Origin: a virus
DNA length: 64,000 nt
IMG/VR virus record: IMGVR_UViG_3300044627_003356
Strand: one strand, 5' to 3'
Every line of letters begins with the position of its first letter. Position 1 is the stretch's first letter. The notes under the pieces are model-generated. The model saw nothing but the letters and a program-made list of their open reading frames with translations. It was not told the DNA's origin and did not search any database. The position numbers and the translations under genes are program-made. Positions 1-64,000 of the stretch are shown in pieces.

Positions 1-48
1 TTAAGCGAGTTAATCAAAAATTGCGGTCTCATTGAGCCCCGCACCATT

Positions 49-77
49 AGTATACTATTATTTATACAACTTGTCAA
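49..77 (-). promoter_or_regulatory. sigma70-type promoter with embedded late promoter, driving the gene left of the window
   Basis: Minus strand TTGACA(77-72)-N17-TATACT(54-49); TATAAATA (66-59) lies in the spacer. Confidence 0.75.
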
Positions 78-481
78 TAGTCCTGTGTTTTCTTACCAAT
101 ATTATATTTTGGTACTAATTGCCAGTCATCCTTCTCTTTATGTGAAAGAATCTTAATTTGACTGAGGAATATGGGTGGTGGATTTTCAATCTGTTGTTTT
201 CGGACAACAGTTACCAGGTTCCAATCTTCCAATAGCTTTATTATGGCATTCCTACGGGACAAGTCGTTTTCGGTAATATCGGTTGGTTTACCATCTAAGG
301 CAAATAATTCTTTGAAGTGGACAATATAATATTGACCTCTTTTGTGTAGTATATGACACGATTGGAATAAGGTTTGGTCTTTTTTTGAAGCCACTCCAAT
401 GCGTGTTAATGTTTCTCTGACTTTGAGGAAATCATCATTCTCATTCAAAGTTACTTCAACTAAATCAGTAATATTAATCAT
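74..481 (-). CDS. regA: translational repressor RegA
   Basis: DDFLKVRETLTRIGVAS...QSCHILHKRGQYYIVHFKELFALDG; follows gp62 as in T4. Confidence 0.97.
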   Translation of the reverse strand: MINITDLVEVTLNENDDFLKVRETLTRIGVASKKDQTLFQSCHILHKRGQYYIVHFKELFALDGKPTDITENDLSRRNAIIKLLEDWNLVTVVRKQQIENPPPIFLSQIKILSHKEKDDWQLVPKYNIGKKTQDY

Positions 482-861
482 ATTCCGCCTTTATCTGTTC
501 TTCTTTTTATTTCAGCGATTTGGTCATCATTAAGAATTCGTAAAGCTTCTTTAGCCTTCTGGTTAGAATAACCAAAGTAGGTCTTTACGCAATCTATGTT
601 CTTATCGGTCTCTGTTTTCTGCCACGGTTGAAATTTCCGTTTCATTGACCTGATGGTATTTAGAAGATATTGATATTGAAGGTCTTTTTCCAACTCTGGA
701 TAAAGGTTCATCTCGTTGGCATATAGAACACAATCCATATGATATGACAAGGCACGATTGACCACAAAAGGTGTATAGTCTTTTGCATCAATGTCATCAT
801 GTATTACAGACTTCTTGGTTTGAAGTATTGAGGGAATAATCTCTTTGAACAAGTCAGGCAT
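478..861 (-). CDS. gp62: clamp loader small subunit
   Basis: YTPFVVNRALS...ANEMN...YFGYSNQKAKEAL; synteny with gp44 and regA. Confidence 0.93.
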   Translation of the reverse strand: MPDLFKEIIPSILQTKKSVIHDDIDAKDYTPFVVNRALSYHMDCVLYANEMNLYPELEKDLQYQYLLNTIRSMKRKFQPWQKTETDKNIDCVKTYFGYSNQKAKEALRILNDDQIAEIKRRTDKGGI

Positions 862-862
862 A

Positions 863-1324
863 TTAATATCCTGATACGGTATACTTTTGTAACTCAGCCA
901 TTTCTTGTTCAGTCATTTTTCTAACTGGCTTTAAAGCTTCTTGTTCTCTATCAATTAGAATCATATTACGACCATCTTTGGTTATATAGTTTCTTGTTTT
1001 AAAGTTTTTTGGTTCTACTCTAAAAATCCATCCAGCCCACTTATCTTGATGCCGTGGAGGTGGTACCGAAACAAAATAAAGAACATCAACTGACCTACAT
1101 TTGTTTAATTGATTTGGTTTAAATGTAAAAGCGTTTTGCATAATAAAAGGTACTTGAGTTTTGACTTCAACTTTTTTATCATTAACTAACAAATCTTTTT
1201 CTGAATCAAATTTATCAACAGAAGTTTTAATTCTACAACCTTCTTCACTCAGCATATTAATGATAATTTTCTCTCCGGCTAAACCGAGTTCATTCATCAT
1301 TTCTTCTTTGGTCATGTTTTTCAT
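863..1324 (-). CDS. hypothetical protein, PD-(D/E)xK nuclease-like
   Basis: G-x-x-GE...DLLVNDKKVEVKT resembles the PD-(D/E)xK core; ATGA overlap with gp44. Confidence 0.5.
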   Translation of the reverse strand: MKNMTKEEMMNELGLAGEKIIINMLSEEGCRIKTSVDKFDSEKDLLVNDKKVEVKTQVPFIMQNAFTFKPNQLNKCRSVDVLYFVSVPPPRHQDKWAGWIFRVEPKNFKTRNYITKDGRNMILIDREQEALKPVRKMTEQEMAELQKYTVSGY

Positions 1325-2253
1325 TTGAACTCACAATCTACCATGATTTCAGTTAGACAAGCGATGAGATTAATTTCGGAGTCAGCAACAAAGGCTGCTT
1401 GATATTGATACTTAGCAAGAACCAAAACCAACTGTGGAACAGATTGTGGTTTTAACGATTCATATAAACTGTCGTATAGTTTACGGAAGATTCTGGCTGG
1501 GTCGTTGTCGAGATTGTTGGTGACCCATTTCCTGGCGGCCGCAAAGTCTTTTTCTTTGAGAGCTCGAAGTAAATCAGCAAGTTGTATATCACTAACACTA
1601 GAAAGAATACCTTTGTCAATTGTACCAGCAACCGAATATCGTTGAAGTTCATTAAGAATTCTACGATTATCCGGAAAGTGTTTCGTGATAATAGCGGCGA
1701 CCACTTCTTTGTCGTATGTAACTCCTTCTTGCTGAAGGATGTTTTCAACTCGTTTAAAGAATTGTGCAGCCAGTTTTGGTTTAGAACCATTGATTTTAAA
1801 ATCGATAACAGAACAACGGGAGTGAATCGGATCAATGATACGATTTTTGAAATTGCAAGTGAAAATGAATGAGCAGTTTGAGGCAAATTCTTCAATGGCT
1901 CCCCGTAGAGCAGGTTGAGTTGAATTTGGATTAAGATAATCAGCCTCATCAATGATGATAACTTTTCTGCCGCCCATAAGAGAAACTGATGAAGCATAGT
2001 TTTTAATTTTGTTGCGAAGGACATCAATGCCAGACTCGTCAGAACCATTGATGATAATGTAATCGCAACCAACCTCATTACACAATGCTTTAGCAACTGT
2101 TGTTTTTCCAACACCTGCCGTACCAGATAAAAGAAGATTTGGTATCTCTTTTCTCTTGACGAACTCCTGAAAAGTTTCCTTGATGCCATCTGGAAGAACA
2201 CAATCTTCTATTCTAGCTGGTCGATACTTCTCGACCCACAATAAATGTTCCAT
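1321..2253 (-). CDS. gp44: clamp loader large subunit (AAA+)
   Basis: LWVEKYRP, Walker A GTAGVGKT, IIIDEAD, SRC motif. Confidence 0.97.
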   Translation of the reverse strand: MEHLLWVEKYRPARIEDCVLPDGIKETFQEFVKRKEIPNLLLSGTAGVGKTTVAKALCNEVGCDYIIINGSDESGIDVLRNKIKNYASSVSLMGGRKVIIIDEADYLNPNSTQPALRGAIEEFASNCSFIFTCNFKNRIIDPIHSRCSVIDFKINGSKPKLAAQFFKRVENILQQEGVTYDKEVVAAIITKHFPDNRRILNELQRYSVAGTIDKGILSSVSDIQLADLLRALKEKDFAAARKWVTNNLDNDPARIFRKLYDSLYESLKPQSVPQLVLVLAKYQYQAAFVADSEINLIACLTEIMVDCEFK

Positions 2254-2289
2254 TTCACATACCTCATAATAAAATATACAACTAAAATA

Positions 2290-2481
2290 CTACTCAATTT
2301 GTCCCTGAAGGACACCAACAACATCAATTTGTGATTCTTCTACAACAATATTACCATTCGTTAATCCAACAACAGTTTTACCTTTCATTTCACCATCAGG
2401 TAAAACAAATACAATCATAACAAACTTTGGATTAATGGCAACTTTTTGTTGATTGGTTGCATCAGTAAAATATACTAGCAT
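2290..2481 (-). CDS. small hypothetical protein, FlbD/SwrD-like pattern
   Basis: 63 aa; AINP...TVVGLTNG.IVVEES.IDVV resembles the FlbD family; SD-like AAGGA upstream. Confidence 0.5.
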   Translation of the reverse strand: MLVYFTDATNQQKVAINPKFVMIVFVLPDGEMKGKTVVGLTNGNIVVEESQIDVVGVLQGQIE

Positions 2482-2483
2482 AA

Positions 2484-3158
2484 TTATCCTTCAAATTTAG
2501 ATTCTTTAGATTCTGTTGCAATCCAGTATTGAATGTCAACGGACTTGTTTTTAAACGAGGCAAGGCCTTTTGATGAAATTTCAACATCATAGGCACCAGG
2601 AATCATTTTAAGATTTTCAGTTAAGAATACCATCTTAAATTTCTTTCCGTTACCACTACCTACTTCAATGTGATTTGTGTGAGCAGAATCATCTTTTGCA
2701 TTAAAGGTTGTCAAAACAATTTTATCATCTTTTGACAATACAGCAATGTGTGGAGATTGTAGAACAGAAGCACTCTTTAATAAATCAGCCAAATCTTCTT
2801 TGGCCAAAGAAAAAGCAATGTCAACTGATGGTAAAGAAAGTTCTTTGTCTGGTGCCGTGACAATCATTTCTTTGACTGTCTTACGATAAGTGGTCGACTT
2901 TTTTGGACCAAATTTGAAAATCACATTCTTATCATCAAAATCGATTTCCGTATTATCGAACATCGAATGAACCGAAAGAAACTGATTCAAATCATAAACA
3001 CAAAAGTCTTGTGGGAACTCATCCTTTAAAGATGCTTTGGCAAGAACAGTTTTGCCAGAGGACATGGTACGAATTGTATTGCCTTTTTTAAATTCCATAC
3101 CAGAATTAATTGAGGCAAAGTTTTTTAATACATCAAGTGTATCTTTTGATAATTTCAT
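2484..3158 (-). CDS. gp45: DNA polymerase sliding clamp
   Basis: MKLSKDTLDVLKNFASIN...YDLNQFLS...YWIATE; GGAG SD. Confidence 0.96.
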   Translation of the reverse strand: MKLSKDTLDVLKNFASINSGMEFKKGNTIRTMSSGKTVLAKASLKDEFPQDFCVYDLNQFLSVHSMFDNTEIDFDDKNVIFKFGPKKSTTYRKTVKEMIVTAPDKELSLPSVDIAFSLAKEDLADLLKSASVLQSPHIAVLSKDDKIVLTTFNAKDDSAHTNHIEVGSGNGKKFKMVFLTENLKMIPGAYDVEISSKGLASFKNKSVDIQYWIATESKESKFEG

Positions 3159-3183
3159 TTAAATCTCCATCATGTAAAATTTA

Positions 3184-3212
3184 ATAATACTACATTCAAA
3201 AACATTTGTCAA
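3184..3212 (-). promoter_or_regulatory. sigma70-type promoter of gp45 operon
   Basis: TTGACA(3212-3207)-N17-TATTAT(3189-3184). Confidence 0.75.
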
Positions 3213-3213
3213 G

Positions 3214-3576
3214 TTATTCTTTGGAATACTTAACATCATGTTCATACAAAAACATCAAACAACACATGGCATGAGCCAAATGATGTTTGCCTGATTCAGG
3301 ATCAGTAATTTCTCCTTCTTTCCAAGCCCATAAATGCCGTTGCATGGCATCAAAATATCTACGCTTAGAATCAGGAACAAATTTCCAATTATCAGGTTCA
3401 TACTTCTCTGCACCAAAGGTGAGAATTTCTACTGTTGCTTTGAGTGCAAGTGGAGGAATTAAACCATACTGTAATTTGCCCCCATCAAACTTCCGGCCAC
3501 CAGTGGTTACATTTTGTGAAGCTTTTACAACATCAACAAAATTAACAGGAGCGGTTATTTTTGAGGTAATTTCCAT
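3214..3576 (-). CDS. dATP/dGTP diphosphohydrolase-domain protein (DUF5664-like)
   Basis: GRKFDGGKL.Y.LIP...GAEKY..DNW...RY.DA..RHL..W..GE..DPESG.HHLAHA signature. Confidence 0.85.
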   Translation of the reverse strand: MEITSKITAPVNFVDVVKASQNVTTGGRKFDGGKLQYGLIPPLALKATVEILTFGAEKYEPDNWKFVPDSKRRYFDAMQRHLWAWKEGEITDPESGKHHLAHAMCCLMFLYEHDVKYSKE

Positions 3577-4394
3577 TACATTTCTCCGACAAAATTAGCA
3601 ACAGCTGGCATATCTCCTTGAAAGTGATATGTGCCAATATGTGATGTTTTCATCCAAGGACACAACCAAATTGAACCACCCATCTTACGCCACATCTGAC
3701 AGAACATATAATCTTCTGACAGGTAACGATCTGAGCCGCCACCAGTGATTGAATCTTTCGTATCAATGACCGTATCAAAGAAAGCATGAATGTATCGTGA
3801 ACCATCAAAATTAGCTTGGCCAACATGGTCTGGTTTGTAACGGATTGTTGGATACTGTGCAGTCATTTTTTCAAATACCTCACGGCGAATCATCATGAAT
3901 CCAGTGCCAATCTCTAATACTTCAAGTGGTTCTGTAACCGAGAATTGTGCGGTACCTTTAACTGGATTAAAAACATAATCACCAGTAACTTTTTCTAAGG
4001 TTTGGGCTTCAATGTCTGGTTTTTTTTCTACAGCTCTTTTTACTGATTTCCACTTAATCGCTTTCTTGGGATAAGGTCCTCCTACAACTTCTTTGTCAAG
4101 TGCCAGTAGAGCAATAACATCTTGTGGATTAAATGAGATATCCGAATCAAGAAACAACATATGAGTACACCCAGAACGGTGAATAAATTCATCAACCAAA
4201 TAGTTTCTTGCACGAGTAATTAGTGATTCATTGAAAAGAAATGAAAATTTAATCTGTACACCATATTGTAAACATAGCCCCTGTAAATCAAGGCAGGCTT
4301 TCATGTAGAGACCGTGATTCATGCCGCCATACATTGGTGTGGCGACAAATAGACTCTTTTTTTGTAATTCTTCTTTTTTAATTGAAATTTCCAT
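3576..4394 (-). CDS. glycosyltransferase-like protein (GT-A fold)
   Basis: LFVATPMYGG, ESLITRARN, FLDSD (DxD), GTGFMMI, YLSEDY.FC, HIG. Confidence 0.8.
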   Translation of the reverse strand: MEISIKKEELQKKSLFVATPMYGGMNHGLYMKACLDLQGLCLQYGVQIKFSFLFNESLITRARNYLVDEFIHRSGCTHMLFLDSDISFNPQDVIALLALDKEVVGGPYPKKAIKWKSVKRAVEKKPDIEAQTLEKVTGDYVFNPVKGTAQFSVTEPLEVLEIGTGFMMIRREVFEKMTAQYPTIRYKPDHVGQANFDGSRYIHAFFDTVIDTKDSITGGGSDRYLSEDYMFCQMWRKMGGSIWLCPWMKTSHIGTYHFQGDMPAVANFVGEM

Positions 4395-4410
4395 TTGTTC
4401 TCCGAAAAAT

Positions 4411-4446
4411 AAAAAAAAGGGAGTTACGTTATTAAACGAACTCCCT
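4411..4446 (-). terminator. rho-independent terminator after HTH gene
   Basis: AGGGAGTT..CGTT/AACG..AACTCCCT hairpin followed by a T run on the minus strand. Confidence 0.8.
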
Positions 4447-4459
4447 GATAAGCAATAGC

Positions 4460-4729
4460 TTAGTTGAAACTATAACCAGCAGACAATGCTGCACGAACCA
4501 TAGCTTTGGTTGGTTTACCCATACGATAGGCACGAACTTTTGTACCATCACCACGGCGAACTGTGTTGGTGTAAATGCAGTGACCTTCTTGGCGTAACTC
4601 GTCAACACGAGCAGATACGTTTTGAATACCAAAACGTGCACGAGCTTGTGATACAGTTAAAGTGTTGTAACCTTCAGATTTGCTCAAGTAATTGAGGATC
4701 TTTTGTTTAGCGGATAATTGCTTCTTCAT
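4460..4729 (-). CDS. winged helix-turn-helix DNA-binding protein
   Basis: KQKILNYL...LTVSQARARFGIQNVSARVDELRQEGH.I; start moved to ATG 4729 because GGAG SD precedes it. Confidence 0.75.
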   Translation of the reverse strand: MKKQLSAKQKILNYLSKSEGYNTLTVSQARARFGIQNVSARVDELRQEGHCIYTNTVRRGDGTKVRAYRMGKPTKAMVRAALSAGYSFN

Positions 4730-4782
4730 ATAAAACTCCATAGTAAGTTAATAAAATAACCTTGCTTGTTGCAAGTATTCAC

Positions 4783-4812
4783 ATCATAACATTATATATG
4801 TGTGTGTGTCAA
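4783..4812 (-). promoter_or_regulatory. sigma70-type promoter of HTH gene
   Basis: TTGACA(4812-4807)-N18-TATGAT(4788-4783) with extended TGn. Confidence 0.65.
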
Positions 4813-4833
4813 GTATATTTGTGGTATACTTTT

Positions 4834-6099
4834 TTATCTGCCAACTTGTGGCAGATATTTGGCCTTGGTTTCTTCCCAAGATATTTTGATTAGGTCGTTA
4901 TAGAAAAGTGTTTCATATGAAACATTGTTCTTTTTCTGTAATTGCCTAATTCGACCTTTGGCATATTTTGTTTTCCAAATGTTTGCCAAAGATTCTTCAC
5001 TGGTATCAAACGACTTTACCAGTTTATCTTCTGTAATTTCTTTGCGGAGAAATTCATTAGTATTATTATAGAGAGGACTAAAATAGATACCTCTCTGATG
5101 TTCGGTACGAATCAATTCTTTTGGTATTTGTAGCTTAGAATAAGCAAAATTCAATGAACGATTTTTGTGGTCACGTTTGAGTGGCAAGCCTTGTGTATTC
5201 TTGGCTTCCCACCATTCAAAATATTTACGAGTATGATTCTCTTTAATCCAATCAAATACAATTCTTTTGGTTGCTCTAGATGGTTCAAATGCAACTGAGC
5301 CTGATGAGAATCCCATTGGTGTCCAATGTTCAAGTCCATCATATTGTGATAGGCCGCCTGCTTTTGTTTTGCCATACAATGATGTTGTGGTAACTCCAGC
5401 AAGAACATCACCATATTGCCGTTTCCAATCTTTCTGAACTGTATCAGATAAACACATTAAAGCAAGCAATTTACCACCCATGTAATTAAAACCTAGTGGT
5501 TGTAACGGAACGATGGTGGATCCAATCGCTGTGTGATTAATCATGTGTTGCTGTGTCTTAACATCTCTTGACCATCCGATTGCGTTATCTCTAGGAGTCA
5601 AGTCCAGGAAGTCTGAGGAAATACAGATAACACCAAGATACTTGCCTGTAACTTCATCGGTAAGAATGTAGAATAGATTACGGCCAATATTAGAATTGTT
5701 TTTCATTGTAGATGAGAATGTGCGAATGGCATTCCATCTTTCTGCTTCAGGTCCATTTGATAGAACCATAATTGGTTTTAGTTTTTCAAAATCATCAGGT
5801 TCTTGTGGCATCCAGAATTTAGATTTAACATCATTAATCATTTCTTCTTGTTCAGGATTAACCATTTGAATTTCATCACCAAATAGTGTAGATACCTCAT
5901 GAACAGGATATCTTTCTTTTACTTCACACCATTTTTGGTATAAAGTATATTCACGAACATCCATTTGAGAAGCGTATGTTAAATCCTCAACGAGGACTTT
6001 TTTCATATGTTCTTCATCAATGTGTTCAAAACCATCGGCAGGATTTTTATCTTGCCAATCTTGCCATTGTTTTTCTACAAACTCAATAGGTGTTGCCAT
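4834..6099 (-). CDS. DUF4338 / Druantia DruA-like protein
   Basis: GRNLFY...YLGVI.ISSD..DL.PRD..IGW...IVP.QPLG.NY.GGKLLA...TTTSLYG...SQY. Confidence 0.75.
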   Translation of the reverse strand: MATPIEFVEKQWQDWQDKNPADGFEHIDEEHMKKVLVEDLTYASQMDVREYTLYQKWCEVKERYPVHEVSTLFGDEIQMVNPEQEEMINDVKSKFWMPQEPDDFEKLKPIMVLSNGPEAERWNAIRTFSSTMKNNSNIGRNLFYILTDEVTGKYLGVICISSDFLDLTPRDNAIGWSRDVKTQQHMINHTAIGSTIVPLQPLGFNYMGGKLLALMCLSDTVQKDWKRQYGDVLAGVTTTSLYGKTKAGGLSQYDGLEHWTPMGFSSGSVAFEPSRATKRIVFDWIKENHTRKYFEWWEAKNTQGLPLKRDHKNRSLNFAYSKLQIPKELIRTEHQRGIYFSPLYNNTNEFLRKEITEDKLVKSFDTSEESLANIWKTKYAKGRIRQLQKKNNVSYETLFYNDLIKISWEETKAKYLPQVGR

Positions 6100-6698
6100 T
6101 ATTTTTTAATCTTCGCCAAGTTTTTTTGCATTTTCTTAACCATCTTAAACATTTTATCTCGCTTCTTCATAGCCATTTCAAATGCTAGAGGTTTTACACG
6201 ACTAGTATACACTATTCCATTCATATGGTCAAGCTCGTGTAGGAAACAACGAGCAGATATACCAGTTAATTTGGTATTTCTAATTTGACCATTAAAGTCT
6301 TGGTATTCAACCATAATCTCTTTTGGCCTACTAATCTTTAATGTAAGTAATGGATAAGAAAGGCAACCTTCATCCATCAATGCCATTTCATCTGATAAAG
6401 AAATAACTTTTGGATTAAAGAATGCCACATATTCATCACCAGCACCCATCACAAATACTCTATGTTTAAATCCACATTGATTGGCAGATAAACCATAACC
6501 TTTATGTTTTTTACAAGTTTCTACCAATGTGGACGCAAACTCATTTGGATTTACAGGAGGATTACTGAAATCAAATTCAGGTAAAACCTCATGAAGAACT
6601 GGATGATTTTCTGGTATCAATGCAAAAGTTTTCACCTCATACATAACCGGTTCATTTTTTAAAGCTGCTTTTGTATCAAATATAATTGTATCGCTCAT
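6099..6698 (-). CDS. def: peptide deformylase
   Basis: All three PDF motifs: GLSANQCG, EGCLS, HELDH. Confidence 0.95.
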   Translation of the reverse strand: MSDTIIFDTKAALKNEPVMYEVKTFALIPENHPVLHEVLPEFDFSNPPVNPNEFASTLVETCKKHKGYGLSANQCGFKHRVFVMGAGDEYVAFFNPKVISLSDEMALMDEGCLSYPLLTLKISRPKEIMVEYQDFNGQIRNTKLTGISARCFLHELDHMNGIVYTSRVKPLAFEMAMKKRDKMFKMVKKMQKNLAKIKK

Positions 6699-8410
6699 TT
6701 TTCTACCTGACTAAAATTGTTAACTTTTTTGAATTTAATAATTGACCTAAATTTATCAAACAACTGGTCACCCTTATGAGATATGACAAAGATGTTTGTA
6801 TCGTTACCCATTTCGTGAATCAACTTCAGAAACTCCTCTGTACCAACACCATCTAATGATGAATCAAACACTTCATCAAGTATCAACAGATTAGTATTGG
6901 TAGAATTCTTTAATTTGGCTATTTGGCGCCATGTAAACAATAGTGCTAAGTCAATACGCATCTTCTCACCTTCTGAAAAATTGGCATAACTAAACTCATC
7001 ACGGTGCCTTGATTTAATTGTTTCTTCAAATGATTCATTGATATTGAAGTTCACAAAGAAATCCATGGCCGTCAAATACTTATTAATTAGTTTATTCATG
7101 ATAGGCAAGTATTGACGAATAATTTTGGTCTTGATGCCAGTATCTTTTAGTAAATTACCGGCAAATTCATAATATTGTTTCTCACTAGCCAGTTCTTCTT
7201 GCTTGGTAATCAAAGCAGCCAGTTCTGTTTTAAGTTCTTTTAACTTGTCATTTTCTTCTTCTAGGTTATCTTTACGATTGGATAACTCATTAATTTCATT
7301 TTGTAATTTACTAATAAAACTATTCACGGCTATAATGGTAGAGTTATGTTTGACTATTTCATTGTTGTGTGCCCGTATGTGTTGTAGTATCTTTTGTATG
7401 TTATCAATCCTATCACTTGTTTCAGCAATCTGTTTTGCTATACCTGTTAATGCATCATTAACTTCAACTTTAGTATTATTCAATGTGTTGATTTGTTGTT
7501 CTCTAAATTCTTGTTCAATACCTTGTTTGCAAGTAGGACAATCACTATTGTCGTGGTAGAATGTAACTTCTTTTTCAATCTTCTTTAAACGAGATTCCAG
7601 TTTAGATTCTAATTGAACCAATTTGCCACTCTTTTTTTGTATGGCCATTTGATCCGAAATCTTACTATCCAACACATCAATGTGTTTCTGAATTAATACA
7701 ATGTCTTTGTTTAACTTCTTGACTTGTTCTTCCGAATCAATAATATCTTTTTGTTTTTTTTCAATCTCGGCATCATTATGTTTACGATGTTCTTCAATAC
7801 TCTGTTTCTGAAAGTTAATCTTCTCAGATGTCAAATCCATTTCATATTTGTTTTTGGTAGAAGTATCTTTTATGATAGCCATTTTCTCTTTAACCACACC
7901 ATTCATGGATGAGAAGATTTGAATGTCTAATAAGTCCTCGATGATTGCTCTGCGGTCCGCTGGTGACAATTGCATGAACGGAACAAACGAAGCCGAACCA
8001 AGAATTACCACCTGTGTAAATGATTTATAATTTAATTTAAGAATAAACTTCTCTAAGTGTTCTTGGTAGTCTTTGGCCTTAGCATCTTGGTCAACCAGTA
8101 TGCCATTACAATACACTTCAAATGTATTTGGTTTGATACCACGAACCACCTTGTATTGTTTTTGGCCAATAGAGAAGTCAATCTCAACAACACAATCGGA
8201 TTGGTTGATAGAGTTAGGTAATTGTGGTTTATTGATTTTACGAAATGGTTTACCAAAGAGGCCAAAACACAGAGCATCTAGTATCGTAGATTTGCCGGCA
8301 CCATTGTTACCAATGATGAGTGTGTTTGGTGATTTGGTTAAATCAATTTCAGTAAAGTTTAATCCCGTTGAAAGGAAATTTTTCCAGCGAACTTTTTCAA
8401 ATTTAATCAT
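6695..8410 (-). CDS. gp46: recombination endonuclease ATPase subunit (SbcC/Rad50-like)
   Basis: WKNFLSTG, GNNGAGKST, CPTC zinc hook, FSEGEKMRIDL, LILDEVFD. Confidence 0.97.
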   Translation of the reverse strand: MIKFEKVRWKNFLSTGLNFTEIDLTKSPNTLIIGNNGAGKSTILDALCFGLFGKPFRKINKPQLPNSINQSDCVVEIDFSIGQKQYKVVRGIKPNTFEVYCNGILVDQDAKAKDYQEHLEKFILKLNYKSFTQVVILGSASFVPFMQLSPADRRAIIEDLLDIQIFSSMNGVVKEKMAIIKDTSTKNKYEMDLTSEKINFQKQSIEEHRKHNDAEIEKKQKDIIDSEEQVKKLNKDIVLIQKHIDVLDSKISDQMAIQKKSGKLVQLESKLESRLKKIEKEVTFYHDNSDCPTCKQGIEQEFREQQINTLNNTKVEVNDALTGIAKQIAETSDRIDNIQKILQHIRAHNNEIVKHNSTIIAVNSFISKLQNEINELSNRKDNLEEENDKLKELKTELAALITKQEELASEKQYYEFAGNLLKDTGIKTKIIRQYLPIMNKLINKYLTAMDFFVNFNINESFEETIKSRHRDEFSYANFSEGEKMRIDLALLFTWRQIAKLKNSTNTNLLILDEVFDSSLDGVGTEEFLKLIHEMGNDTNIFVISHKGDQLFDKFRSIIKFKKVNNFSQVEK

Positions 8411-9186
8411 CTAATAATTTTATTTTTTTCAATAGCCGATTTCAAAACACACAATAATATATCATTCTTATTTGCAAATGTCAATAATGCATTGGTATCT
8501 TTAGGAAAACAAGCGCCACCAAACCCTAATAATCCATCGGGACCAGGTACCTGCATATGAGAATTTCCCATCCTGTCATCTAATTTTACCAAAGAAACAA
8601 CATTATCAAAATTAATATTATTTCTGTCACATAACATTTTTATTTCATTCATAAAAATAACTTTTGTGGCAAGAAAGGAGTTAATAATATATTTCATCAT
8701 GGAAGCTTCTTCTATTGATGCAGTATGATAAAATGCATTAGGAAACACTTCTTGTAAAATTGACTTTGCAAAATTCACATGAGTCGAGTTTTTTCCACCA
8801 ATAACATGATATTTTGATGCCAAATAATCTTGTATGAATGTTTTTGCAACTAAAAATTCTGGAACATAAACTAAGTTTTCAAAATTTTCATTTAGGTATC
8901 TGTATGTATCTGCTGGTGCAGTAACTTTACTGATGATTGTTCCTTTGTAATTGATTTTTTTTAGTTTCAATAATACATCGGTTAGAATGGTGGTATCGCA
9001 AGAACCATCTTTGTTTTGTGGTGAAGGAACACAAACATATATCGCATCCGTATCACTAATTGTTTCATATGTTCCTGTGCAACTGTCTACAAAAGGATCA
9101 ATAATTTTATCATAAGTGATGTCACTATATGAAGCCATCACAGCTTTACCTACAAATCCTAGCCCAATGATGCCAACATTATACAC
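8407..9186 (-). CDS. UDP-glucose/GDP-mannose dehydrogenase family, short form
   Basis: GIIGLGFVG Rossmann motif, CVPSP, PEFL, KY..NSFLATKV.F.NE, GFGGACFPKD; GTG start overlaps the gp47 stop. Confidence 0.88.
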   Translation of the reverse strand: MYNVGIIGLGFVGKAVMASYSDITYDKIIDPFVDSCTGTYETISDTDAIYVCVPSPQNKDGSCDTTILTDVLLKLKKINYKGTIISKVTAPADTYRYLNENFENLVYVPEFLVAKTFIQDYLASKYHVIGGKNSTHVNFAKSILQEVFPNAFYHTASIEEASMMKYIINSFLATKVIFMNEIKMLCDRNNINFDNVVSLVKLDDRMGNSHMQVPGPDGLLGFGGACFPKDTNALLTFANKNDILLCVLKSAIEKNKIIR

Positions 9187-10268
9187 TACGCTTGCTCCTG
9201 ATTTAATGCCTCAACATATAATTCACGCATTACTGTTTTCAACTTTTCATTGTCAATATGTTCTTCTTGAATACCATCTACAAACTTATTAATAATTGTG
9301 ATAGTATCTTCTGCTTGATTTATCATATCATCTTCTACACCTTCTGTCAAGTCTGTAAAATCTTCTGCAATGGTAACATCAACAGGATTTACATTATACA
9401 GGTTGTTCATCATTTTGTCAAACAGATAGGGGTTTGTTTTGTTGATTACCACCACTTTAACATAGGTATTGGTATACTTGCTTAAATCTTTATTGGTAAT
9501 CTCGGTGATTGATTCCACTTTATCATCATAAGTGATTTTATGAAACATGACGTTTGGATTTTTTATGAAAGTAAGGTCACGATTGCCAATGTCAAAAATA
9601 TGAAAACCTCTAGTGTCATTATAATCTTGCCAAGTAAGTTCATATGGGTTTCCAAGATAATGAATACCGTCAGCTGAACTCCTATGATGATAGTGACCAC
9701 TAAAAGTAAAATCGAACTTTCTAAATAGTTCACGACTTAATCCTTCTTGACTTGGCATACCACGATACATGGCAAAGCCAGCAATCTCAAAGTGTCCCAT
9801 ACAGATGCTAGCGGATGTGTTTTGTATTTCTGCCAAACTGTTATTGTAATTCTCTGTACAAATCCAAGGAACCATACAGATGTCATAACTCTCATCACTA
9901 TATTTTAAATGAATCGTCTGCGGTGATGAAATGACATTGATATTGCTATACTCTTGTAATAACAAATCGACCGAATTTACCTCATTGGTATTTTTAAAAT
10001 AAGTATCATGGTTACCAGCCAACATATGCACTTGAATACCTTTGGCATATAACTTATCAAAAAACATCTCCCTTGCACGTTTAAGTGTAAAGAAGTTTAC
10101 ATACTTTCTACGGTCAAATGTGTCACCCAAAATAAGAACAGTATCAATGTCATGCTCTTCGATAGTTGGAAAGAAAGTGTCCGAATAGAATCTTTCATAG
10201 TAATCCAAAAAATGGATTGAATCGTTACGAGCACCAAAATGTTGGTCAGTTATAATCGCAATTTTCAT
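9186..10268 (-). CDS. gp47: recombination endonuclease nuclease subunit (SbcD/Mre11-like)
   Basis: TDQHFG, LGDTFD, GNHD, GHYH metallophosphoesterase motifs. Confidence 0.97.
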   Translation of the reverse strand: MKIAIITDQHFGARNDSIHFLDYYERFYSDTFFPTIEEHDIDTVLILGDTFDRRKYVNFFTLKRAREMFFDKLYAKGIQVHMLAGNHDTYFKNTNEVNSVDLLLQEYSNINVISSPQTIHLKYSDESYDICMVPWICTENYNNSLAEIQNTSASICMGHFEIAGFAMYRGMPSQEGLSRELFRKFDFTFSGHYHHRSSADGIHYLGNPYELTWQDYNDTRGFHIFDIGNRDLTFIKNPNVMFHKITYDDKVESITEITNKDLSKYTNTYVKVVVINKTNPYLFDKMMNNLYNVNPVDVTIAEDFTDLTEGVEDDMINQAEDTITIINKFVDGIQEEHIDNEKLKTVMRELYVEALNQEQA

Positions 10269-10283
10269 AATAAAGTTAATTCT

Positions 10284-10466
10284 TTAAATTGGCATATTAG
10301 GTGGATGTGGTTGATTTGGATCATTCGGGTCATAATATTTAATTTCAATCACCGCTTCTGGTACCTTTAAGGTGTCCGTAAAATCTGTTGATTCTTTAAG
10401 TGTTTTAAACCATTTAGAAAATACAACATCTTTTTTTTCTGTTGGATAATAAGTTACTTTATACAT
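10284..10466 (-). CDS. hypothetical protein
   Basis: 60-aa ORF filling the gp55-gp47 gap; AGGAG upstream. Confidence 0.6.
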   Translation of the reverse strand: MYKVTYYPTEKKDVVFSKWFKTLKESTDFTDTLKVPEAVIEIKYYDPNDPNQPHPPNMPI

Positions 10467-10470
10467 TATA

Positions 10471-11013
10471 TCATTCTCCTAAAAACTTTTCAAGCCCTTT
10501 TGTTTTCTTTGCCATTGCAATATCCTTCTTTACCTTTCTTGCATCTTCATATGTTTCAATAAATTCGGCAATGTTATCATATAATTCAAACTGTCTGGAC
10601 GTACCATCTTCAAATTCCATCAGCTCAAACTCATCTAGTATGCCCATTTGTTCTGTAGCCTTATATTTGACATACAGTTGTTTCTTTTCTTTGGAGATTC
10701 TCCGTAAAAAGGCAAAATAGATGATTTGAGTAAAGTAAGCAAATGGATTCTTAGACTTGGCTGGATCAAAATTATCAAAGTATTGTAAACAGTTCTCAAT
10801 ACCATCCGATATCATTTCATCACGATAGGTATAGTTTATGAAGTTAGGTTTGTGTGATAAACCCTCTGCTATCTTCATAAAGCATTCACCAATGTAATTT
10901 GGAATTGCTGGAGGTGGTTTTTTTTCTTTCTTTGCCAGTTTACAAGATGTCTTGTAATCAACCAGGGCTTTGAGAAAATCTTCGTTATTAATGTAATGTT
11001 TTTGCTTAGCCAT
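10471..11013 (-). CDS. gp55: late transcription sigma factor
   Basis: HYINN..F...YIGECF.KIA..LS..PNF.NY.YR.EMI.D.IEN...NPFAYFTQI; start taken at MAKQK (11013), 11025 is the alternative. Confidence 0.96.
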   Translation of the reverse strand: MAKQKHYINNEDFLKALVDYKTSCKLAKKEKKPPPAIPNYIGECFMKIAEGLSHKPNFINYTYRDEMISDGIENCLQYFDNFDPAKSKNPFAYFTQIIYFAFLRRISKEKKQLYVKYKATEQMGILDEFELMEFEDGTSRQFELYDNIAEFIETYEDARKVKKDIAMAKKTKGLEKFLGE

Positions 11014-11034
11014 AAAATATACCATAAAAAGTTG

Positions 11035-11063
11035 TTGACAAAGGGCTTGACAGAGTGTATAGT
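11035..11063 (+). promoter_or_regulatory. antisense sigma70-type promoter
   Basis: TTGACA(11035-40)-N17-TATAGT(11058-63) on the plus strand. Confidence 0.6.
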
Positions 11064-11096
11064 CCTCGGTGTTCCCCTATGAAGTTAATATTTAAA

Positions 11097-11468
11097 TCAA
11101 TGTAGCGTTTGGCCATCACCATTTTCCATAGCATCCATAATATCTTCAATTTCTTCGTCTGTCATTTCGTCAGCATCATTTTTTGCCTTCAACAACATCT
11201 TAATCTTTTCCACGGTATTTGTGTAGTATTCTGCAAACTCATCATTAGGTTCAATCACAGTAAGCACATCACGAGAATTGATTTTAATCTCATTTTTTTT
11301 AATCAGTTGAACAGGTAACCAATGTGACATAACTAAACCACTTTCTTGGCCTTTCATGACAACATTAACCGACATAGGTTCCATAATTTCATATTCGTCA
11401 TTAATTAAGTTCAGGTTACCAATAATATCTTCACCATTCTTTAAACGAACTATTTTTATTGTATTCAT
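11097..11468 (-). CDS. conserved T4-like protein following uvsW (possible Sm-like fold)
   Basis: IKIVRLKNGEDII...WLP...acidic tail ending TLH; typical position after uvsW. Confidence 0.65.
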   Translation of the reverse strand: MNTIKIVRLKNGEDIIGNLNLINDEYEIMEPMSVNVVMKGQESGLVMSHWLPVQLIKKNEIKINSRDVLTVIEPNDEFAEYYTNTVEKIKMLLKAKNDADEMTDEEIEDIMDAMENGDGQTLH

Positions 11469-12952
11469 TTTTTTAGTCCTATTTTATATATTTTGAATGG
11501 GAACTTTTCTTCCGTGTAAATCTTAACTCGTTCAACAAAATGCTTCAATGTAAAATTCATACGTTTCTTATATCTTAAATCATCTGCAATGTCATAGAGG
11601 ATGGCTTTTTCTTTTCCTTCTGACTGCCGCAGTCCACGGCCAATCGATTGTAGATTTCGTACTCTCGATTTGCTTGGGCTGGCAAATATGATATTATGCA
11701 AGTTTCTAATATTAATACCAGTGCTAAAAGTACCAAAAGAAGCAACAACAATTGCATCGTTTTCAATCTCCATTATTTTTCGTATTTCTTCTCTGTCATT
11801 GGCATCTACACCACCATGAACAAAGAATACTTTTCTATCACCAATATTCTTGGTTTCTCTTATCATATCATACAGGATTTGACCATGTTTGTCAACCATT
11901 TGATATAATATTAATGTATTATTGCCTAAGCTAACTGCAAGATTCTTAATAAATTTATTACGATTTTCATTTGCAATTAGATATTGTATTTCTTCTTGGT
12001 ACGTCTTATCTTTTAACTGTAGGCACATTTCATCATCATGCTTCAGAACTAAACACTTAATTTCAAAATCTGAAACTTGATGTTTGTCAATTAACTCTCT
12101 TGTGGTAATTACTTTTTTGACTGAACCAAACAAACCTTCCAATACAAGTTTATGTGTTTTAGTACCATCTAATGTACCTGTAAGACCTATCCTATATTTA
12201 GCATTTATACAGGATGTAAGTATTGTAGTTAAAGACTGTGCCTTGAATAGATGTGCCTCATCACCAACGATATAATCAAATTGATGAAAGTATTCTTTTG
12301 GAAGTTTATACAGAGATTGCCATGTAGAAATGGTAAGTGGTTTGTCGGTATCTTTTTCTTTGCCTTGGTAGATACGATGAACATTGGTCATTTCGCCATT
12401 GTTGTAATCACCAAAGTCGGAGTATAATTGTTCAACCAAAGATGTGGTAGGAACTATTATGAGCCCTTTGAGATTTTGATATTGATGTAATTGACGGAAG
12501 ATTAGATAGATGATAAGAGATTTACCAGAAGCCGTTGGTGATACCAACAACGCTCGGCGTTTTTGCATGGCATGAATGTAAGCATCTAACTGGTGTTCTC
12601 GTATTTCAATTGGTTCACCACGAGCATGAATGTTTAATGAATCAATAAATTTTTTGGCATGATATACTGAATACTCATCTTCAACATCAGGCCTTGGATC
12701 ACCATAATCAAATGTATAACTTCTTTCATTACAAAATGTTTCAATGTATGGCAATAAACCAAGATAGATTTGATTCGTTTGTAAATTAAACATCCGAATT
12801 TTTCCATCCCAAATTCTATTACGATAGGCTGGAACAAATTGGTAACCAGGAACAAAAAAAGTAAAGTATTCCGATAACTCTTTTGTGATATGTTTTTCAC
12901 AAGTTATCTTGGCATACACCTCATCTTTTTTTGATATGGTTAAATCATTCAT
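11465..12952 (-). CDS. uvsW: DNA helicase UvsW
   Basis: WDGKIR, SPTASGKS, DEAH, TGT, QSIGRGLR. Confidence 0.97.
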   Translation of the reverse strand: MNDLTISKKDEVYAKITCEKHITKELSEYFTFFVPGYQFVPAYRNRIWDGKIRMFNLQTNQIYLGLLPYIETFCNERSYTFDYGDPRPDVEDEYSVYHAKKFIDSLNIHARGEPIEIREHQLDAYIHAMQKRRALLVSPTASGKSLIIYLIFRQLHQYQNLKGLIIVPTTSLVEQLYSDFGDYNNGEMTNVHRIYQGKEKDTDKPLTISTWQSLYKLPKEYFHQFDYIVGDEAHLFKAQSLTTILTSCINAKYRIGLTGTLDGTKTHKLVLEGLFGSVKKVITTRELIDKHQVSDFEIKCLVLKHDDEMCLQLKDKTYQEEIQYLIANENRNKFIKNLAVSLGNNTLILYQMVDKHGQILYDMIRETKNIGDRKVFFVHGGVDANDREEIRKIMEIENDAIVVASFGTFSTGINIRNLHNIIFASPSKSRVRNLQSIGRGLRQSEGKEKAILYDIADDLRYKKRMNFTLKHFVERVKIYTEEKFPFKIYKIGLKK

Positions 12953-13587
12953 TCTTTTTCATCAAACTTATAGAACCATGAATCTGGTGTACCGACACTC
13001 CATTTAGAAATGTTTTCTACTGAATAGATTTCTGTTGGTATTTTAAAATCAGGTGTTTTAACTACGGGCGGTACCAGTGATACATCATACCACAGGCAAC
13101 GATTATTTGGTTGACAGGCAAATTGGCCATTGTCTAATTGAATAAAATTATATGATTTATGTTCTTGCACACCTTCTGAAAAACTAGTGTCGATACGATT
13201 AAAATCTGGTGCAGCAAAGTCAATTGTGAAAAGGTATTTACCAAAATGAAATGCACGGTCTTTACCAAAATATTTTACTTTAAGTCCTCGTAGATTTGAT
13301 TTCTCAATTACCGCCATATCATATGATAGACAATCCCATATTTGTAGGTTATCTAACGGCAGATAATCATCTACAGGTTTCCAAACATATGCAGAGATGG
13401 GTAGTTTATCAAACAATGCACCGTAATCGGTTAACATACACTCAATACGGAATGCCTGGCCTTTGATGGCCTTGGCAGTAATCCATACACAAGGTTCTAA
13501 TTCACCATGACCTTTTTCATGGTTATAAAGAAACTCTTTACGAACAAAACATTTAACAGGAGGTACATTTGCAACCAGAAAAGACAC
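12949..13587 (-). CDS. conserved hypothetical protein
   Basis: Start revised to GTG 13587 (GGAGG SD, TAGTG overlap with uvsY stop); MSFLVANVPP...GQFACQPNNR. Confidence 0.75.
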   Translation of the reverse strand: MSFLVANVPPVKCFVRKEFLYNHEKGHGELEPCVWITAKAIKGQAFRIECMLTDYGALFDKLPISAYVWKPVDDYLPLDNLQIWDCLSYDMAVIEKSNLRGLKVKYFGKDRAFHFGKYLFTIDFAAPDFNRIDTSFSEGVQEHKSYNFIQLDNGQFACQPNNRCLWYDVSLVPPVVKTPDFKIPTEIYSVENISKWSVGTPDSWFYKFDEKE

Positions 13588-14021
13588 TATTGGCCTCCTA
13601 TGAATTTTTCCCAAGAGATAAAATCTCTAAGTTGCCAGGTTCTTTGTTTCAGTTCATTCATCACAGATTCCAAAACTGATACACATTCTTCATGGTATAC
13701 TTTTTTCTCTAACATCTTAATCAAATCATCATCACCTTCTAAGTAGGCACCAATATCCGATTTCAATACAAACTGAAATGGTTGCCAACCACGAGTTTCT
13801 AATTCTTCTTGGTCTAATCTGCCATTATAATAATCAATCTTTACTTTACGCAAACGCAAGTAATCAAAGTGAGCCTTTTTGGCCGCAATCTTGTGTTTAG
13901 TTAAAATGGAGAGATATTTGTTGTGTAGAATAGGAATACGAAGCAGTTCTTTACCAGGTTCCGTCTGGTCCATTTCTGCATCTTTTTCCCAATACTTTAA
14001 TACTTGTTCTAGATTTTCCAT
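13587..14021 (-). CDS. uvsY: recombination mediator UvsY
   Basis: W.KDA.MD...IP.LHNKYL...YY.G...LKSDI..YL.GD.DL...W.KF..G. Confidence 0.92.
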   Translation of the reverse strand: MENLEQVLKYWEKDAEMDQTEPGKELLRIPILHNKYLSILTKHKIAAKKAHFDYLRLRKVKIDYYNGRLDQEELETRGWQPFQFVLKSDIGAYLEGDDDLIKMLEKKVYHEECVSVLESVMNELKQRTWQLRDFISWEKFIGGQ

Positions 14022-14052
14022 AATATTTTCAATAGTTTAACACCAATTATAT

Positions 14053-14081
14053 ATTGTAACACAAGCCGTGTTAAATGGCAA
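14053..14081 (-). promoter_or_regulatory. sigma70-type promoter of uvsY-uvsW operon
   Basis: TTGCCA(14081-76)-N17-TACAAT(14058-53) with TGn. Confidence 0.7.
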
Positions 14082-14094
14082 GACTTTGTGTTAC

Positions 14095-14631
14095 TTAAAC
14101 TGGTAAAAATTTAAACTGGTCAAAGACGAAAGTGGCATCAGCCGTAATCATATCATCAGCTGATTGTTTTGTGTCAAAGAAGATATCCGATAGAGATACC
14201 GGAAACATATTGGTAAATTCTACCCGAAGTATTGGATTGTTTAAAGCACTTAATACTGTTAATGTGGCATCAGAATATTGTTGTTTGTTACTTGACATAT
14301 TGTTATATTGATTTTGTAAAGCGGTCTTTAAATTCCGTTCTTCAGTACCGTCTGGTGATGCAAAGGAACGAAACCAATCGTGTAGTTCAATCCATGATGT
14401 AGCATTCTCGTTTACCAAAAAATTCATACTGAAATTGTTGTATAATATCTGATTACCAGGCGAGTATACAGTCACGCTTGGAAAGTTGATTGGGGCCTGT
14501 CCTACGCTGACTCCGGGTATGTTTACCGACTGGCAGAACCATGTCGTGTCAGGTATCCTACTGAAAGTCATTAGAAACTTTGTAGGTTGTAGATAGTTGG
14601 TGTTTTCGGGGGTTCTAGTTAATACATTCAT
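14095..14631 (-). CDS. gp3: tail completion / tube terminator protein
   Basis: NYLQPTKF...FCQSVNIPG...SDATL...FPVSLS...ADATF; follows gp23. Confidence 0.88.
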   Translation of the reverse strand: MNVLTRTPENTNYLQPTKFLMTFSRIPDTTWFCQSVNIPGVSVGQAPINFPSVTVYSPGNQILYNNFSMNFLVNENATSWIELHDWFRSFASPDGTEERNLKTALQNQYNNMSSNKQQYSDATLTVLSALNNPILRVEFTNMFPVSLSDIFFDTKQSADDMITADATFVFDQFKFLPV

Positions 14632-14636
14632 ACAAG

Positions 14637-14643
14637 TATTTAG
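14637..14643 (-). promoter_or_regulatory. late promoter (gp3)
   Basis: CTAAATA 5 nt before the ATG. Confidence 0.65.
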
Positions 14644-14648
14644 GTCAT

Positions 14649-14678
14649 AAAAAAAGAGACCACCGAAGTGGTCTCTTT
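14649..14678 (-). terminator. terminator after gp23
   Basis: AAAGAGACCAC-TTCG-GTGGTCTC-T7; cUUCGg tetraloop. Confidence 0.9.
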
Positions 14679-14707
14679 AAAGGTCCTTCTTAACGAGGAC
14701 TTTTTGA

Positions 14708-16036
14708 TTACATCAAGTTTTTCACACCAAAAATACGATAGTATTTGTTTGTGCGAGCATTCAAACCACCAGAACCAGCGCCTAGACCTTCTGCGAATGG
14801 GTTTGATACCATTCCGTAACGGGTCTTGAAGCCAATCTTTGGTTGGAAGGTATACTGGTCTACAGCACGAACCATTTGGAGAGGAACGTATGGGCAATAG
14901 AACAGACCAGCATCGTATGGGCTAGAACCCTTATAACCGATGGTGACCAATTCTTGGTTGCTTGTGTAACCACCAAAATATGGGTCAATGTAAACCTTAA
15001 TACGACCGTGTAACAAACCAGCAAATGTGTTGCCTGTGTCATCTACTTGCAAGTCAGCTTGGAGAGCAGGTGTATACTGAAGAACACCAGCCATTGCCAT
15101 AGCAGAAGCAACGTCAGAAGAAACAATTAACACGTTACCTTTTCCTCTACGAGTTTGCTTAGCAATTACGTTAGCATCACGCTCGATTTGGAAAATTAGA
15201 CCTTTGAAACGCTCAACTGACCAACGGCCGTTAGAGTCTGTATCTAAGTCAAAGAAACCTGCTGTTGTTGTACCATACTGAGCACCTGGAACGGCAACAG
15301 TATAGATGGTACGGATAACTTCACGGTTGATTTCAGCGAGAACTTCTGTAGACAGAATGTTAGACAATTCTGTTTCAGCATCAAGACCATGAATTGCTTT
15401 CAAGTCTTGTGCGAGTTCTAAAGAATACTCAGCTTTCAATGCACGGGATTGAGCAGTTACAGTAACTTTCTCAATAGAGAATGCCATCTGTGCAAATGCT
15501 GTGTTGCCGTCAGAACCAAGATACTCAGCAGTAGCTGTTGGCAATGCAATACCAGTTGTATAACTGTTAGCAGCCAAAGTTGCGGACACAACAGGGTTTG
15601 TACCTGTATCGGTTGCAGTTGTACCGGCGAAACCGTATGGGTTACCAGCAGAACCTTTACCAGAGAACATTGTATTAGCTTCGTTATAGAAAGCTTCAGA
15701 ACCTGTTTGGTCAACATACTTAGCACGCATTGCAAAAATCAAACCGGTAGGACCAGTCATTGGCTGAACGCCAGCAACGTCATAAGCGATTAAATTTGGT
15801 AGAGCACGGCGAACCAAAGAAATCAAGATTGGGTCAAAGTTTTGAACACCACCAGTTACGTTTGTAGGACCTGGATCAGCTTCGTTCAAAGCAATGCGGT
15901 CTTGACGCATAGCTTGTTGTTGGTTTTCCAAAACAAGTGCTGTAACAGCTTTCTTGTATGGGTCTTTGATGGCTTCTAATTCTGGATGCTCCAGAACAGG
16001 TTGCCATTTCTTTTGTAGTTCTTCTGTCAAATACAT
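14708..16036 (-). CDS. gp23: major capsid protein
   Basis: FDPILISLVRR, QPMTGPTGLIFAMR, SRALKAEYSLELAQDLKAIHGLDAE, FQPKIGFKTRYG. Confidence 0.99.
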   Translation of the reverse strand: MYLTEELQKKWQPVLEHPELEAIKDPYKKAVTALVLENQQQAMRQDRIALNEADPGPTNVTGGVQNFDPILISLVRRALPNLIAYDVAGVQPMTGPTGLIFAMRAKYVDQTGSEAFYNEANTMFSGKGSAGNPYGFAGTTATDTGTNPVVSATLAANSYTTGIALPTATAEYLGSDGNTAFAQMAFSIEKVTVTAQSRALKAEYSLELAQDLKAIHGLDAETELSNILSTEVLAEINREVIRTIYTVAVPGAQYGTTTAGFFDLDTDSNGRWSVERFKGLIFQIERDANVIAKQTRRGKGNVLIVSSDVASAMAMAGVLQYTPALQADLQVDDTGNTFAGLLHGRIKVYIDPYFGGYTSNQELVTIGYKGSSPYDAGLFYCPYVPLQMVRAVDQYTFQPKIGFKTRYGMVSNPFAEGLGAGSGGLNARTNKYYRIFGVKNLM

Positions 16037-16059
16037 TTTTTATTCCTTTTTGTTGTATT

Positions 16060-17247
16060 TTACTTCATAGTTTGTGAAATGGTTTTTGCATAGATATTAA
16101 TGGAAGGATCATCAGAGATTATTTTCTCTTTCTTTTCTTCTTCTACTAATACTTCGTCTAAAGCAGATGAATCAGCAACTTTAACATCAGCTTTGAAATA
16201 TGATTCTTTCAATGTTGATAGTTTGGTAGCAAATTCTTCATCAGTAGTAAACTCCACACCTTCTGCAAGTGACTTCAGTTTTTCTACTTGAGTCTGCGTA
16301 AGGCCTTCACAAGCTGCGTAAATAGCCTCAAACTTTTTGTGCTCATTGAGTTCTTTCTTCATCTCAATGGCAGATTTGATTTGTTCGTTGTAAGCTTCTT
16401 CAAGTTCTTCAACTTTAGAAGTGAGTTCTTCAACAACATCTACCTTGTCGGCAGGAATGTCAATGTAATGCTCTTCAAACAAACCTTTTAAACCTGTAAT
16501 AAAATCTTCAACGATTTCGGCACGGAGACCTTTTTCGATAGCGATTTCGTTGTCTTTGACCCATTCTTCAACCATGTAGTTGAGATAGTCATCAACCTTA
16601 GCAGCCAAATCTTCTTTAACTTCTTCAATGGCGGCTTCAAACTGATCCATCAATTCTGTTTCGGCTTCAGCAATAACTTCTTCAGCACGAGCAATAACGG
16701 CAGCTTCAAAAATGGTAGTTGCTTTAGAAACAAATTCTTCAGAAAGATTTTCGCCTGTAAACAGAGCGTCCATATCTTCCTTCATTTTTTCTTTCATTTT
16801 CATTTTTTTCATCATTGCCTTATCTTGAGCCTCATCTTCGTGACCTTCTTCTTTTTCTTCGGCCACTACTTCTTCGTCAGATTCGGTTTCTTCGTATTGT
16901 TGAACACCTACAGAACCTTTATTTAAAGGCATTTGGTTTTTGCCAGTCTTGCCTTCAGGTTGTTCGATTGCAACACCATCAGATTGTTGTGGCTGGCCTT
17001 TGAGTTTCTTCATTGGCTCAGAACCAACAGGTGGTTTTGCACCTGGAGCAGTTGCTGTTGGTGTACCTTTTGTGTAGTCAGGAATTGCATCGGTTGTCTT
17101 GAGTGGTGTGTGACCAACATCTACTTCACCGGTGCCATATGCTACATCGCCAGATAGTTTGGCTGGTTTATCTTGGCCACTTTGTTTACCAGAAACATTA
17201 CCCGAAAGAATGTCTTTAGCGGCTTCGGACAGATTAAATTTTCCCAT
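16060..17247 (-). CDS. gp22: prohead core scaffold protein
   Basis: LSEEF..KA.TIFEAAV...VDDYLNY.VEEW...EIVEDFI.GLK.LF.EHYIDIP. Confidence 0.93.
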   Translation of the reverse strand: MGKFNLSEAAKDILSGNVSGKQSGQDKPAKLSGDVAYGTGEVDVGHTPLKTTDAIPDYTKGTPTATAPGAKPPVGSEPMKKLKGQPQQSDGVAIEQPEGKTGKNQMPLNKGSVGVQQYEETESDEEVVAEEKEEGHEDEAQDKAMMKKMKMKEKMKEDMDALFTGENLSEEFVSKATTIFEAAVIARAEEVIAEAETELMDQFEAAIEEVKEDLAAKVDDYLNYMVEEWVKDNEIAIEKGLRAEIVEDFITGLKGLFEEHYIDIPADKVDVVEELTSKVEELEEAYNEQIKSAIEMKKELNEHKKFEAIYAACEGLTQTQVEKLKSLAEGVEFTTDEEFATKLSTLKESYFKADVKVADSSALDEVLVEEEKKEKIISDDPSINIYAKTISQTMK

Positions 17248-17275
17248 TTTAAAAATCTCCTTGATTTATATTGGA

Positions 17276-17283
17276 TATTTATA
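17276..17283 (-). promoter_or_regulatory. late promoter (gp22-gp23)
   Basis: TATAAATA followed by AAGGAG SD. Confidence 0.8.
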
Positions 17284-17284
17284 T

Positions 17285-17929
17285 TTAAAGTTTTTTGACG
17301 AGTGATTCCCAAATGCGTAGACTTACTTTCTCTATATCAGCCTTAGAAGCTTCTTGAATTGCCTTCTTTGCCTGAGTATATTGTTGTTCTGTCCATACAC
17401 CGTTTACCATCACCCATTCTTTGCCTTCCATGATACCTTGTACGAAAGCATTTGGAGCAGAGGGGTCTGCTACAATATCCGCCGCTGTGGCTAGATGAAA
17501 ATCATCTTGAACTATGTTGATGCCATTAACAGATTTAAGAGAACCCATACCACGGGACGACACACCAATTTGTGCGCCACCTTCGATAAGACTCTTAACT
17601 ATGTTTCCCATAGGTGTGTCAAGAATTTTTGCTTTGCCTATCCAATCATTACCTTCTTGGCGGAGACCCACGACCATGTGAGATACTCTGTCTAGATTGA
17701 TAGATGGGGTGTCTGGATGACCCAGCTCACCAAAGGCACGGTTTTTATTAATATATTGTTCGGTGTATCTTTGAACTTCTTTGGCCATGGTCTCTTTGAG
17801 ATATTTGCGGCCATTGCGGTTTACCACTTCTGCTTGGAGAAATGGACCTTCGATGAACAAAGTTTTCTTGCCGTCTTTTTCTTCAGCAAGATATTGTAGT
17901 GATTCGGTGACTTCTGTTATTAACTTCAT
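17285..17929 (-). CDS. gp21: prohead protease
   Basis: NRNGR.Y, GELGHP, GVSSRGMGS, DIVADPSAP.AFV. Confidence 0.97.
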   Translation of the reverse strand: MKLITEVTESLQYLAEEKDGKKTLFIEGPFLQAEVVNRNGRKYLKETMAKEVQRYTEQYINKNRAFGELGHPDTPSINLDRVSHMVVGLRQEGNDWIGKAKILDTPMGNIVKSLIEGGAQIGVSSRGMGSLKSVNGINIVQDDFHLATAADIVADPSAPNAFVQGIMEGKEWVMVNGVWTEQQYTQAKKAIQEASKADIEKVSLRIWESLVKKL

Positions 17930-18360
17930 TGTAGCCCCATTGCTTTTCGTTTTCTTAATGTCATCGTTCTTTTTCGTAACGCTTGTCTTAACTTAGAACG
18001 CCTTTTAAACTTGGAACGCCGAGCCGCCATTTTGCGGCGCCTACGTTCTTGTGGTAACATTCTTACGAGCTTGCCACCACGAATTGTAAAACCTGGTACG
18101 GCCGACTTCTTAACTCTCCGTTGAACTTTTCCTGCACGAAATCTTACACGAATAAGTTTAGTTCTTCCCATCTTTTGCACATTGGCTTCAGATAGTTCTT
18201 CTTCTTCAACTTCAATTTCAAAATCATCATACATCTCAGCTGTAATACGCATCTTAACTTGGTTTAATTTTTCGTTAACCAAGTTTTGTATGCGTTGATT
18301 CAAAACTTCTTTTGCTTCAACTATTTTATCTTGTAATAGTTTAGAAACAAAATCTCTCAT
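17926..18360 (-). CDS. gp68: prohead core protein (gp68-like)
   Basis: Acidic N-half and very basic C-half (RKMAARRSKFKRR); directly before gp21. Confidence 0.7.
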   Translation of the reverse strand: MRDFVSKLLQDKIVEAKEVLNQRIQNLVNEKLNQVKMRITAEMYDDFEIEVEEEELSEANVQKMGRTKLIRVRFRAGKVQRRVKKSAVPGFTIRGGKLVRMLPQERRRRKMAARRSKFKRRSKLRQALRKRTMTLRKRKAMGLQ

Positions 18361-18884
18361 TACGGTGTTACACCATAAGGAGGATAGTTAAATGCAGCTG
18401 GATCAGTAAATTGGCCAGAACTATAATATTGGTTGTTCTTGTGTAATTCGATAATTAATGTGTAGGCAGCATTACCGGTTGTACCAGCGGTTGTAATGGT
18501 TACGTTACCTGTAGGACCAACAGCATTGTTTGGTATTGCAGGTAATTGATATTGTGGATTTGTATCACCAGCACCAACACCTAATGCAAAAATTGTGGCA
18601 TCAGATGTTGTGCCTTGCCATTTTAATTGTAGGTGACCAACTTCTGCATCAACATTATAAACAACACGAGAAATTGTAAATGCAGAATTAGCAAAACCAG
18701 GAGCAGTTGTATTACCTGTTTGATAAGGTAAGTTATTAGCATTTAACGCACCAGACAGAGCTCGTGGGTCAATAACAACTGTTAAGGCTTCATTTCCGCC
18801 AGCGGCATCAAAAATGCCAACTCGTTTAATTACGGTGCGTTTTGTTGTATCAACTAAAATTTGTGTGCTATTTGACGTTGCCAT
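18360..18884 (-). CDS. hypothetical virion/head protein
   Basis: 174-aa beta-rich ORF inside the head operon. Confidence 0.6.
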   Translation of the reverse strand: MATSNSTQILVDTTKRTVIKRVGIFDAAGGNEALTVVIDPRALSGALNANNLPYQTGNTTAPGFANSAFTISRVVYNVDAEVGHLQLKWQGTTSDATIFALGVGAGDTNPQYQLPAIPNNAVGPTGNVTITTAGTTGNAAYTLIIELHKNNQYYSSGQFTDPAAFNYPPYGVTP

Positions 18885-18887
18885 TTT

Positions 18888-19124
18888 TTATTCCTGTTCG
18901 GTTTCTATTTCTTCGTCCATACTACCTGTTGATGACCATTGCATGGCTGTATATGGTACGGTGACATATTTATTAATCTTATCCACATAGTAAAGAGCCA
19001 CTCTCTGATTACCAGGAAACTGGCGAATTGATTTGCGTTTCATAATCAAAACAGCAGGAGGATCCATAGGCATACCATGGTCTTCCTTTTCATTCAAAGA
19101 GCGAAATTCTTTAAGTGTTTTCAA
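18888..19124 (-). CDS. hypothetical head-operon protein
   Basis: 78-aa ORF, MKTLKEF N-terminus. Confidence 0.6.
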   Translation of the reverse strand: MKTLKEFRSLNEKEDHGMPMDPPAVLIMKRKSIRQFPGNQRVALYYVDKINKYVTVPYTAMQWSSTGSMDEEIETEQE

Positions 19125-19299
19125 CTGATGATTCCTGTTCTTCTTGTTCTGGTTGTTTAATTAGATTTACTGCAATCTCTTGTTTTTTCATATCAATATG
19201 ACCCATTACTCGGTCGTGGATATCAGAATATAATGCGTCACGCATTTCTTTAGCATTATCTTGTGCTGCGTAGTCTATAATTTGTCTTGTATCTGCCAT
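19111..19299 (-). CDS. prohead core protein (gp67-like)
   Basis: Small acidic ORF directly after the portal gene; GGAG SD. Confidence 0.6.
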   Translation of the reverse strand: MADTRQIIDYAAQDNAKEMRDALYSDIHDRVMGHIDMKKQEIAVNLIKQPEQEEQESSVENT

Positions 19300-19316
19300 T
19301 TTATCTCCAATTTAAA

Positions 19317-19324
19317 TATTTATA
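19317..19324 (-). promoter_or_regulatory. late promoter
   Basis: TATAAATA overlapping the portal stop codon. Confidence 0.75.
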
Positions 19325-20990
19325 ATATCTGTTTCAATTTAACAAACGTACCTACTGATTTCTGTTCTTGTTGTGCACCCATATCTTGAGCTTGTTGCAA
19401 CTCATTTTGATGTGTTGCTAAAGCGGCTTGTTGGTCTGCCTGAACATCACCTACCATCTGTGCTTGTGCCACATCATTTGTAACACCAACTGGTAATCCA
19501 AGACCCGCTTCTTTTTCTTCATCAATTTCGTCTTGCATTTCTTTAATCTGGTCATCTGTCAATCGCAATACATTGCGTTGAATCCATACTTGTGAAAAAT
19601 AACGACCTGTGTATGGATCTACAGCGGACAAAAGAGATAATCTTTCTCTCATCAACTCAGCATCTTTGAGTTCACTAAAGTTATTATCTTTAATGAAATC
19701 ATAATAGATATGTTCTTTAAACTGGTCCCACTCATCAGCGGTACAGATACCTTTTAATACACATTGCACACGGAGTGCCTGATTAAAGATATCAGAAAAC
19801 TTGTTACGCAAACGGTCAACAAACTTTGCAAACTTTAATTCATCACGAGTAACTTCTGCAACACGACCAATAGAGAAACCTTGATTTGGTTCTAAACGAG
19901 AAATAGGTACACTTAATGAGTTATATAATTTCTTTTGAAAGTATTTAACATCTTCTAATTCACCTAAGTTTTGACCACCAGGCAATGTAGTAATCTCGGT
20001 ACCTTTACCGCCTTCACGGCGTGGCAACCAAAAATCTTCCATCATTGACAAGAATTTACGGTCATCACGGACTTCACCAGTCTGTGCATCATAAACCAAC
20101 TTGTTCTTATACTTGACCATAATATCACGCAGATATTGTTCGGCCTTTAATTTAGGTAAATTACCTACGTCAATGTAAAAAATACGGCGCTCAGGTGCTC
20201 GTGAGATACGATAGATAACTGTGGCATCTTCAATCATTCTTAATTGATTGAGTGGCTTAATTGCTTTGTGTAGATATGACAACACAACAGCACGGCGAGA
20301 GTCCATTAAACCAGAAACAACCGAAACAATAGAATCTAGTGTAATACGAACACCAACAGGACCATAATTAGAAGAAGAACCAGTTACTACTTTATCATTG
20401 TAAATATAATATTCATTATATACATCTATAATCTCTGCGCCTGTTCTTTCATCTTTTTTCTTTTTAATCTCACGCACTTTACGAAGTTTGCGTGGATCAA
20501 TATATCGTAATTCTTTAATACCAGCAATTGGATTTTCTTTATCTATAAGCACATTATAATATAACCTACCGTCAATATAATAACGGCGGAAGATGTCTTG
20601 CGCCATATGCTTATAATTAAGTAAACGCAATATGGTATGAAACTCATCTTTAATTGCTTTTTTAATTTTCTCTGGTTGGTCTAAATCATCCAACACAATC
20701 TCAATAATTTTGCCATCATCATCTTGCACGATGGCTTCATTCATAATATCATCGATAGCCGATTCAATCTCTGGTTGCATGGCCATCTCACGATAACGAG
20801 AGATAAGTTCTACTTCATTCTTAGCCGTACCATCCAAGTCAACATATGTGCCATAATATGCGGCCGAAGAAATGGTTAATGCACCATCTTCATTAGAAGG
20901 TGGTGTAAAGGATGGTTGTGCAGATTTTTCATCCTCGGTTTTTCTCCGAGCAATCTCAAAACCAAAGAGTGAGAATTTATTAGTTGCCAT
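19320..20990 (-). CDS. gp20: portal protein
   Basis: YLHKAIKP.NQLRMIEDA.VIYRISRAPERRIFYIDVGNLPK.KAEQY, EDFWLPRREGG. Confidence 0.99.
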   Translation of the reverse strand: MATNKFSLFGFEIARRKTEDEKSAQPSFTPPSNEDGALTISSAAYYGTYVDLDGTAKNEVELISRYREMAMQPEIESAIDDIMNEAIVQDDDGKIIEIVLDDLDQPEKIKKAIKDEFHTILRLLNYKHMAQDIFRRYYIDGRLYYNVLIDKENPIAGIKELRYIDPRKLRKVREIKKKKDERTGAEIIDVYNEYYIYNDKVVTGSSSNYGPVGVRITLDSIVSVVSGLMDSRRAVVLSYLHKAIKPLNQLRMIEDATVIYRISRAPERRIFYIDVGNLPKLKAEQYLRDIMVKYKNKLVYDAQTGEVRDDRKFLSMMEDFWLPRREGGKGTEITTLPGGQNLGELEDVKYFQKKLYNSLSVPISRLEPNQGFSIGRVAEVTRDELKFAKFVDRLRNKFSDIFNQALRVQCVLKGICTADEWDQFKEHIYYDFIKDNNFSELKDAELMRERLSLLSAVDPYTGRYFSQVWIQRNVLRLTDDQIKEMQDEIDEEKEAGLGLPVGVTNDVAQAQMVGDVQADQQAALATHQNELQQAQDMGAQQEQKSVGTFVKLKQIL

Positions 20991-21023
20991 ATATTGTATT
21001 ATTCCAATTCAATTAAACATAAA

Positions 21024-21043
21024 TGAGGGACCGAAGTCCCTCA
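21024..21043 (-). terminator. UUCG hairpin after gp19 (terminator or stabiliser)
   Basis: TGAGGGAC-TTCG-GTCCCTCA followed by a short T run. Confidence 0.7.
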
Positions 21044-21055
21044 AACAAAAACATA

Positions 21056-21598
21056 TTAAGTTGTAGTATTTGATTCCCAATATTGGAAAGCGAATGTGGT
21101 CGAATATTCTTCAATCACATCATTCGAACCCCAATCTAAATCAATTGGGGCAATATCAAGTGGGAATAAACCTACAAACTTATAAGATTTCAATTCATTA
21201 CCTGTTTTTCCGTACTGTGTAACAACAGCATCTACGGTATAACCTGTTGGGTTAATTGCCGCAGTATTACGTACATTGCTTGTGTGACTATTAATTGCGT
21301 TCATCCATGATTCGAGTGCGTTGCGAACTACAAAGTCCTCATCATTGATAATCTGTAATGTCCAATCGGTAAATGTACGGTTACCAGCAAACTTCAGTTC
21401 ACGGCCAAAATAAAATACAGGCACAGTACCTACGGTAGAACCTGGTAACTGTGCCGATTTTGCCATAAATGTTGTTTTTTGTCCAGCAGCAGTGCTATTT
21501 GTTGCAATTGTTGGAAAAGTCAGAGTAACTTGAAATAGATTTGGACGGGCTCCGTCACCAATCATATTTGCTCTAAATTCTGCTACATTGAATGCCAT
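21056..21598 (-). CDS. gp19: tail tube protein
   Basis: GARPNLF, AQLPGS, GRELKFAGNRTF.DW, INDEDF, IEEY. Confidence 0.96.
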   Translation of the reverse strand: MAFNVAEFRANMIGDGARPNLFQVTLTFPTIATNSTAAGQKTTFMAKSAQLPGSTVGTVPVFYFGRELKFAGNRTFTDWTLQIINDEDFVVRNALESWMNAINSHTSNVRNTAAINPTGYTVDAVVTQYGKTGNELKSYKFVGLFPLDIAPIDLDWGSNDVIEEYSTTFAFQYWESNTTT

Positions 21599-21620
21599 TT
21601 GTTTTCTCCTATATCGTGGT

Positions 21621-21627
21621 TATTTAT
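21621..21627 (-). promoter_or_regulatory. late promoter (gp19)
   Basis: ATAAATA followed by AGGAG SD. Confidence 0.7.
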
Positions 21628-23339
21628 TAAGCTGTACCAACGATTGTTGTAAAATCAACACCAGTTCTTACTGCTACAAAATTTAACTGAATAAAGTTGA
21701 TTGACCGAGCAGGCTTGATGTAGATGTCACCAACAAACTGATTAGAATCAATAACCTGTGGTGTATTATTTGTTGTATCACAAACAACACGGAAGTCATA
21801 GATGCCACGGCGCCCTTGAACATCTCGTAAGAACGGAGTTACTAATGCCACAAACTGAGCACGAGTAAACTCATCATTAAATTCAAACAATGAATACTGT
21901 GCTGCTTGAGCAATTGTTTTTTCTAATACAATAAACAATCTACGAACATTAATACGATCAAAAGCGGATGGTTTTACCTGTAACGTTTTGTCACCATATA
22001 AAACAATACCTTGACCAGGGAATGATACAACAGGATTAATACCAGATGAATATAATGTATCTCTTTGAGTTTTGTTTGGATTCCATGCCAATTTGACTGC
22101 ATTTTTAATTTGGCCCCGGTTTAAACCAGCCGGCGAAAACCAAGGATCTCTAACATTATCAGTATTAACACAAAGTCCAGCAATATCACCGTTCAAAGGT
22201 ATCCAACGATATGTGTTATTGTACTTATCAAACATATATTTGTAACCCGAATCTGCAACAACATAAGAAGAAGAACGATTTAAACTTGTCGCCCAATTTA
22301 CAATGTTTGTTGTTTCATTACCATTTTGGTTAATAACGTTGGCTGATGGTGGAGAAATAAATGCAATACAATCTTTACGAGAATTAACAATATTATCAAT
22401 TACATATTGTTGAACAGTTATACTGTGATCCGAAGTAAACACTAATGAAATGTCCACAGCTTCTTTATTTGTAAAATAACTATAACCATTTATTCGATCA
22501 CTATCTTGTGTAGGAGAATCCGCTCCTCCAGTCAATGATATATTTTGAACTGTTGCTAATGTTGCAAATTGAGTGTTTGCTAAAGAATTTCCCCAAGTGG
22601 CGTTTGTTGTTGAATAACTTACGGGATCAACAGCATATACATATTTTGAATTATTAAAAACATAATTTTTATAGTAATTTGAATTTCCTAAATCATCAAT
22701 TCCATCAACCGATTTTGACAAATAAGGGAATACTTCTAGTACTGTATTTCTAGTTCCTGTAAAACGACCTCCAGTGTCAATTACAACAATATGAATTTCA
22801 TCATTAGATGCACCAGCTAATGATGCTTGTGCTGAAGTGCCTGGAGCTCCATTCACATATGATGCTAATCCAATACTATTAACATTCCAAGTTGCACTAT
22901 AAGTGTTTGCATCCACTACTGAAACTGTTAATGAATTTCCTAAATTACCAGGGTAACGGCCCATAAATGGTCCATAAATATTTCCATTATTTGAATTTAA
23001 ATATGAAGCTTCAAAAATATCTTCATTAGCTACTTGAACATTAGTTGTTGAAGTATTTGAATCTGAATTAAAAACTGAGTTATTAGCAGTACGAACAACT
23101 TTAAGATTATTACCATACGCTAAAAAAGAAGCGCAAGTCATAAATGTTGGATATGTATTTCCGTTTGGAGTACCAAAAGTTTGAGCTAAAGTAATCTCAC
23201 TATCAATCTGCATTATTTTAAATGCTGGACCCCACAAAAATGTTCCTGCAATTGCACCGGCCGTAGTTAGAACCGAAGGAACGACTGTTGTTAAGTCAAC
23301 CTCGGAAACGTTTACGCCTGGAGAGATTTGAAACGCCAT
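21627..23339 (-). CDS. gp18: tail sheath protein
   Basis: SPGVNVSEVDLT, WFSPAG.NRG, FDRINVRRLF, YIKPARSINFI.LNFVA. Confidence 0.98.
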   Translation of the reverse strand: MAFQISPGVNVSEVDLTTVVPSVLTTAGAIAGTFLWGPAFKIMQIDSEITLAQTFGTPNGNTYPTFMTCASFLAYGNNLKVVRTANNSVFNSDSNTSTTNVQVANEDIFEASYLNSNNGNIYGPFMGRYPGNLGNSLTVSVVDANTYSATWNVNSIGLASYVNGAPGTSAQASLAGASNDEIHIVVIDTGGRFTGTRNTVLEVFPYLSKSVDGIDDLGNSNYYKNYVFNNSKYVYAVDPVSYSTTNATWGNSLANTQFATLATVQNISLTGGADSPTQDSDRINGYSYFTNKEAVDISLVFTSDHSITVQQYVIDNIVNSRKDCIAFISPPSANVINQNGNETTNIVNWATSLNRSSSYVVADSGYKYMFDKYNNTYRWIPLNGDIAGLCVNTDNVRDPWFSPAGLNRGQIKNAVKLAWNPNKTQRDTLYSSGINPVVSFPGQGIVLYGDKTLQVKPSAFDRINVRRLFIVLEKTIAQAAQYSLFEFNDEFTRAQFVALVTPFLRDVQGRRGIYDFRVVCDTTNNTPQVIDSNQFVGDIYIKPARSINFIQLNFVAVRTGVDFTTIVGTA

Positions 23340-23391
23340 TTTTTATCTCCTTAAATATGATGTTATTCTGGCAATTAAAATACCATACTGA

Positions 23392-23398
23392 TATTTAT
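23392..23398 (-). promoter_or_regulatory. late promoter (gp18)
   Basis: ATAAATA upstream of AAGGAG SD. Confidence 0.7.
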
Positions 23399-23410
23399 GA
23401 TTCATAGGAT

Positions 23411-25090
23411 TTACATACTCCTAAAGAAATCTCTAGTATATTTTCCGTAAGTATCACCACCATCTGCTACTTCCCATACATCACCACCTTCTACCATAAA
23501 ATCATGTTCTAAACCATCTTCAATGATAGGAGCTGGTAAAACATCTTCGTCAATCTGATTCATGTTTTCCAACTGAATCTGCTTTCTCAAATCATGATTA
23601 ACAATTTCTCTAAAATATTGCTGAGTAGAAGCCCATGCAAAGATAACCAAAGTCATAACCAAGTCATCATTGGCACCATCGGCCGCCGCAAAGGATGTCT
23701 TGTGTTGTTCAAAAGTGGTTAATTCTGAATAGGTATCAAAGTCATTAATGATTAACTTATCACCCTCAATGAGTGTTTTGAGGTTAGAACAACCAACCTG
23801 TTTGACCTGAGGCGACATTTTCAGACCCATTTGTATACCACGAGCAAATCCCGCTGACAACTGTTGTGGCTTCTTATTGCCTGTAAATACTTTTAATAGG
23901 TTCTCATACTCTAAATCTGAATGTATAAAGTCTGCCACTTGTGGATTGTTATTGATTTCAACCAATACATAGGCATCATTGTAATACCGAGCCGCATTGA
24001 CAATCACCGTTGGGAATAAAATAGGCGAAATCGATGAACTGGCATAGGTAGCCACTTGTTTATATGGTGTCGTTGAGATATCAATAACAGAGAATGTAGA
24101 GGAGTCTAAATTTTTACCTTCTGATACATCCACGGTAATACAATATAGATGGTCACTCTTGGATTCATTTTGACCTTCTTTGATAGGATGTTCGTAAATT
24201 TTCATCTTATCGTGTTCTTCAATTGGGTTTACATACCTCAATTGCTGTAACTTGTAACCAGAGATGAGAGTATTAGATGAACCTAAGAATTCGGTTTCAA
24301 ACTCTTGTGCAAACTGCCGTTCCGATGTATTACGGATTGTTTCTTCTTTCCATGCTTCATCACGGCCTGGCACATGAGACCAATGAATCTCAAAGTTTTT
24401 ATAGTTGTTTCGTCCCTCAATCGAATCCATCCACAATTTATAGAATAGATTCATACCATTTGGAGTGGAAACAATGATAATCTTTGATGACTTACCGGAT
24501 GAGATTACCGGATAGACCGAGTTAAAGAACTCATTGGCAATATTATTTGGGACGAAAGCGAATTCGTCTAAGAACACAATGTTAAACGAACCGCCTCGGA
24601 TTGCTGAGGAACTGGTGGAAGCCGCAATGACCTTAGATCCATTCTCTAGTTCTACATTACCTTTGTTCCATGTCACCACACCTTGCTGGAGCCATTGGGG
24701 TAAATTCTCATATGCCAGTTGATACTTAGATAGAATATCACGAGCCAAAGAACCTTTGTTTGCCAGAACGGCCACGTTCTGAGAGTCGGTAAAGATGGTT
24801 GCCCAAAGAAGATAACCAACTGTTGTGGTAGTTTTACCAACCTGACGAGGACACTTGGTGATAACGAAACGATTATCTTTGAATAGATTAAGCATTTCTT
24901 CTTGAAAAGGCCACATATTAAAATTAATAAGGCCTTCATCCACGTTTACAATCTTAATGTAGTTCTTGCAGAAGTAAACAGGATCCTTAGAACACTTCAC
25001 ATATTCTTCAATCTGTTCTTTGGTATATTGATGGTCAACACCTACTTTTTTGAGTAAGGGGTTATCACGATAAGAATCTTTTTGGTTCAT
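23411..25090 (-). CDS. gp17: terminase large subunit
   Basis: PRQVGKTT, FLDEFAF, STPNG.N.FY, DDLVM. Confidence 0.98.
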   Translation of the reverse strand: MNQKDSYRDNPLLKKVGVDHQYTKEQIEEYVKCSKDPVYFCKNYIKIVNVDEGLINFNMWPFQEEMLNLFKDNRFVITKCPRQVGKTTTTVGYLLWATIFTDSQNVAVLANKGSLARDILSKYQLAYENLPQWLQQGVVTWNKGNVELENGSKVIAASTSSSAIRGGSFNIVFLDEFAFVPNNIANEFFNSVYPVISSGKSSKIIIVSTPNGMNLFYKLWMDSIEGRNNYKNFEIHWSHVPGRDEAWKEETIRNTSERQFAQEFETEFLGSSNTLISGYKLQQLRYVNPIEEHDKMKIYEHPIKEGQNESKSDHLYCITVDVSEGKNLDSSTFSVIDISTTPYKQVATYASSSISPILFPTVIVNAARYYNDAYVLVEINNNPQVADFIHSDLEYENLLKVFTGNKKPQQLSAGFARGIQMGLKMSPQVKQVGCSNLKTLIEGDKLIINDFDTYSELTTFEQHKTSFAAADGANDDLVMTLVIFAWASTQQYFREIVNHDLRKQIQLENMNQIDEDVLPAPIIEDGLEHDFMVEGGDVWEVADGGDTYGKYTRDFFRSM

Positions 25091-25812
25091 CGAAATAAAT
25101 CTTCTATTTTTATTTTGGCGTGAGGTGAATTTTCGTCACTATGATAGTCGGTACCAAAGTGTGTAACCCATGAGTCGGAGAAATTATTTAGTGGTAACAT
25201 ATATCTATGTCCAAATCCTATAGGTATGTTTACAAACATATTGCCTAAATTGGCTGATTCACGGATACCCCATGAACCTTTTTGACCAAAAGAATAATAA
25301 TCTGATTCAATATGTTCTTTAACCAATTCTTTATCCATGATAAACATACCTTGATATGGTTCAGATAAAGAAATAAACTTTTGTTCTTCTACTGTGATGG
25401 TTGGCCGATGCCGTTGATGGTGTGTGCAATCTAAAGAATACACTTGACCTTCTTTATTCTTTTGAACACGATGAACGGCAGGTATAAAGTTTAGATTATT
25501 GCGATGAAAGAGTTCTCGTGTTTTTACCCAATAATCAAATGTTTTTTTTTCAACATGAATATTACCTTCAAGATAGGCATAATGTGTATAGTCTGATTCT
25601 AAGAATTCCGACATATACTTTTTATGTTCCCATGTATGATGGTATGGATCATTTAGTTCTGTAACATGAATAGTTAGATTAGTATCAAAATTGACATTGC
25701 TGTTAATAATGAGTTTGATGTTTGGTATATCAGATAATGTCTTTATTACTTCTTTAAACTGCTCTAACCGTTCTTCTACATAATAAAAACAAACATTCAC
25801 CCAAAGTTTCAT
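25087..25812 (-). CDS. hypothetical protein, possibly a degenerate glycosyltransferase
   Basis: TWEHK...YTHYAYLEGNI...PYQGMFI resembles GT-like proteins; ATGA overlaps on both sides. Confidence 0.5.
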   Translation of the reverse strand: MKLWVNVCFYYVEERLEQFKEVIKTLSDIPNIKLIINSNVNFDTNLTIHVTELNDPYHHTWEHKKYMSEFLESDYTHYAYLEGNIHVEKKTFDYWVKTRELFHRNNLNFIPAVHRVQKNKEGQVYSLDCTHHQRHRPTITVEEQKFISLSEPYQGMFIMDKELVKEHIESDYYSFGQKGSWGIRESANLGNMFVNIPIGFGHRYMLPLNNFSDSWVTHFGTDYHSDENSPHAKIKIEDLFR

Positions 25813-26225
25813 TCTTTTCCTTTGAGAAGTTTATTAAGTTCAGCAGTAGAACCTACAAAGATGGCCTTATCAATACTGGTGCCAGCATTTTTTTTCTTTT
25901 CTTCATCCATATCACGCATCTGTTTTTGTATATTCAGAAGTTCTTTATTGGCATCTACCATGTTTTTTAGTAGAGTACCATAGACTTCAAATGCTCGTGG
26001 ATGTTGGCCTGCTTTGGCAATGTTCAGTATTTCTTCCATAGCATCTTGGCCTTGGTCAATGATACCTTGTAAGTTTTCTTTTGATTGTTGATAGGCGTCT
26101 GTGAGGTCCTGTTTTAAATCAGGATCATTATACTTGACCGATACCACAGGAAAGATTTCTTTCTTTTCTTCTGGTATTGGTGCAATGTCAAACACATCTG
26201 CTAAAATTTTATTCAAGTCATTCAT
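25809..26225 (-). CDS. gp16: terminase small subunit
   Basis: AKAGQHPRAFEV...AIFVGSTAEL.KLLK. Confidence 0.92.
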   Translation of the reverse strand: MNDLNKILADVFDIAPIPEEKKEIFPVVSVKYNDPDLKQDLTDAYQQSKENLQGIIDQGQDAMEEILNIAKAGQHPRAFEVYGTLLKNMVDANKELLNIQKQMRDMDEEKKKNAGTSIDKAIFVGSTAELNKLLKGKE

Positions 26226-26249
26226 ATTATTTGTTTAACCTATTGTAAA

Positions 26250-26402
26250 TTATGTGTTCAAATCTTCTGTTCCTGAGCCTTCATTTAAATCCTCGGAACC
26301 ACTTTGTAACATTAAATCGCCTTGGAGTGAAGGTAAAGGAATATAAGTAAACGCATTAGCTTGCTGAACATTACTGGCCATCATGGCCATAATACCACTC
26401 AT
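26250..26402 (-). CDS. unannotated 50-aa fibre adapter peptide
   Basis: MSGIMAMMASNVQQANAFTYIPLPSLQGDLMLQSGSEDLNEGSGTEDLNT; TAATG overlap with the upstream gene; C-half paralogous to the C-terminus of 36595..37980. Confidence 0.8.
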   Translation of the reverse strand: MSGIMAMMASNVQQANAFTYIPLPSLQGDLMLQSGSEDLNEGSGTEDLNT

Positions 26403-28249
26403 TACGAAACTCCTGTACCGTTAATAAACCAGGTGTTTGCCGCAACTTGAATTAATGTAGCCATACCATATGTAGTAACATTTCGTGAAGCGCTTGTTGT
26501 ATTGCCAGCAAGATACATTGTTACACCTGTATTTGGTGATACAGTTACATTGGCACCAGCTGATGTTGCAGAGATAATCATAATGGTTGAACCATTTGAA
26601 AATGCCACATTTGATGTTGTTGGAATATGCAATATCGTATTAGATGCTTGAGTGTAATAAATGTGTTTACCAGCATCAGTTAATTGTAATGTGTAATTTG
26701 TTGACTGTATATTTTGTGGAATTGTTTGTGCAGCTGCATTGGCTGAATTTCTAGCAACTTGGTCAATTGCAGTACCAGTAAATGCGGTGTTTTGAACAGA
26801 TGAATCTGGGAATACTATAGCACCATTGGCTTCAAAGGACCAAGTTTTACGGCCCGACAGAGCTGTTGCAATTATTTGTACATTACTAGTACCAGAAGAA
26901 ATTTCAACAGTTTTGTTTGGCGAATAAAATACAGCTTCGCTTATTGAAAGACTATCAAAATTTATTCGGCCTCCTGTAGGCATAGTTAATGTGCCAGTCG
27001 AACCAAGACTAACGGTGTTAGCACCATTGACTAAGCTACTAACGGTACGATTGTTGGAGGAATCAAAAGCTGATTGGGCTAAATTGGTTGCATTGGTAAT
27101 ATTAGTGTTTTGGGTTGTATTAACACCTTGAATAATTATAATATTATTTGAAGCTGTATTGGCAGTTGTTCGAGCATATGGATCTATTTGAGTATCTGAT
27201 ACAATTGTATTGGCATAATCATAAGCTGCTTGTGCCAAATTGATTGCAGAGTTTGCTTGGTTAGGTATCTCGATAACAATATTACCAACCATACCACCAT
27301 GAATTTCACATTGATAAACATAGGTATTTCCAGCCAATGCAGCTGGAACTTTCCAATAGAGTGTGCCAGATACTTGTGCTTGAGCACTTGATTCAGTAGA
27401 AACAACTCCAGTTGTTGATACATGTGTAAGACCAATATTATAAAGTGTACCGCCGGCCGATTCTCTTATCAAAAATGGATGACCTGTTACATTTAAATTA
27501 AAAGCAAGAGTTTCACCTGCTCGAATAAAAATATTAGGGTTATTACCTGTGTATTGGTCAAACAAATAAGAGCTTGCGCCAGAATTCGTTGTGTTTAATC
27601 GAGTAACAGAAGGTAAATAAACTGAATTTGCTTGATTAAATGCCGCCTGTGCTAAATTGGTAGCAGTAGTAATGTTGGTGTTTTGTGTAGTATCAACACC
27701 TTGAATAATACTAATAGAAGTATTTTGGTTTGCATTAATTGTTTCAATACTATTAATTCTGGTGTTTTGAGTGTCATTAACACCAGTCATAATACTAATA
27801 TTATTTGATGCAGTATTGGAAGAATCAAACGCTGACTGCGCCAGATTTGTTGCATTGGTAATATTGGTATTCTGTGTCGTATTAACACCTTGAATAATCG
27901 TAATATTATTTGAATTTGTATTGGCTGTATTACGAGCAAACTGGTCAATTTGGGTATCAGAAACAATTGTATTGGCATAGTTATAAGCTGCATTAGCTTT
28001 ATTATAAGCATTTTGAGCCAAATTATTTACAGTAATAACACCGGCTACAGCAGTATTGGCAGTTGTGCGAGCAAACTGGTCAATATTATTATCGGTCGCA
28101 GAATTTAATAATGCATATCCACCAGGAGTTGTACCATCATGAACTGTCAAAGTTTTGTTTGTATTATTAATAATCAATTCACCATTAGCGCCAGTTGTAT
28201 TTGCTAATGTGGCTGATCCTAGTCGTCTAAATTGTATTGTGCGAGACAT
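26402..28249 (-). CDS. fibre protein: Mtd_N-like head, stalk repeats, cupredoxin-like domain, C-terminal tip domain
   Basis: IQFRR...GELII...LTVHDGTTPGG; QGVxxTQNT repeats; GHPF...YQCEIHGGM. Confidence 0.75.
   Translation of the reverse strand: MSRTIQFRRLGSATLANTTGANGELIINNTNKTLTVHDGTTPGGYALLNSATDNNIDQFARTTANTAVAGVITVNNLAQNAYNKANAAYNYANTIVSDTQIDQFARNTANTNSNNITIIQGVNTTQNTNITNATNLAQSAFDSSNTASNNISIMTGVNDTQNTRINSIETINANQNTSISIIQGVDTTQNTNITTATNLAQAAFNQANSVYLPSVTRLNTTNSGASSYLFDQYTGNNPNIFIRAGETLAFNLNVTGHPFLIRESAGGTLYNIGLTHVSTTGVVSTESSAQAQVSGTLYWKVPAALAGNTYVYQCEIHGGMVGNIVIEIPNQANSAINLAQAAYDYANTIVSDTQIDPYARTTANTASNNIIIIQGVNTTQNTNITNATNLAQSAFDSSNNRTVSSLVNGANTVSLGSTGTLTMPTGGRINFDSLSISEAVFYSPNKTVEISSGTSNVQIIATALSGRKTWSFEANGAIVFPDSSVQNTAFTGTAIDQVARNSANAAAQTIPQNIQSTNYTLQLTDAGKHIYYTQASNTILHIPTTSNVAFSNGSTIMIISATSAGANVTVSPNTGVTMYLAGNTTSASRNVTTYGMATLIQVAANTWFINGTGVS
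27053..27988 (-). repeat. ~57-codon direct repeat pair (about 27053-27226 and 27816-27988) flanking the cupredoxin module
   Basis: AY(N/D)YANTIVSDTQID...IIQGVNTTQNTNITNATNLAQSAFDSSN occurs twice. Confidence 0.85.
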
Positions 28250-28261
28250 TTTAAGTTACCT

Positions 28262-29353
28262 TTATTGTAAATCTATTGGATTTTCTTGTTCTATATGTAG
28301 GTCATCACGTCCAACTTGTTCCGTAACATCACCAACAAAATCTGGCGGTAAAACTAATCCTTCTTCAATATACGGTGCTTCTGATATTTGTGTTGTTACA
28401 ACATACGGTGTATTCACATTTGCATCCGTTGGCATTGGTGTGGTATCTATTTGCACCAACTTCTGTGCTATAGGTGAGAATGATGTAAACACATAGTTTG
28501 CACTGCCACTCGTGGACTGTATTGGTAAGTTCGACACAAAATTACCATTGATGTTTTTTAATTGTAAAATATTATTATTAAATGAAACCACTTTACCTGT
28601 GGCTATTGCCAGTGGTGCAGAGTAACCTTGATAAACTGTTTCACCAATCTGATATGTTCCAACTCCAGAACTAGGATTCATCGTAAACTGCACAATATCT
28701 TCTTCTGTAATTTGATTATAGATTGAAGTGATTGAGTGTGTAATTGGTCCACCAGTATCGGTGATTTTACCAAAGATGTGTCCTTTAACGGTGAAATTGA
28801 GTGTCCAAATAATAACTCTGGTATCTCTTTCGTAGTCACCTTCATAGTCAATATCTTGTGAAGTTGAATTGAGTACGATAGGAACATCTTTAACAATACC
28901 CATCTCAGGTATCATATTCAACTTCATTGTATAATCTGGAGTAAAGTAAGATAATACATGTTCAATGATTTGTGTACCATCTTCAATATTTCTGACATAC
29001 AGATATAAATTAAAATCAAAATTATACGGAACAGGATTATATTGTGACACCAAACCAGCACTAGTTTGTGCAAAGTTTTTAATATTGGTGTTTAATTTTC
29101 TAGTAGTATCGTAATTAAATCCTGTTAATTCAAACGACATTCTTGGCAATGTAATTTGCGTTTTTTTATTTAAATTTGGATCGGTTTCTAAACGAGTAAC
29201 ATAAGTTTCTTTTGGAGCATATACAATTGGCACAATCATTCGTTGCGCTTCAGAGAAATCTGGATTATATCGCACTAAGGTAATGTCGTTGAACAAATTA
29301 CCAAAACCTATTACATACTTTCTTAAAGCACGGTTATAAAAAGTATTGGCCAT
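28262..29353 (-). CDS. gp15: tail sheath stabiliser/terminator with C-terminal extension
   Basis: RKYVIGFGNLFNDI, VPI.YAPKE, TLPRMSFE, PVPYN, QIIE..L.YF.P. Confidence 0.93.
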   Translation of the reverse strand: MANTFYNRALRKYVIGFGNLFNDITLVRYNPDFSEAQRMIVPIVYAPKETYVTRLETDPNLNKKTQITLPRMSFELTGFNYDTTRKLNTNIKNFAQTSAGLVSQYNPVPYNFDFNLYLYVRNIEDGTQIIEHVLSYFTPDYTMKLNMIPEMGIVKDVPIVLNSTSQDIDYEGDYERDTRVIIWTLNFTVKGHIFGKITDTGGPITHSITSIYNQITEEDIVQFTMNPSSGVGTYQIGETVYQGYSAPLAIATGKVVSFNNNILQLKNINGNFVSNLPIQSTSGSANYVFTSFSPIAQKLVQIDTTPMPTDANVNTPYVVTTQISEAPYIEEGLVLPPDFVGDVTEQVGRDDLHIEQENPIDLQ

Positions 29354-30255
29354 TATATTTGTCCAAATGGATTTGTTTCAGAGAAATTAACAATTGAATT
29401 GGCACTTTGTTCAATAATATAATTATCATAAGTATCATCTTGTACATTGTCACTTAATGGATCATATGAAGATAATGTATATTGTGCATTGCTTGTGGCA
29501 CCAATCAATCTTTGTGGTGAACCATCTATAAACTCACCAGCAATATTGGATACTATCAATGTATTTGATGTTTGTGTGTTGGCTGATTTAATCCAAGTTT
29601 GAACAATTGCAACGGCCGAAGCATTTGCTTGATTGGTTGCGGATTGATAAACAATTTCACCATATTGGTAGTTGCCTGAACCTGCACCAAGATTGAGTTC
29701 AATAGAGTATGTTGCTTGTTTGGCCGCATTATCAATATCAGCCACACCTGTTGCCAACAACTCACTAGAGAACTTAAACTTCTCTAGATGCAATTCATAA
29801 AAGTATTCTATTTTACGGCCTAAGGTATTAAAATCTTTATCTTGGTCAGTAAAGGTAATCTCATACAACTCACCAACACCATTTAAAAATGGAATCCAAA
29901 TTAAATCACCTTCTCGTGGCCGTGTAAATGTGTTTTGTGGAACTCGTTGTGAGAATGTTCGTTTAGAAAGTATAACCTTAGTATGGTTTTTAATTTCAAG
30001 ACCAAACTTAGAGAAAAATTCTTTTTCACCGGTATAGTTGAGTGCTTCAGAAAGATATAGTTCGACAGGAAAAGCGGAAGTAAATTTTTTAACTGGATCT
30101 TCACCGTACAGAAGGTCTCTGGATTGATCGTTATCATTTGAGAGATAATATCCGTCAAATCCCATAATCTTAATGGATTCGACAATGAGGTCTTCCACCA
30201 AACGCTGTTCGGTATATCGAGAATTGTAATTGTTGAAATATTGACTGGTGGCGAT
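29353..30255 (-). CDS. gp14: neck protein (head completion); probable non-canonical start
   Basis: (I)ATSQYFNNY...EQRLVEDLIVESIKIMG, FFSKFGLEI, RPREGDLI, FSETNPFG; gp14-like N-terminus extends to an ATC codon at 30255. Confidence 0.9.
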   Translation of the reverse strand: MATSQYFNNYNSRYTEQRLVEDLIVESIKIMGFDGYYLSNDNDQSRDLLYGEDPVKKFTSAFPVELYLSEALNYTGEKEFFSKFGLEIKNHTKVILSKRTFSQRVPQNTFTRPREGDLIWIPFLNGVGELYEITFTDQDKDFNTLGRKIEYFYELHLEKFKFSSELLATGVADIDNAAKQATYSIELNLGAGSGNYQYGEIVYQSATNQANASAVAIVQTWIKSANTQTSNTLIVSNIAGEFIDGSPQRLIGATSNAQYTLSSYDPLSDNVQDDTYDNYIIEQSANSIVNFSETNPFGQI

Positions 30256-30309
30256 TTTAGGTACCCATTTTCATTGTTATCGTTATTTTTGGTCCATTAG
30301 AGTTTTACC

Positions 30310-31083
30310 TTAATTGAGGAAAAATTCGAGCACGCCTCCATAATTGTTCTCCATATCTTTTTCAAGGTCATCAATTTCTTGCATGGCTTCTTCAAAGATT
30401 TTATCACCATTCAATACAACACCACCTGGTAACTGTATACCACCAAATTTTTTAAGGTTTTCTCCCCATTGGCGTTTAATCAAAGCAGTAGCGTATCGTT
30501 TTAGCCAGCGGTCATTCCAAACACGATTATACACACTTGGATTAATAATAGTGTAACAATCAACAATAACTGGTTGGCCAACTGGAGCTTCTTGGTCACC
30601 CCAAGCCCAATCAGCAAACAATTTTTCTGTGTGCCGTTGATAACGAATTGGAACCTCACCAGTAAATAACTGTTCGAGCATTCTAAGATGCTGCATGGTC
30701 ATGGTATAGTTGATGTATGATGCTGAAGTGAAGTCATACAACTCATTCAGTCTTAATTGATACCTCAAGTCAAACATATTGATGCTTGATTGAGAATCTT
30801 GAAGTGGAAATATACGAGTAACGCCTACAACTTGTGTTGCAGCATTGGCATTATCTCTCACATTACTTAGATCGAGATACCTATTATCGACATCTTCTTG
30901 TGTGATTTCGTGAATGTAATATGTTTTCTGTAAACCATCAAAGTGATAGTCTTGGAAATACTGTAGTGCATCATCAATGCGATCTTCGACTTGGTCTGGA
31001 TCCACATTGATTTCTATGACTGGAAAGCCAAGCTTTCTGAGGCAGTAGTCGGTAAATTGGTCTCTGCTGGTAACGGTGGCCAT
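30310..31083 (-). CDS. gp13: neck protein
   Basis: YCLRKLG.PVIEINVD.DQVEDRIDDALQYF, WLKRYATALIKRQWG.NL.KF.G.QLPGG. Confidence 0.96.
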   Translation of the reverse strand: MATVTSRDQFTDYCLRKLGFPVIEINVDPDQVEDRIDDALQYFQDYHFDGLQKTYYIHEITQEDVDNRYLDLSNVRDNANAATQVVGVTRIFPLQDSQSSINMFDLRYQLRLNELYDFTSASYINYTMTMQHLRMLEQLFTGEVPIRYQRHTEKLFADWAWGDQEAPVGQPVIVDCYTIINPSVYNRVWNDRWLKRYATALIKRQWGENLKKFGGIQLPGGVVLNGDKIFEEAMQEIDDLEKDMENNYGGVLEFFLN

Positions 31084-31104
31084 TAATTTCTCCTAATAAT
31101 GGAC

Positions 31105-31112
31105 TATTTATA
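31105..31112 (-). promoter_or_regulatory. late promoter (gp13 operon)
   Basis: TATAAATA followed by AGGAG SD. Confidence 0.8.
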
Positions 31113-31311
31113 CCTTGCCCCATTTAACTTTATTCCAAAGTCTTTCGTGTAGGTAGTATAATACTGTATTGGAAACAAGTTGTGTTACTCCAATAATACC
31201 AGCAAGAGCAAAACTACCTATCAATAAGTAAGCAATCAAAAAAGTTGCACCCGAACCTGTTATTCGCCAGGTCACGGTTTTAACCAGACTGCGTTTACTT
31301 GAATCACCCAA
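31108..31311 (-). CDS. small membrane protein, DUF2061-like
   Basis: RSLVKTVTWRI...LYYLHERLW.KV.WG; probable TTG start at 31311 overlapping the upstream gene end. Confidence 0.8.
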   Translation of the reverse strand: MGDSSKRSLVKTVTWRITGSGATFLIAYLLIGSFALAGIIGVTQLVSNTVLYYLHERLWNKVKWGKV

Positions 31312-32137
31312 GGCCCAACTCTTTTCGAATCTTCGTGGCGGAGATTGAGTGTGTCGCATCATCAAAGGTTTCTTGTTCAATTTTATAACCCACATCACGA
31401 CCATAGGTAATATTCACAATGTTCGGTACCACTTGAATTTCATATTGGCCTTGAAACAATGGATCCAAATCTCGTTTAATGTATGATTTAACTTGTTCAA
31501 TAGCAAACGGATTGGATCCTTGCCATCCTTGACAATCACGAATCTGAATAACTACTTGACCTGTTTTGGCAATAGCTCGTTCAAACAATGCACGATGGCC
31601 TGCATGCCAAGGTTGCCATCTTCCCAACATTTGAACCGTTTCTTTTTGCCAATCAAAAGTTGGACGCTTACGGTTTTCAATAATGTGGTTGCCAATAAAC
31701 TCAGCCCACTTTTCTGCATCTTGTTCTGTAATACGGAAGTCATATTGTTCAGGAGGAATAAAAGCTTTATTAGTATCTTCGAAACGGCCTTTGTCAATGG
31801 TGTCTACCCATATTGTCCAGTCAGCTTTAAAGTTGTTTCTCATTTCTACCAATGGTGCCACAAAATCACAGATAACATAATCGCCACCAGCTTCCAAAGC
31901 AAATTGTGCCATTCTTATGGATTGCCGAATACGGCCAACATCAGAGAAGTCCCAATCGTTATACTTTTTTCGAACTTCATCTGCATTAAACCAAGTTACT
32001 TTGGCACCAAAACCTGTGAGTGGTAACATCTCAGCAATATTATTTGTTGTACCATTTTCTTCAAGGTATTTTTTTAATGTTTCGGCCAAATATGTTTTGC
32101 CAGAACCTGGTAATCCCATAATCAAAATCTTTTTCAT
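31304..32137 (-). CDS. adenylylsulfate-kinase-like P-loop domain fused to HxGH nucleotidyltransferase domain
   Basis: GLPGSGKT, NADEVR...DWDFS..GR.RQ, DFVAP (CysC-like); C-domain GRWQPWHAGH...ISATKIR. Confidence 0.8.
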   Translation of the reverse strand: MKKILIMGLPGSGKTYLAETLKKYLEENGTTNNIAEMLPLTGFGAKVTWFNADEVRKKYNDWDFSDVGRIRQSIRMAQFALEAGGDYVICDFVAPLVEMRNNFKADWTIWVDTIDKGRFEDTNKAFIPPEQYDFRITEQDAEKWAEFIGNHIIENRKRPTFDWQKETVQMLGRWQPWHAGHRALFERAIAKTGQVVIQIRDCQGWQGSNPFAIEQVKSYIKRDLDPLFQGQYEIQVVPNIVNITYGRDVGYKIEQETFDDATHSISATKIRKELGLG

Positions 32138-32192
32138 TTGTGTACCTTTATTGTGTTTGCATAATAAATTATTTTTAACTACTTTATAATCA

Positions 32193-32200
32193 TATTTATA
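32193..32200 (-). promoter_or_regulatory. late promoter (APS-kinase-like gene)
   Basis: TATAAATA in the intergenic gap. Confidence 0.65.
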
Positions 32201-32252
32201 TTGATTTAAAAATTGTTTAATGTTGCTTATAATAGTTTTTCTATTATTGCAC

Positions 32253-32846
32253 TTAACTTTGTTTCAAATTTTGTAAAAAGTTAAACGAAATGCTAATTCT
32301 GGTTTTGTTGGAAGTATTTTCACGAACACCGTGATTTAGCCAAGAAGGAAACATAATTAATCGGCCGGGTTTAGGTTGACTGTCAATAATACGGCGAGAG
32401 TTTAAATTTTGCTCATACTGGTATCTAGGCATTGACATCAAACTAACGGATCTAGGATCTTCAAAATATATATGGCCTGACTGGTCATTGCAGGTTACAT
32501 AGTACGCTCCAGACCATAAGCTATTAGGATGAATATGCATGGCATTGCTGGCGCCAGGATAGTTGATGTTGGCCCACATGTTGCCTAGCACAGGTGTGCC
32601 AGCTAAGCCTTCTGCATGATAAATTTCATGTTGCATTTCAATCAGATAATTAACTATGCCAGCAAACTCAACTCGTGTGTGCATATCTGTGGTGCTATGC
32701 CAGCCGAATCGATTGGTTTTGGCCAGGCCTGGATCGCACTTACTCCAAGCCAGAATTTTTTCTTCGAGATCCCGATTGAAGGCCTCAGAATTTGAATAAT
32801 CTTTAAAATATACGGTAGTGGGCCAAAAATTATCTTGCAATAACAT
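32253..32846 (-). CDS. 2OG-Fe(II) oxygenase (TIGR02466-like)
   Basis: GWHS, WANIN..G..N..HIHP...SGAYY, FEDPR, FPSWL.H.V, RISISFN. Confidence 0.88.
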   Translation of the reverse strand: MLLQDNFWPTTVYFKDYSNSEAFNRDLEEKILAWSKCDPGLAKTNRFGWHSTTDMHTRVEFAGIVNYLIEMQHEIYHAEGLAGTPVLGNMWANINYPGASNAMHIHPNSLWSGAYYVTCNDQSGHIYFEDPRSVSLMSMPRYQYEQNLNSRRIIDSQPKPGRLIMFPSWLNHGVRENTSNKTRISISFNFLQNLKQS

Positions 32847-32860
32847 ACAATATCCTCAAA

Positions 32861-33628
32861 TTAAAAAACAATATGACCGTATTTTTTGATTAATCGTTGT
32901 GGCACTTGTTGGCGATATTTATTGTCCATTTGCTGCACACAGTCGGTTCTTATGGTATGCAAATTATATCCAAACACTGTATCGTTGTATTCAACACCAG
33001 CCAAAGAAAATTGATCAAAATTTTTAAAACGATATTCAAATGGTGAAATACCAATAAATTGATGTATGCGGTTCAGTTCTCGTTGAGGATTTTCAACTAG
33101 ATCATTGTAACGTACTATGACACAACGATCTCGATTTTCTGGCTGTGTAAAGTAACGTATACTTTCCAAAGCTCGAGCAATCATGCCATCTTTGGCCATA
33201 ATTTTACTTAGATATTCATCGCATTTTTTTGGTGTGAGGGTTTGTGTTTGTGCCAACACTTTGAGAAAACTAGCAAATATATCTGTAAGATCCCGCACCA
33301 ACAGCACCGCTTTAACCGGCTGTGTCATATAGGTCTCCAGCACCATGGCATTATCTGGAGTGCCAGCTGGACCTCGATCCAGAATAAATTTTTGTGGCCA
33401 GTCCTTATAGTAACTGTCCATGATACCACGCAACACATTGTCCAGGCTGGTATGATCTGGAAAATTTTGAAACACTTCAGTTTCTTTTAGCAAAAAAACT
33501 TCTTTGAATATTTCCAAAGTTATGCTGTTGGCTGTGACTGCCACTTGAGGATTTTGATTAAAGATAGCGCCTAAGAGAGTGTTGCCGGATCTAGGTAGAC
33601 TGACTAAAAAAGTAATATTTTTGCTCAC
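32861..33628 (-). CDS. sulfotransferase family protein
   Basis: PAPS-loop SLPRSGNTLL, LVRD..DIFAS, RYNDLV.NP...L. Confidence 0.85.
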   Translation of the reverse strand: MSKNITFLVSLPRSGNTLLGAIFNQNPQVAVTANSITLEIFKEVFLLKETEVFQNFPDHTSLDNVLRGIMDSYYKDWPQKFILDRGPAGTPDNAMVLETYMTQPVKAVLLVRDLTDIFASFLKVLAQTQTLTPKKCDEYLSKIMAKDGMIARALESIRYFTQPENRDRCVIVRYNDLVENPQRELNRIHQFIGISPFEYRFKNFDQFSLAGVEYNDTVFGYNLHTIRTDCVQQMDNKYRQQVPQRLIKKYGHIVF

Positions 33629-33687
33629 AGTATTGCCAATTTTATTTGTTTAGGTTTAATTTTGGGATTTATAGTTCTCATGATATA

Positions 33688-33716
33688 ATTATAACTCAAA
33701 AGTGGCGGTCAGTCAA
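33688..33716 (-). promoter_or_regulatory. sigma70-type promoter of sulfotransferase/oxygenase
   Basis: TTGACT(33716-11)-N17-TATAAT(33693-88); a TAAATA also lies at 33734-33729. Confidence 0.7.
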
Positions 33717-33727
33717 GACCTCCTAGA

Positions 33728-34504
33728 TTATTTACCGTTTAGGTGGTTTACAGGTACCTTATCAAGATGAGTTAATGTAGTGTTGAGATCCAATGATTGA
33801 TCTTGGCCAAGTTGAGATGTGAATTGGTCAACTTCCAGACTTTGTAACTGTTGTTTTTTTAAACGACTTACAGTATTCAAGGGACCTAACACGTTAATCA
33901 CTTCGGCCTGACTAGAACCTTGTGTTAAAGTAGCTGCCCGATTTTCTAAAGACATTCGCATCGATTCCATCTGATGGGTGTTAACATTCTGCGTGTCAAA
34001 ACCGCCGTTGTCTAGTTCGGATTTAAGTTTGGACCACTGGTCAATTTCACGCACACGATCTTTGGCCACTAGTTCCATGCTGGCACGACCGTAAACTTTT
34101 TCTTCTATTTCAATTTGAATTAATTCACGTTCAAGTTCATCGGTTTCGTCTAACAGTTTTTTTTGTAGTTTTTTAATTTCAACTTCATTTTTTCTGTAAG
34201 AAAAACTTAATTGCATAAGATTTTCAAAAAATACATTTTGTTCACGCACACATTGCCAGTATTTAGCTGCGTCTGTAGGAAATTTGCCATCGTTTAGCAC
34301 ACTAACACGCATTTCAGTTTCGGTGCGAAAAATCTGTTTTTTATTCCAAGTATCTTTAAGTTCAGATTTTAATGCAACCAAAAGATTAAAATCGGCCTGA
34401 TCCAGTATGCTCAACAGGTGATCTTCCTGTGCGGACATAGTTGGTACCACGTTTCTTAGGTTTTTTGGTGTATGTGTAGTCACGATTTTCCTTAATGTAG
34501 TCAC
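33728..34504 (-). CDS. coiled-coil hypothetical protein, possible tip chaperone
   Basis: FRTETEMRVSVLND.KFPT.AAKYWQCVREQ...A.DR.REI..W; start uncertain (GTG 34504 or ATG 34438). Confidence 0.7.
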   Translation of the reverse strand: MTTLRKIVTTHTPKNLRNVVPTMSAQEDHLLSILDQADFNLLVALKSELKDTWNKKQIFRTETEMRVSVLNDGKFPTDAAKYWQCVREQNVFFENLMQLSFSYRKNEVEIKKLQKKLLDETDELERELIQIEIEEKVYGRASMELVAKDRVREIDQWSKLKSELDNGGFDTQNVNTHQMESMRMSLENRAATLTQGSSQAEVINVLGPLNTVSRLKKQQLQSLEVDQFTSQLGQDQSLDLNTTLTHLDKVPVNHLNGK

Positions 34505-34509
34505 TGACT

Positions 34510-34516
34510 TATTTAG
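34510..34516 (-). promoter_or_regulatory. late promoter
   Basis: CTAAATA 5 nt before the GTG. Confidence 0.55.
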
Positions 34517-34547
34517 TCTGAGTATTTTTGGTCACAAAAATTTTTAG

Positions 34548-34574
34548 CCAAAGAAACCAATTTGGTTTCTTTGG
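34548..34574. repeat. perfect 13-bp inverted repeat
   Basis: CCAAAGAAACCAA-T-TTGGTTTCTTTGG. Confidence 0.85.
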
Positions 34575-34626
34575 TTGATGCGGGCGTGGTTATTTTTAAC
34601 TACATATGTGTGCTATGATGACAGCA

Positions 34627-36561
34627 TCAATTGTACTTTTCTGTGGATGCTAGACTTGGGAAACTGCCGGTGCTGCCACCAAACGCTATACCGGTACCGG
34701 CTGCTGTGCCTGCTCCGCCATGTTGGAATCGGCCAGTCGTCAATGATCCAGTTGCGGTCCATGTGGATCCATTGTATGTTAGCGCTGCTGTTAATGCACC
34801 AGCGGAATTGCCGCCAAATATCAATCCATCAGTTTGTGTTCCGCTTCCGGCTGCACCCAATCGACCAGATGGTAAGGCTCCGCCTGCCGACCAGACGGCA
34901 CCGTTCCAATTTTCAGTAGACGTTATTGGCACAAACGAACCGTCAAGGCCGGCTGAGGTTACTGCAGCAGATTGTGTTCCAAACATAGCATTGCTCTGTC
35001 TGCCGGTGGCCAGATTTGTTGGCGGGCCCCCGGTGGACCAACTTGTTCCATCGTATATTACAACTGAATTAAGAACACCTGAGGGCCCCGATTTGCCACC
35101 AACACCCAGTGCTGCTGTCTGAGTTCCGCATCCTCCATGGCCATATCTAGCTGAGCCTAAGGATCCGCCGGAAGCCCATGCACTTCCATCATATTCTTGT
35201 GCAACAGTTAATGGCGCATACGCAGCACCGAGGCCGCCAAATGACAGTCCTGCAGATTGTGTTCCTGCCCCAGCATGATTCATTGTAACCGTTGGCAAAT
35301 TGCCTCCTCCAGACCATGTGGATCCATCATATTCTTCTGTTGCAGCAGATTGTGTGCCAGGGCCTGCTGGGCCCGCAATGTATCCTCCAAAGCCTAGTGT
35401 TGATGTTGGGGTGCCTGCTGCTGCTATCTTATCCCGTCCAGTACTCATGGTGCCGCCGGCAGACCAAGCAAGGACTGGTGGCGGTGGAGGCACGAAAGGT
35501 GTCAATGTTCTTGCAACAATGCTGGTGCGAACCACATCAAAAAATGTATTTGAATTTACTGGAGTTACTAACAAATTTACTATATTTGATGACAAATTAC
35601 TTGATACGGTATATAAACTTGTATTGGAACCTATTGTGTCATATTGAGCGATATAAACATCAGAATCGTTATGGCTTAACATTACTCCCATCGATTGAAC
35701 ATTTTGATAATTAATACCTTGTATAACATATCTGACTGTTCTGTAAAGTAGTGAGGAAAAAGAATCAATAACTTGATTAGCTGTGTTTGATGTTAAATTT
35801 GCTGTCTTGGTGCTTATTGAAGATATATTGATATTAACATTACCAGAAACGGTCAAATTTTGGTTAATTGTGACTGAATCGGTAAATGTGCCGCCCGTGT
35901 TTGCTTTGTTATAGGCACCGTTGGCAGTATCTCTGGCATATTGGTCTGATCCTCCAGTATTTGCTTGGTTATAAGCAGATTGAGCAAACTGATTAACTGC
36001 TGTGATTGTGGTATTTTGATTGCTATTAATAGTTTCAATACTATTCAATCTGGTGTTCTGTGTAAGATCAACACCTTGGATGACAGTGATACTGGTATTC
36101 TGATTGGTGTTAATGGTCTCAATTGAATTAATTCTGGTGTTTTGAGTTGTGTCAACACCTTGAATAATGGTAATGCTATTATTTTGATTGGTGTTAATGG
36201 TCTCAATTGAATTAATTCTGGTGTTTTGAGTTGAGTCTACACCGATGGTTACATTGGCTTGATTATATGCGCCACTCGCTAAACCGTTAGCACCATTGGC
36301 TGTGGTAAAAGCACCAGCTGCTAAACCATTAGCACCATTGGCTGTGGTAAAAGCACCAGCTGCTAAACCGTTAGCACCATTGGCTGTGGTAAACACATCA
36401 GAAACCCTATCATCTCTTGCAAGAATTATACCACCAGCTGTTGATCCATCACCAACAGTAACAGTTTTCTTTTGCGTATCAACAAACAGCTCACCCGATG
36501 CAGGCGTATTTGCAGTAATTTCTGCTGTTGTTCCACGTCTTAGTTGTAGTGTCTTTGCCAT
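34627..36561 (-). CDS. fibre protein: Mtd_N-like head, stalk, Kelch-like beta-propeller tip
   Basis: LQLRRG...GELFVD...VGDG.T.GG; six repeats of GT.T.A..FGG...TEEYDG..W..GG after a poly-Pro linker. Confidence 0.8.
   Translation of the reverse strand: MAKTLQLRRGTTAEITANTPASGELFVDTQKKTVTVGDGSTAGGIILARDDRVSDVFTTANGANGLAAGAFTTANGANGLAAGAFTTANGANGLASGAYNQANVTIGVDSTQNTRINSIETINTNQNNSITIIQGVDTTQNTRINSIETINTNQNTSITVIQGVDLTQNTRLNSIETINSNQNTTITAVNQFAQSAYNQANTGGSDQYARDTANGAYNKANTGGTFTDSVTINQNLTVSGNVNINISSISTKTANLTSNTANQVIDSFSSLLYRTVRYVIQGINYQNVQSMGVMLSHNDSDVYIAQYDTIGSNTSLYTVSSNLSSNIVNLLVTPVNSNTFFDVVRTSIVARTLTPFVPPPPPVLAWSAGGTMSTGRDKIAAAGTPTSTLGFGGYIAGPAGPGTQSAATEEYDGSTWSGGGNLPTVTMNHAGAGTQSAGLSFGGLGAAYAPLTVAQEYDGSAWASGGSLGSARYGHGGCGTQTAALGVGGKSGPSGVLNSVVIYDGTSWSTGGPPTNLATGRQSNAMFGTQSAAVTSAGLDGSFVPITSTENWNGAVWSAGGALPSGRLGAAGSGTQTDGLIFGGNSAGALTAALTYNGSTWTATGSLTTGRFQHGGAGTAAGTGIAFGGSTGSFPSLASTEKYN
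36278..36393 (-). repeat. 42-bp tandem repeat, about 2.8 copies
   Basis: Encodes (F)TTANGANGLAAGA repeats; near-identical DNA. Confidence 0.9.
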
Positions 36562-36591
36562 TTTTACTTAATCCTTGTTATTAGTTATTAG

Positions 36592-36599
36592 TATTTATA
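36592..36599 (-). promoter_or_regulatory. late promoter
   Basis: TATAAATA followed by AAGGA SD. Confidence 0.75.
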
Positions 36600-37980
36600 T
36601 ATTTAAATCTTCTGTTCCTGAACCAATATTCAAGTCGTCCGTTCCACTTTGTGTCATTAAGTCACCTTCGATTCCACTCAAAATTCTTGCAACTAAACTG
36701 GTGCGAACAAAGTCTATTGTTGTGTCCGTTTCCACTGGAGTAATATCAAGAATTACATTTCCAGAAATAATATATGAATCTAAATTAAATAGAATGCTGC
36801 TTGAATATACGGTACCATATTCCAACATGAATACATTAGTATCATTGTGGTTCAATATTACTTCAGTAGAATGAACATCGATTCCAGATACACCTTGAAT
36901 TAAGTATTTTGCGGTTCTATATTCAGTAGTTGAAAAAGTATCAAATATTTGATTTGCCGTGGATGTTGAAAACGTTGCCGTATTATTATACAATGCAGAC
37001 AATGCTGGCAATATAATAATACCGTTAGATTCAAGACTAAAAGAAGCGGTGTTGTTTGTTAAAACCGATATTGTATTGGCGTAGTTATAAGCATTTTGAG
37101 CCAATGTTAAAGCTGAGTTTGCGACACCAAAAGATGATTGTGCATACTGATTGACCGCAGTAATGTTGGTATTTTGTGCTAAATCAACACCTTGAATAAT
37201 ACTAATGGCTGAATTCTGTGTTAAATCGACACCTTGAATAATTGTAATGTTACTAGCGTTCGTATTAGCTAACGAGAAAGCGGAGTTAACTCTGTCTGTA
37301 TCAGCAATTCTAAAGAAATTTGTGCCATCGTTAGTGAATTTCCACGCATGGTCTGTTTCACTCCATTTCAATACTGTATTTGTTTCACTTCCACGATTAA
37401 TTTCAATACCGGCATCAAGTGTTGGAACACCAGTTACATTTGAATTCAATGTAATGATATTGTCTTTAACAAGTAACTGTTCTGTGTTCGCATAAAATGT
37501 TGTTCCAGTAACACTTAAATTACCGGTTACGTTAACATTACCAGAGATTGTTCCACCTGATGAATTGAATTTGTTATTGGCAGTAGCATAAGCAGCTGCA
37601 GCAAATTGATTTACTTCAGTAATTGTGGTATTTTGGCCTAAATTAACACCTTGAATGACAGCAATCGCATCAGCATTGGTATTAGCTTTATTAAATGCAC
37701 CAGCAGCCAGACCATTAGCACCATTAGCAGTATTAAAAGCACCTGCAGCAAATCCATTGACTGCTGTAATATTGGTGTTTTGAGTAGAATTGATGCCTGC
37801 AATTATAGAAACATTAGATTCTAATTGAGATTTAGTGATTAAATAATTTCCGCCAACCGTGGTACCATCATGTATCGTTAATGTTTTTTGATCGGTGTCA
37901 ACGGTAACTTCAGCAATAACACCGGTAAACACCGCCGTTTGAGCTGTATTCCCTCGTCTTAGTTGTAATTGTGTGGCCAT
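36595..37980 (-). CDS. fibre protein with Mtd_N-like head and triple-DL C-terminal peptide
   Basis: MATQLQLRRG...IHDGTT.GG; C-terminus GDLMTQSGTDDLNIGSGTEDLNI. Confidence 0.75.
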   Translation of the reverse strand: MATQLQLRRGNTAQTAVFTGVIAEVTVDTDQKTLTIHDGTTVGGNYLITKSQLESNVSIIAGINSTQNTNITAVNGFAAGAFNTANGANGLAAGAFNKANTNADAIAVIQGVNLGQNTTITEVNQFAAAAYATANNKFNSSGGTISGNVNVTGNLSVTGTTFYANTEQLLVKDNIITLNSNVTGVPTLDAGIEINRGSETNTVLKWSETDHAWKFTNDGTNFFRIADTDRVNSAFSLANTNASNITIIQGVDLTQNSAISIIQGVDLAQNTNITAVNQYAQSSFGVANSALTLAQNAYNYANTISVLTNNTASFSLESNGIIILPALSALYNNTATFSTSTANQIFDTFSTTEYRTAKYLIQGVSGIDVHSTEVILNHNDTNVFMLEYGTVYSSSILFNLDSYIISGNVILDITPVETDTTIDFVRTSLVARILSGIEGDLMTQSGTDDLNIGSGTEDLNI

Positions 37981-38008
37981 TGTTTATCCTAAAATCTAAT
38001 TTATATGT

Positions 38009-38016
38009 TATTTATA
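38009..38016 (-). promoter_or_regulatory. late promoter
   Basis: TATAAATA followed by AGGA SD. Confidence 0.75.
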
Positions 38017-39165
38017 TTAACCCACGGTGCCGTAATCAAATGAAGATGTTGTTGCATCCAAGTCAAATCCTGCATCAAATATTGCCGTTACTGGATCCCC
38101 AACAAATCCTAAAGAACCTGAAGGAGCTTCAACACCTATTCTAGCTATTGCGTTTCTAATGAAAGCTACGGTTACCGAACTGTTGGTTGGTGTAAACAAA
38201 ACATTTAATGTTGTTCCAACAATGGAACCAGTAAATGAACCTAAAGATGAAGAAGAATATGCATCACCAAAAGTATTTGCAAAAACTGTAATACCATTGT
38301 GAATTATATTTAAGTTCAACATATGAAATTCACTTGGACTGGAAAGTTGAACTTGATAGAAAGCACTTCTATATACAGAAGTTGAAAAAGAATCTATTGT
38401 AACTTGACTGGTATCTGTTAAATCTATTGTATTTGCAGATATATTTGTATTTGCAGTTAGATTTATAGCTTTAACACCAATGGTTCCTGTTGATGGATTA
38501 AATGTTAAATTATTATTTGATGTAAATAATGTGTTTGCAGTGCCTGATGTATTAGCAGTAAAGTTAATATAGTATACATTATTTGAAGTATTATCATTAG
38601 AAATTGTTACTGTTGTACCACCGCCGCCGCCAGTATTCGCTTGATCGTAAGCCGATTGTGCAAATTGGTTAACAGCCGTAATTTGTGTATTTTGCCAAGA
38701 ATCAACGCCTTGCGTTATGATAGTATTGGCTGAAGCTGAATTGGCAGTATCTCTAGCAAACTGATCCGTTGAAGATACAATAAGAGTATTGGCATAATTG
38801 TAAGCATCTTGAGCTAATGTTAATGCTGAGTTTCCGGTGTTTCTCGCAAACTGGTCCACATCAGCATCTTGAGAATTAATTGTGATTGTTTTTGTTGATG
38901 TGCAAGCTGAAATGGTAATATTATTACCAGGAACAATTGACAAAGTATCTGTAGGAGATGTTGCAAGAATTAAAGAACTGTTTGCATTGATTGTTGCAAA
39001 CGAATCAGTAGTTGAACCACTTTGAATGTAAGTGATAGAACTGTTAGCAGCTTTGTAATACAGTTTTCCATCGGCGTAGTTTAACGCCAACTCACCAAAT
39101 TCTAGTGAAGAAGGTACATTACCTGTTACGCCTGATTTTTTTAACTGTAGTGTTGTATTTGCCAT
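38017..39165 (-). CDS. fibre/adapter protein
   Basis: LQLKKS...GELALNYADGKLYYK head; C-terminus SLG...DAG...DYG. Confidence 0.7.
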   Translation of the reverse strand: MANTTLQLKKSGVTGNVPSSLEFGELALNYADGKLYYKAANSSITYIQSGSTTDSFATINANSSLILATSPTDTLSIVPGNNITISACTSTKTITINSQDADVDQFARNTGNSALTLAQDAYNYANTLIVSSTDQFARDTANSASANTIITQGVDSWQNTQITAVNQFAQSAYDQANTGGGGGTTVTISNDNTSNNVYYINFTANTSGTANTLFTSNNNLTFNPSTGTIGVKAINLTANTNISANTIDLTDTSQVTIDSFSTSVYRSAFYQVQLSSPSEFHMLNLNIIHNGITVFANTFGDAYSSSSLGSFTGSIVGTTLNVLFTPTNSSVTVAFIRNAIARIGVEAPSGSLGFVGDPVTAIFDAGFDLDATTSSFDYGTVG

Positions 39166-39169
39166 TTAC

Positions 39170-39721
39170 TTAAAAACTTCCGCCATCCTTTGTTGTATCA
39201 TCATTAATAGGTAAAACAGACGACTCTTTCAGTACTTCCAAAACTTTATTTTCTTCTTCTAATTTCTTACGCTTGGCAGGAGTTAATTGTAAATATTCAA
39301 TTTGATTAGTTAATTCTTTAATTTGATTTTCAAAATTTGTACGAGTTTTTTGGTGTTCTTCTCGTTCTTTATTTAATTCATCACGAAAAACATTAACATG
39401 TTGAACTTGGTGTTTAACATTTTCATATTCAGTTTTCATCCTATTCAACTCTGCCATTTGAACATTTAAATGATTAATGGTATCTAAATGTCCTTTGACA
39501 GCGCTTTCAAGATTATTAATTTTAGATTCAATTTCTTGATTTTTATCAGTTTTAATTGATTCTAAATTACTTTTTAATTCTTCAATTCTTTTTACTTGCT
39601 CATTAATAACATCTTCAGTAACTCTTGCATTAGCTTGTAGAGATATGTTTCTGATAACTGCATCAGTCATTGTACTAGTTAATATCTCTACATAATAATT
39701 TAAATACTTGTTGTTATCCAT
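39170..39721 (-). CDS. coiled-coil protein ending DGGSF
   Basis: Heptad-rich sequence; C-terminal DGGSF. Confidence 0.7.
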   Translation of the reverse strand: MDNNKYLNYYVEILTSTMTDAVIRNISLQANARVTEDVINEQVKRIEELKSNLESIKTDKNQEIESKINNLESAVKGHLDTINHLNVQMAELNRMKTEYENVKHQVQHVNVFRDELNKEREEHQKTRTNFENQIKELTNQIEYLQLTPAKRKKLEEENKVLEVLKESSVLPINDDTTKDGGSF

Positions 39722-39759
39722 TTCAAACTCCTATCATAAAAAAATTATATAGTCACGAA

Positions 39760-41958
39760 TTAAAACTGGCCTCCATCTAAAGCCGTTGTCCATACAGGAA
39801 CACCAGCATTAGTAACGGTTAATATCTGATTGGACCAGGTTTGGTCTGCACCACCTGCAGCCGCAGTTACACCAACTGCACCGGTTCCATTACCATATGT
39901 GATGCCGTTTTGTGTGATTGTGGATAGACCTGTACCGCCTTGGCCAACTGTCAGTCCACCAATCGCAGCCACAGTAGCAGCAGTAAACCTTCCGTATGCA
40001 TCAACAGTAATGCTTGTGATTGTATTATTGGAAGTAAGTGTGCCTGTTTGAGTATATGTTGTATTGCTGAGTGATTGCAAGCCAGAGGCACCAGCAATTA
40101 ACAATCCACCAGTTGTATAACTTGTTGATCCTGTACCTCCACGGTCATATCCTAATGTACCAGAAGTAATTTGTGAGGTAGAGATTGCAATAGAAGTGTT
40201 TGATACTGCAACAACACGACCATATACATCCGTTTCAAAGGCAGCAACAGAAGATGCTGAACCAAAGGTTTGACCAATAGCAACAGATGAGTTAGCAATC
40301 TGTGTCAGTCCATTTACACCAGAACCGATGACAATTTGACCTGATGTAAACGAGGTTACACCTGTACCACCATTTGGTACTGTAAGTGCATTGTTGAGTG
40401 CTAATGTGTTTGCAGTAATTGTAGTCAGATATGCTGGTCTACTAATTACAAATTCGGCTGGTGTGAAGTAAGCAACGTCTGTGCTGTCTGCATAGAAATG
40501 GACATTACCATCTGCATTACTGAACATACCAGAATCGTTGTCGCCTTCTGTACCACTAAATGAATAACCACCAGCAGTATTAGCACCTTGTGCCGCTAGA
40601 ATTTTGCCTGCTGCTTCTAATGTACCATCATTTCCAAATGTCCAAACATGAGCATTGTTTGCACGAATGTATACTTCTTTTGCACCATCGCTTACTTGAA
40701 CATTAGTTTGTTCACCACCCAAATACAATTCAGCACTAGAGGCATCAATTGTACCTCCAGCACGAACATGAATATGCCCGTTTGCTGTTGGATCAAGAAT
40801 GATGTATTGGTCATTGACACCTGGACCATAATTGACACTTGGTGCTAATAAGAGTGTGTTGTTGGTTGTGTCACCAAAAATACGGTTTGCAACATATATT
40901 GTATTGGCTTGAACTGTATCGCCAATTGTGTTGCCTTTGAAATATGCTGCAGTAACATTGGCTTCACGATATGATGGGTCACTTAGGTTGATGTTGTTGT
41001 TTGCATCAAGTTCACCAGTATAACCTTGGAAGAAATGATATTCTTTTGTGCTGGAATCACGAATCAAACCTGTGTGAGCATTAGAACCATCATTGTAGTG
41101 TGAAGCAAAACCAATATCAAATGTGTCGGAGAAATAATTACCAACACCTAAAAGGAGTAATGGATCTTGAATTTCAAATTGTACAATATTTAATGTTGAG
41201 GTATTACCAAATACAATTAAATTACCGGTAACAGTTAAGTCATTATTTGCACCAATCGTTAAGTTGGTGTTGATTGTTTGTGTGCCACCAGTAAAGGCAT
41301 TGGCACGAACAACTGTGTCATCAACATCAAAAGTTACTGTGTCGGTTGCACTTGCAGTAGAAGTAATACCGGCACCACCAACGAGTGTTAGTGTGTCGCC
41401 ACCAGAAACGGTTTGTGATGCACCAGAATCGGCTGCAACAGTAAATGATGTAGAAATTGCTGCGGTTGTAACATTCATTACACGGCCGTTTGCGGCCACC
41501 TGAATAACTGGAATTTCTGTTGTGGAACCGTATGTACCAGCACCAAGGCCAGGAACCGCATTAAGAGAAGTATTGAGAGTTACATCAGCAGTACCATTAA
41601 AACCAACGGCTGAAGCGGTGATATCACCACCACTAATTGAGAAGTTTCTAGAATTCTCTAATTGAAGAGCAGAATTTGCAGTACCTTGGATAGTACCAAT
41701 AATATTTGCAGTAATGAAATTAAATGATGCATTACCTGTTGCATCTCGTTTAACTAGTGTTGATCCGGTAGCTGCATCGGTCGCATTATCGACCTGAGAA
41801 GTGTAGTATTGACCACCAACATTGACAACACCGTTGCCTGTAGGTGAACCAATGAATATTGTGTTTGAGGCATAAGAATACGCCAATTCACCAGCAAGTA
41901 ATGAACCTGGTCTTCCAATTGAACTGGAACGTTTGATTAAAATATTAGTATTGGCCAT
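39760..41958 (-). CDS. long fibre protein
   Basis: ILIKRS...GELAYS head; GGTG and D.YGR fibre repeats; ends LDGGQF. Confidence 0.75.
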   Translation of the reverse strand: MANTNILIKRSSSIGRPGSLLAGELAYSYASNTIFIGSPTGNGVVNVGGQYYTSQVDNATDAATGSTLVKRDATGNASFNFITANIIGTIQGTANSALQLENSRNFSISGGDITASAVGFNGTADVTLNTSLNAVPGLGAGTYGSTTEIPVIQVAANGRVMNVTTAAISTSFTVAADSGASQTVSGGDTLTLVGGAGITSTASATDTVTFDVDDTVVRANAFTGGTQTINTNLTIGANNDLTVTGNLIVFGNTSTLNIVQFEIQDPLLLLGVGNYFSDTFDIGFASHYNDGSNAHTGLIRDSSTKEYHFFQGYTGELDANNNINLSDPSYREANVTAAYFKGNTIGDTVQANTIYVANRIFGDTTNNTLLLAPSVNYGPGVNDQYIILDPTANGHIHVRAGGTIDASSAELYLGGEQTNVQVSDGAKEVYIRANNAHVWTFGNDGTLEAAGKILAAQGANTAGGYSFSGTEGDNDSGMFSNADGNVHFYADSTDVAYFTPAEFVISRPAYLTTITANTLALNNALTVPNGGTGVTSFTSGQIVIGSGVNGLTQIANSSVAIGQTFGSASSVAAFETDVYGRVVAVSNTSIAISTSQITSGTLGYDRGGTGSTSYTTGGLLIAGASGLQSLSNTTYTQTGTLTSNNTITSITVDAYGRFTAATVAAIGGLTVGQGGTGLSTITQNGITYGNGTGAVGVTAAAGGADQTWSNQILTVTNAGVPVWTTALDGGQF

Positions 41959-41993
41959 TTTTTCTCTCTTTTATTATTATTTTACCACTTTTT

Positions 41994-42000
41994 TATTTAT
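41994..42000 (-). promoter_or_regulatory. late promoter
   Basis: ATAAATA overlapping the stop of the 66-aa gene. Confidence 0.65.
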
Positions 42001-42197
42001 GTAAATGTACCACCGTCAACCACATTTATGGTAACGTTGGCGATGTAATTTGGACCGCCTATTTCTACTATTTGACTATCTCTACTGCCAATAAACAACG
42101 TATTTGAAGCAAACGAATACGCTAACTCACCATCATCCAGTGTTGTTGGTCTAGTATTTGCATATGACCGAAGAATTTGTATGGTTGTATTGGCCAT
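41997..42197 (-). CDS. minimal adapter (head domain plus DGGTF tail)
   Basis: Paralogous to the N-terminus of 39760..41958 (GELAYS.ASNT.FIGS); ends VDGGTFT. Confidence 0.75.
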   Translation of the reverse strand: MANTTIQILRSYANTRPTTLDDGELAYSFASNTLFIGSRDSQIVEIGGPNYIANVTINVVDGGTFT

Positions 42198-42422
42198 TTA
42201 GAAAAATCCTGCGTCTAAGTCTGGGTTTAAATCTGCAACTGATTGTATTACAAAACTATTTGTATTTGCTTGATATACAATAACATCTCTATCTTGAGCC
42301 CCTGTCATTGATAAGTCCGTTGAATTTTTAATGGTTTTAACACCATAATTTAATTGACGAACTGTACCACCTTGTTGTTGATTAACTTGAACATTGACTG
42401 TTCCGATTACTTGTCCTGGCAT
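42198..42422 (-). CDS. small virion adapter ending LDAGFF
   Basis: 74 aa; abuts the next gene (TAA ATG). Confidence 0.65.
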   Translation of the reverse strand: MPGQVIGTVNVQVNQQQGGTVRQLNYGVKTIKNSTDLSMTGAQDRDVIVYQANTNSFVIQSVADLNPDLDAGFF

Positions 42423-42431
42423 GGCAGTTCC

Positions 42432-42773
42432 TTAAAACTTGGTGACTTGAGGAATAACATTCACGATTCCTTCTAATACTCTAGTCACGGTGTTTGCGGT
42501 GTCTTTAATTGCCACGTCATATACATAACGACCAGCTGCAATATTCGATGTCGTGTTTGCGTTTAATATTAAATTAATGTTACCATCTGTTGGTGTTGGT
42601 ATAATAACAATGAACTCTGCGGTTGTATTGGCAGAATAATACGATTTACGAATTTGACTTTTAGCGGTTGCACCAGTTAAATCAAAAGGAACGCCATCAA
42701 TATCATCTAATGTAATATTAGTGGTAAATGTGGTTCCTTGTTCTAAAAATAACTCTTGATATGCTGCAGCCAT
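42432..42773 (-). CDS. virion structural / fibre-attachment protein
   Basis: LEQG.TF...DLTG.TA.SQIRKSY...GRYVYDV...TRVLEG.V.V.P.VT, common in environmental T4-likes. Confidence 0.7.
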   Translation of the reverse strand: MAAAYQELFLEQGTTFTTNITLDDIDGVPFDLTGATAKSQIRKSYYSANTTAEFIVIIPTPTDGNINLILNANTTSNIAAGRYVYDVAIKDTANTVTRVLEGIVNVIPQVTKF

Positions 42774-42802
42774 CTTATATCCTGTATATAATATTTCTTA
42801 GG

Positions 42803-42809
42803 TATTTAG
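42803..42809 (-). promoter_or_regulatory. late promoter
   Basis: CTAAATA (a second TTAAATA at 42824-42818). Confidence 0.6.
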
Positions 42810-42830
42810 TCAATACCTATTTAATGCAAA

Positions 42831-42896
42831 AGTAAATTGACTTTTTGGACTTTTGAAACCAGTCAAAAAATTTTTAAGCCGGAACCACAGGAAATC
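42831..42896. repeat. intergenic A-tract element, copy A
   Basis: agtaaatt..ctttt.g....ttgaaa.....aaaaaattttt..gccggaa aligns with 59647-59712. Confidence 0.75.
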
Positions 42897-44703
42897 AATT
42901 TTTCTTAATTGAGTCAATCTCAGCTTTTAACTCTTTGATTGCTTCAATTAACAACGGAATCATTCTCTCATATCGAACAGTCATATACTGTGGGTCGATT
43001 GGTGCTGGTGCCACCACTTCAGGTAAAACAGCATTGACTTCTTGTGCAGAAACACCAACTTCACGAACAGGTTTATATCCTAATGCCTGTGCGGTTTCAT
43101 TGGCTTCATGGTAGAATCCGTTGAGTGACATAATTTTTTCTAAAGCATTCTGGATGTTACCTAATTTGGTTTTTAATCTATCATCCGAATAGTATGCGGT
43201 GATGTTATTGGTTGCACGAATCTCACCTGTTGTGCCAGAGGCCGCTGTACCTACACCAAACGAACCGAACTGGACAGAAGAACCCGTTGCGATATTTTGT
43301 GGTAAAGATAATGTTGGTGTCGTGGTACCTGATACAGTAATTTGACTCGCTGTGCCTGTAATCGAGGTAACTGGTGCAGTGCCAGAACTGAGAGCAGTTA
43401 CACGACCATAGGCATCAATTGTTAGTGAGGAATTGGTTGCTGATGTGGCACCAGGTCCTGCCGTGGTCAAATCAAGGACTGGTGTTAAACCACCAGTAGA
43501 TGTGATACGACCCGAGGTACCTGATACAGAACTAACACGGTTGTTGGCTGTATTGAAAGCACCGGCAGCCAGACCATTAGCACCGTTTGCCGTTGCATAA
43601 GCACCACCAGCAAACTGATTGACTTGTGTAATCGTGGTATTTTGATTACTGTTAATGGTCTCGATAGAATTCAGGCGTGTATTTTGAGTAGCATCAACAC
43701 CTTCAATGATAGACATTCTGGTGTTTTGTGCTAAGTCAACACCTTGAATAACACCAATTTGTGTATTTTGTGTTGAGTCTACACCTTGAATACCAGATAT
43801 TTGAGTATTCTGAGTGTTGTTAACATTCTGTAAATAATTAACAGCCAAAGATGTGGCCACGTTTGATGAACTTGCAAGATTTGTTGAGTCACTTAAATAT
43901 TCATCGGTTAATACACGATAAAATAAACCATTATCAACATCATTCATGTCAAAATATTTGTTGGTTTCATTCCAACGAATTACTGCATTAGCACCAGAAG
44001 TACCACGATTGACTGCAAAGGTGCTATTTAAACCAACAGAACTATTTGCATTAATAGTGAAACTATTGGTGTTATACACCGTTGTTCCTACAATAATAAA
44101 ATTACCACCAACAGCTAACTGACCACTAACCGTAGCATCATTTGAAATTAATAACGTTGAACCTGTAATCGTAGTGTTTGAAATCAAAGAATTGGTAATA
44201 ATTCTACCAACAATATTTGCTGCAGCTCCAGAAATTGCGCCATTGGATTGTAGTGTGTTTACAAAAGCATTACCCGAAGCATTAAGTGTTGTTGTTCTTA
44301 CGATATTATTTGCAGATATATCTCTAGCATAAACATTACCAGCAGCATTAAATGTGTTTGCTCTGATTAATGTGTTAGCTGTAATTTGATTTGTAACTAA
44401 GTCACCACGGATTAGTGCGTTATTGGCAACCTCTAGTCCATTACCGGTGCCATTAATAAACACATTTGACACAGCTGATACACTTCCGCCCACAGATAAT
44501 GTACCCGAAACAACACCAGAACCTAACAATGCTGCAGCCGTTACAGATAAACCTGTACCGGATCCATCTAAGAACAATGTACCAGAATCTTTAGTATAAT
44601 TGTTTGCAGCTAAATTGTTTAACTCAACCGCTTGACGGTTTTGTTGTGTGAGTAAATCACCAAATGTGTTGGTGAAACTAAGAATTGGTATTGTATTGGC
44701 CAT
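42895..44703 (-). CDS. tail fibre with C-terminal intramolecular chaperone (peptidase S74-like)
   Basis: YYSDDRLK...GVSAQEV..VLPE.V...VRYERMIPLLIEAIKEL. Confidence 0.85.
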   Translation of the reverse strand: MANTIPILSFTNTFGDLLTQQNRQAVELNNLAANNYTKDSGTLFLDGSGTGLSVTAAALLGSGVVSGTLSVGGSVSAVSNVFINGTGNGLEVANNALIRGDLVTNQITANTLIRANTFNAAGNVYARDISANNIVRTTTLNASGNAFVNTLQSNGAISGAAANIVGRIITNSLISNTTITGSTLLISNDATVSGQLAVGGNFIIVGTTVYNTNSFTINANSSVGLNSTFAVNRGTSGANAVIRWNETNKYFDMNDVDNGLFYRVLTDEYLSDSTNLASSSNVATSLAVNYLQNVNNTQNTQISGIQGVDSTQNTQIGVIQGVDLAQNTRMSIIEGVDATQNTRLNSIETINSNQNTTITQVNQFAGGAYATANGANGLAAGAFNTANNRVSSVSGTSGRITSTGGLTPVLDLTTAGPGATSATNSSLTIDAYGRVTALSSGTAPVTSITGTASQITVSGTTTPTLSLPQNIATGSSVQFGSFGVGTAASGTTGEIRATNNITAYYSDDRLKTKLGNIQNALEKIMSLNGFYHEANETAQALGYKPVREVGVSAQEVNAVLPEVVAPAPIDPQYMTVRYERMIPLLIEAIKELKAEIDSIKKN

Positions 44704-44924
44704 TATTGATTTCCTGACAATTTAAGTAAAAGTTCTTTGATAATTTTAACATCGTCTTTTACTTCATTGATTTCATTTTTAATAGTATTTATTTCTTGTT
44801 TTTGACTGTTTAATAATTTAGACTTAAACTTATATTCTTCAAGACCAGAAATATCGGTATTAATAAGAGCCATTGTTTTTGTGTCCCTTACAAAAGTTGT
44901 GCCTTCTACTTTTACGATAGTCAT
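44703..44924 (-). CDS. small coiled-coil protein
   Basis: VKVEG...VRD..T.ALIN.D...; typically follows VrlC-like genes. Confidence 0.7.
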   Translation of the reverse strand: MTIVKVEGTTFVRDTKTMALINTDISGLEEYKFKSKLLNSQKQEINTIKNEINEVKDDVKIIKELLLKLSGNQ

Positions 44925-44925
44925 A

Positions 44926-47900
44926 TTATGTCAACGCCGATGGTAGAGCAATTGCACGAATGTCAGTTAAGAATGGTACAGCCGTTTTATCGGATGTTGC
45001 CAAGACAATCTTGATTGCAAATTGACTAAAGTTATTATATGTCTGGCCAGTTACATTACTGATATACTCTACATAGTTTTGTGCCACACTACCAGATCCT
45101 GGTGCAGCTACAAACTCATATGTACCATCTCTTGTCTGAGAATACAATGAATCGGTATTGTTAATCAATGTCATCAACTGCCATTTACCTGAATCAAATG
45201 TTTGTGTATCACTTCTTGACAGTATCTTATAGTAGACATAAATGTTTGTATTGACTGGTCGATAGGCGGTGAAGTATACACGCAAATCACCTGAATCAAA
45301 TCCTTGGTCTAGAATAACCTTCTTGGTAATGTATCGTGCAATTCCGTTACCACCTGAAGATGATGTTTCACCACCAACGGTGATTGTCGCACCAGTACCA
45401 GGTGACGAGTTGGCATCAGCAACAGTAATCGTAGGTGTCGTTGCATAACCAGAACCACCATTCGTGATATAGATGTTTCTAATTACGCCACCAACCACAT
45501 TGGCCGTGGCAGTTGCACCAGAACCAAATCCATTGGCAGAAGTAACAGTTACGGATGTCGTATTAACATTGTAACCAGAACCACCATTGGCAACTGTAAT
45601 TATACTGTTAGATAATTCTAGATTATTAATGTTCCAACCAATCGTATAGACACCCAATCCATCATCTGAAATTATAGGTGATACTGCATCATCAACAGTA
45701 GACATTACTGCATATAAAGAGAATGATGTATTGGAGTTGGCAACAAGAACCCGCTCACCAAGTCCATCATTCAAATAGATGTCATCATACATTGGTGTAC
45801 CAAATTTACCAGGATTAACTCCCTCTGTTGGTGCAGCCGTCTTGGTTGAGTTTAATGTTGCACCATACGAGTAACTAAGTGTGGTACTACCTGGTACAAA
45901 ATCAGATGTAGAAATATTAAATGCATCAACCACAACATTCGTATTGGCTGCTGATGAAATATTTGTATTGATTGTGTTTGGACTGAGGTAATATGAAATG
46001 TCTTGTTCAGTCAGTTTACGATATGGTAAACGATTTGGTACAACAAACTGTAATGTTGGTTGAGTACCGACTGAGAACACACAACGGTCAATCGTGAACA
46101 TCATAGATTCGTTTTGGTCAGCAGTCCATGTTTGTGAGTTCTGGGATACAAACAAAGAACCAACATAAGGTGCTGCATTAATCTTTGTGATTGTTGCAGG
46201 TGTTGAGTCAGTTGGTAGATTTTTAACAGAAGATGCTAATGCTGTATCTCCATTTTCTGCCGTGTAAATGGTGTATTCATTTGATGAAGGACATTTAACA
46301 ATCAATGAATATAGTTTGTTTGATTCCAAATATACAGGTGCTGGGAATTTAAACACAGTATATGTGGTAGGATCCAAATAATGTGGATTATTGGATATAT
46401 TAATATTCTCTGCTGTCAATGTCACCTGTGAATTATCTAGTGTTTCACCGTTTGGATAACCATTAAGTGTGCCCACGATAGACAAAGTTACTGGTGCATA
46501 CTGACTTGCTTTGGTTTTAAAGAATATTTTAACAGAGTCAACAAAACATCCATTTGGATAATTTTCTTTGTTGATAATAAATGTTTGTGCTACAGGATCC
46601 CATACAGTTGTATAGGTGTAAGAAGTTATGTTTGTTCTTTCACTTGTTTGTGTGAAAGTATTCTTAGCAGAATCAATTGACGAAGCATAGTTTACACCTT
46701 GTTTGGTCTGTTGTAGACCAGATGCATAGAATGTTGCCTCTGCAAATGTCTGAGCCGATTCAATGTTACCACCTACTGAATCATCAATTCTAAATGTTCT
46801 TTGACCTGTGTGAAATATACCACCAGGCACAGCGAAGATGCCAGAAATCATACCTGCTTCATTAGTTTTCATGGTGCCAATAGAATAGATATCACCATTT
46901 GCTGTAGTAATTGTTGAACTTAGTGTGGCCAACTTGGTTGTACCATTATATGCAGAGATGGATGCAGACTGCCCAATACCTGTGCCGTTAATGATATAAA
47001 CTGTATTACCAGTATAAAAATTATTGGTTAAAGAAGCAGTTGCACCTAGTGTAATTGAAGTTGTTGTATTGGCATTTACAATTTGGCCAGAATTATGTGT
47101 AAATGATAAAATTGTTCCACTTGCAGTCGTTGTTTGATACTGACCACCAGCATTAAACTGTGCATTTTGTATTGTTGCACCAGTGCCAAATGTTTGGCCA
47201 ACAATATCACCTACAACATACAAACGCCATTTTGTGGTGTCGTTTGGATAATGATAGTATGAAACAATCTTGGCAGCCGGTGTAAAATTACTACCAGCAA
47301 GATAACCAATAATGTCACCATCTTTAAATGATCCAGTAACATTAGTTAATTCTAATATGTTTGGTTTACGAATATATTTGTTAACAGAATCACCATCAAA
47401 ATAAGCATTAACATCGGTGTTAACAGTTAAACCATAAGTGTTAAAGAACAAAAACTGTGAACGAATATATGGTAGAATACTTACATCAGTAATGAATCCA
47501 GCAGTTTCAACATAACTTGAATTGAGTTTATCATAGTAACCTAAAACAGTTTGTTGTTGCTGTGTTGTATATGTGGTAACTTGATTGGTACGCCAGTTAC
47601 GACCAGCTGAAATTACATTGTCTGTTGATGTAGCAACAGTTGTTTTCCAATCACCCACTTGTAACACATTGACCTGGTCACTAGCACGATATACTTGTAA
47701 ATTTGGATCAACAATTAATAAATCAGGAGACCTTTCAGTATCAACCCAATTGTCCATTGGAGGACTTAATGTAACTGTACCAGAGTTTAAAGATACTGAA
47801 AATGGATTTAGATTAACCACACGAGAAGCAATTCGTTGTGTCACCACATTTGCTGTCGTGTATGGTAATGTAAAGAAGTTTGAACTAGAACTCTTAGAGA

Positions 47901-50900
47901 TATTATATCCAAGATTGTTTGCACTTGTAGAATCCAATTGACCCATGTTATAGACCAATGACAACGATTGTAATGGAAAGTTCTGAACATTCTGTGATGC
48001 AGTCATCTGATGAATTCTACGGTTTACTGTCACCAAATAATCAGTTGTTGCTGTATCAGAAGCTGCATAGCTTGAGAAATCATCAACTAGAATACCATTT
48101 TTAAAACGATTCAATCCATTACCATCAGGAATCTGTAATGACGATGCACCTTTTTCTAATAGATTAAGAGCTGTGTAGTATTCAATATTGTTTACTCGGC
48201 TCTCTAAGCCAGAAATGTCACGCATCAACCAACGTTTATGTTTAACTCGTTCAATGGATAAACTTGGTAATACACCCACTTCTTCACCAGGAATATATGC
48301 GGTGTATGGGTCATGATAAAGGTTTGCAATGACCAAAGAACCATCAGGTTCAATTGGTGAAATTGGATTTACTGAAGGTGTGCCTTGCACAATTTCAAAT
48401 GAACGGTCTTTACTTAATATCAATTTATCAAAACGGCCAAGATAGAAACCATAATCAGATTCATATTCAGTCAAGTCAACTGGAATATATGCGCCTGCGG
48501 CACCTGATCCAGAACTTGATGTGCGAATTGTAAATGAACTCTGAGCATTAATCAATGATGGTCTAAAGTCCAAAGAATCTCTTAACTGATAATAGTTACC
48601 ACTAGAAGCCATGTAAGATGGAATCTCAGCATAGTTCTCTGGCGAAGATGATACTGGTGACAAATAAGACATGACAGAATAATATCCGTCACCACCAGTT
48701 GTTGAATAGTAATCTAATATAACTAATAAATTACCATCAATTTGAGGTTGGCCTACACCCAACGTAATAGAAGCAAAATCATAATATGAATCTCGTTGAC
48801 CATTATCAAATGTGAATCGATTGGTTACATCATAGATTGGATTGGTCAACATGTCATCTGTTGCAGCGGTACCAGGAGCTTTTGTATCAATAATCTTAAC
48901 GATACGCTTGGCATCGGTGATATACAATTTCTGTGGTTGACCTGGTGCAACAACTCCAGCATTTAAAACATACACTTGTCCATTTGTTAAATCAACTTTA
49001 GTGTTTGTTAAAACGGTTGTGCCGGTGATATTCACACCTGTTGTATTACCTTCAACTAAATTTTTGGCTTTCAATACAAATGATGTATCGTTACCATTGC
49101 TGACAAAAGCCTTTGCAATGATGGTGGCAGTGAAAGCACCCAAGTCTGATGTTGGTGTGGTGAATGTAGCAGTACCACCTGAACCAGTAATAGAACAAGT
49201 TCTACTATTGATACCCCATGGTAATGTTTGACCAGCTATTAGACCACTTGATAATGGGTTCGTTACAATGATTTGAAAGTTTTGTGCAATGGCATCTTGT
49301 GATAAAGTTCCTGTGCCAAGAAAACGAATCGTTGCGGCTGGTGCAGAACCAAATGTTAATGCAGCCGTAATATTACCACCAGATACGGTGAAAGAAACAT
49401 TTCGGAACACCTGTGTGGTTGTATATGATGAATTGTTTGCATATGAAACAAATGGGTTACCGATTGTAAACAGTAATTCTGGTGCATTTGGATTTTGTAA
49501 TACAACATCACCCGTTGCAACATTGTTTACTTTGTTTGAATTATCAATTGTAGCATTGGCAGTTACAGTATAAGGTGCGCCTGCCGTAGATCCAATCATT
49601 GTTTCAAAGTCGGTAGTATCAAAACGAAGTGTGAATACCGAGTTGTTGGCCAATGTTGTGGTAAATGGTCGGTCAACATAGGCAACCTTAGCAGCTGCAT
49701 CATATGTTGTGATTGTTCTAAAATCACCAGCAGAAGTACCTGTATCAATACTGACTGTTACTCCAGTGTAAGCATTTGCCACATTTGAAAACTGATTGGT
49801 ACTAGGCAATCTTATGTAACTATTGTTTGCGTTGACTGGTGCAATTTGTGAAACGTTGGCTGATAGTGTTTGATTTTGAATATTGTAAACATAGGCTTTA
49901 TAAATGTAAGCTGCACCATTGGATGTATTTGATGTGCTAGAGTAAATTAGATTACGAATATAACCTGTTGCAGCCTTAGTAGAGTTGTAAGAATTTGCAT
50001 TGGTTAATACAATATTATCTTTACTTACAGTATGAAAATCAATTTGTGGTGAAGTTGTTACATCAAACACACCATTGGCAGAGTTGACAAAGAAGTAATT
50101 ACCATAATCTACAAATGCTGGATTGTTTGTAACTGTTGATTCTGTTCTTGCTCGGTCATTGGTTAAAACTACATCAGATGAATTTTCTAAACGATAACCA
50201 CGGACATAGGCAATACCTTTTGAAATACCCATGTCATATTTTGCTGAATTGATTGTGTTGGCTTTAGGTGTCAATGTATAATCATTAACAATAAAGTCAC
50301 CATTGGTGTCATTGGTACGTTTGGCAAAGTAATCATCAATCACCGAGTAAACGGTGCTGTCTACTTGTTTAACAATAGAGCCATCTACTAGACGAACCAG
50401 TTCAATAAAGTTGTCATCATCACCGAGACCAAGAGTTCGTGTTTGTAAGTCTAAAGAAATTTTATATCGGTCAGCACCTGGTGCCTGATAGTTTGTGGCA
50501 TTAAATGCTGGATCCAACAATGAAGAATCATCAACAGAATCTACAATCGTTTCAGATGCATTTAAACCTACACGCAATGATGGAACAGAACTATACTTAG
50601 AAAGAATAATAGTTTGTTCACTGGCAACTACAAAGTTACCATCAACATAAAAGATACCTTGAGAGATGGAGGCAACAGAAGAAAGTCCTGTGGCTGGATT
50701 ACCTGTTGAGGCAGTAATCAATGTACCAGTTAGATTTGAACCGTTTAGAAATACGGTGTCACCTGAAACAAATTTATTACCTGAAATATAACTTACAACG
50801 AGAGTGGGTGGATCACCTACACCACCTGCAGTTGTTGTTGTTGCTTCTACTGTTGCAACAACTTTAGCTACAATTGAACCATCAGCCGACCGAACAACAC

Positions 50901-51183
50901 CATTATCAAAGTTTTCAGCTGAAATGGTGGCACCAGAATTGTCAGTAGCATTTAATTTTAAATAATAAACATTTTGATTGACAGTAACTTTACCACCAGA
51001 GATAGGTGTGTTCTGTGCAAAGATTGCATCTGCAAAACTGGTAATTTGATTTTGAAGAATTGTTTGTGATTGTGTTAATTCACGAGCTTGAACTGCAAAT
51101 CCTGGTTTAAAAAGAATGCGGTGAAAATTCTTGTTAGGATCGAAATCATCAAAATAAGGATCTACGTTAAAATTAAGTGACAT
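44926..51183 (-). CDS. large baseplate-associated structural protein (VrlC / DUF4815-like)
   Basis: NVDPYFDDFD..KNFHRILFKPG.AVQARELTQ.QTILQNQI, APGADR, RFKNGILVDDF, DPVAQTF. Confidence 0.85.
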   Translation of the reverse strand: MSLNFNVDPYFDDFDPNKNFHRILFKPGFAVQARELTQSQTILQNQITSFADAIFAQNTPISGGKVTVNQNVYYLKLNATDNSGATISAENFDNGVVRSADGSIVAKVVATVEATTTTAGGVGDPPTLVVSYISGNKFVSGDTVFLNGSNLTGTLITASTGNPATGLSSVASISQGIFYVDGNFVVASEQTIILSKYSSVPSLRVGLNASETIVDSVDDSSLLDPAFNATNYQAPGADRYKISLDLQTRTLGLGDDDNFIELVRLVDGSIVKQVDSTVYSVIDDYFAKRTNDTNGDFIVNDYTLTPKANTINSAKYDMGISKGIAYVRGYRLENSSDVVLTNDRARTESTVTNNPAFVDYGNYFFVNSANGVFDVTTSPQIDFHTVSKDNIVLTNANSYNSTKAATGYIRNLIYSSTSNTSNGAAYIYKAYVYNIQNQTLSANVSQIAPVNANNSYIRLPSTNQFSNVANAYTGVTVSIDTGTSAGDFRTITTYDAAAKVAYVDRPFTTTLANNSVFTLRFDTTDFETMIGSTAGAPYTVTANATIDNSNKVNNVATGDVVLQNPNAPELLFTIGNPFVSYANNSSYTTTQVFRNVSFTVSGGNITAALTFGSAPAATIRFLGTGTLSQDAIAQNFQIIVTNPLSSGLIAGQTLPWGINSRTCSITGSGGTATFTTPTSDLGAFTATIIAKAFVSNGNDTSFVLKAKNLVEGNTTGVNITGTTVLTNTKVDLTNGQVYVLNAGVVAPGQPQKLYITDAKRIVKIIDTKAPGTAATDDMLTNPIYDVTNRFTFDNGQRDSYYDFASITLGVGQPQIDGNLLVILDYYSTTGGDGYYSVMSYLSPVSSSPENYAEIPSYMASSGNYYQLRDSLDFRPSLINAQSSFTIRTSSSGSGAAGAYIPVDLTEYESDYGFYLGRFDKLILSKDRSFEIVQGTPSVNPISPIEPDGSLVIANLYHDPYTAYIPGEEVGVLPSLSIERVKHKRWLMRDISGLESRVNNIEYYTALNLLEKGASSLQIPDGNGLNRFKNGILVDDFSSYAASDTATTDYLVTVNRRIHQMTASQNVQNFPLQSLSLVYNMGQLDSTSANNLGYNISKSSSSNFFTLPYTTANVVTQRIASRVVNLNPFSVSLNSGTVTLSPPMDNWVDTERSPDLLIVDPNLQVYRASDQVNVLQVGDWKTTVATSTDNVISAGRNWRTNQVTTYTTQQQQTVLGYYDKLNSSYVETAGFITDVSILPYIRSQFLFFNTYGLTVNTDVNAYFDGDSVNKYIRKPNILELTNVTGSFKDGDIIGYLAGSNFTPAAKIVSYYHYPNDTTKWRLYVVGDIVGQTFGTGATIQNAQFNAGGQYQTTTASGTILSFTHNSGQIVNANTTTSITLGATASLTNNFYTGNTVYIINGTGIGQSASISAYNGTTKLATLSSTITTANGDIYSIGTMKTNEAGMISGIFAVPGGIFHTGQRTFRIDDSVGGNIESAQTFAEATFYASGLQQTKQGVNYASSIDSAKNTFTQTSERTNITSYTYTTVWDPVAQTFIINKENYPNGCFVDSVKIFFKTKASQYAPVTLSIVGTLNGYPNGETLDNSQVTLTAENINISNNPHYLDPTTYTVFKFPAPVYLESNKLYSLIVKCPSSNEYTIYTAENGDTALASSVKNLPTDSTPATITKINAAPYVGSLFVSQNSQTWTADQNESMMFTIDRCVFSVGTQPTLQFVVPNRLPYRKLTEQDISYYLSPNTINTNISSAANTNVVVDAFNISTSDFVPGSTTLSYSYGATLNSTKTAAPTEGVNPGKFGTPMYDDIYLNDGLGERVLVANSNTSFSLYAVMSTVDDAVSPIISDDGLGVYTIGWNINNLELSNSIITVANGGSGYNVNTTSVTVTSANGFGSGATATANVVGGVIRNIYITNGGSGYATTPTITVADANSSPGTGATITVGGETSSSGGNGIARYITKKVILDQGFDSGDLRVYFTAYRPVNTNIYVYYKILSRSDTQTFDSGKWQLMTLINNTDSLYSQTRDGTYEFVAAPGSGSVAQNYVEYISNVTGQTYNNFSQFAIKIVLATSDKTAVPFLTDIRAIALPSALT

Positions 51184-51195
51184 TTTTTCTTTCCA

Positions 51196-52587
51196 TTAAA
51201 AGCTTAACACAATACGAAATTGTTCTGTTCCATCAGGACTTCTTGCAATACCTTCTCTATTCTCTATGTAGGCCATGTATCCAGAGTATATAATAAAGTT
51301 TGGATTTTCTGTTGTTAGGAGGGTTCGCACTGCAGTACCAACTACACCACTAGCGTCCTGAATTACCGCTTGATTGTTTACTGGTGTTCCAGTTATATTT
51401 ATGACTTTTACTATATTATTTAATGAATCAAAGCTAACAACTTTGGCAGAAAAAGTTGCAGTGGCTAGACTAGAACCTTGATAGATTGTTTGTCCTGTAT
51501 TGTAATTTCCTGTACCAGGAGAAACAAAGAGTTTGGTGGTTACATCATAGATTGCACCATTTGCAATCATCATAGGTTCTTCAGCCACAGACTCTTGGGA
51601 AACAGGATCAACCAATAGACCAATTTGCCGGTAGGCCATATCTGTAGGTATCAATCCACCTTCACTCTCAATAAACTCTGGTGCCACCATTATATGGTTA
51701 CATCCTAGTTCAGAAATAGGATCAAAACCATGTCCACCAACAGGAGAGGCTGGTGCTTCAGCAATTGCCACCACATTCGGTGTTGAAAAACCAGGTAAAA
51801 CATTAATCACGGCTTCTGCATAGGTATAACCTGTACCTGTATTGGCCATTGTAACATCATACAAGTAACCAGCAGCATTGATAACTGGTGTGCCGTTTGC
51901 AAACTGGCCGTCACCACTAATTGTAATCGTTGCACCACCAGGAGTATAACCTCGACCAACAGTTGTAATATTAACCACATCAATTGAACCTTCGGCCGCA
52001 AAAGTTGATACAGGATTTGGTGCCATTCCAATTGGCACAGGCATCCAGTTAGCATCAAAGAATTTTTGTTTCAGACCAGCGTCTAACGAATACATAAACT
52101 TCCATTTATATCCGTCAGCTGTCTTAACTAAAAATGAACTATCGAAAGTACCTGGTAAAAACTGTGGTTCTACTGTAGATTGACTGCCATTGTTATTCCA
52201 TAAACATTTAAATACTTGGTCAAATCGATTACGAACATAGAATTGGCTAATAATTATATTATCCGAATCTACAGCCAACATATTCTCGGTGTCTTGATAA
52301 TAATCATAAACTAAACCTGAATCCCAATCAATACGAGGAATCACAGGAGAAATATCAGATGATGTAATTAATTTGGTTGCAATAATATCTTTAAAAATAT
52401 CTTTGATTGACCTTTGGTCTTGTGTTGGAATAGGAGGGTTACTCTCATCAGGCCAAGGAGTTACACGACCAATAAAAGCATATAATGTAGTTTCATGTAC
52501 CTGTGATGGAGAATAATAGTATTGTAATACTTCATATACCTTGCTATTAGGTAATAATTGTGCTGATGTATTTGCTATTGTTGCCAT
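51196..52587 (-). CDS. gp8: baseplate wedge subunit
   Basis: VIPRIDW.SG..YD.Y, VFKCL.N, DGYKWKFMY, GGHG.D...ELG, YIENR..I.R...Q.E. Confidence 0.88.
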   Translation of the reverse strand: MATIANTSAQLLPNSKVYEVLQYYYSPSQVHETTLYAFIGRVTPWPDESNPPIPTQDQRSIKDIFKDIIATKLITSSDISPVIPRIDWDSGLVYDYYQDTENMLAVDSDNIIISQFYVRNRFDQVFKCLWNNNGSQSTVEPQFLPGTFDSSFLVKTADGYKWKFMYSLDAGLKQKFFDANWMPVPIGMAPNPVSTFAAEGSIDVVNITTVGRGYTPGGATITISGDGQFANGTPVINAAGYLYDVTMANTGTGYTYAEAVINVLPGFSTPNVVAIAEAPASPVGGHGFDPISELGCNHIMVAPEFIESEGGLIPTDMAYRQIGLLVDPVSQESVAEEPMMIANGAIYDVTTKLFVSPGTGNYNTGQTIYQGSSLATATFSAKVVSFDSLNNIVKVINITGTPVNNQAVIQDASGVVGTAVRTLLTTENPNFIIYSGYMAYIENREGIARSPDGTEQFRIVLSF

Positions 52588-52600
52588 ATTATATTCTCTA

Positions 52601-54244
52601 TTAAGCTGATTGGACTGCTACAAATGTATTTGCTAAATCACCATCAATACTGAAATATTTTAGGTATGCAGAACTAGTTGAAGCCATCGTAAATGTGGTG
52701 GAATTTTCACTTGAATTAGTTGCTGAACATCCATGTGTAATGGTTCTAGTTGAACCACTCGTATTGATTAACCAAACTTCAACCACTTTACCAGCAACAA
52801 AATTTGTAAGTGTAAATGTTAAGTCAGCTGCTAAATTGGCTTTGATAACTACATCACTTGAAAAATCGATTGTAATGGCCGTTTGATTACCAACAGGTAG
52901 TCGTGGTGTAAAAATGAAACCCTTTGTTGGATTAACTGTACCAAGGAATTCAGCCGAATCTGCATTGAATGAAGCAATTTCTTGTAGTGTGTTTGAACCT
53001 ACAGGAGTATTCCAGAACTCAATACGAGTACCACGATTAGTATCACTAAAATTTTCTGCTGCCACAAAATCAATCTTTGTGGGACTAGAAGATGGAAACT
53101 GTGTGCCTGTCCAACCGTTGCCAACAACTCGGAATATCACATCATTGTTTGCTACTGCGACTGGTGCTGCGGCTGATCCTCGACCCATACGACCAGCTAC
53201 CAAAGGATAGGTGTTTGCACCAAAACTATCTAAAACAACACGAGTTACAGAATTGGCTTTGCCAGTAACGTGCAACATATAGTTGGTGTTTGATGGAGCC
53301 TGAGTAACAAAACCATCGCTTGAGGTAATTTTAACAAATGCGGTGTCGGTAGCAAATGATGAATTGTTTAAACTGATTGTACCAGTAGTTAATACATTAC
53401 CTGTAATAGTCAAATCACCAGCAAAAGTACCTGAAGTATTTGCTAATGCGTTATTTGCTTTAGTGAAAGCTGCCCATGCATGGTTGTTAGCAGTAGTTAT
53501 GTTTGTATTCTGTGCGAGATTGACACCTTCAATGATAGAGATGCTGGTATTTTGATTGGTGTTGATGGTTTCAATAGAATTTAATCTGGTGTTCTGTGTA
53601 GCATCAACACCTTGTGTAATAATTGTATTTGCTTGTGCAGCTAAAGTAACCGCAGCTGGCGATGCAGCCGTATTTTGTGTTGTTGAATCACTAAATTGTA
53701 ATGGTATACTTAATTTTAAATTCCCATTATCTTCTACTCTAACAGCTTCAGCAGCAATCGTGTGTGAACCTGTATAGAAAACAATATCATTATTTGAATT
53801 GTGTGTGCCTATCCACAAATTTCCATATACTTCACCATCTTTACCATGCATACAAATGAAGCCATCACGGTTAGGCAAATCAAATTCAGCATCATAGTCC
53901 ATATTTGAACCACGAATACCCATATTAATAAATCCATTGGCTTCATCACCATCATCCGTAGCAATTACAATCTGACCAGTACCTTTTGGATTGATGTTCT
54001 GAAAAAATACTCTAGAACTAGGTGCTGTATTACTAACGAATTGTGCAATCGCATCAGCATATATTGTGGTTGCAGATGTTCCAACATTCAATACATTGTT
54101 TGCAAATAGTCCTCCAGCCAATGTGGTGGTTGAAAACTGTGAAGTTGTATTGGTGGTCTTATCTACGGCAACAAACACGGTATTGGCATTATTAGCCGAT
54201 AACTGGTTTAATATTGGTAGTTCTGATATCTTGACTGACGGCAT
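52601..54244 (-). CDS. fibre protein
   Basis: MPSVKISELP head; shared QGVDATQNTRLNSIETIN stalk. Confidence 0.7.
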   Translation of the reverse strand: MPSVKISELPILNQLSANNANTVFVAVDKTTNTTSQFSTTTLAGGLFANNVLNVGTSATTIYADAIAQFVSNTAPSSRVFFQNINPKGTGQIVIATDDGDEANGFINMGIRGSNMDYDAEFDLPNRDGFICMHGKDGEVYGNLWIGTHNSNNDIVFYTGSHTIAAEAVRVEDNGNLKLSIPLQFSDSTTQNTAASPAAVTLAAQANTIITQGVDATQNTRLNSIETINTNQNTSISIIEGVNLAQNTNITTANNHAWAAFTKANNALANTSGTFAGDLTITGNVLTTGTISLNNSSFATDTAFVKITSSDGFVTQAPSNTNYMLHVTGKANSVTRVVLDSFGANTYPLVAGRMGRGSAAAPVAVANNDVIFRVVGNGWTGTQFPSSSPTKIDFVAAENFSDTNRGTRIEFWNTPVGSNTLQEIASFNADSAEFLGTVNPTKGFIFTPRLPVGNQTAITIDFSSDVVIKANLAADLTFTLTNFVAGKVVEVWLINTSGSTRTITHGCSATNSSENSTTFTMASTSSAYLKYFSIDGDLANTFVAVQSA

Positions 54245-54247
54245 TTC

Positions 54248-57154
54248 TTACCCCGCTAATATTGTGATGCCTGATTCTGTTATTAAAATGTAACCACTCT
54301 CTGTTAATAATTCTGGATATTCATAAAATCCTATGACACCATAGACCAAACAAGTTTCTGTGTTTGCTGATTTATCAACTGTAATTAATGCGTTATTTAC
54401 TGGCCCAAATGAGTTATTAGCAAGGTACAAATTACCATTTGCAAATACCTGTGTGACGGTGTAATAAGGACCGCCATTTAAAGAAACTTTATCTCCAGCA
54501 AAAATAATATTGTTGGCTGGTGTTTTGTTGGTAAAATTACCATCAAATTGACCAGTAACCGATTGTATATTTATCACATTTGAGGAGGCGTTTGCTGATC
54601 CAGTAGCAACATTTGCAAAGACTACAAAGACATTATCCTGCATTGTCACCTGATTGTTGGCCCAATCCACATTTGTAATCGTAGAGTAAGCTCTCAGGTT
54701 ATTTGTGGCAGTATATTCAATGATGTCGTTTGCAAAGACGGTGTTACCAATATTGGCGGAGATTGTATTGACAAACCGAATAATATTGGTGCTGATTTGA
54801 CCAGCCTGAGTATTTGCTTCAATGCGGGCCAGAGCAGACGGACCAGCAAAGGTGTCCATATGATAACCTTCTTGGAATGAAGTTTGAGTGTTCATTGAGA
54901 ACCCGTTGGAACTTATTAACAAGTTCCGCCCTCTTAGGTTCATACCAGAAGGATGTAATAGATTCAATACTAAATCTTTGTATGTTTTAAGTGCTTTCTC
55001 AACCGATAAAACATAAGTGAAGTTATTATAATCAAGACTTTCAAGTACCAGTCCTAAAGAAGAAAGATGGCCATCATCATTCAGATAGGTACCAGCACCT
55101 ATAATCAAACCATCTAAAAATGATGCATTAGCCCTTGCATTACCATCACCATATCGAATAATACTTGTTGGACTACCAGTAGTTTTATCGGTGTAGGCAT
55201 TCTGTGGGTCTAAAACCAACAAAGAAGATACATTAGAAATGTTGTGGTCAATCTTGATTGAAAGTGCAGCATCATAATTTCCTGTATAATCATATGTTCT
55301 TAATTGATATATGTCGGCTGCCGTATTTGCTGGAGATGCCGTTGAAATTTTGAATACAGAAGCTACGTTGGCTTTATAAGTGGCCACATTAAATGTTGCA
55401 CCTTGATACATGACATCACCAGCCAAAGGAAAATCTAATGGTGAAACGTTACTTACTGCAACATCGGCTACTTTTAGATAAACATTTGGTGTTGAAACAT
55501 AATCTTCACCAGGATTAATAATGTTGATGGATGTAACTGAGCCCGTTCTATCGGTTGTAGGTGTTAAAATTGCATCAGCACCCATAATTCCTGTGACAAC
55601 AAGTGACGCATTAGAACCTGTGCTACTTGTGACTGTGATTGTGGGTAAACTATCTTTTGTATAGCCTAACCCACCTAAAGGAAATGATTGATTTGTATTG
55701 TTGTTGGCATAAACATATCGTGCATTGATAATTGAACCAGCCGTATTAACAGTTACATTGGCAAATGCTCCAACACCCGTGCCGCCAGTAATTAATACTG
55801 TGTTTGCATTACCATATCCTTGGCCACCATTTAATACTTGAATTGGTTGAAGTATGCCAAGGAAACTAAGTGAATCAGTTCCTACATCAGTTGTATACAA
55901 AGAACTTACATCGACAGCAGGTGCAGAAGAATATCCTCCACCTTGATTGGTAACTTGTATTGAACCGATTGGTCCAACTTGTAGAGTTCTAAAAGTTAAA
56001 GTGTCACGCAAAGTAGAATTTGTGTTTGCGCTGACGGCAAATGATGTATATGTCTGAGCAAAGGTTGAATTTCCAATTGCAACATTAGCTACAATGCCTA
56101 ATGTGTTACTTGTAATAAGTGTAACATTGGCTAATCTAGCATCATCTAATAAATTAATTCTAGCAGCGGCACCGGTACCACCGCCGCCAGAAAATGTGAT
56201 GGCTGAATTTGGAAATACTCTATAACCATGAGAAGGGTCAGTTACAACTAAACTCTCAATAGATCCTGTTGTTGTTCGACCAACTTCTGCTGTTGCACCA
56301 ATCGGGTTTGTTACATCAGGACTTAATCCACCAACAACAATAACTGGATCGCCAGGTTCATAGAACAATCCTCGATTTCTTGGATTAATTGTTATAGAAG
56401 ATAAAACACCTACAACTTTACCTCTAAGTATTGTGGCGCCAGTTGGTATACTTACACCTTGATTTTGAATGTATACTTCACCATTATAGAAGTATACATC
56501 AAGATTATTATTATCCACAACACGGACAAACTCACCAGATTCAAACAGACGTTGAATGTTTGAGATGAAAACTTCTGTTTTATCTCCTACTGCCGCAGAA
56601 TAATCAACTGTTGCATATGACTGTGAGGTTTCACCAAACAACCTTAAGCTGTTAATTTGTAACCAATTCAAATCAACCGAATTGATTCGTAATGATTTAG
56701 ATACAATCCATTTACCATCAGAAGCTTTTAATATTACATCTGATGTATTGAAAATCTCGGCCTGTGAATCATACAATGCACGAAATAAAAACTGATATGA
56801 TTTCTCAGTACCTTTTGAAAGATAAAACTCTTTTGCAATCTTTAACAGTTTTCTTTTATCTGTTAGAGCATCTTCTGGTATATAAGGTAGAAAATCTTTT
56901 AGAAAGTATGAAACAAAACCATCTAATGTAGAATCCACATCCATATAATTGAGTAGATTCTTGGCACCATAAGTTACACCTTCACCACTTGTATTGGCTG
57001 TCGTAACGGATCCGTTGGCTGAGTAAGCAGTTTCTAACCATTCATAGTATGCCTGAATAAAATCAACAAAAGTGGAATAGTTAATATTATCCCGAACAAA
57101 TTCGGGAAGCTGCTGAGGAATCAGTAGTGATGTTTTATAATCGTTCGGTATCAT
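54248..57154 (-). CDS. gp7: baseplate wedge initiator (gp7-like)
   Basis: QLPEFVR..Y..FV.F..AYYEW, FY.SKGT..SY.FLFR.LY, SDGKW, Y..F.YV...LLHP.G; follows gp6. Confidence 0.8.
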   Translation of the reverse strand: MIPNDYKTSLLIPQQLPEFVRDNINYSTFVDFIQAYYEWLETAYSANGSVTTANTSGEGVTYGAKNLLNYMDVDSTLDGFVSYFLKDFLPYIPEDALTDKRKLLKIAKEFYLSKGTEKSYQFLFRALYDSQAEIFNTSDVILKASDGKWIVSKSLRINSVDLNWLQINSLRLFGETSQSYATVDYSAAVGDKTEVFISNIQRLFESGEFVRVVDNNNLDVYFYNGEVYIQNQGVSIPTGATILRGKVVGVLSSITINPRNRGLFYEPGDPVIVVGGLSPDVTNPIGATAEVGRTTTGSIESLVVTDPSHGYRVFPNSAITFSGGGGTGAAARINLLDDARLANVTLITSNTLGIVANVAIGNSTFAQTYTSFAVSANTNSTLRDTLTFRTLQVGPIGSIQVTNQGGGYSSAPAVDVSSLYTTDVGTDSLSFLGILQPIQVLNGGQGYGNANTVLITGGTGVGAFANVTVNTAGSIINARYVYANNNTNQSFPLGGLGYTKDSLPTITVTSSTGSNASLVVTGIMGADAILTPTTDRTGSVTSINIINPGEDYVSTPNVYLKVADVAVSNVSPLDFPLAGDVMYQGATFNVATYKANVASVFKISTASPANTAADIYQLRTYDYTGNYDAALSIKIDHNISNVSSLLVLDPQNAYTDKTTGSPTSIIRYGDGNARANASFLDGLIIGAGTYLNDDGHLSSLGLVLESLDYNNFTYVLSVEKALKTYKDLVLNLLHPSGMNLRGRNLLISSNGFSMNTQTSFQEGYHMDTFAGPSALARIEANTQAGQISTNIIRFVNTISANIGNTVFANDIIEYTATNNLRAYSTITNVDWANNQVTMQDNVFVVFANVATGSANASSNVINIQSVTGQFDGNFTNKTPANNIIFAGDKVSLNGGPYYTVTQVFANGNLYLANNSFGPVNNALITVDKSANTETCLVYGVIGFYEYPELLTESGYILITESGITILAG

Positions 57155-57157
57155 GTA

Positions 57158-59230
57158 TTAAACTTTGGCTACAATACTAATATTGATAGCATTAAGGTCG
57201 GTGTTATCGAGAGTAATAATTTTATCTCTTGCAGAAGATACAATCGTGGATGTTGGCACGGCTTGCACACCCAATACACCTAAAGGATTATTAATTGCAG
57301 ACGGATTGAAATCGATGAGTGTTACAATACCTTGAGCATAATCTACTGTACCGGCATTGGCATTGAGAATCTTCTTAACATTGTTTTCAAAATAATAAGT
57401 TCTCAATGTACCTTTATTACCAGCAAGAACAGCCACAGCAGATGCCAAAGAACCATTACCATCAGTTGATGTGATTTGCACAATAGCCTGTGTATAATTA
57501 ACACCAACATCAATCATTGTAATACTATCTACTTGACCATTCACAACAGTTGCTCTTGCTGTGGCACCTGTACCATCACCAAGGATAGTTACAGTTGGTG
57601 TTGATGTGTAACCAAAACCAGGATTACTAATAGAAATTGATTCAACAAATGTGGTTGACGATGGAGTTTCTTCTAAGTATACAGAATCTCGTACCACACT
57701 ATTATTATCAACATCAATTACTTGAAATGTTGGTGTGACACTAATACTTTTACCAAAAATATCTTTTTTTAGTGACGTTCCATATTTCAATGTGTATGTT
57801 GTTGATGAAGTTAAACTCGGAACAAGTCGTTTCTGTAAAGCAATCGAAGCATCATTTGTAATAAAAGAAGGACTGACCGATTGTACCGTAGAAATTAATG
57901 TTGAAAGTTGGAATGTAGAGTTAAATGTATTGAGTGTATCAGTTGCAAATCCTTGAATAGCAGTCAATACTTGTGTCTGTAACTGTGAAGAAGTAAGTGT
58001 TGTCAACTTTGTATCGTATAGTATATTTGAATTGATGACCAAATAATTATAATCAACATCAATAATTCTTGGTTGAACTGTCAGAACAGAAATAGGTTTA
58101 ATGATTTGTTCTTCAATGACTGATTTTTGTGATTGTGTTAATAGATAACCACCACTTGGTTTAATAGCCACAAACACCACACCATAAACTGGTGGATCAT
58201 TTTCTTCACCACCCCACACATTGACCGCATCAATTGGAAATATACCCGAATTGTTTTGAATTAAGAAAATGTAATCTTCTTTGGTTACTGCACGACCTTG
58301 AGCAGCATACGATTTTGGTGCAGTATATTTAATTGATTCAATACTTTCTCTTTCTGCACCTTGAGTTGCTGCTTGCACTGGTGTAATTGTTGAACTTGAA
58401 AAACCAGAGATTGTATCCATCAACACAAAGTTATTGGCATCGGTTGCAGCTGTACCTGAAGTGATGATGTATGATACAGACACCACATTACCATCTGTTA
58501 ACGCTTCACCTAATATGCCATCACCAAAATAAATTTGATAGAAACCATTTGTTGCTTCTTGTAAAAAGAAAGCCTTGGTTGTGCCGTTGAGTGCCAAATA
58601 GTCATCAACTAATGTGAATACTTGTGAAGAAGTATTGGATGTGCTTTGTTGAACAACAACAGAGATAGTAGTCGTATCTACATTGGTGTCAGGTAATTCA
58701 AAGATTGCTGTTGGATTGGCCGCAGAATCATAGGTAAATGAAAGAGTAACTGGTTCACCTTGTTTGATAACTAAATCATTAAAAGTTACTGTGTTGTTGG
58801 CCAAATCGGTGTTTTGTGTCGTTGAGTTAAGTGTAACAAACCTATAACTGACGCCATCAATCGCCTCAGAAAGAAAACTGGTAAATTTTGGTAAAGTTAA
58901 AGAACTGGTAGTTACATTGTTCATCACCAAATCAATCTGAGCTCGTGGTGCGGCTGCCGATTGTGGTGTATAGTTTAATAGTTTGGCATGAGAAACAACA
59001 GAACTTCTTTGCAATGCTGAATCCAAGAACATCTCGTTGGCCACCATGTTGAGATAGTATGCCTGATATTGTGTATTGTATGCAAGAACATCCAACAGAG
59101 TAGAAAGTGCAGAACCTTCGTAATTATAATCTTGAAGTGTGGTTTGAGATTGTAAGTACCGTTTTAGATTGGTTTTAATTGTATTAAAATCCAAATCGGT
59201 AATTTGAATATTTGAATTTTCGCCTGCCAT
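57158..59230 (-). CDS. gp6: baseplate wedge subunit
   Basis: LDF..IK.NL, DY.YEGS.LS.LLDVLAYNT, NEMFLDSA..R.SVVSHAK, RAVT.EDY. Confidence 0.96.
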   Translation of the reverse strand: MAGENSNIQITDLDFNTIKTNLKRYLQSQTTLQDYNYEGSALSTLLDVLAYNTQYQAYYLNMVANEMFLDSALQRSSVVSHAKLLNYTPQSAAAPRAQIDLVMNNVTTSSLTLPKFTSFLSEAIDGVSYRFVTLNSTTQNTDLANNTVTFNDLVIKQGEPVTLSFTYDSAANPTAIFELPDTNVDTTTISVVVQQSTSNTSSQVFTLVDDYLALNGTTKAFFLQEATNGFYQIYFGDGILGEALTDGNVVSVSYIITSGTAATDANNFVLMDTISGFSSSTITPVQAATQGAERESIESIKYTAPKSYAAQGRAVTKEDYIFLIQNNSGIFPIDAVNVWGGEENDPPVYGVVFVAIKPSGGYLLTQSQKSVIEEQIIKPISVLTVQPRIIDVDYNYLVINSNILYDTKLTTLTSSQLQTQVLTAIQGFATDTLNTFNSTFQLSTLISTVQSVSPSFITNDASIALQKRLVPSLTSSTTYTLKYGTSLKKDIFGKSISVTPTFQVIDVDNNSVVRDSVYLEETPSSTTFVESISISNPGFGYTSTPTVTILGDGTGATARATVVNGQVDSITMIDVGVNYTQAIVQITSTDGNGSLASAVAVLAGNKGTLRTYYFENNVKKILNANAGTVDYAQGIVTLIDFNPSAINNPLGVLGVQAVPTSTIVSSARDKIITLDNTDLNAINISIVAKV

Positions 59231-59231
59231 T

Positions 59232-59624
59232 TTATCTATTTCTCTCTAAAAGGATGGTAACTGTTGTTGGTAGCGTTGCATTTTGTATGTAAAATTCTAA
59301 ACTCACTTCATACGCATTTTGGTCTGGTTGTGCATTTACGGTGACACTTTTTAACAGAGCACGAGGTTCATAGTTCGTAATCATGTTTTCAATTTCGGTC
59401 TGCAACGATGACGATGTAATGGGTGAAATAGGTTCAAACAATAAATTGTTAATATTGGAACCTAACTCTGGTTGAAACGGCCTTTCATAGTGGTTCGTCA
59501 ATAAAAGGTTACGAACCGACCTTATAACAGCCATTTCGTCATAACTTAAAGCGACATCATTGGTCACCGGTTTACGGGTGAATGTGAAATCTATGTCGGA
59601 ATATAAGTTCTTTATGGTTGCCAT
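59232..59624 (-). CDS. gp25: baseplate wedge subunit / sheath initiator
   Basis: YSDID..F, AV.RSVRNL.LT...ERPFQP.LGS, YEPR. Confidence 0.94.
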   Translation of the reverse strand: MATIKNLYSDIDFTFTRKPVTNDVALSYDEMAVIRSVRNLLLTNHYERPFQPELGSNINNLLFEPISPITSSSLQTEIENMITNYEPRALLKSVTVNAQPDQNAYEVSLEFYIQNATLPTTVTILLERNR

Positions 59625-59628
59625 TGTT

Positions 59629-59635
59629 TATTTAT
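59629..59635 (-). promoter_or_regulatory. late promoter (gp25)
   Basis: ATAAATA 4 nt before the ATG. Confidence 0.65.
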
Positions 59636-59646
59636 TCTGCTCTGGA

Positions 59647-59712
59647 AGTAAATTTGCTTTTTAGCATCTTGAAATGCGCCTAAAAAATTTTTGGGCCGGA
59701 ATCAAAAAATTC
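59647..59712. repeat. intergenic A-tract element, copy B
   Basis: Aligns with 42831-42896; partial third copy at 34521-34549. Confidence 0.75.
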
Positions 59713-59723
59713 GAATTTTGGAA

Positions 59724-60527
59724 TTATGAGTTTATTCTTTCTTTAATCTTGTCTGTACCAACAAAGTTGTTGACCAAATAGGTCTCCGTTTCACCCATAT
59801 TGGTAAATTTCTTCACCTGATTGTATTTGTCTACAAAACTACGCAAATTAGTATAGTAGGTTACATCAGCATTTTGTCTGGTTATCAAAAGTGTGTTGGT
59901 ATTTGATATATCAGAAAGAATCTGTGATATTTGTGCTTCTGTCAAATTGTTGGCTGTCACTCCATTTGTTAGAGTTACAAGACTATTGGCCAAAGTAACA
60001 TTTGTTGAACCTACTTGAGGACCAATCAGTATACTAGTAAAGCTACCTAAAATAGGTGAAGTATTGGTTATATTGTCAGTTTGATTGGTGATATACAAGG
60101 CAGTCTTACCTAATCCCATGGCCGTGTCATAATATGGATTCTCAACTTCTTGGCCAACAAAGGGTGTTACTCCTGATATTCTGTTAGTGTGTGCTAAAAA
60201 CGAAGTTGCAACATTCGCAAGTGTATTTGCAGCTGTAACAATCAAATCACAATTTGCAATGTTTTGACTGGCCCCAGTATTTGCCACAGTTATCATGGTT
60301 TGTGAAATTGTAATGATTGAACCGGTATTAGAAGCCACGGGGTTTTGATAATATCCGCCAACTGCGTTATTTGCAATGTCTTGTGCCTGCCAAGTTTCAA
60401 TAAACGCCGGCATAGAGTTTAGATGTGCAACTGTATTTGCAGAAAGATTTAATACATCACCATTTGGGTCACTAAAATTATAACCTAATGTTGCATATAC
60501 TCCAGTTGCGTTATTAACTAATGCCAT
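59724..60527 (-). CDS. hypothetical baseplate-region protein
   Basis: 267-aa ORF between gp5-C and gp25. Confidence 0.7.
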   Translation of the reverse strand: MALVNNATGVYATLGYNFSDPNGDVLNLSANTVAHLNSMPAFIETWQAQDIANNAVGGYYQNPVASNTGSIITISQTMITVANTGASQNIANCDLIVTAANTLANVATSFLAHTNRISGVTPFVGQEVENPYYDTAMGLGKTALYITNQTDNITNTSPILGSFTSILIGPQVGSTNVTLANSLVTLTNGVTANNLTEAQISQILSDISNTNTLLITRQNADVTYYTNLRSFVDKYNQVKKFTNMGETETYLVNNFVGTDKIKERINS

Positions 60528-60530
60528 TAT

Positions 60531-61304
60531 CTAAACTCCAAAGAAAGGTGTCAAAGGCGGACTGGTTGGTCCTTTTGGTGAATTGTGTATATGGGTGTTA
60601 TAGATGCCTTTGTTAATAATATCAGACATCAATACAGCATTCATAATACCAAATGTTCCCAAAGGTGCTTCAACTGAAGTTAATGAAGTAATTGGTCCTT
60701 GTGAATATACACCCAATAAACCTGCATACAATCCAGTACCAGCATTAATTCGTGTTTCAGCAGTAATTAAATCAGCCGAAGCAGAGCCAGCAACTACCAA
60801 ATCAGAGTCTATGTAAACATGGTCAGACGCAGCCATACGGATTGCACCACCAAAGTTCTCATTAGCAGTAATTGACATATCACCATCACTAGATTGAGAA
60901 ATATCACCTACAACTCTGGTGTTCATTTTACCACCAACTAATAGATTGTAATCACCTGCTACCTGAACATTGTGGTCACCTTTAACTTCCATATTGGCAT
61001 CACCCTCAATGGTAATATTACAGGTACCTTTGATTAGAACATTTTTACCTTTTAAGTAAATCTCGTATCCAGTACCATATACCTTATGCACCTCATCGCC
61101 ATCAGGATGCATTTCCAAGAAAGTACCTATACGGTGCTGTAACCGAACTCGTTCTCTTGTTGGAGTGTCGTCCATCTCAAAGGAATGACCAGATTCCGTC
61201 TGTTGTATGTTATTATATGGATATACTGGTGGAGTTTCGGTATTTCTAGCCGATTCTGGTTCTGTCCAAGAGTTATCTGAAGGTGATGGTGGTAATATTG
61301 CCAT
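60531..61304 (-). CDS. baseplate spike gp5, C-terminal part
   Basis: YPYN....ESGH.FE.DDTP..ER....HR.GTF.E.HPDG, beta-helix V.GD repeats, terminal HIH. Confidence 0.85.
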   Translation of the reverse strand: MAILPPSPSDNSWTEPESARNTETPPVYPYNNIQQTESGHSFEMDDTPTRERVRLQHRIGTFLEMHPDGDEVHKVYGTGYEIYLKGKNVLIKGTCNITIEGDANMEVKGDHNVQVAGDYNLLVGGKMNTRVVGDISQSSDGDMSITANENFGGAIRMAASDHVYIDSDLVVAGSASADLITAETRINAGTGLYAGLLGVYSQGPITSLTSVEAPLGTFGIMNAVLMSDIINKGIYNTHIHNSPKGPTSPPLTPFFGV

Positions 61305-61306
61305 AA

Positions 61307-62125
61307 TTAAGGTGCCGATTTATTTTGTGATGGTGGTTTGGCCGGAGCTTCGTATGATGCAATAATTGCATTGGCTGCATCAAGTTCTGTTTGATTTGTG
61401 GGTATCAAAAGACCAACTGTTGCCGCACCAGCAATATTAACTGTACCTGCTACAACAGCAACTGTTGCGGTTACTGTTTTGGCTGCCGACTCGGCTAAGG
61501 CTTTTGCTTCTTTAATAATGTCATCATAATTACTAGGTCCTTCTGAAAAACCTTCTGAAAGACCAGCACCAATATCAGAAAAAACAGAACCAATTAATTT
61601 AATTAATCTTGACAAACAATCTTGAAGTAGTGCTAAAAATTTTGCAGGTAAACTTAAAATCCAAGCAATGATTGCTCTTAATTTGGCAATGTAAGCAATA
61701 ACATATTTTTGAAAATCTAAAATTGGTTGCAAAATTTCTTTATTGATACGATTAACTTCTCTAGCAATGGCTTTTAGTGTGGTTGCCAGCCAAGAAGTTT
61801 CGCCTGTAGGGTCAGCAAAACCCAATGCTCTTAAAACTGCTCTAATTGCATCTCTAATATATTTGGCCGTAGCCTTTGCATATTTTTTAAATTCAATATT
61901 TTTTTGTATATCGGTAACAAAATCACACACATGAGCCAAGTTATCATTGGCAAAACCAACACTAGTATTGGCAACAATACTTCTTGCACCAGCAGGTACT
62001 TGAGGATTACCTTTAGTTTGTCCATCATTAACCTGAGTTGGAGATGGTGCTGGTGATTCAACGGCTGTGCCACCAACAAAAGTTACAGATACAATAGAAG
62101 GAGGTAATTGAATTTCATTTGCCAT
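61307..62125 (-). CDS. hypothetical helical protein between the gp5 halves
   Basis: 272-aa amphipathic/hydrophobic helices. Confidence 0.7.
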   Translation of the reverse strand: MANEIQLPPSIVSVTFVGGTAVESPAPSPTQVNDGQTKGNPQVPAGARSIVANTSVGFANDNLAHVCDFVTDIQKNIEFKKYAKATAKYIRDAIRAVLRALGFADPTGETSWLATTLKAIAREVNRINKEILQPILDFQKYVIAYIAKLRAIIAWILSLPAKFLALLQDCLSRLIKLIGSVFSDIGAGLSEGFSEGPSNYDDIIKEAKALAESAAKTVTATVAVVAGTVNIAGAATVGLLIPTNQTELDAANAIIASYEAPAKPPSQNKSAP

Positions 62126-62416
62126 TTATGCTATTCCCGGTAAAACGCCCATCATAATTGGTGCCTGTCCTGAATCTCCGTCCATAAAGAAACCGACCAC
62201 CCAATCACCTAATAGTGGTGCTGAAAATGATTTTGAATTGTTAATTGGATACATTGGTTGAGCCCATGGTAAATCTTGTGTAGGTAATTCACTAATATTG
62301 TCTGTGTGCCAACCAAATATTCTAAGTTGACATCTTCCCATACCCAAAGGATCTACTCGGTTTTCAACTACACCGATGAACCAAGTAAAACCATCTTTTC
62401 CTATAAAATTTTGCAT
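62126..62416 (-). CDS. baseplate spike gp5, N-terminal OB-fold as a separate ORF
   Basis: F.WF.GVVE.R.DPL..GR...RIFG.H...LPT.DLPWA...G.WVVGFF.DG...Q.P..MG. Confidence 0.88.
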   Translation of the reverse strand: MQNFIGKDGFTWFIGVVENRVDPLGMGRCQLRIFGWHTDNISELPTQDLPWAQPMYPINNSKSFSAPLLGDWVVGFFMDGDSGQAPIMMGVLPGIA

Positions 62417-63798
62417 TATAATTTAACTGTATTTTGCCAAACACCAGAATCATTGTTGATACCAGTATATGGTTTAGGTGTGCTATCTTTCGCAATTTCA
62501 AGGACAGTTTGAAATGCTGTTGGTTGTATAATGTGCCTTACAGCAGTCACCAAATATTTACCAGAGTAAAATTCGTCCAAGTTTTTTGTTTCTGTGGTTG
62601 GTTTTAAAGTTAGTAAATTAAAGTTAATTGTTCGACCAACAGTAATTCCTGAATCACCAGGTATTTTAATCTTTAACACAGTATAGTTTGCCAATGAAAT
62701 TTGAGCAGTTCTATTTGGCACATATGTTTCAATTGCAATGTTTTTGGCAACACCATCAACAACTTGCTTTATATATGGCTGATTTTGTTGAAAAGCATTA
62801 CTAGTAGCCACCTTAAATGAGGCATTGTAAGAATCAGAATTTGTTAATCCTAGTCTATTTTTTAATGTATTTGTTGGGCTTCCAGGATTTAATGTTTTTG
62901 CCTGAGATTTATATTTGATATAATTAAAATCTGTAACCTTACTTGTTCTAGACATGGTATCAAGAGATATAAGTCGATTTGACAATGTGCCAGAATTAAC
63001 ATCATTCATCATATCATAAACTTTAACAAACTCATAGTCTAAAACACTTATTGTTTTTTCTTGAAAAGATTGTGTTTTATCTTCTATACCTTGTTGTTGA
63101 TATTTGTATGTGGTATAAATGTTATCTTTAAACATTGATTGCAAAGAACGGAAATTAAACCCGTCCTTTGTTTCAAAAAATAACATATCAGCACCAATTT
63201 CACCTGCACCTTTAGGCCTTGCATATGTTGACAACCAGCTGATTGCTTCAAAAGGTTTGAAACGAGGCACAATAAAATCATTTATACCATTTGTTTTCTC
63301 AATTCGTATTTTCTCTTTTTTTACTTTTAATTTGTCAACTAATATATCAGTAATAACCTTATCAATTTCTTTACCTTTGTATGACTTACTAATCTTAGTT
63401 TGTTCTGATAATAATAATTCTTCCGAGCAAAAGTAAAAAGTATAATATTCAGAGTTTAAGTTACCAACAGGTTTTCTATCTCCTATTTTGTATACTCGAT
63501 ATACTTGTTTATTTGTATTTGAAGCATTTTTAGATTTTGCAAAGATTATTTCAACAAATTCATTTCCTGTCAAATCCAACAGCTCAATATATCCTTGAGC
63601 ATCTACAATCGTAACATAACCAGACACAGAAAAACTGTAGATATCTTCATAATATGATAATTCTATTAACAACTTTTTCATTTCAAATCGTTGGCCAGAA
63701 CCTGTTAAAAAATTAATAGATTCTAAAGAATAATCTTGCGGATAATACGCACCAGGATTTTCTACATCGGTGTAAATATTTTGGTCAATTTCAGCCAT
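62416..63798 (-). CDS. baseplate hub protein (gp27-like)
   Basis: YEDI....VSG, FFET..G.NF.SL, IPGD....VG, SGKYLVT.VRH; precedes gp5. Confidence 0.7.
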   Translation of the reverse strand: MAEIDQNIYTDVENPGAYYPQDYSLESINFLTGSGQRFEMKKLLIELSYYEDIYSFSVSGYVTIVDAQGYIELLDLTGNEFVEIIFAKSKNASNTNKQVYRVYKIGDRKPVGNLNSEYYTFYFCSEELLLSEQTKISKSYKGKEIDKVITDILVDKLKVKKEKIRIEKTNGINDFIVPRFKPFEAISWLSTYARPKGAGEIGADMLFFETKDGFNFRSLQSMFKDNIYTTYKYQQQGIEDKTQSFQEKTISVLDYEFVKVYDMMNDVNSGTLSNRLISLDTMSRTSKVTDFNYIKYKSQAKTLNPGSPTNTLKNRLGLTNSDSYNASFKVATSNAFQQNQPYIKQVVDGVAKNIAIETYVPNRTAQISLANYTVLKIKIPGDSGITVGRTINFNLLTLKPTTETKNLDEFYSGKYLVTAVRHIIQPTAFQTVLEIAKDSTPKPYTGINNDSGVWQNTVKL

Positions 63799-63801
63799 AT
63801 T

Positions 63802-64000
63802 TTAAGCAGCCATCAAATCAGTAAATTGTTTTTCTAATTGGTCAACATAAGCAGAATTTAAAATTCTAATACTTCTTTTTGATTCATTTAAATTTAATTC
63901 ATAGTCATAATAACTTACAGCAGCCTTTGTGGTAGTGATTGTTACACTTCCTGTTGGTAACACATAAGTGCTAGTACCTATGACCAATGAGTTATATGTA
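63802..64000 (-). CDS. gp53: baseplate wedge gp53, C-terminal part (truncated by the window)
   Basis: VS.YDYE...NE.KR.I.IL...Y; frame open to the window edge. Confidence 0.75.
   Translation of the reverse strand, partial: TYNSLVIGTSTYVLPTGSVTITTTKAAVSYYDYELNLNESKRSIRILNSAYVDQLEKQFTDLMAA

What the first reader, a model, noticed from the sequence alone, without database searches (positions are those of the whole stretch)
26250..54320. Peptide plug-and-socket code for branched virion fibres
Seen: six proteins begin with a related Mtd_N-like head (IQFRR/LQLRRG/LQLKKS/ILIKRS/IQILRS, most followed by GEL), and each is directly preceded in transcription order by a gene ending in a short acidic peptide. 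The chain reads 42422 (LDAGFF) > 42197 (head, VDGGTFT) > 41958 (head, LDGGQF) > 39721 (KDGGSF) > 39165 (head, SLG-x10-DAG-x10-DYG) > 37980 (head, GDL-x6-DDL-x6-EDL) > 36561 (head, Kelch tip, no tail). Separately, gp15 (GDV-x6-DDL-x7-IDL) > 28249 (head). Tail class tracks head class: single D[GA]GxF precedes the S-type heads (LRS/KRS/KKS), and triple motifs precede the RR-type heads. A further pair may be gp7 ending LLTESG-LITESG-ILAG before the fibre starting MPSVKISEL. Inference: tails dock into the next protein's trimeric head. One motif per chain of a trimer would extend linearly, while three motifs per chain could each hold a whole trimer, giving a branched, swappable fibre tree whose wiring is written in gene order.
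Basis: partly seen in the sequence, partly recalled or inferred. Interest (0 to 1): 0.88.

Follow-up and report, generated by a model that had tools for sequence, protein, structure and literature searches.

The report
Snap-together connectors of phage fibres
In this uncultured T4-like phage, each fibre protein ends in a short tag matching the small cap domain that starts the next protein; the same tag-and-cap pairs recur in many unrelated phages, so they look like an undescribed docking code, though binding is so far only predicted.

Summary
All six heads and every listed tail are at the stated coordinates. Only 4 of 907 six-frame ORF segments end in D[GA]GxF, and all four lie in one 3.3-kb cluster.

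The pattern extends far beyond this phage. In 2.4 Mb of fetched loci I found 307 unique head/upstream-tail pairs.
- 132 of 147 S-type heads follow a DGGxF-type tail.
- Mtd-type heads follow D[YFL]Gx[ILV]x or DL-type tails. Examples are Bordetella phage BPP-1 Bbp9>Mtd, HTVC008M, P-HM2, a P22-like Pseudomonas phage, a T7-like cyanophage, Vibrio phages and prophages.
- Six head subclasses pair almost one-to-one with six tail subclasses.
- Tails sit on at least 18 unrelated protein cores, including known virion anchors.
- Proteins at the end of a chain have a head but no tail.

A 3:3 complex model scored ipSAE 0.72, against 0.30 for the best control. It pairs the KDGGSF tail with the head's LQLKKS strand.

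Docking is therefore well supported but not measured. Branching through triple motifs is untested. Gene order is not the only wiring rule, and the Kelch tip was not confirmed.

The scan noted this connector before on other DNA. I found no paper describing it.

The parts
42432..42773 (-). 113-aa protein that precedes the first tail-bearing gene. It may be the baseplate-side root of the chain.
   Evidence: Weak BppU_N hit (E 0.006, below cut-off). It is 36% identical (E 3e-23) to the P-HM2 protein at the same position before its chain. The same trio occurs in Ralstonia phage PY059YO380.
42198..42422 (-). 74-aa protein with no head and a T1 tail, LDAGFF.
   Evidence: T1 tails (D[AS]GFF) precede IQILRSY heads in 23 unique pairs.
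41997..42197 (-). 66-aa mini-adaptor made only of an H1 head (MANTTIQILRSY..GEL) and a T2 tail (VVDGGTFT).
   Evidence: About 25 orthologues of 64-78 aa are listed. Analogous head-plus-tail mini-proteins occur in prophages L100, L122 and L135.
39760..41958 (-). 732-aa fibre with an H2 head (MANTNILIKRS..GELAYSY), a foldon-like hairpin and a T2 tail (..VPVWTTALDGGQF).
   Evidence: About 50 unique orthologues keep the tail. The next gene is the coiled coil, not a head.
39170..39721 (-). 183-aa coiled-coil protein with a variable linker and a T3 tail, KDGGSF.
   Evidence: Only coiled-coil-type Pfam hits. The last 6 residues are conserved after a variable linker in about 60 relatives. The modelled interface uses its last 10 residues.
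38017..39165 (-). 382-aa protein with an H3 head (MANTTLQLKKSG..GELALNYADGKLYYK) and a triple I-type tail (SLG..DAG..DYGTVG).
   Evidence: In many relatives only the first 80-180 residues are conserved. It is the head in the complex model.
36595..37980 (-). 461-aa protein with an Mtd_N head (MATQLQLRRGNTAQ..FTG) and a triple DL tail (GDL-x6-DDL-x6-EDLNI).
   Evidence: Pfam Mtd_N E 1.5e-10. Matches Mtd 1yu0 residues 1-60 at E 2.8e-8. It is preceded by FDYG-type tails in relatives.
34627..36561 (-). 644-aa chain-terminal protein with an Mtd_N head (MAKTLQLRRGTTAEIT) and no tail.
   Evidence: Pfam Mtd_N E 4.4e-11. It is preceded by EDLNx tails in 4 of 4 unique pairs. Kelch was not confirmed.
28262..29353 (-). 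gp15 tail sheath stabiliser with a roughly 130-aa C-terminal extension and a triple DL tail (GDV..DDL..IDLQ).
   Evidence: PF16724 E 3e-67 over residues 5-227. The tail is conserved in about 30 relatives, directly before the fibre gene.
26402..28249 (-). 615-aa fibre with an Mtd_N head (MSRTIQFRRL..GANGEL) and a conserved C-terminus, ANTWFINGTGVS.
   Evidence: Pfam Mtd_N E 2.8e-6. Orthologues range from 154 to 636 aa and keep both the head and the C-terminus.
26250..26402 (-). 50-aa ORF that overlaps the fibre's stop codon (TAATG). It has the leader MSGIMAMMASNV and a triple DL tail, GDLMLQSGSEDLNEGSGTEDLNT.
   Evidence: In relatives the gene at this position starts MSGMMAMMASNV and continues for 200 aa or more with varied bodies. 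Its tail is nearly the same as that of the 461-aa protein.
54248..57154 (-). 968-aa protein at the gp7 position, ending in the repeat LLTESGYILITESGITILAG.
   Evidence: Weak Baseplate_wedge hit. It lies upstream of gp8 (PF09215). The L.TE.G..L.TE.G..IL.G ending is conserved in 25 unique relatives.
52601..54244 (-). 547-aa fibre with a third kind of head, MPSVKISELP.
   Evidence: The start M.[ST]VKI[ST][EQD]LP is conserved directly after the gp7-position gene (gap 3 nt) in relatives.

Best explanation
These genes encode virion fibres assembled from separately made pieces. The proposed joint is a short C-terminal peptide of one piece that docks on the small N-terminal cap of the next piece. The cap is either a true Mtd_N domain or an Mtd_N-like S-type head.

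In the model, each tail strand lies parallel to the head's first beta-strand (the xQLKKS / xQLRRG motif) at a subunit interface. The last aromatic residue sits in a pocket lined by the invariant Ser11 and Pro18. Three tails would cap one head trimer.

Tail class matches head class:
- D[AS]GFF goes with IQILRSY.
- [V/I/F]DGGxF goes with ILIKRS.
- KDGGxF or DDF goes with xQLKKS..NYADGKLY.
- D[YFL]Gx[ILV]x goes with Mtd-type heads.
- EDLNx goes with KTLQLRRGTTAE.
- xDL[QG]x on gp15 goes with RTLQFRRY.

In this phage that gives two assemblies.
- A baseplate-side chain: 74 aa > 66-aa adaptor > 732-aa fibre (plus the 183-aa coiled coil) > 382 aa > 461 aa > 644-aa tip.
- A set anchored at the neck: gp15 > 615-aa fibre > 50-aa adaptor > probably the same 644-aa tip.

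Shown: the motifs, their conservation, their pairing and their polarity. Predicted: the interface. Inferred: the order of assembly, the stoichiometry, and the role of the repeated motifs.
For: 1. Adjacency. 307 unique head/upstream-tail pairs were found in 2.4 Mb of loci. Of 147 S-type heads, 132 follow an F-type tail. Mtd-type heads follow 41 I-type and 27 DL-type tails. Among 2738 background ORFs of at least 100 aa, 73 have an F-type tail, and most of these are the 732-aa fibre family, which lies one gene away from a head.

2. Pairing by class. The table of six head subclasses against six tail subclasses is nearly diagonal.

3. Independent lineages. BPP-1 Bbp9 (..ADLGGIA) precedes Mtd, which is reported to sit at the ends of the tail fibres (PMC2408619). 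Other cases are HTVC008M, CRP-3, P-HM2, Ralstonia and Vibrio phages, and alpha- and gammaproteobacterial prophages carrying the same code.

4. Portability. Tails sit on at least 18 unrelated protein cores. These include known virion anchors: the P22 Head_binding domain in AH02 gp14, the T7 tail-fibre N-domain in S-TIP37 gp40, and gp15.

5. Polarity. Of head proteins directly followed by another head gene, 48 of 52 carry a tail. A further 110 head proteins that are not followed by a head gene carry none. Mini-proteins made only of a head and a tail exist.

6. Complex model. ipSAE was 0.72 (runs 0.74, 0.72, 0.70), against 0.30 for the best of 3 controls. That mark was reached by 58 of 80 solved complexes and 2 of 110 mismatched pairs; these counts hold only roughly here because my own alignments and 3+3 chains were used. 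The runs share at least 91% of their contacts and the partner pLDDT is at least 64. The interface is tail residues 31-40 with head residues 1-11, 16-19, 22 and 27.

7. Not recalled from a solved structure. By sequence, the PDB holds only apo Mtd for these heads.

8. Covariation. Within the H3 family, the tail and the head motif change together: KSGGTF with KNSG, DDF with KKSA/S..P, and KDAGxF with KRSS.
Against: - Binding has not been measured. The single complex model used my own alignments and a 3:3 design unlike the tool's calibration set.
- Most pairs are orthologous, so the counts overstate the number of independent observations.
- There are exceptions. S-CAM3, S-SSM7 and Sf-FS3 have tails ending ..YVVII, and Phosso is also atypical. 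In S-CAM7 and ACG-2014f an HNH gene sits before the head. L007 is another exception. Many small Mtd_N proteins in bacterial MAGs have no upstream partner.
- This phage has more tails than heads: four F-type tails for three S-type heads, and two EDLN tails for one matching head.
- The 732-aa fibre's tail never directly precedes a head, so its target is unknown.
- Homology of S-type heads to Mtd_N is not supported: no Pfam hit, hhalign probability 3%, and Z 2.5 to 1yu0.
Confidence: 0.72

Rival explanations
1. The tails and heads are independent end-caps of fibre proteins. Each would be a folding or trimerisation element acting within its own protein, like a foldon. They would lie next to each other only because fibre genes are clustered.
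For: The fibre tails follow a foldon-like hairpin (..NAGVPVWTTALDGGQF). Fibre genes are indeed clustered. The tail of the 732-aa fibre is not followed by a head gene.
Against: Tails also end proteins that are not fibres: gp15, the P22 Head_binding domain, a 50-aa ORF, and coiled coils where the tail follows a variable linker. Chain-terminal proteins have heads but no tails, and chain-initial proteins have tails but no heads. Tail class tracks the downstream head rather than the protein that bears it. The model puts the tail on the head.
Confidence: 0.08
2. The tails are docking or recognition signals for something other than the next head. Candidates are a shared baseplate socket, an assembly chaperone or a protease. 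Under this reading the heads attach elsewhere.
For: The phage has more tails than heads. The coiled-coil protein and the 732-aa fibre both carry DGGxF tails before a single head gene. Vibrio phage 172P1 has three tails for two heads.
Against: A shared receptor does not explain six tail classes that each pair with their own head class. It does not explain head-plus-tail mini-adaptors. It does not explain tails on anchors from myo-, podo- and siphoviruses that share no baseplate parts. No candidate chaperone gene travels with the pairs.
Confidence: 0.07
3. The motif is a by-product at the nucleotide level. A ribosome-binding site or translational-coupling signal for the next gene would happen to encode D-G-G.
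For: GAT GGA GG contains GGAGG. Two junctions have gaps of 0-4 nt.
Against: The four tails use different codons (GAC GCA GGA, GAC GGT GGT, GAT GGA GGC, GAT GGC GGA). Two lie 38 nt upstream of the next start, and those gaps contain their own purine-rich sites. The terminal Phe and the flanking residues are conserved at the protein level.
Confidence: 0.01

Closest known systems
Bordetella phage BPP-1 Mtd N-terminal beta-prism (Pfam Mtd_N PF18454; PDB 1YU0)
   Same: The three RR-type heads are true Mtd_N domains. Mtd sits at the ends of the tail fibres (PMC2408619) and is presumed to attach through this prism (PMC10743442). The upstream fibre gene bbp9 ends in the same tail class..ADLGGIA.
   Different: No partner peptide or docking rule has been described for Mtd_N in the papers I could search. 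The S-type heads are not detectable members of the family. Here the domain is used serially, up to six times in one virion, and also in 66-aa adaptors.
Anchor / branching-domain / conserved-peptide RBP systems of Klebsiella podophages KP32, K11 and KP34 (PMC6872550, PMC13352976)
   Same: A short conserved peptide on one receptor-binding protein docks on a dedicated domain of another. This gives modular, swappable, multi-RBP tails.
   Different: The polarity is reversed. There the plug is the N-terminal peptide of the distal RBP and the socket is a T4gp10-like domain in the proximal one. No such domain was reported by Pfam here. Here the links form chains of up to six pieces.
T4 long tail fibre (gp34-gp35-gp36-gp37) and the gp10-gp11-gp12 network
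   Same: Fibres are built end to end from separate gene products encoded in order within a T4-like virion module.
   Different: To my knowledge the T4 joints use specific domains without a reusable, class-coded peptide and cap pair. None of the T4 fibre families was detected in these proteins.
Virion-anchor domains of tailspikes and fibres (P22 Head_binding PF09008; T7 tail-fibre N-domain PF03906)
   Same: They hold receptor-binding proteins on the particle. In AH02 and S-TIP37 they are the bodies that carry the tail peptide.
   Different: They bind the tail machine itself. The tail and head pair acts one step further out and is independent of tail type.

Membership tests
Mtd_N (Pfam PF18454) | Match to the Pfam profile above its gathering score (26.3 bits): RR-type heads | tested here: met
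   26402-28249 scored 27.6 bits, 34627-36561 scored 43.0 bits and 36595-37980 scored 41.3 bits. phmmer matched Mtd 1yu0 residues 1-60 at E 2.8e-8.
Mtd_N (Pfam PF18454) | Match to the Pfam profile above its gathering score: S-type heads (38017-39165, 39760-41958, 41997-42197) | tested here: not met
   No Pfam hit at E up to 0.01-0.1. hhalign of the RR profile against the H3 profile gave probability 3%, although the alignment was in register.
Mtd_N (Pfam PF18454) | Trimeric beta-prism fold of about 45 residues at the extreme N-terminus | tested here: inconclusive
   All heads start at residues 1-5. The monomer AF2 model had pLDDT 76. Foldseek found no match. VIA-align to 1yu0 gave Z 2.5, rmsd 3.3 over 43 residues, model 6-49 against chain 5-49.
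Mtd_N (Pfam PF18454) | Attaches a distal receptor-binding protein to a tail fibre | not testable with these tools
   Only predicted here: ipSAE 0.72 against 0.30 for the best control.
Klebsiella-type branched RBP system | T4gp10-like branching domain in the proximal RBP | tested here: not met
   No such domain appears among the Pfam hits for any protein of the region.
Klebsiella-type branched RBP system | Conserved N-terminal docking peptide on the distal RBP | tested here: not met
   For the head and tail pairs the conserved peptide is at the C-terminus of the proximal protein. The MSGMMAMMASNV leader after the gp15-anchored fibre is the only element with that polarity.
T4 gp15 tail sheath stabiliser (PF16724) | Profile match over the core | tested here: met
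   E 3.2e-67 over residues 5-227. The C-terminal 130 residues and the tail are an addition conserved in relatives.

The most novel reading that the evidence does not exclude
The tail and head pairs form a general, readable wiring code for phage fibres and possibly fibres of other viruses. The tail class names the head it recruits, wherever that head is encoded.

The number of motif repeats would set the stoichiometry. One motif per chain of a trimer would give a coaxial joint. A triple-motif tail would let a single chain hold a whole trimeric fibre by wrapping round one head trimer. That would apply to a subunit of hexameric gp15 or to the 50-aa adaptor. It would solve the six-fold to three-fold symmetry mismatch and allow branching.
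Probability: 0.3. Interest if true: 0.9.

Novelty: new variant of a known kind. Interest (0 to 1): 0.8.

Why it matters
If the code holds, the architecture of virion fibres could be read from gene sequences alone: which protein hangs on which, in what order, and at which anchor. Most uncultured phages have unannotated fibre genes, so this would be widely useful.

It would also explain how Mtd, the model diversity-generating receptor-binding protein, is held on its fibre.

It would explain how distal receptor-binding modules can be exchanged behind a conserved 40-residue cap. Downstream bodies range from 97 to over 2000 aa behind the same head.

Finally, it offers a small, defined peptide and domain pair for structural and biochemical study.

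Tried and rejected
- Shine-Dalgarno or translational-coupling artefact: rejected.
- Megablast of 12 kb against cultured phages found nothing. The phage is uncultured, and its gp15 is only about 40% identical to cyanophage gp15.
- No whole genome is held for the window.
- A 15-sequence head alignment was too diverse for a locus scan. A 6-sequence alignment worked.
- Foldseek of the H3 head monomer against the PDB gave no significant match. VIA-align wide gave only Z up to 3.7, with Mtd at Z 2.5.
- hhalign of S-type against RR-type heads gave probability 3%.
- No fused forms, with a tail motif followed by a head within one ORF, were found in 2.4 Mb.
- BLASTP of the 74-aa protein against the 73-aa protein at the same position in P-HM2 gave no alignment. 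Only the preceding 113-aa genes are homologous.
- Pfam found no Kelch domain in the 644-aa protein.
- Literature searches for Mtd_N with tail fibre, for docking, for cryo-EM of T4-like cyanophages, and for the motif strings found no description of the tails.
- The PNAS 2010 BPP-1 cryo-EM paper is not held.
- A second complex job, to compare cognate with non-cognate pairs or to test a triple-motif tail, was not possible because the cap is one job.
Full report
**What the window is.** All genes in 23-57 kb lie on the minus strand and form the structural module of a T4-like myovirus. Identified genes are:
- gp15 (PF16724, E 3e-67)
- a gp14-like neck protein
- gp8
- a 2085-aa DUF4815 protein
- a fibre with a Peptidase_S74 chaperone.

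gp15 is about 40% identical to cyanophage gp15. Megablast finds no cultured relative.

**Check of the observation.** Of 907 six-frame ORF segments of at least 30 aa, only four end in D[GA]GxF(x0-2). These are the four named genes, which lie together at 39170-42422. The motif occurs six times in 60,845 residues.

Six proteins start with the head. Pfam calls three of them Mtd_N. One matches residues 1-60 of Mtd (1yu0) at E 2.8e-8. The three S-type heads (IQILRS, ILIKRS, LQLKKS) give no Pfam hit.

A nucleotide-level cause is excluded. The tails use different codons and lie 0 to 38 nt from the next start.

**Relatives of the same clade.** Eighty IMG/VR loci were found with the 382-aa protein. In nearly all of them, a coiled-coil protein ending KDGG[ST]F sits 0-15 nt before a gene starting MxNTxIQLKKSG..GELALNYADGKLYYK. 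In the more distant loci the ending is KDAGxF, KSGGTF, DDF or NEF. The linker before the last six residues is not conserved.

An HMM of the six heads found the other junctions in the same loci:
- D[AS]GFF before the 65-78-aa IQILRSY adaptors
- [V/I/F]DGGxF before ILIKRS fibres
- FDYGxxx before TQLQLRRGNTAQ heads
- EDLNx before KTLQLRRGTTAE heads.

Often only the first 80-180 residues of the 382-aa protein are conserved. The proteins behind a given head range from 97 to more than 2000 aa. This is what a conserved cap on exchangeable bodies would look like.

**Other lineages.** tblastn with an RR head hit very different cultured phages. The gene upstream of the Mtd-type head ends as follows:

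| Phage | Upstream C-terminus |
|---|---|
| BPP-1 Bbp9 | ADLGGIA |
| HTVC008M | VDLGSVA |
| Roseobacter phage CRP-3 | FDFGSI |
| T7-like cyanophage S-TIP37 | IDFGTL |
| Pseudomonas phage AH02 | VNLGGLA |
| Vibrio 1.021.A | IDYGLV..LDYGSVA |
| Syntrophomonadaceae phage | FDFGMI..QDWGSLT |

The exceptions are S-CAM3, S-SSM7, Sf-FS3 and Phosso.

AH02 gp14 is a P22 Head_binding domain plus the tail. S-TIP37 gp40 is a T7 tail-fibre N-domain protein plus the tail. So the tail sits on bona fide virion anchors. The following protein has no other recognised anchor.

Mtd is reported to sit at the ends of the BPP-1 tail fibres (PMC2408619). It is presumed to attach through its N-terminal prism (PMC10743442).

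Eighty loci from bacterial genomes gave about 24 more cases. Many have two motifs with a 13-residue period, as in DYGLIT-x8-DYGSIA. These loci also contain many small solitary Mtd_N proteins with no upstream partner.

Prophages of a Thiosymbion, Aquibium, Oricola and a Flavobacteriales MAG contain whole chains of 65-105-aa head-plus-tail adaptors. They obey the same rule: DGGxF/Y before S-type heads and DYGSIA before RR heads. There is one exception, in L135.

S-type heads also occur after DGGxF/Y tails in these cultured phages:
- Prochlorococcus phage P-HM2, which has the same module as the window
- Ralstonia phage PY059YO380
- two Vibrio Zobellviridae
- siphovirus S-CBS2.

**Numbers.** Over all 262 sources (2.4 Mb) there are 307 unique head/upstream-tail pairs.
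- 132 of 147 S-type heads follow an F-type tail.
- RR heads follow 41 I-type, 27 DL-type and 1 F-type tail.
- 73 of 2738 background ORFs have an F-type tail. Most of these are orthologues of the 732-aa fibre.
- The table of six head subclasses against six tail subclasses is nearly diagonal.
- Tails sit on at least 18 unrelated protein cores.
- 48 of 52 head proteins directly followed by another head gene carry a tail. A further 110 that are not followed by one carry none. The 53 with a tail but no following head are almost all the 732-aa family.

These counts are inflated by orthology. The independent lineages above carry the weight of the argument.

**Structure prediction.** I modelled three copies of head residues 1-110 of the 382-aa protein with three copies of the last 40 residues of the coiled-coil protein, each with a 59-row alignment.
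- ipSAE was 0.72 (runs 0.74, 0.72, 0.70) against 0.30 for the best of three controls.
- That mark was reached by 58 of 80 solved complexes and 2 of 110 mismatched pairs. These counts hold only roughly for this design.
- The runs share at least 91% of their contacts, and the partner pLDDT is at least 64.
- The interface is tail residues 31-40 (DDTTKDGGSF) against head residues 1-11, 16-19, 22 and 27.
- Tail residues 35-40 run parallel to head residues 5-11 (TLQLKKS). The terminal Phe touches residues 10, 11, 16-18 and 27. Ser11 and Pro18 are invariant in the head alignment, and the Phe is the only invariant tail residue.

By sequence, the PDB contains only apo Mtd for these heads, so the model is unlikely to be recalled from a solved complex.

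Within the family, tail and head motifs change together: KSGGTF with KNSG, DDF with KKS[AS].P, and KDAGxF with KRSS. These are probably only a few evolutionary events.

**The neck set.** The roughly 365-aa gp15 of about 30 relatives ends GD..-x6-DDL-x7-..DL[QG]x, directly before a fibre that starts M[SP]RT[LI]QF[KR]R[YLF]. That fibre is 154-636 aa long and ends ANTWFINGTGVS.

The next gene overlaps the stop codon and starts MSGMMAMMASNV. In relatives it continues for 200 aa or more with varied bodies. In the window it is the 50-aa ORF, whose tail GDLMLQSGSEDLNEGSGTEDLNT nearly repeats the tail of the 461-aa protein.

This suggests a fourth kind of joint: the ANTWFINGTGVS end with the MSGMMAMM start. 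It also suggests that the 644-aa protein, the only head of the EDLN-matching class, is recruited at two places. That is inference.

**The gp7-position pair.** The ending L.TE.G..L.TE.G..IL.G is conserved directly before M.[ST]VKI[ST][EQD]LP heads in 25 unique relatives. I did not look for this pair outside the clade.

**What remains open.**
- Branching was not tested. Two-motif tails with a fixed 13-residue period are the commonest multi-motif form in my reading (not tallied). This fits a hairpin on one head, or two heads per fibre, as well as a wrap-around arrangement.
- The target of the 732-aa fibre's tail is unknown, and so is the role of the coiled-coil protein, which carries its own tail. 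In L135 the coiled-coil gene has no tail, and the fibre's tail is the only candidate for the next head.
- S-type heads cannot be filed under Mtd_N.
- Kelch was not confirmed.

**Prior notes and literature.** The scan's notebook shows the same connector noted and partly supported on other genomes, namely giant viruses and other marine phages. I did not check those claims. Searches of the held literature found no description of the tails. The closest described system is the branching-domain and conserved-peptide docking of Klebsiella podophages, which has the opposite polarity.

**Verdict.**
- Observation: confirmed.
- Docking: well supported by comparison and by one controlled prediction, but not measured.
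- Branched-tree reading: open.

Noticed in passing
window 26250-26402 and 26402-26440; loci L182-L231: This looks like a further junction type. The gp15-anchored fibre ends ANTWFINGTGVS in almost all relatives. The overlapping next gene (TAATG) always starts MSGMMAMMASNV and then diverges into unrelated bodies, including LamG-like and RCC1-like sequences.
   Followed up: partly
loci L103-L173 (bacterial MAGs: Ca. Enterousia, rumen Alphaproteobacteria, Saccharibacteria): Dozens of small proteins of 150-200 aa start with a perfect Mtd_N head (MSRQIQIRRGTAAEH.NFTGAIGEITMDTT) but have no tail-bearing upstream gene. Their context and function are unknown.
   Followed up: no
window 31304-33628: Three genes lie between the fibre and neck genes: a P-loop kinase-like protein (MKKILIMGLPGSGKT), a mid-sized ORF, and a protein with a sulfotransferase-like PRSGNT motif. 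I did not check it.
   Followed up: no
window 42895-44703: A 602-aa fibre with a C-terminal Peptidase_S74 intramolecular chaperone (E 1e-9). It has neither a head nor a tail, so it probably attaches by another route.
   Followed up: no
L179 and L181 (Synechococcus phages S-CAM7 and ACG-2014f): An HNH endonuclease gene sits directly upstream of a giant S-type-headed protein of about 4000 aa, where a tail-bearing gene would be expected. This may be a mobile-element insertion at the junction.
   Followed up: no
L081 10062-11951 (HTVC008M gp063): This may be another head type, MADKVPIRTVFDSSGNATGLAEYQSGE, preceded by a protein ending ..ERALFSF. The protein itself ends VDLGSVA, before the Mtd-type head.
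   Followed up: no
L177 1540-4776 (Vibrio phage 172P1): Two paralogous headless anchors of 146 and 173 aa both end in DGGxY. They are followed by one head-plus-tail adaptor and one headed RBP. That makes three tails for two heads, so adjacency alone cannot give the wiring.
   Followed up: no
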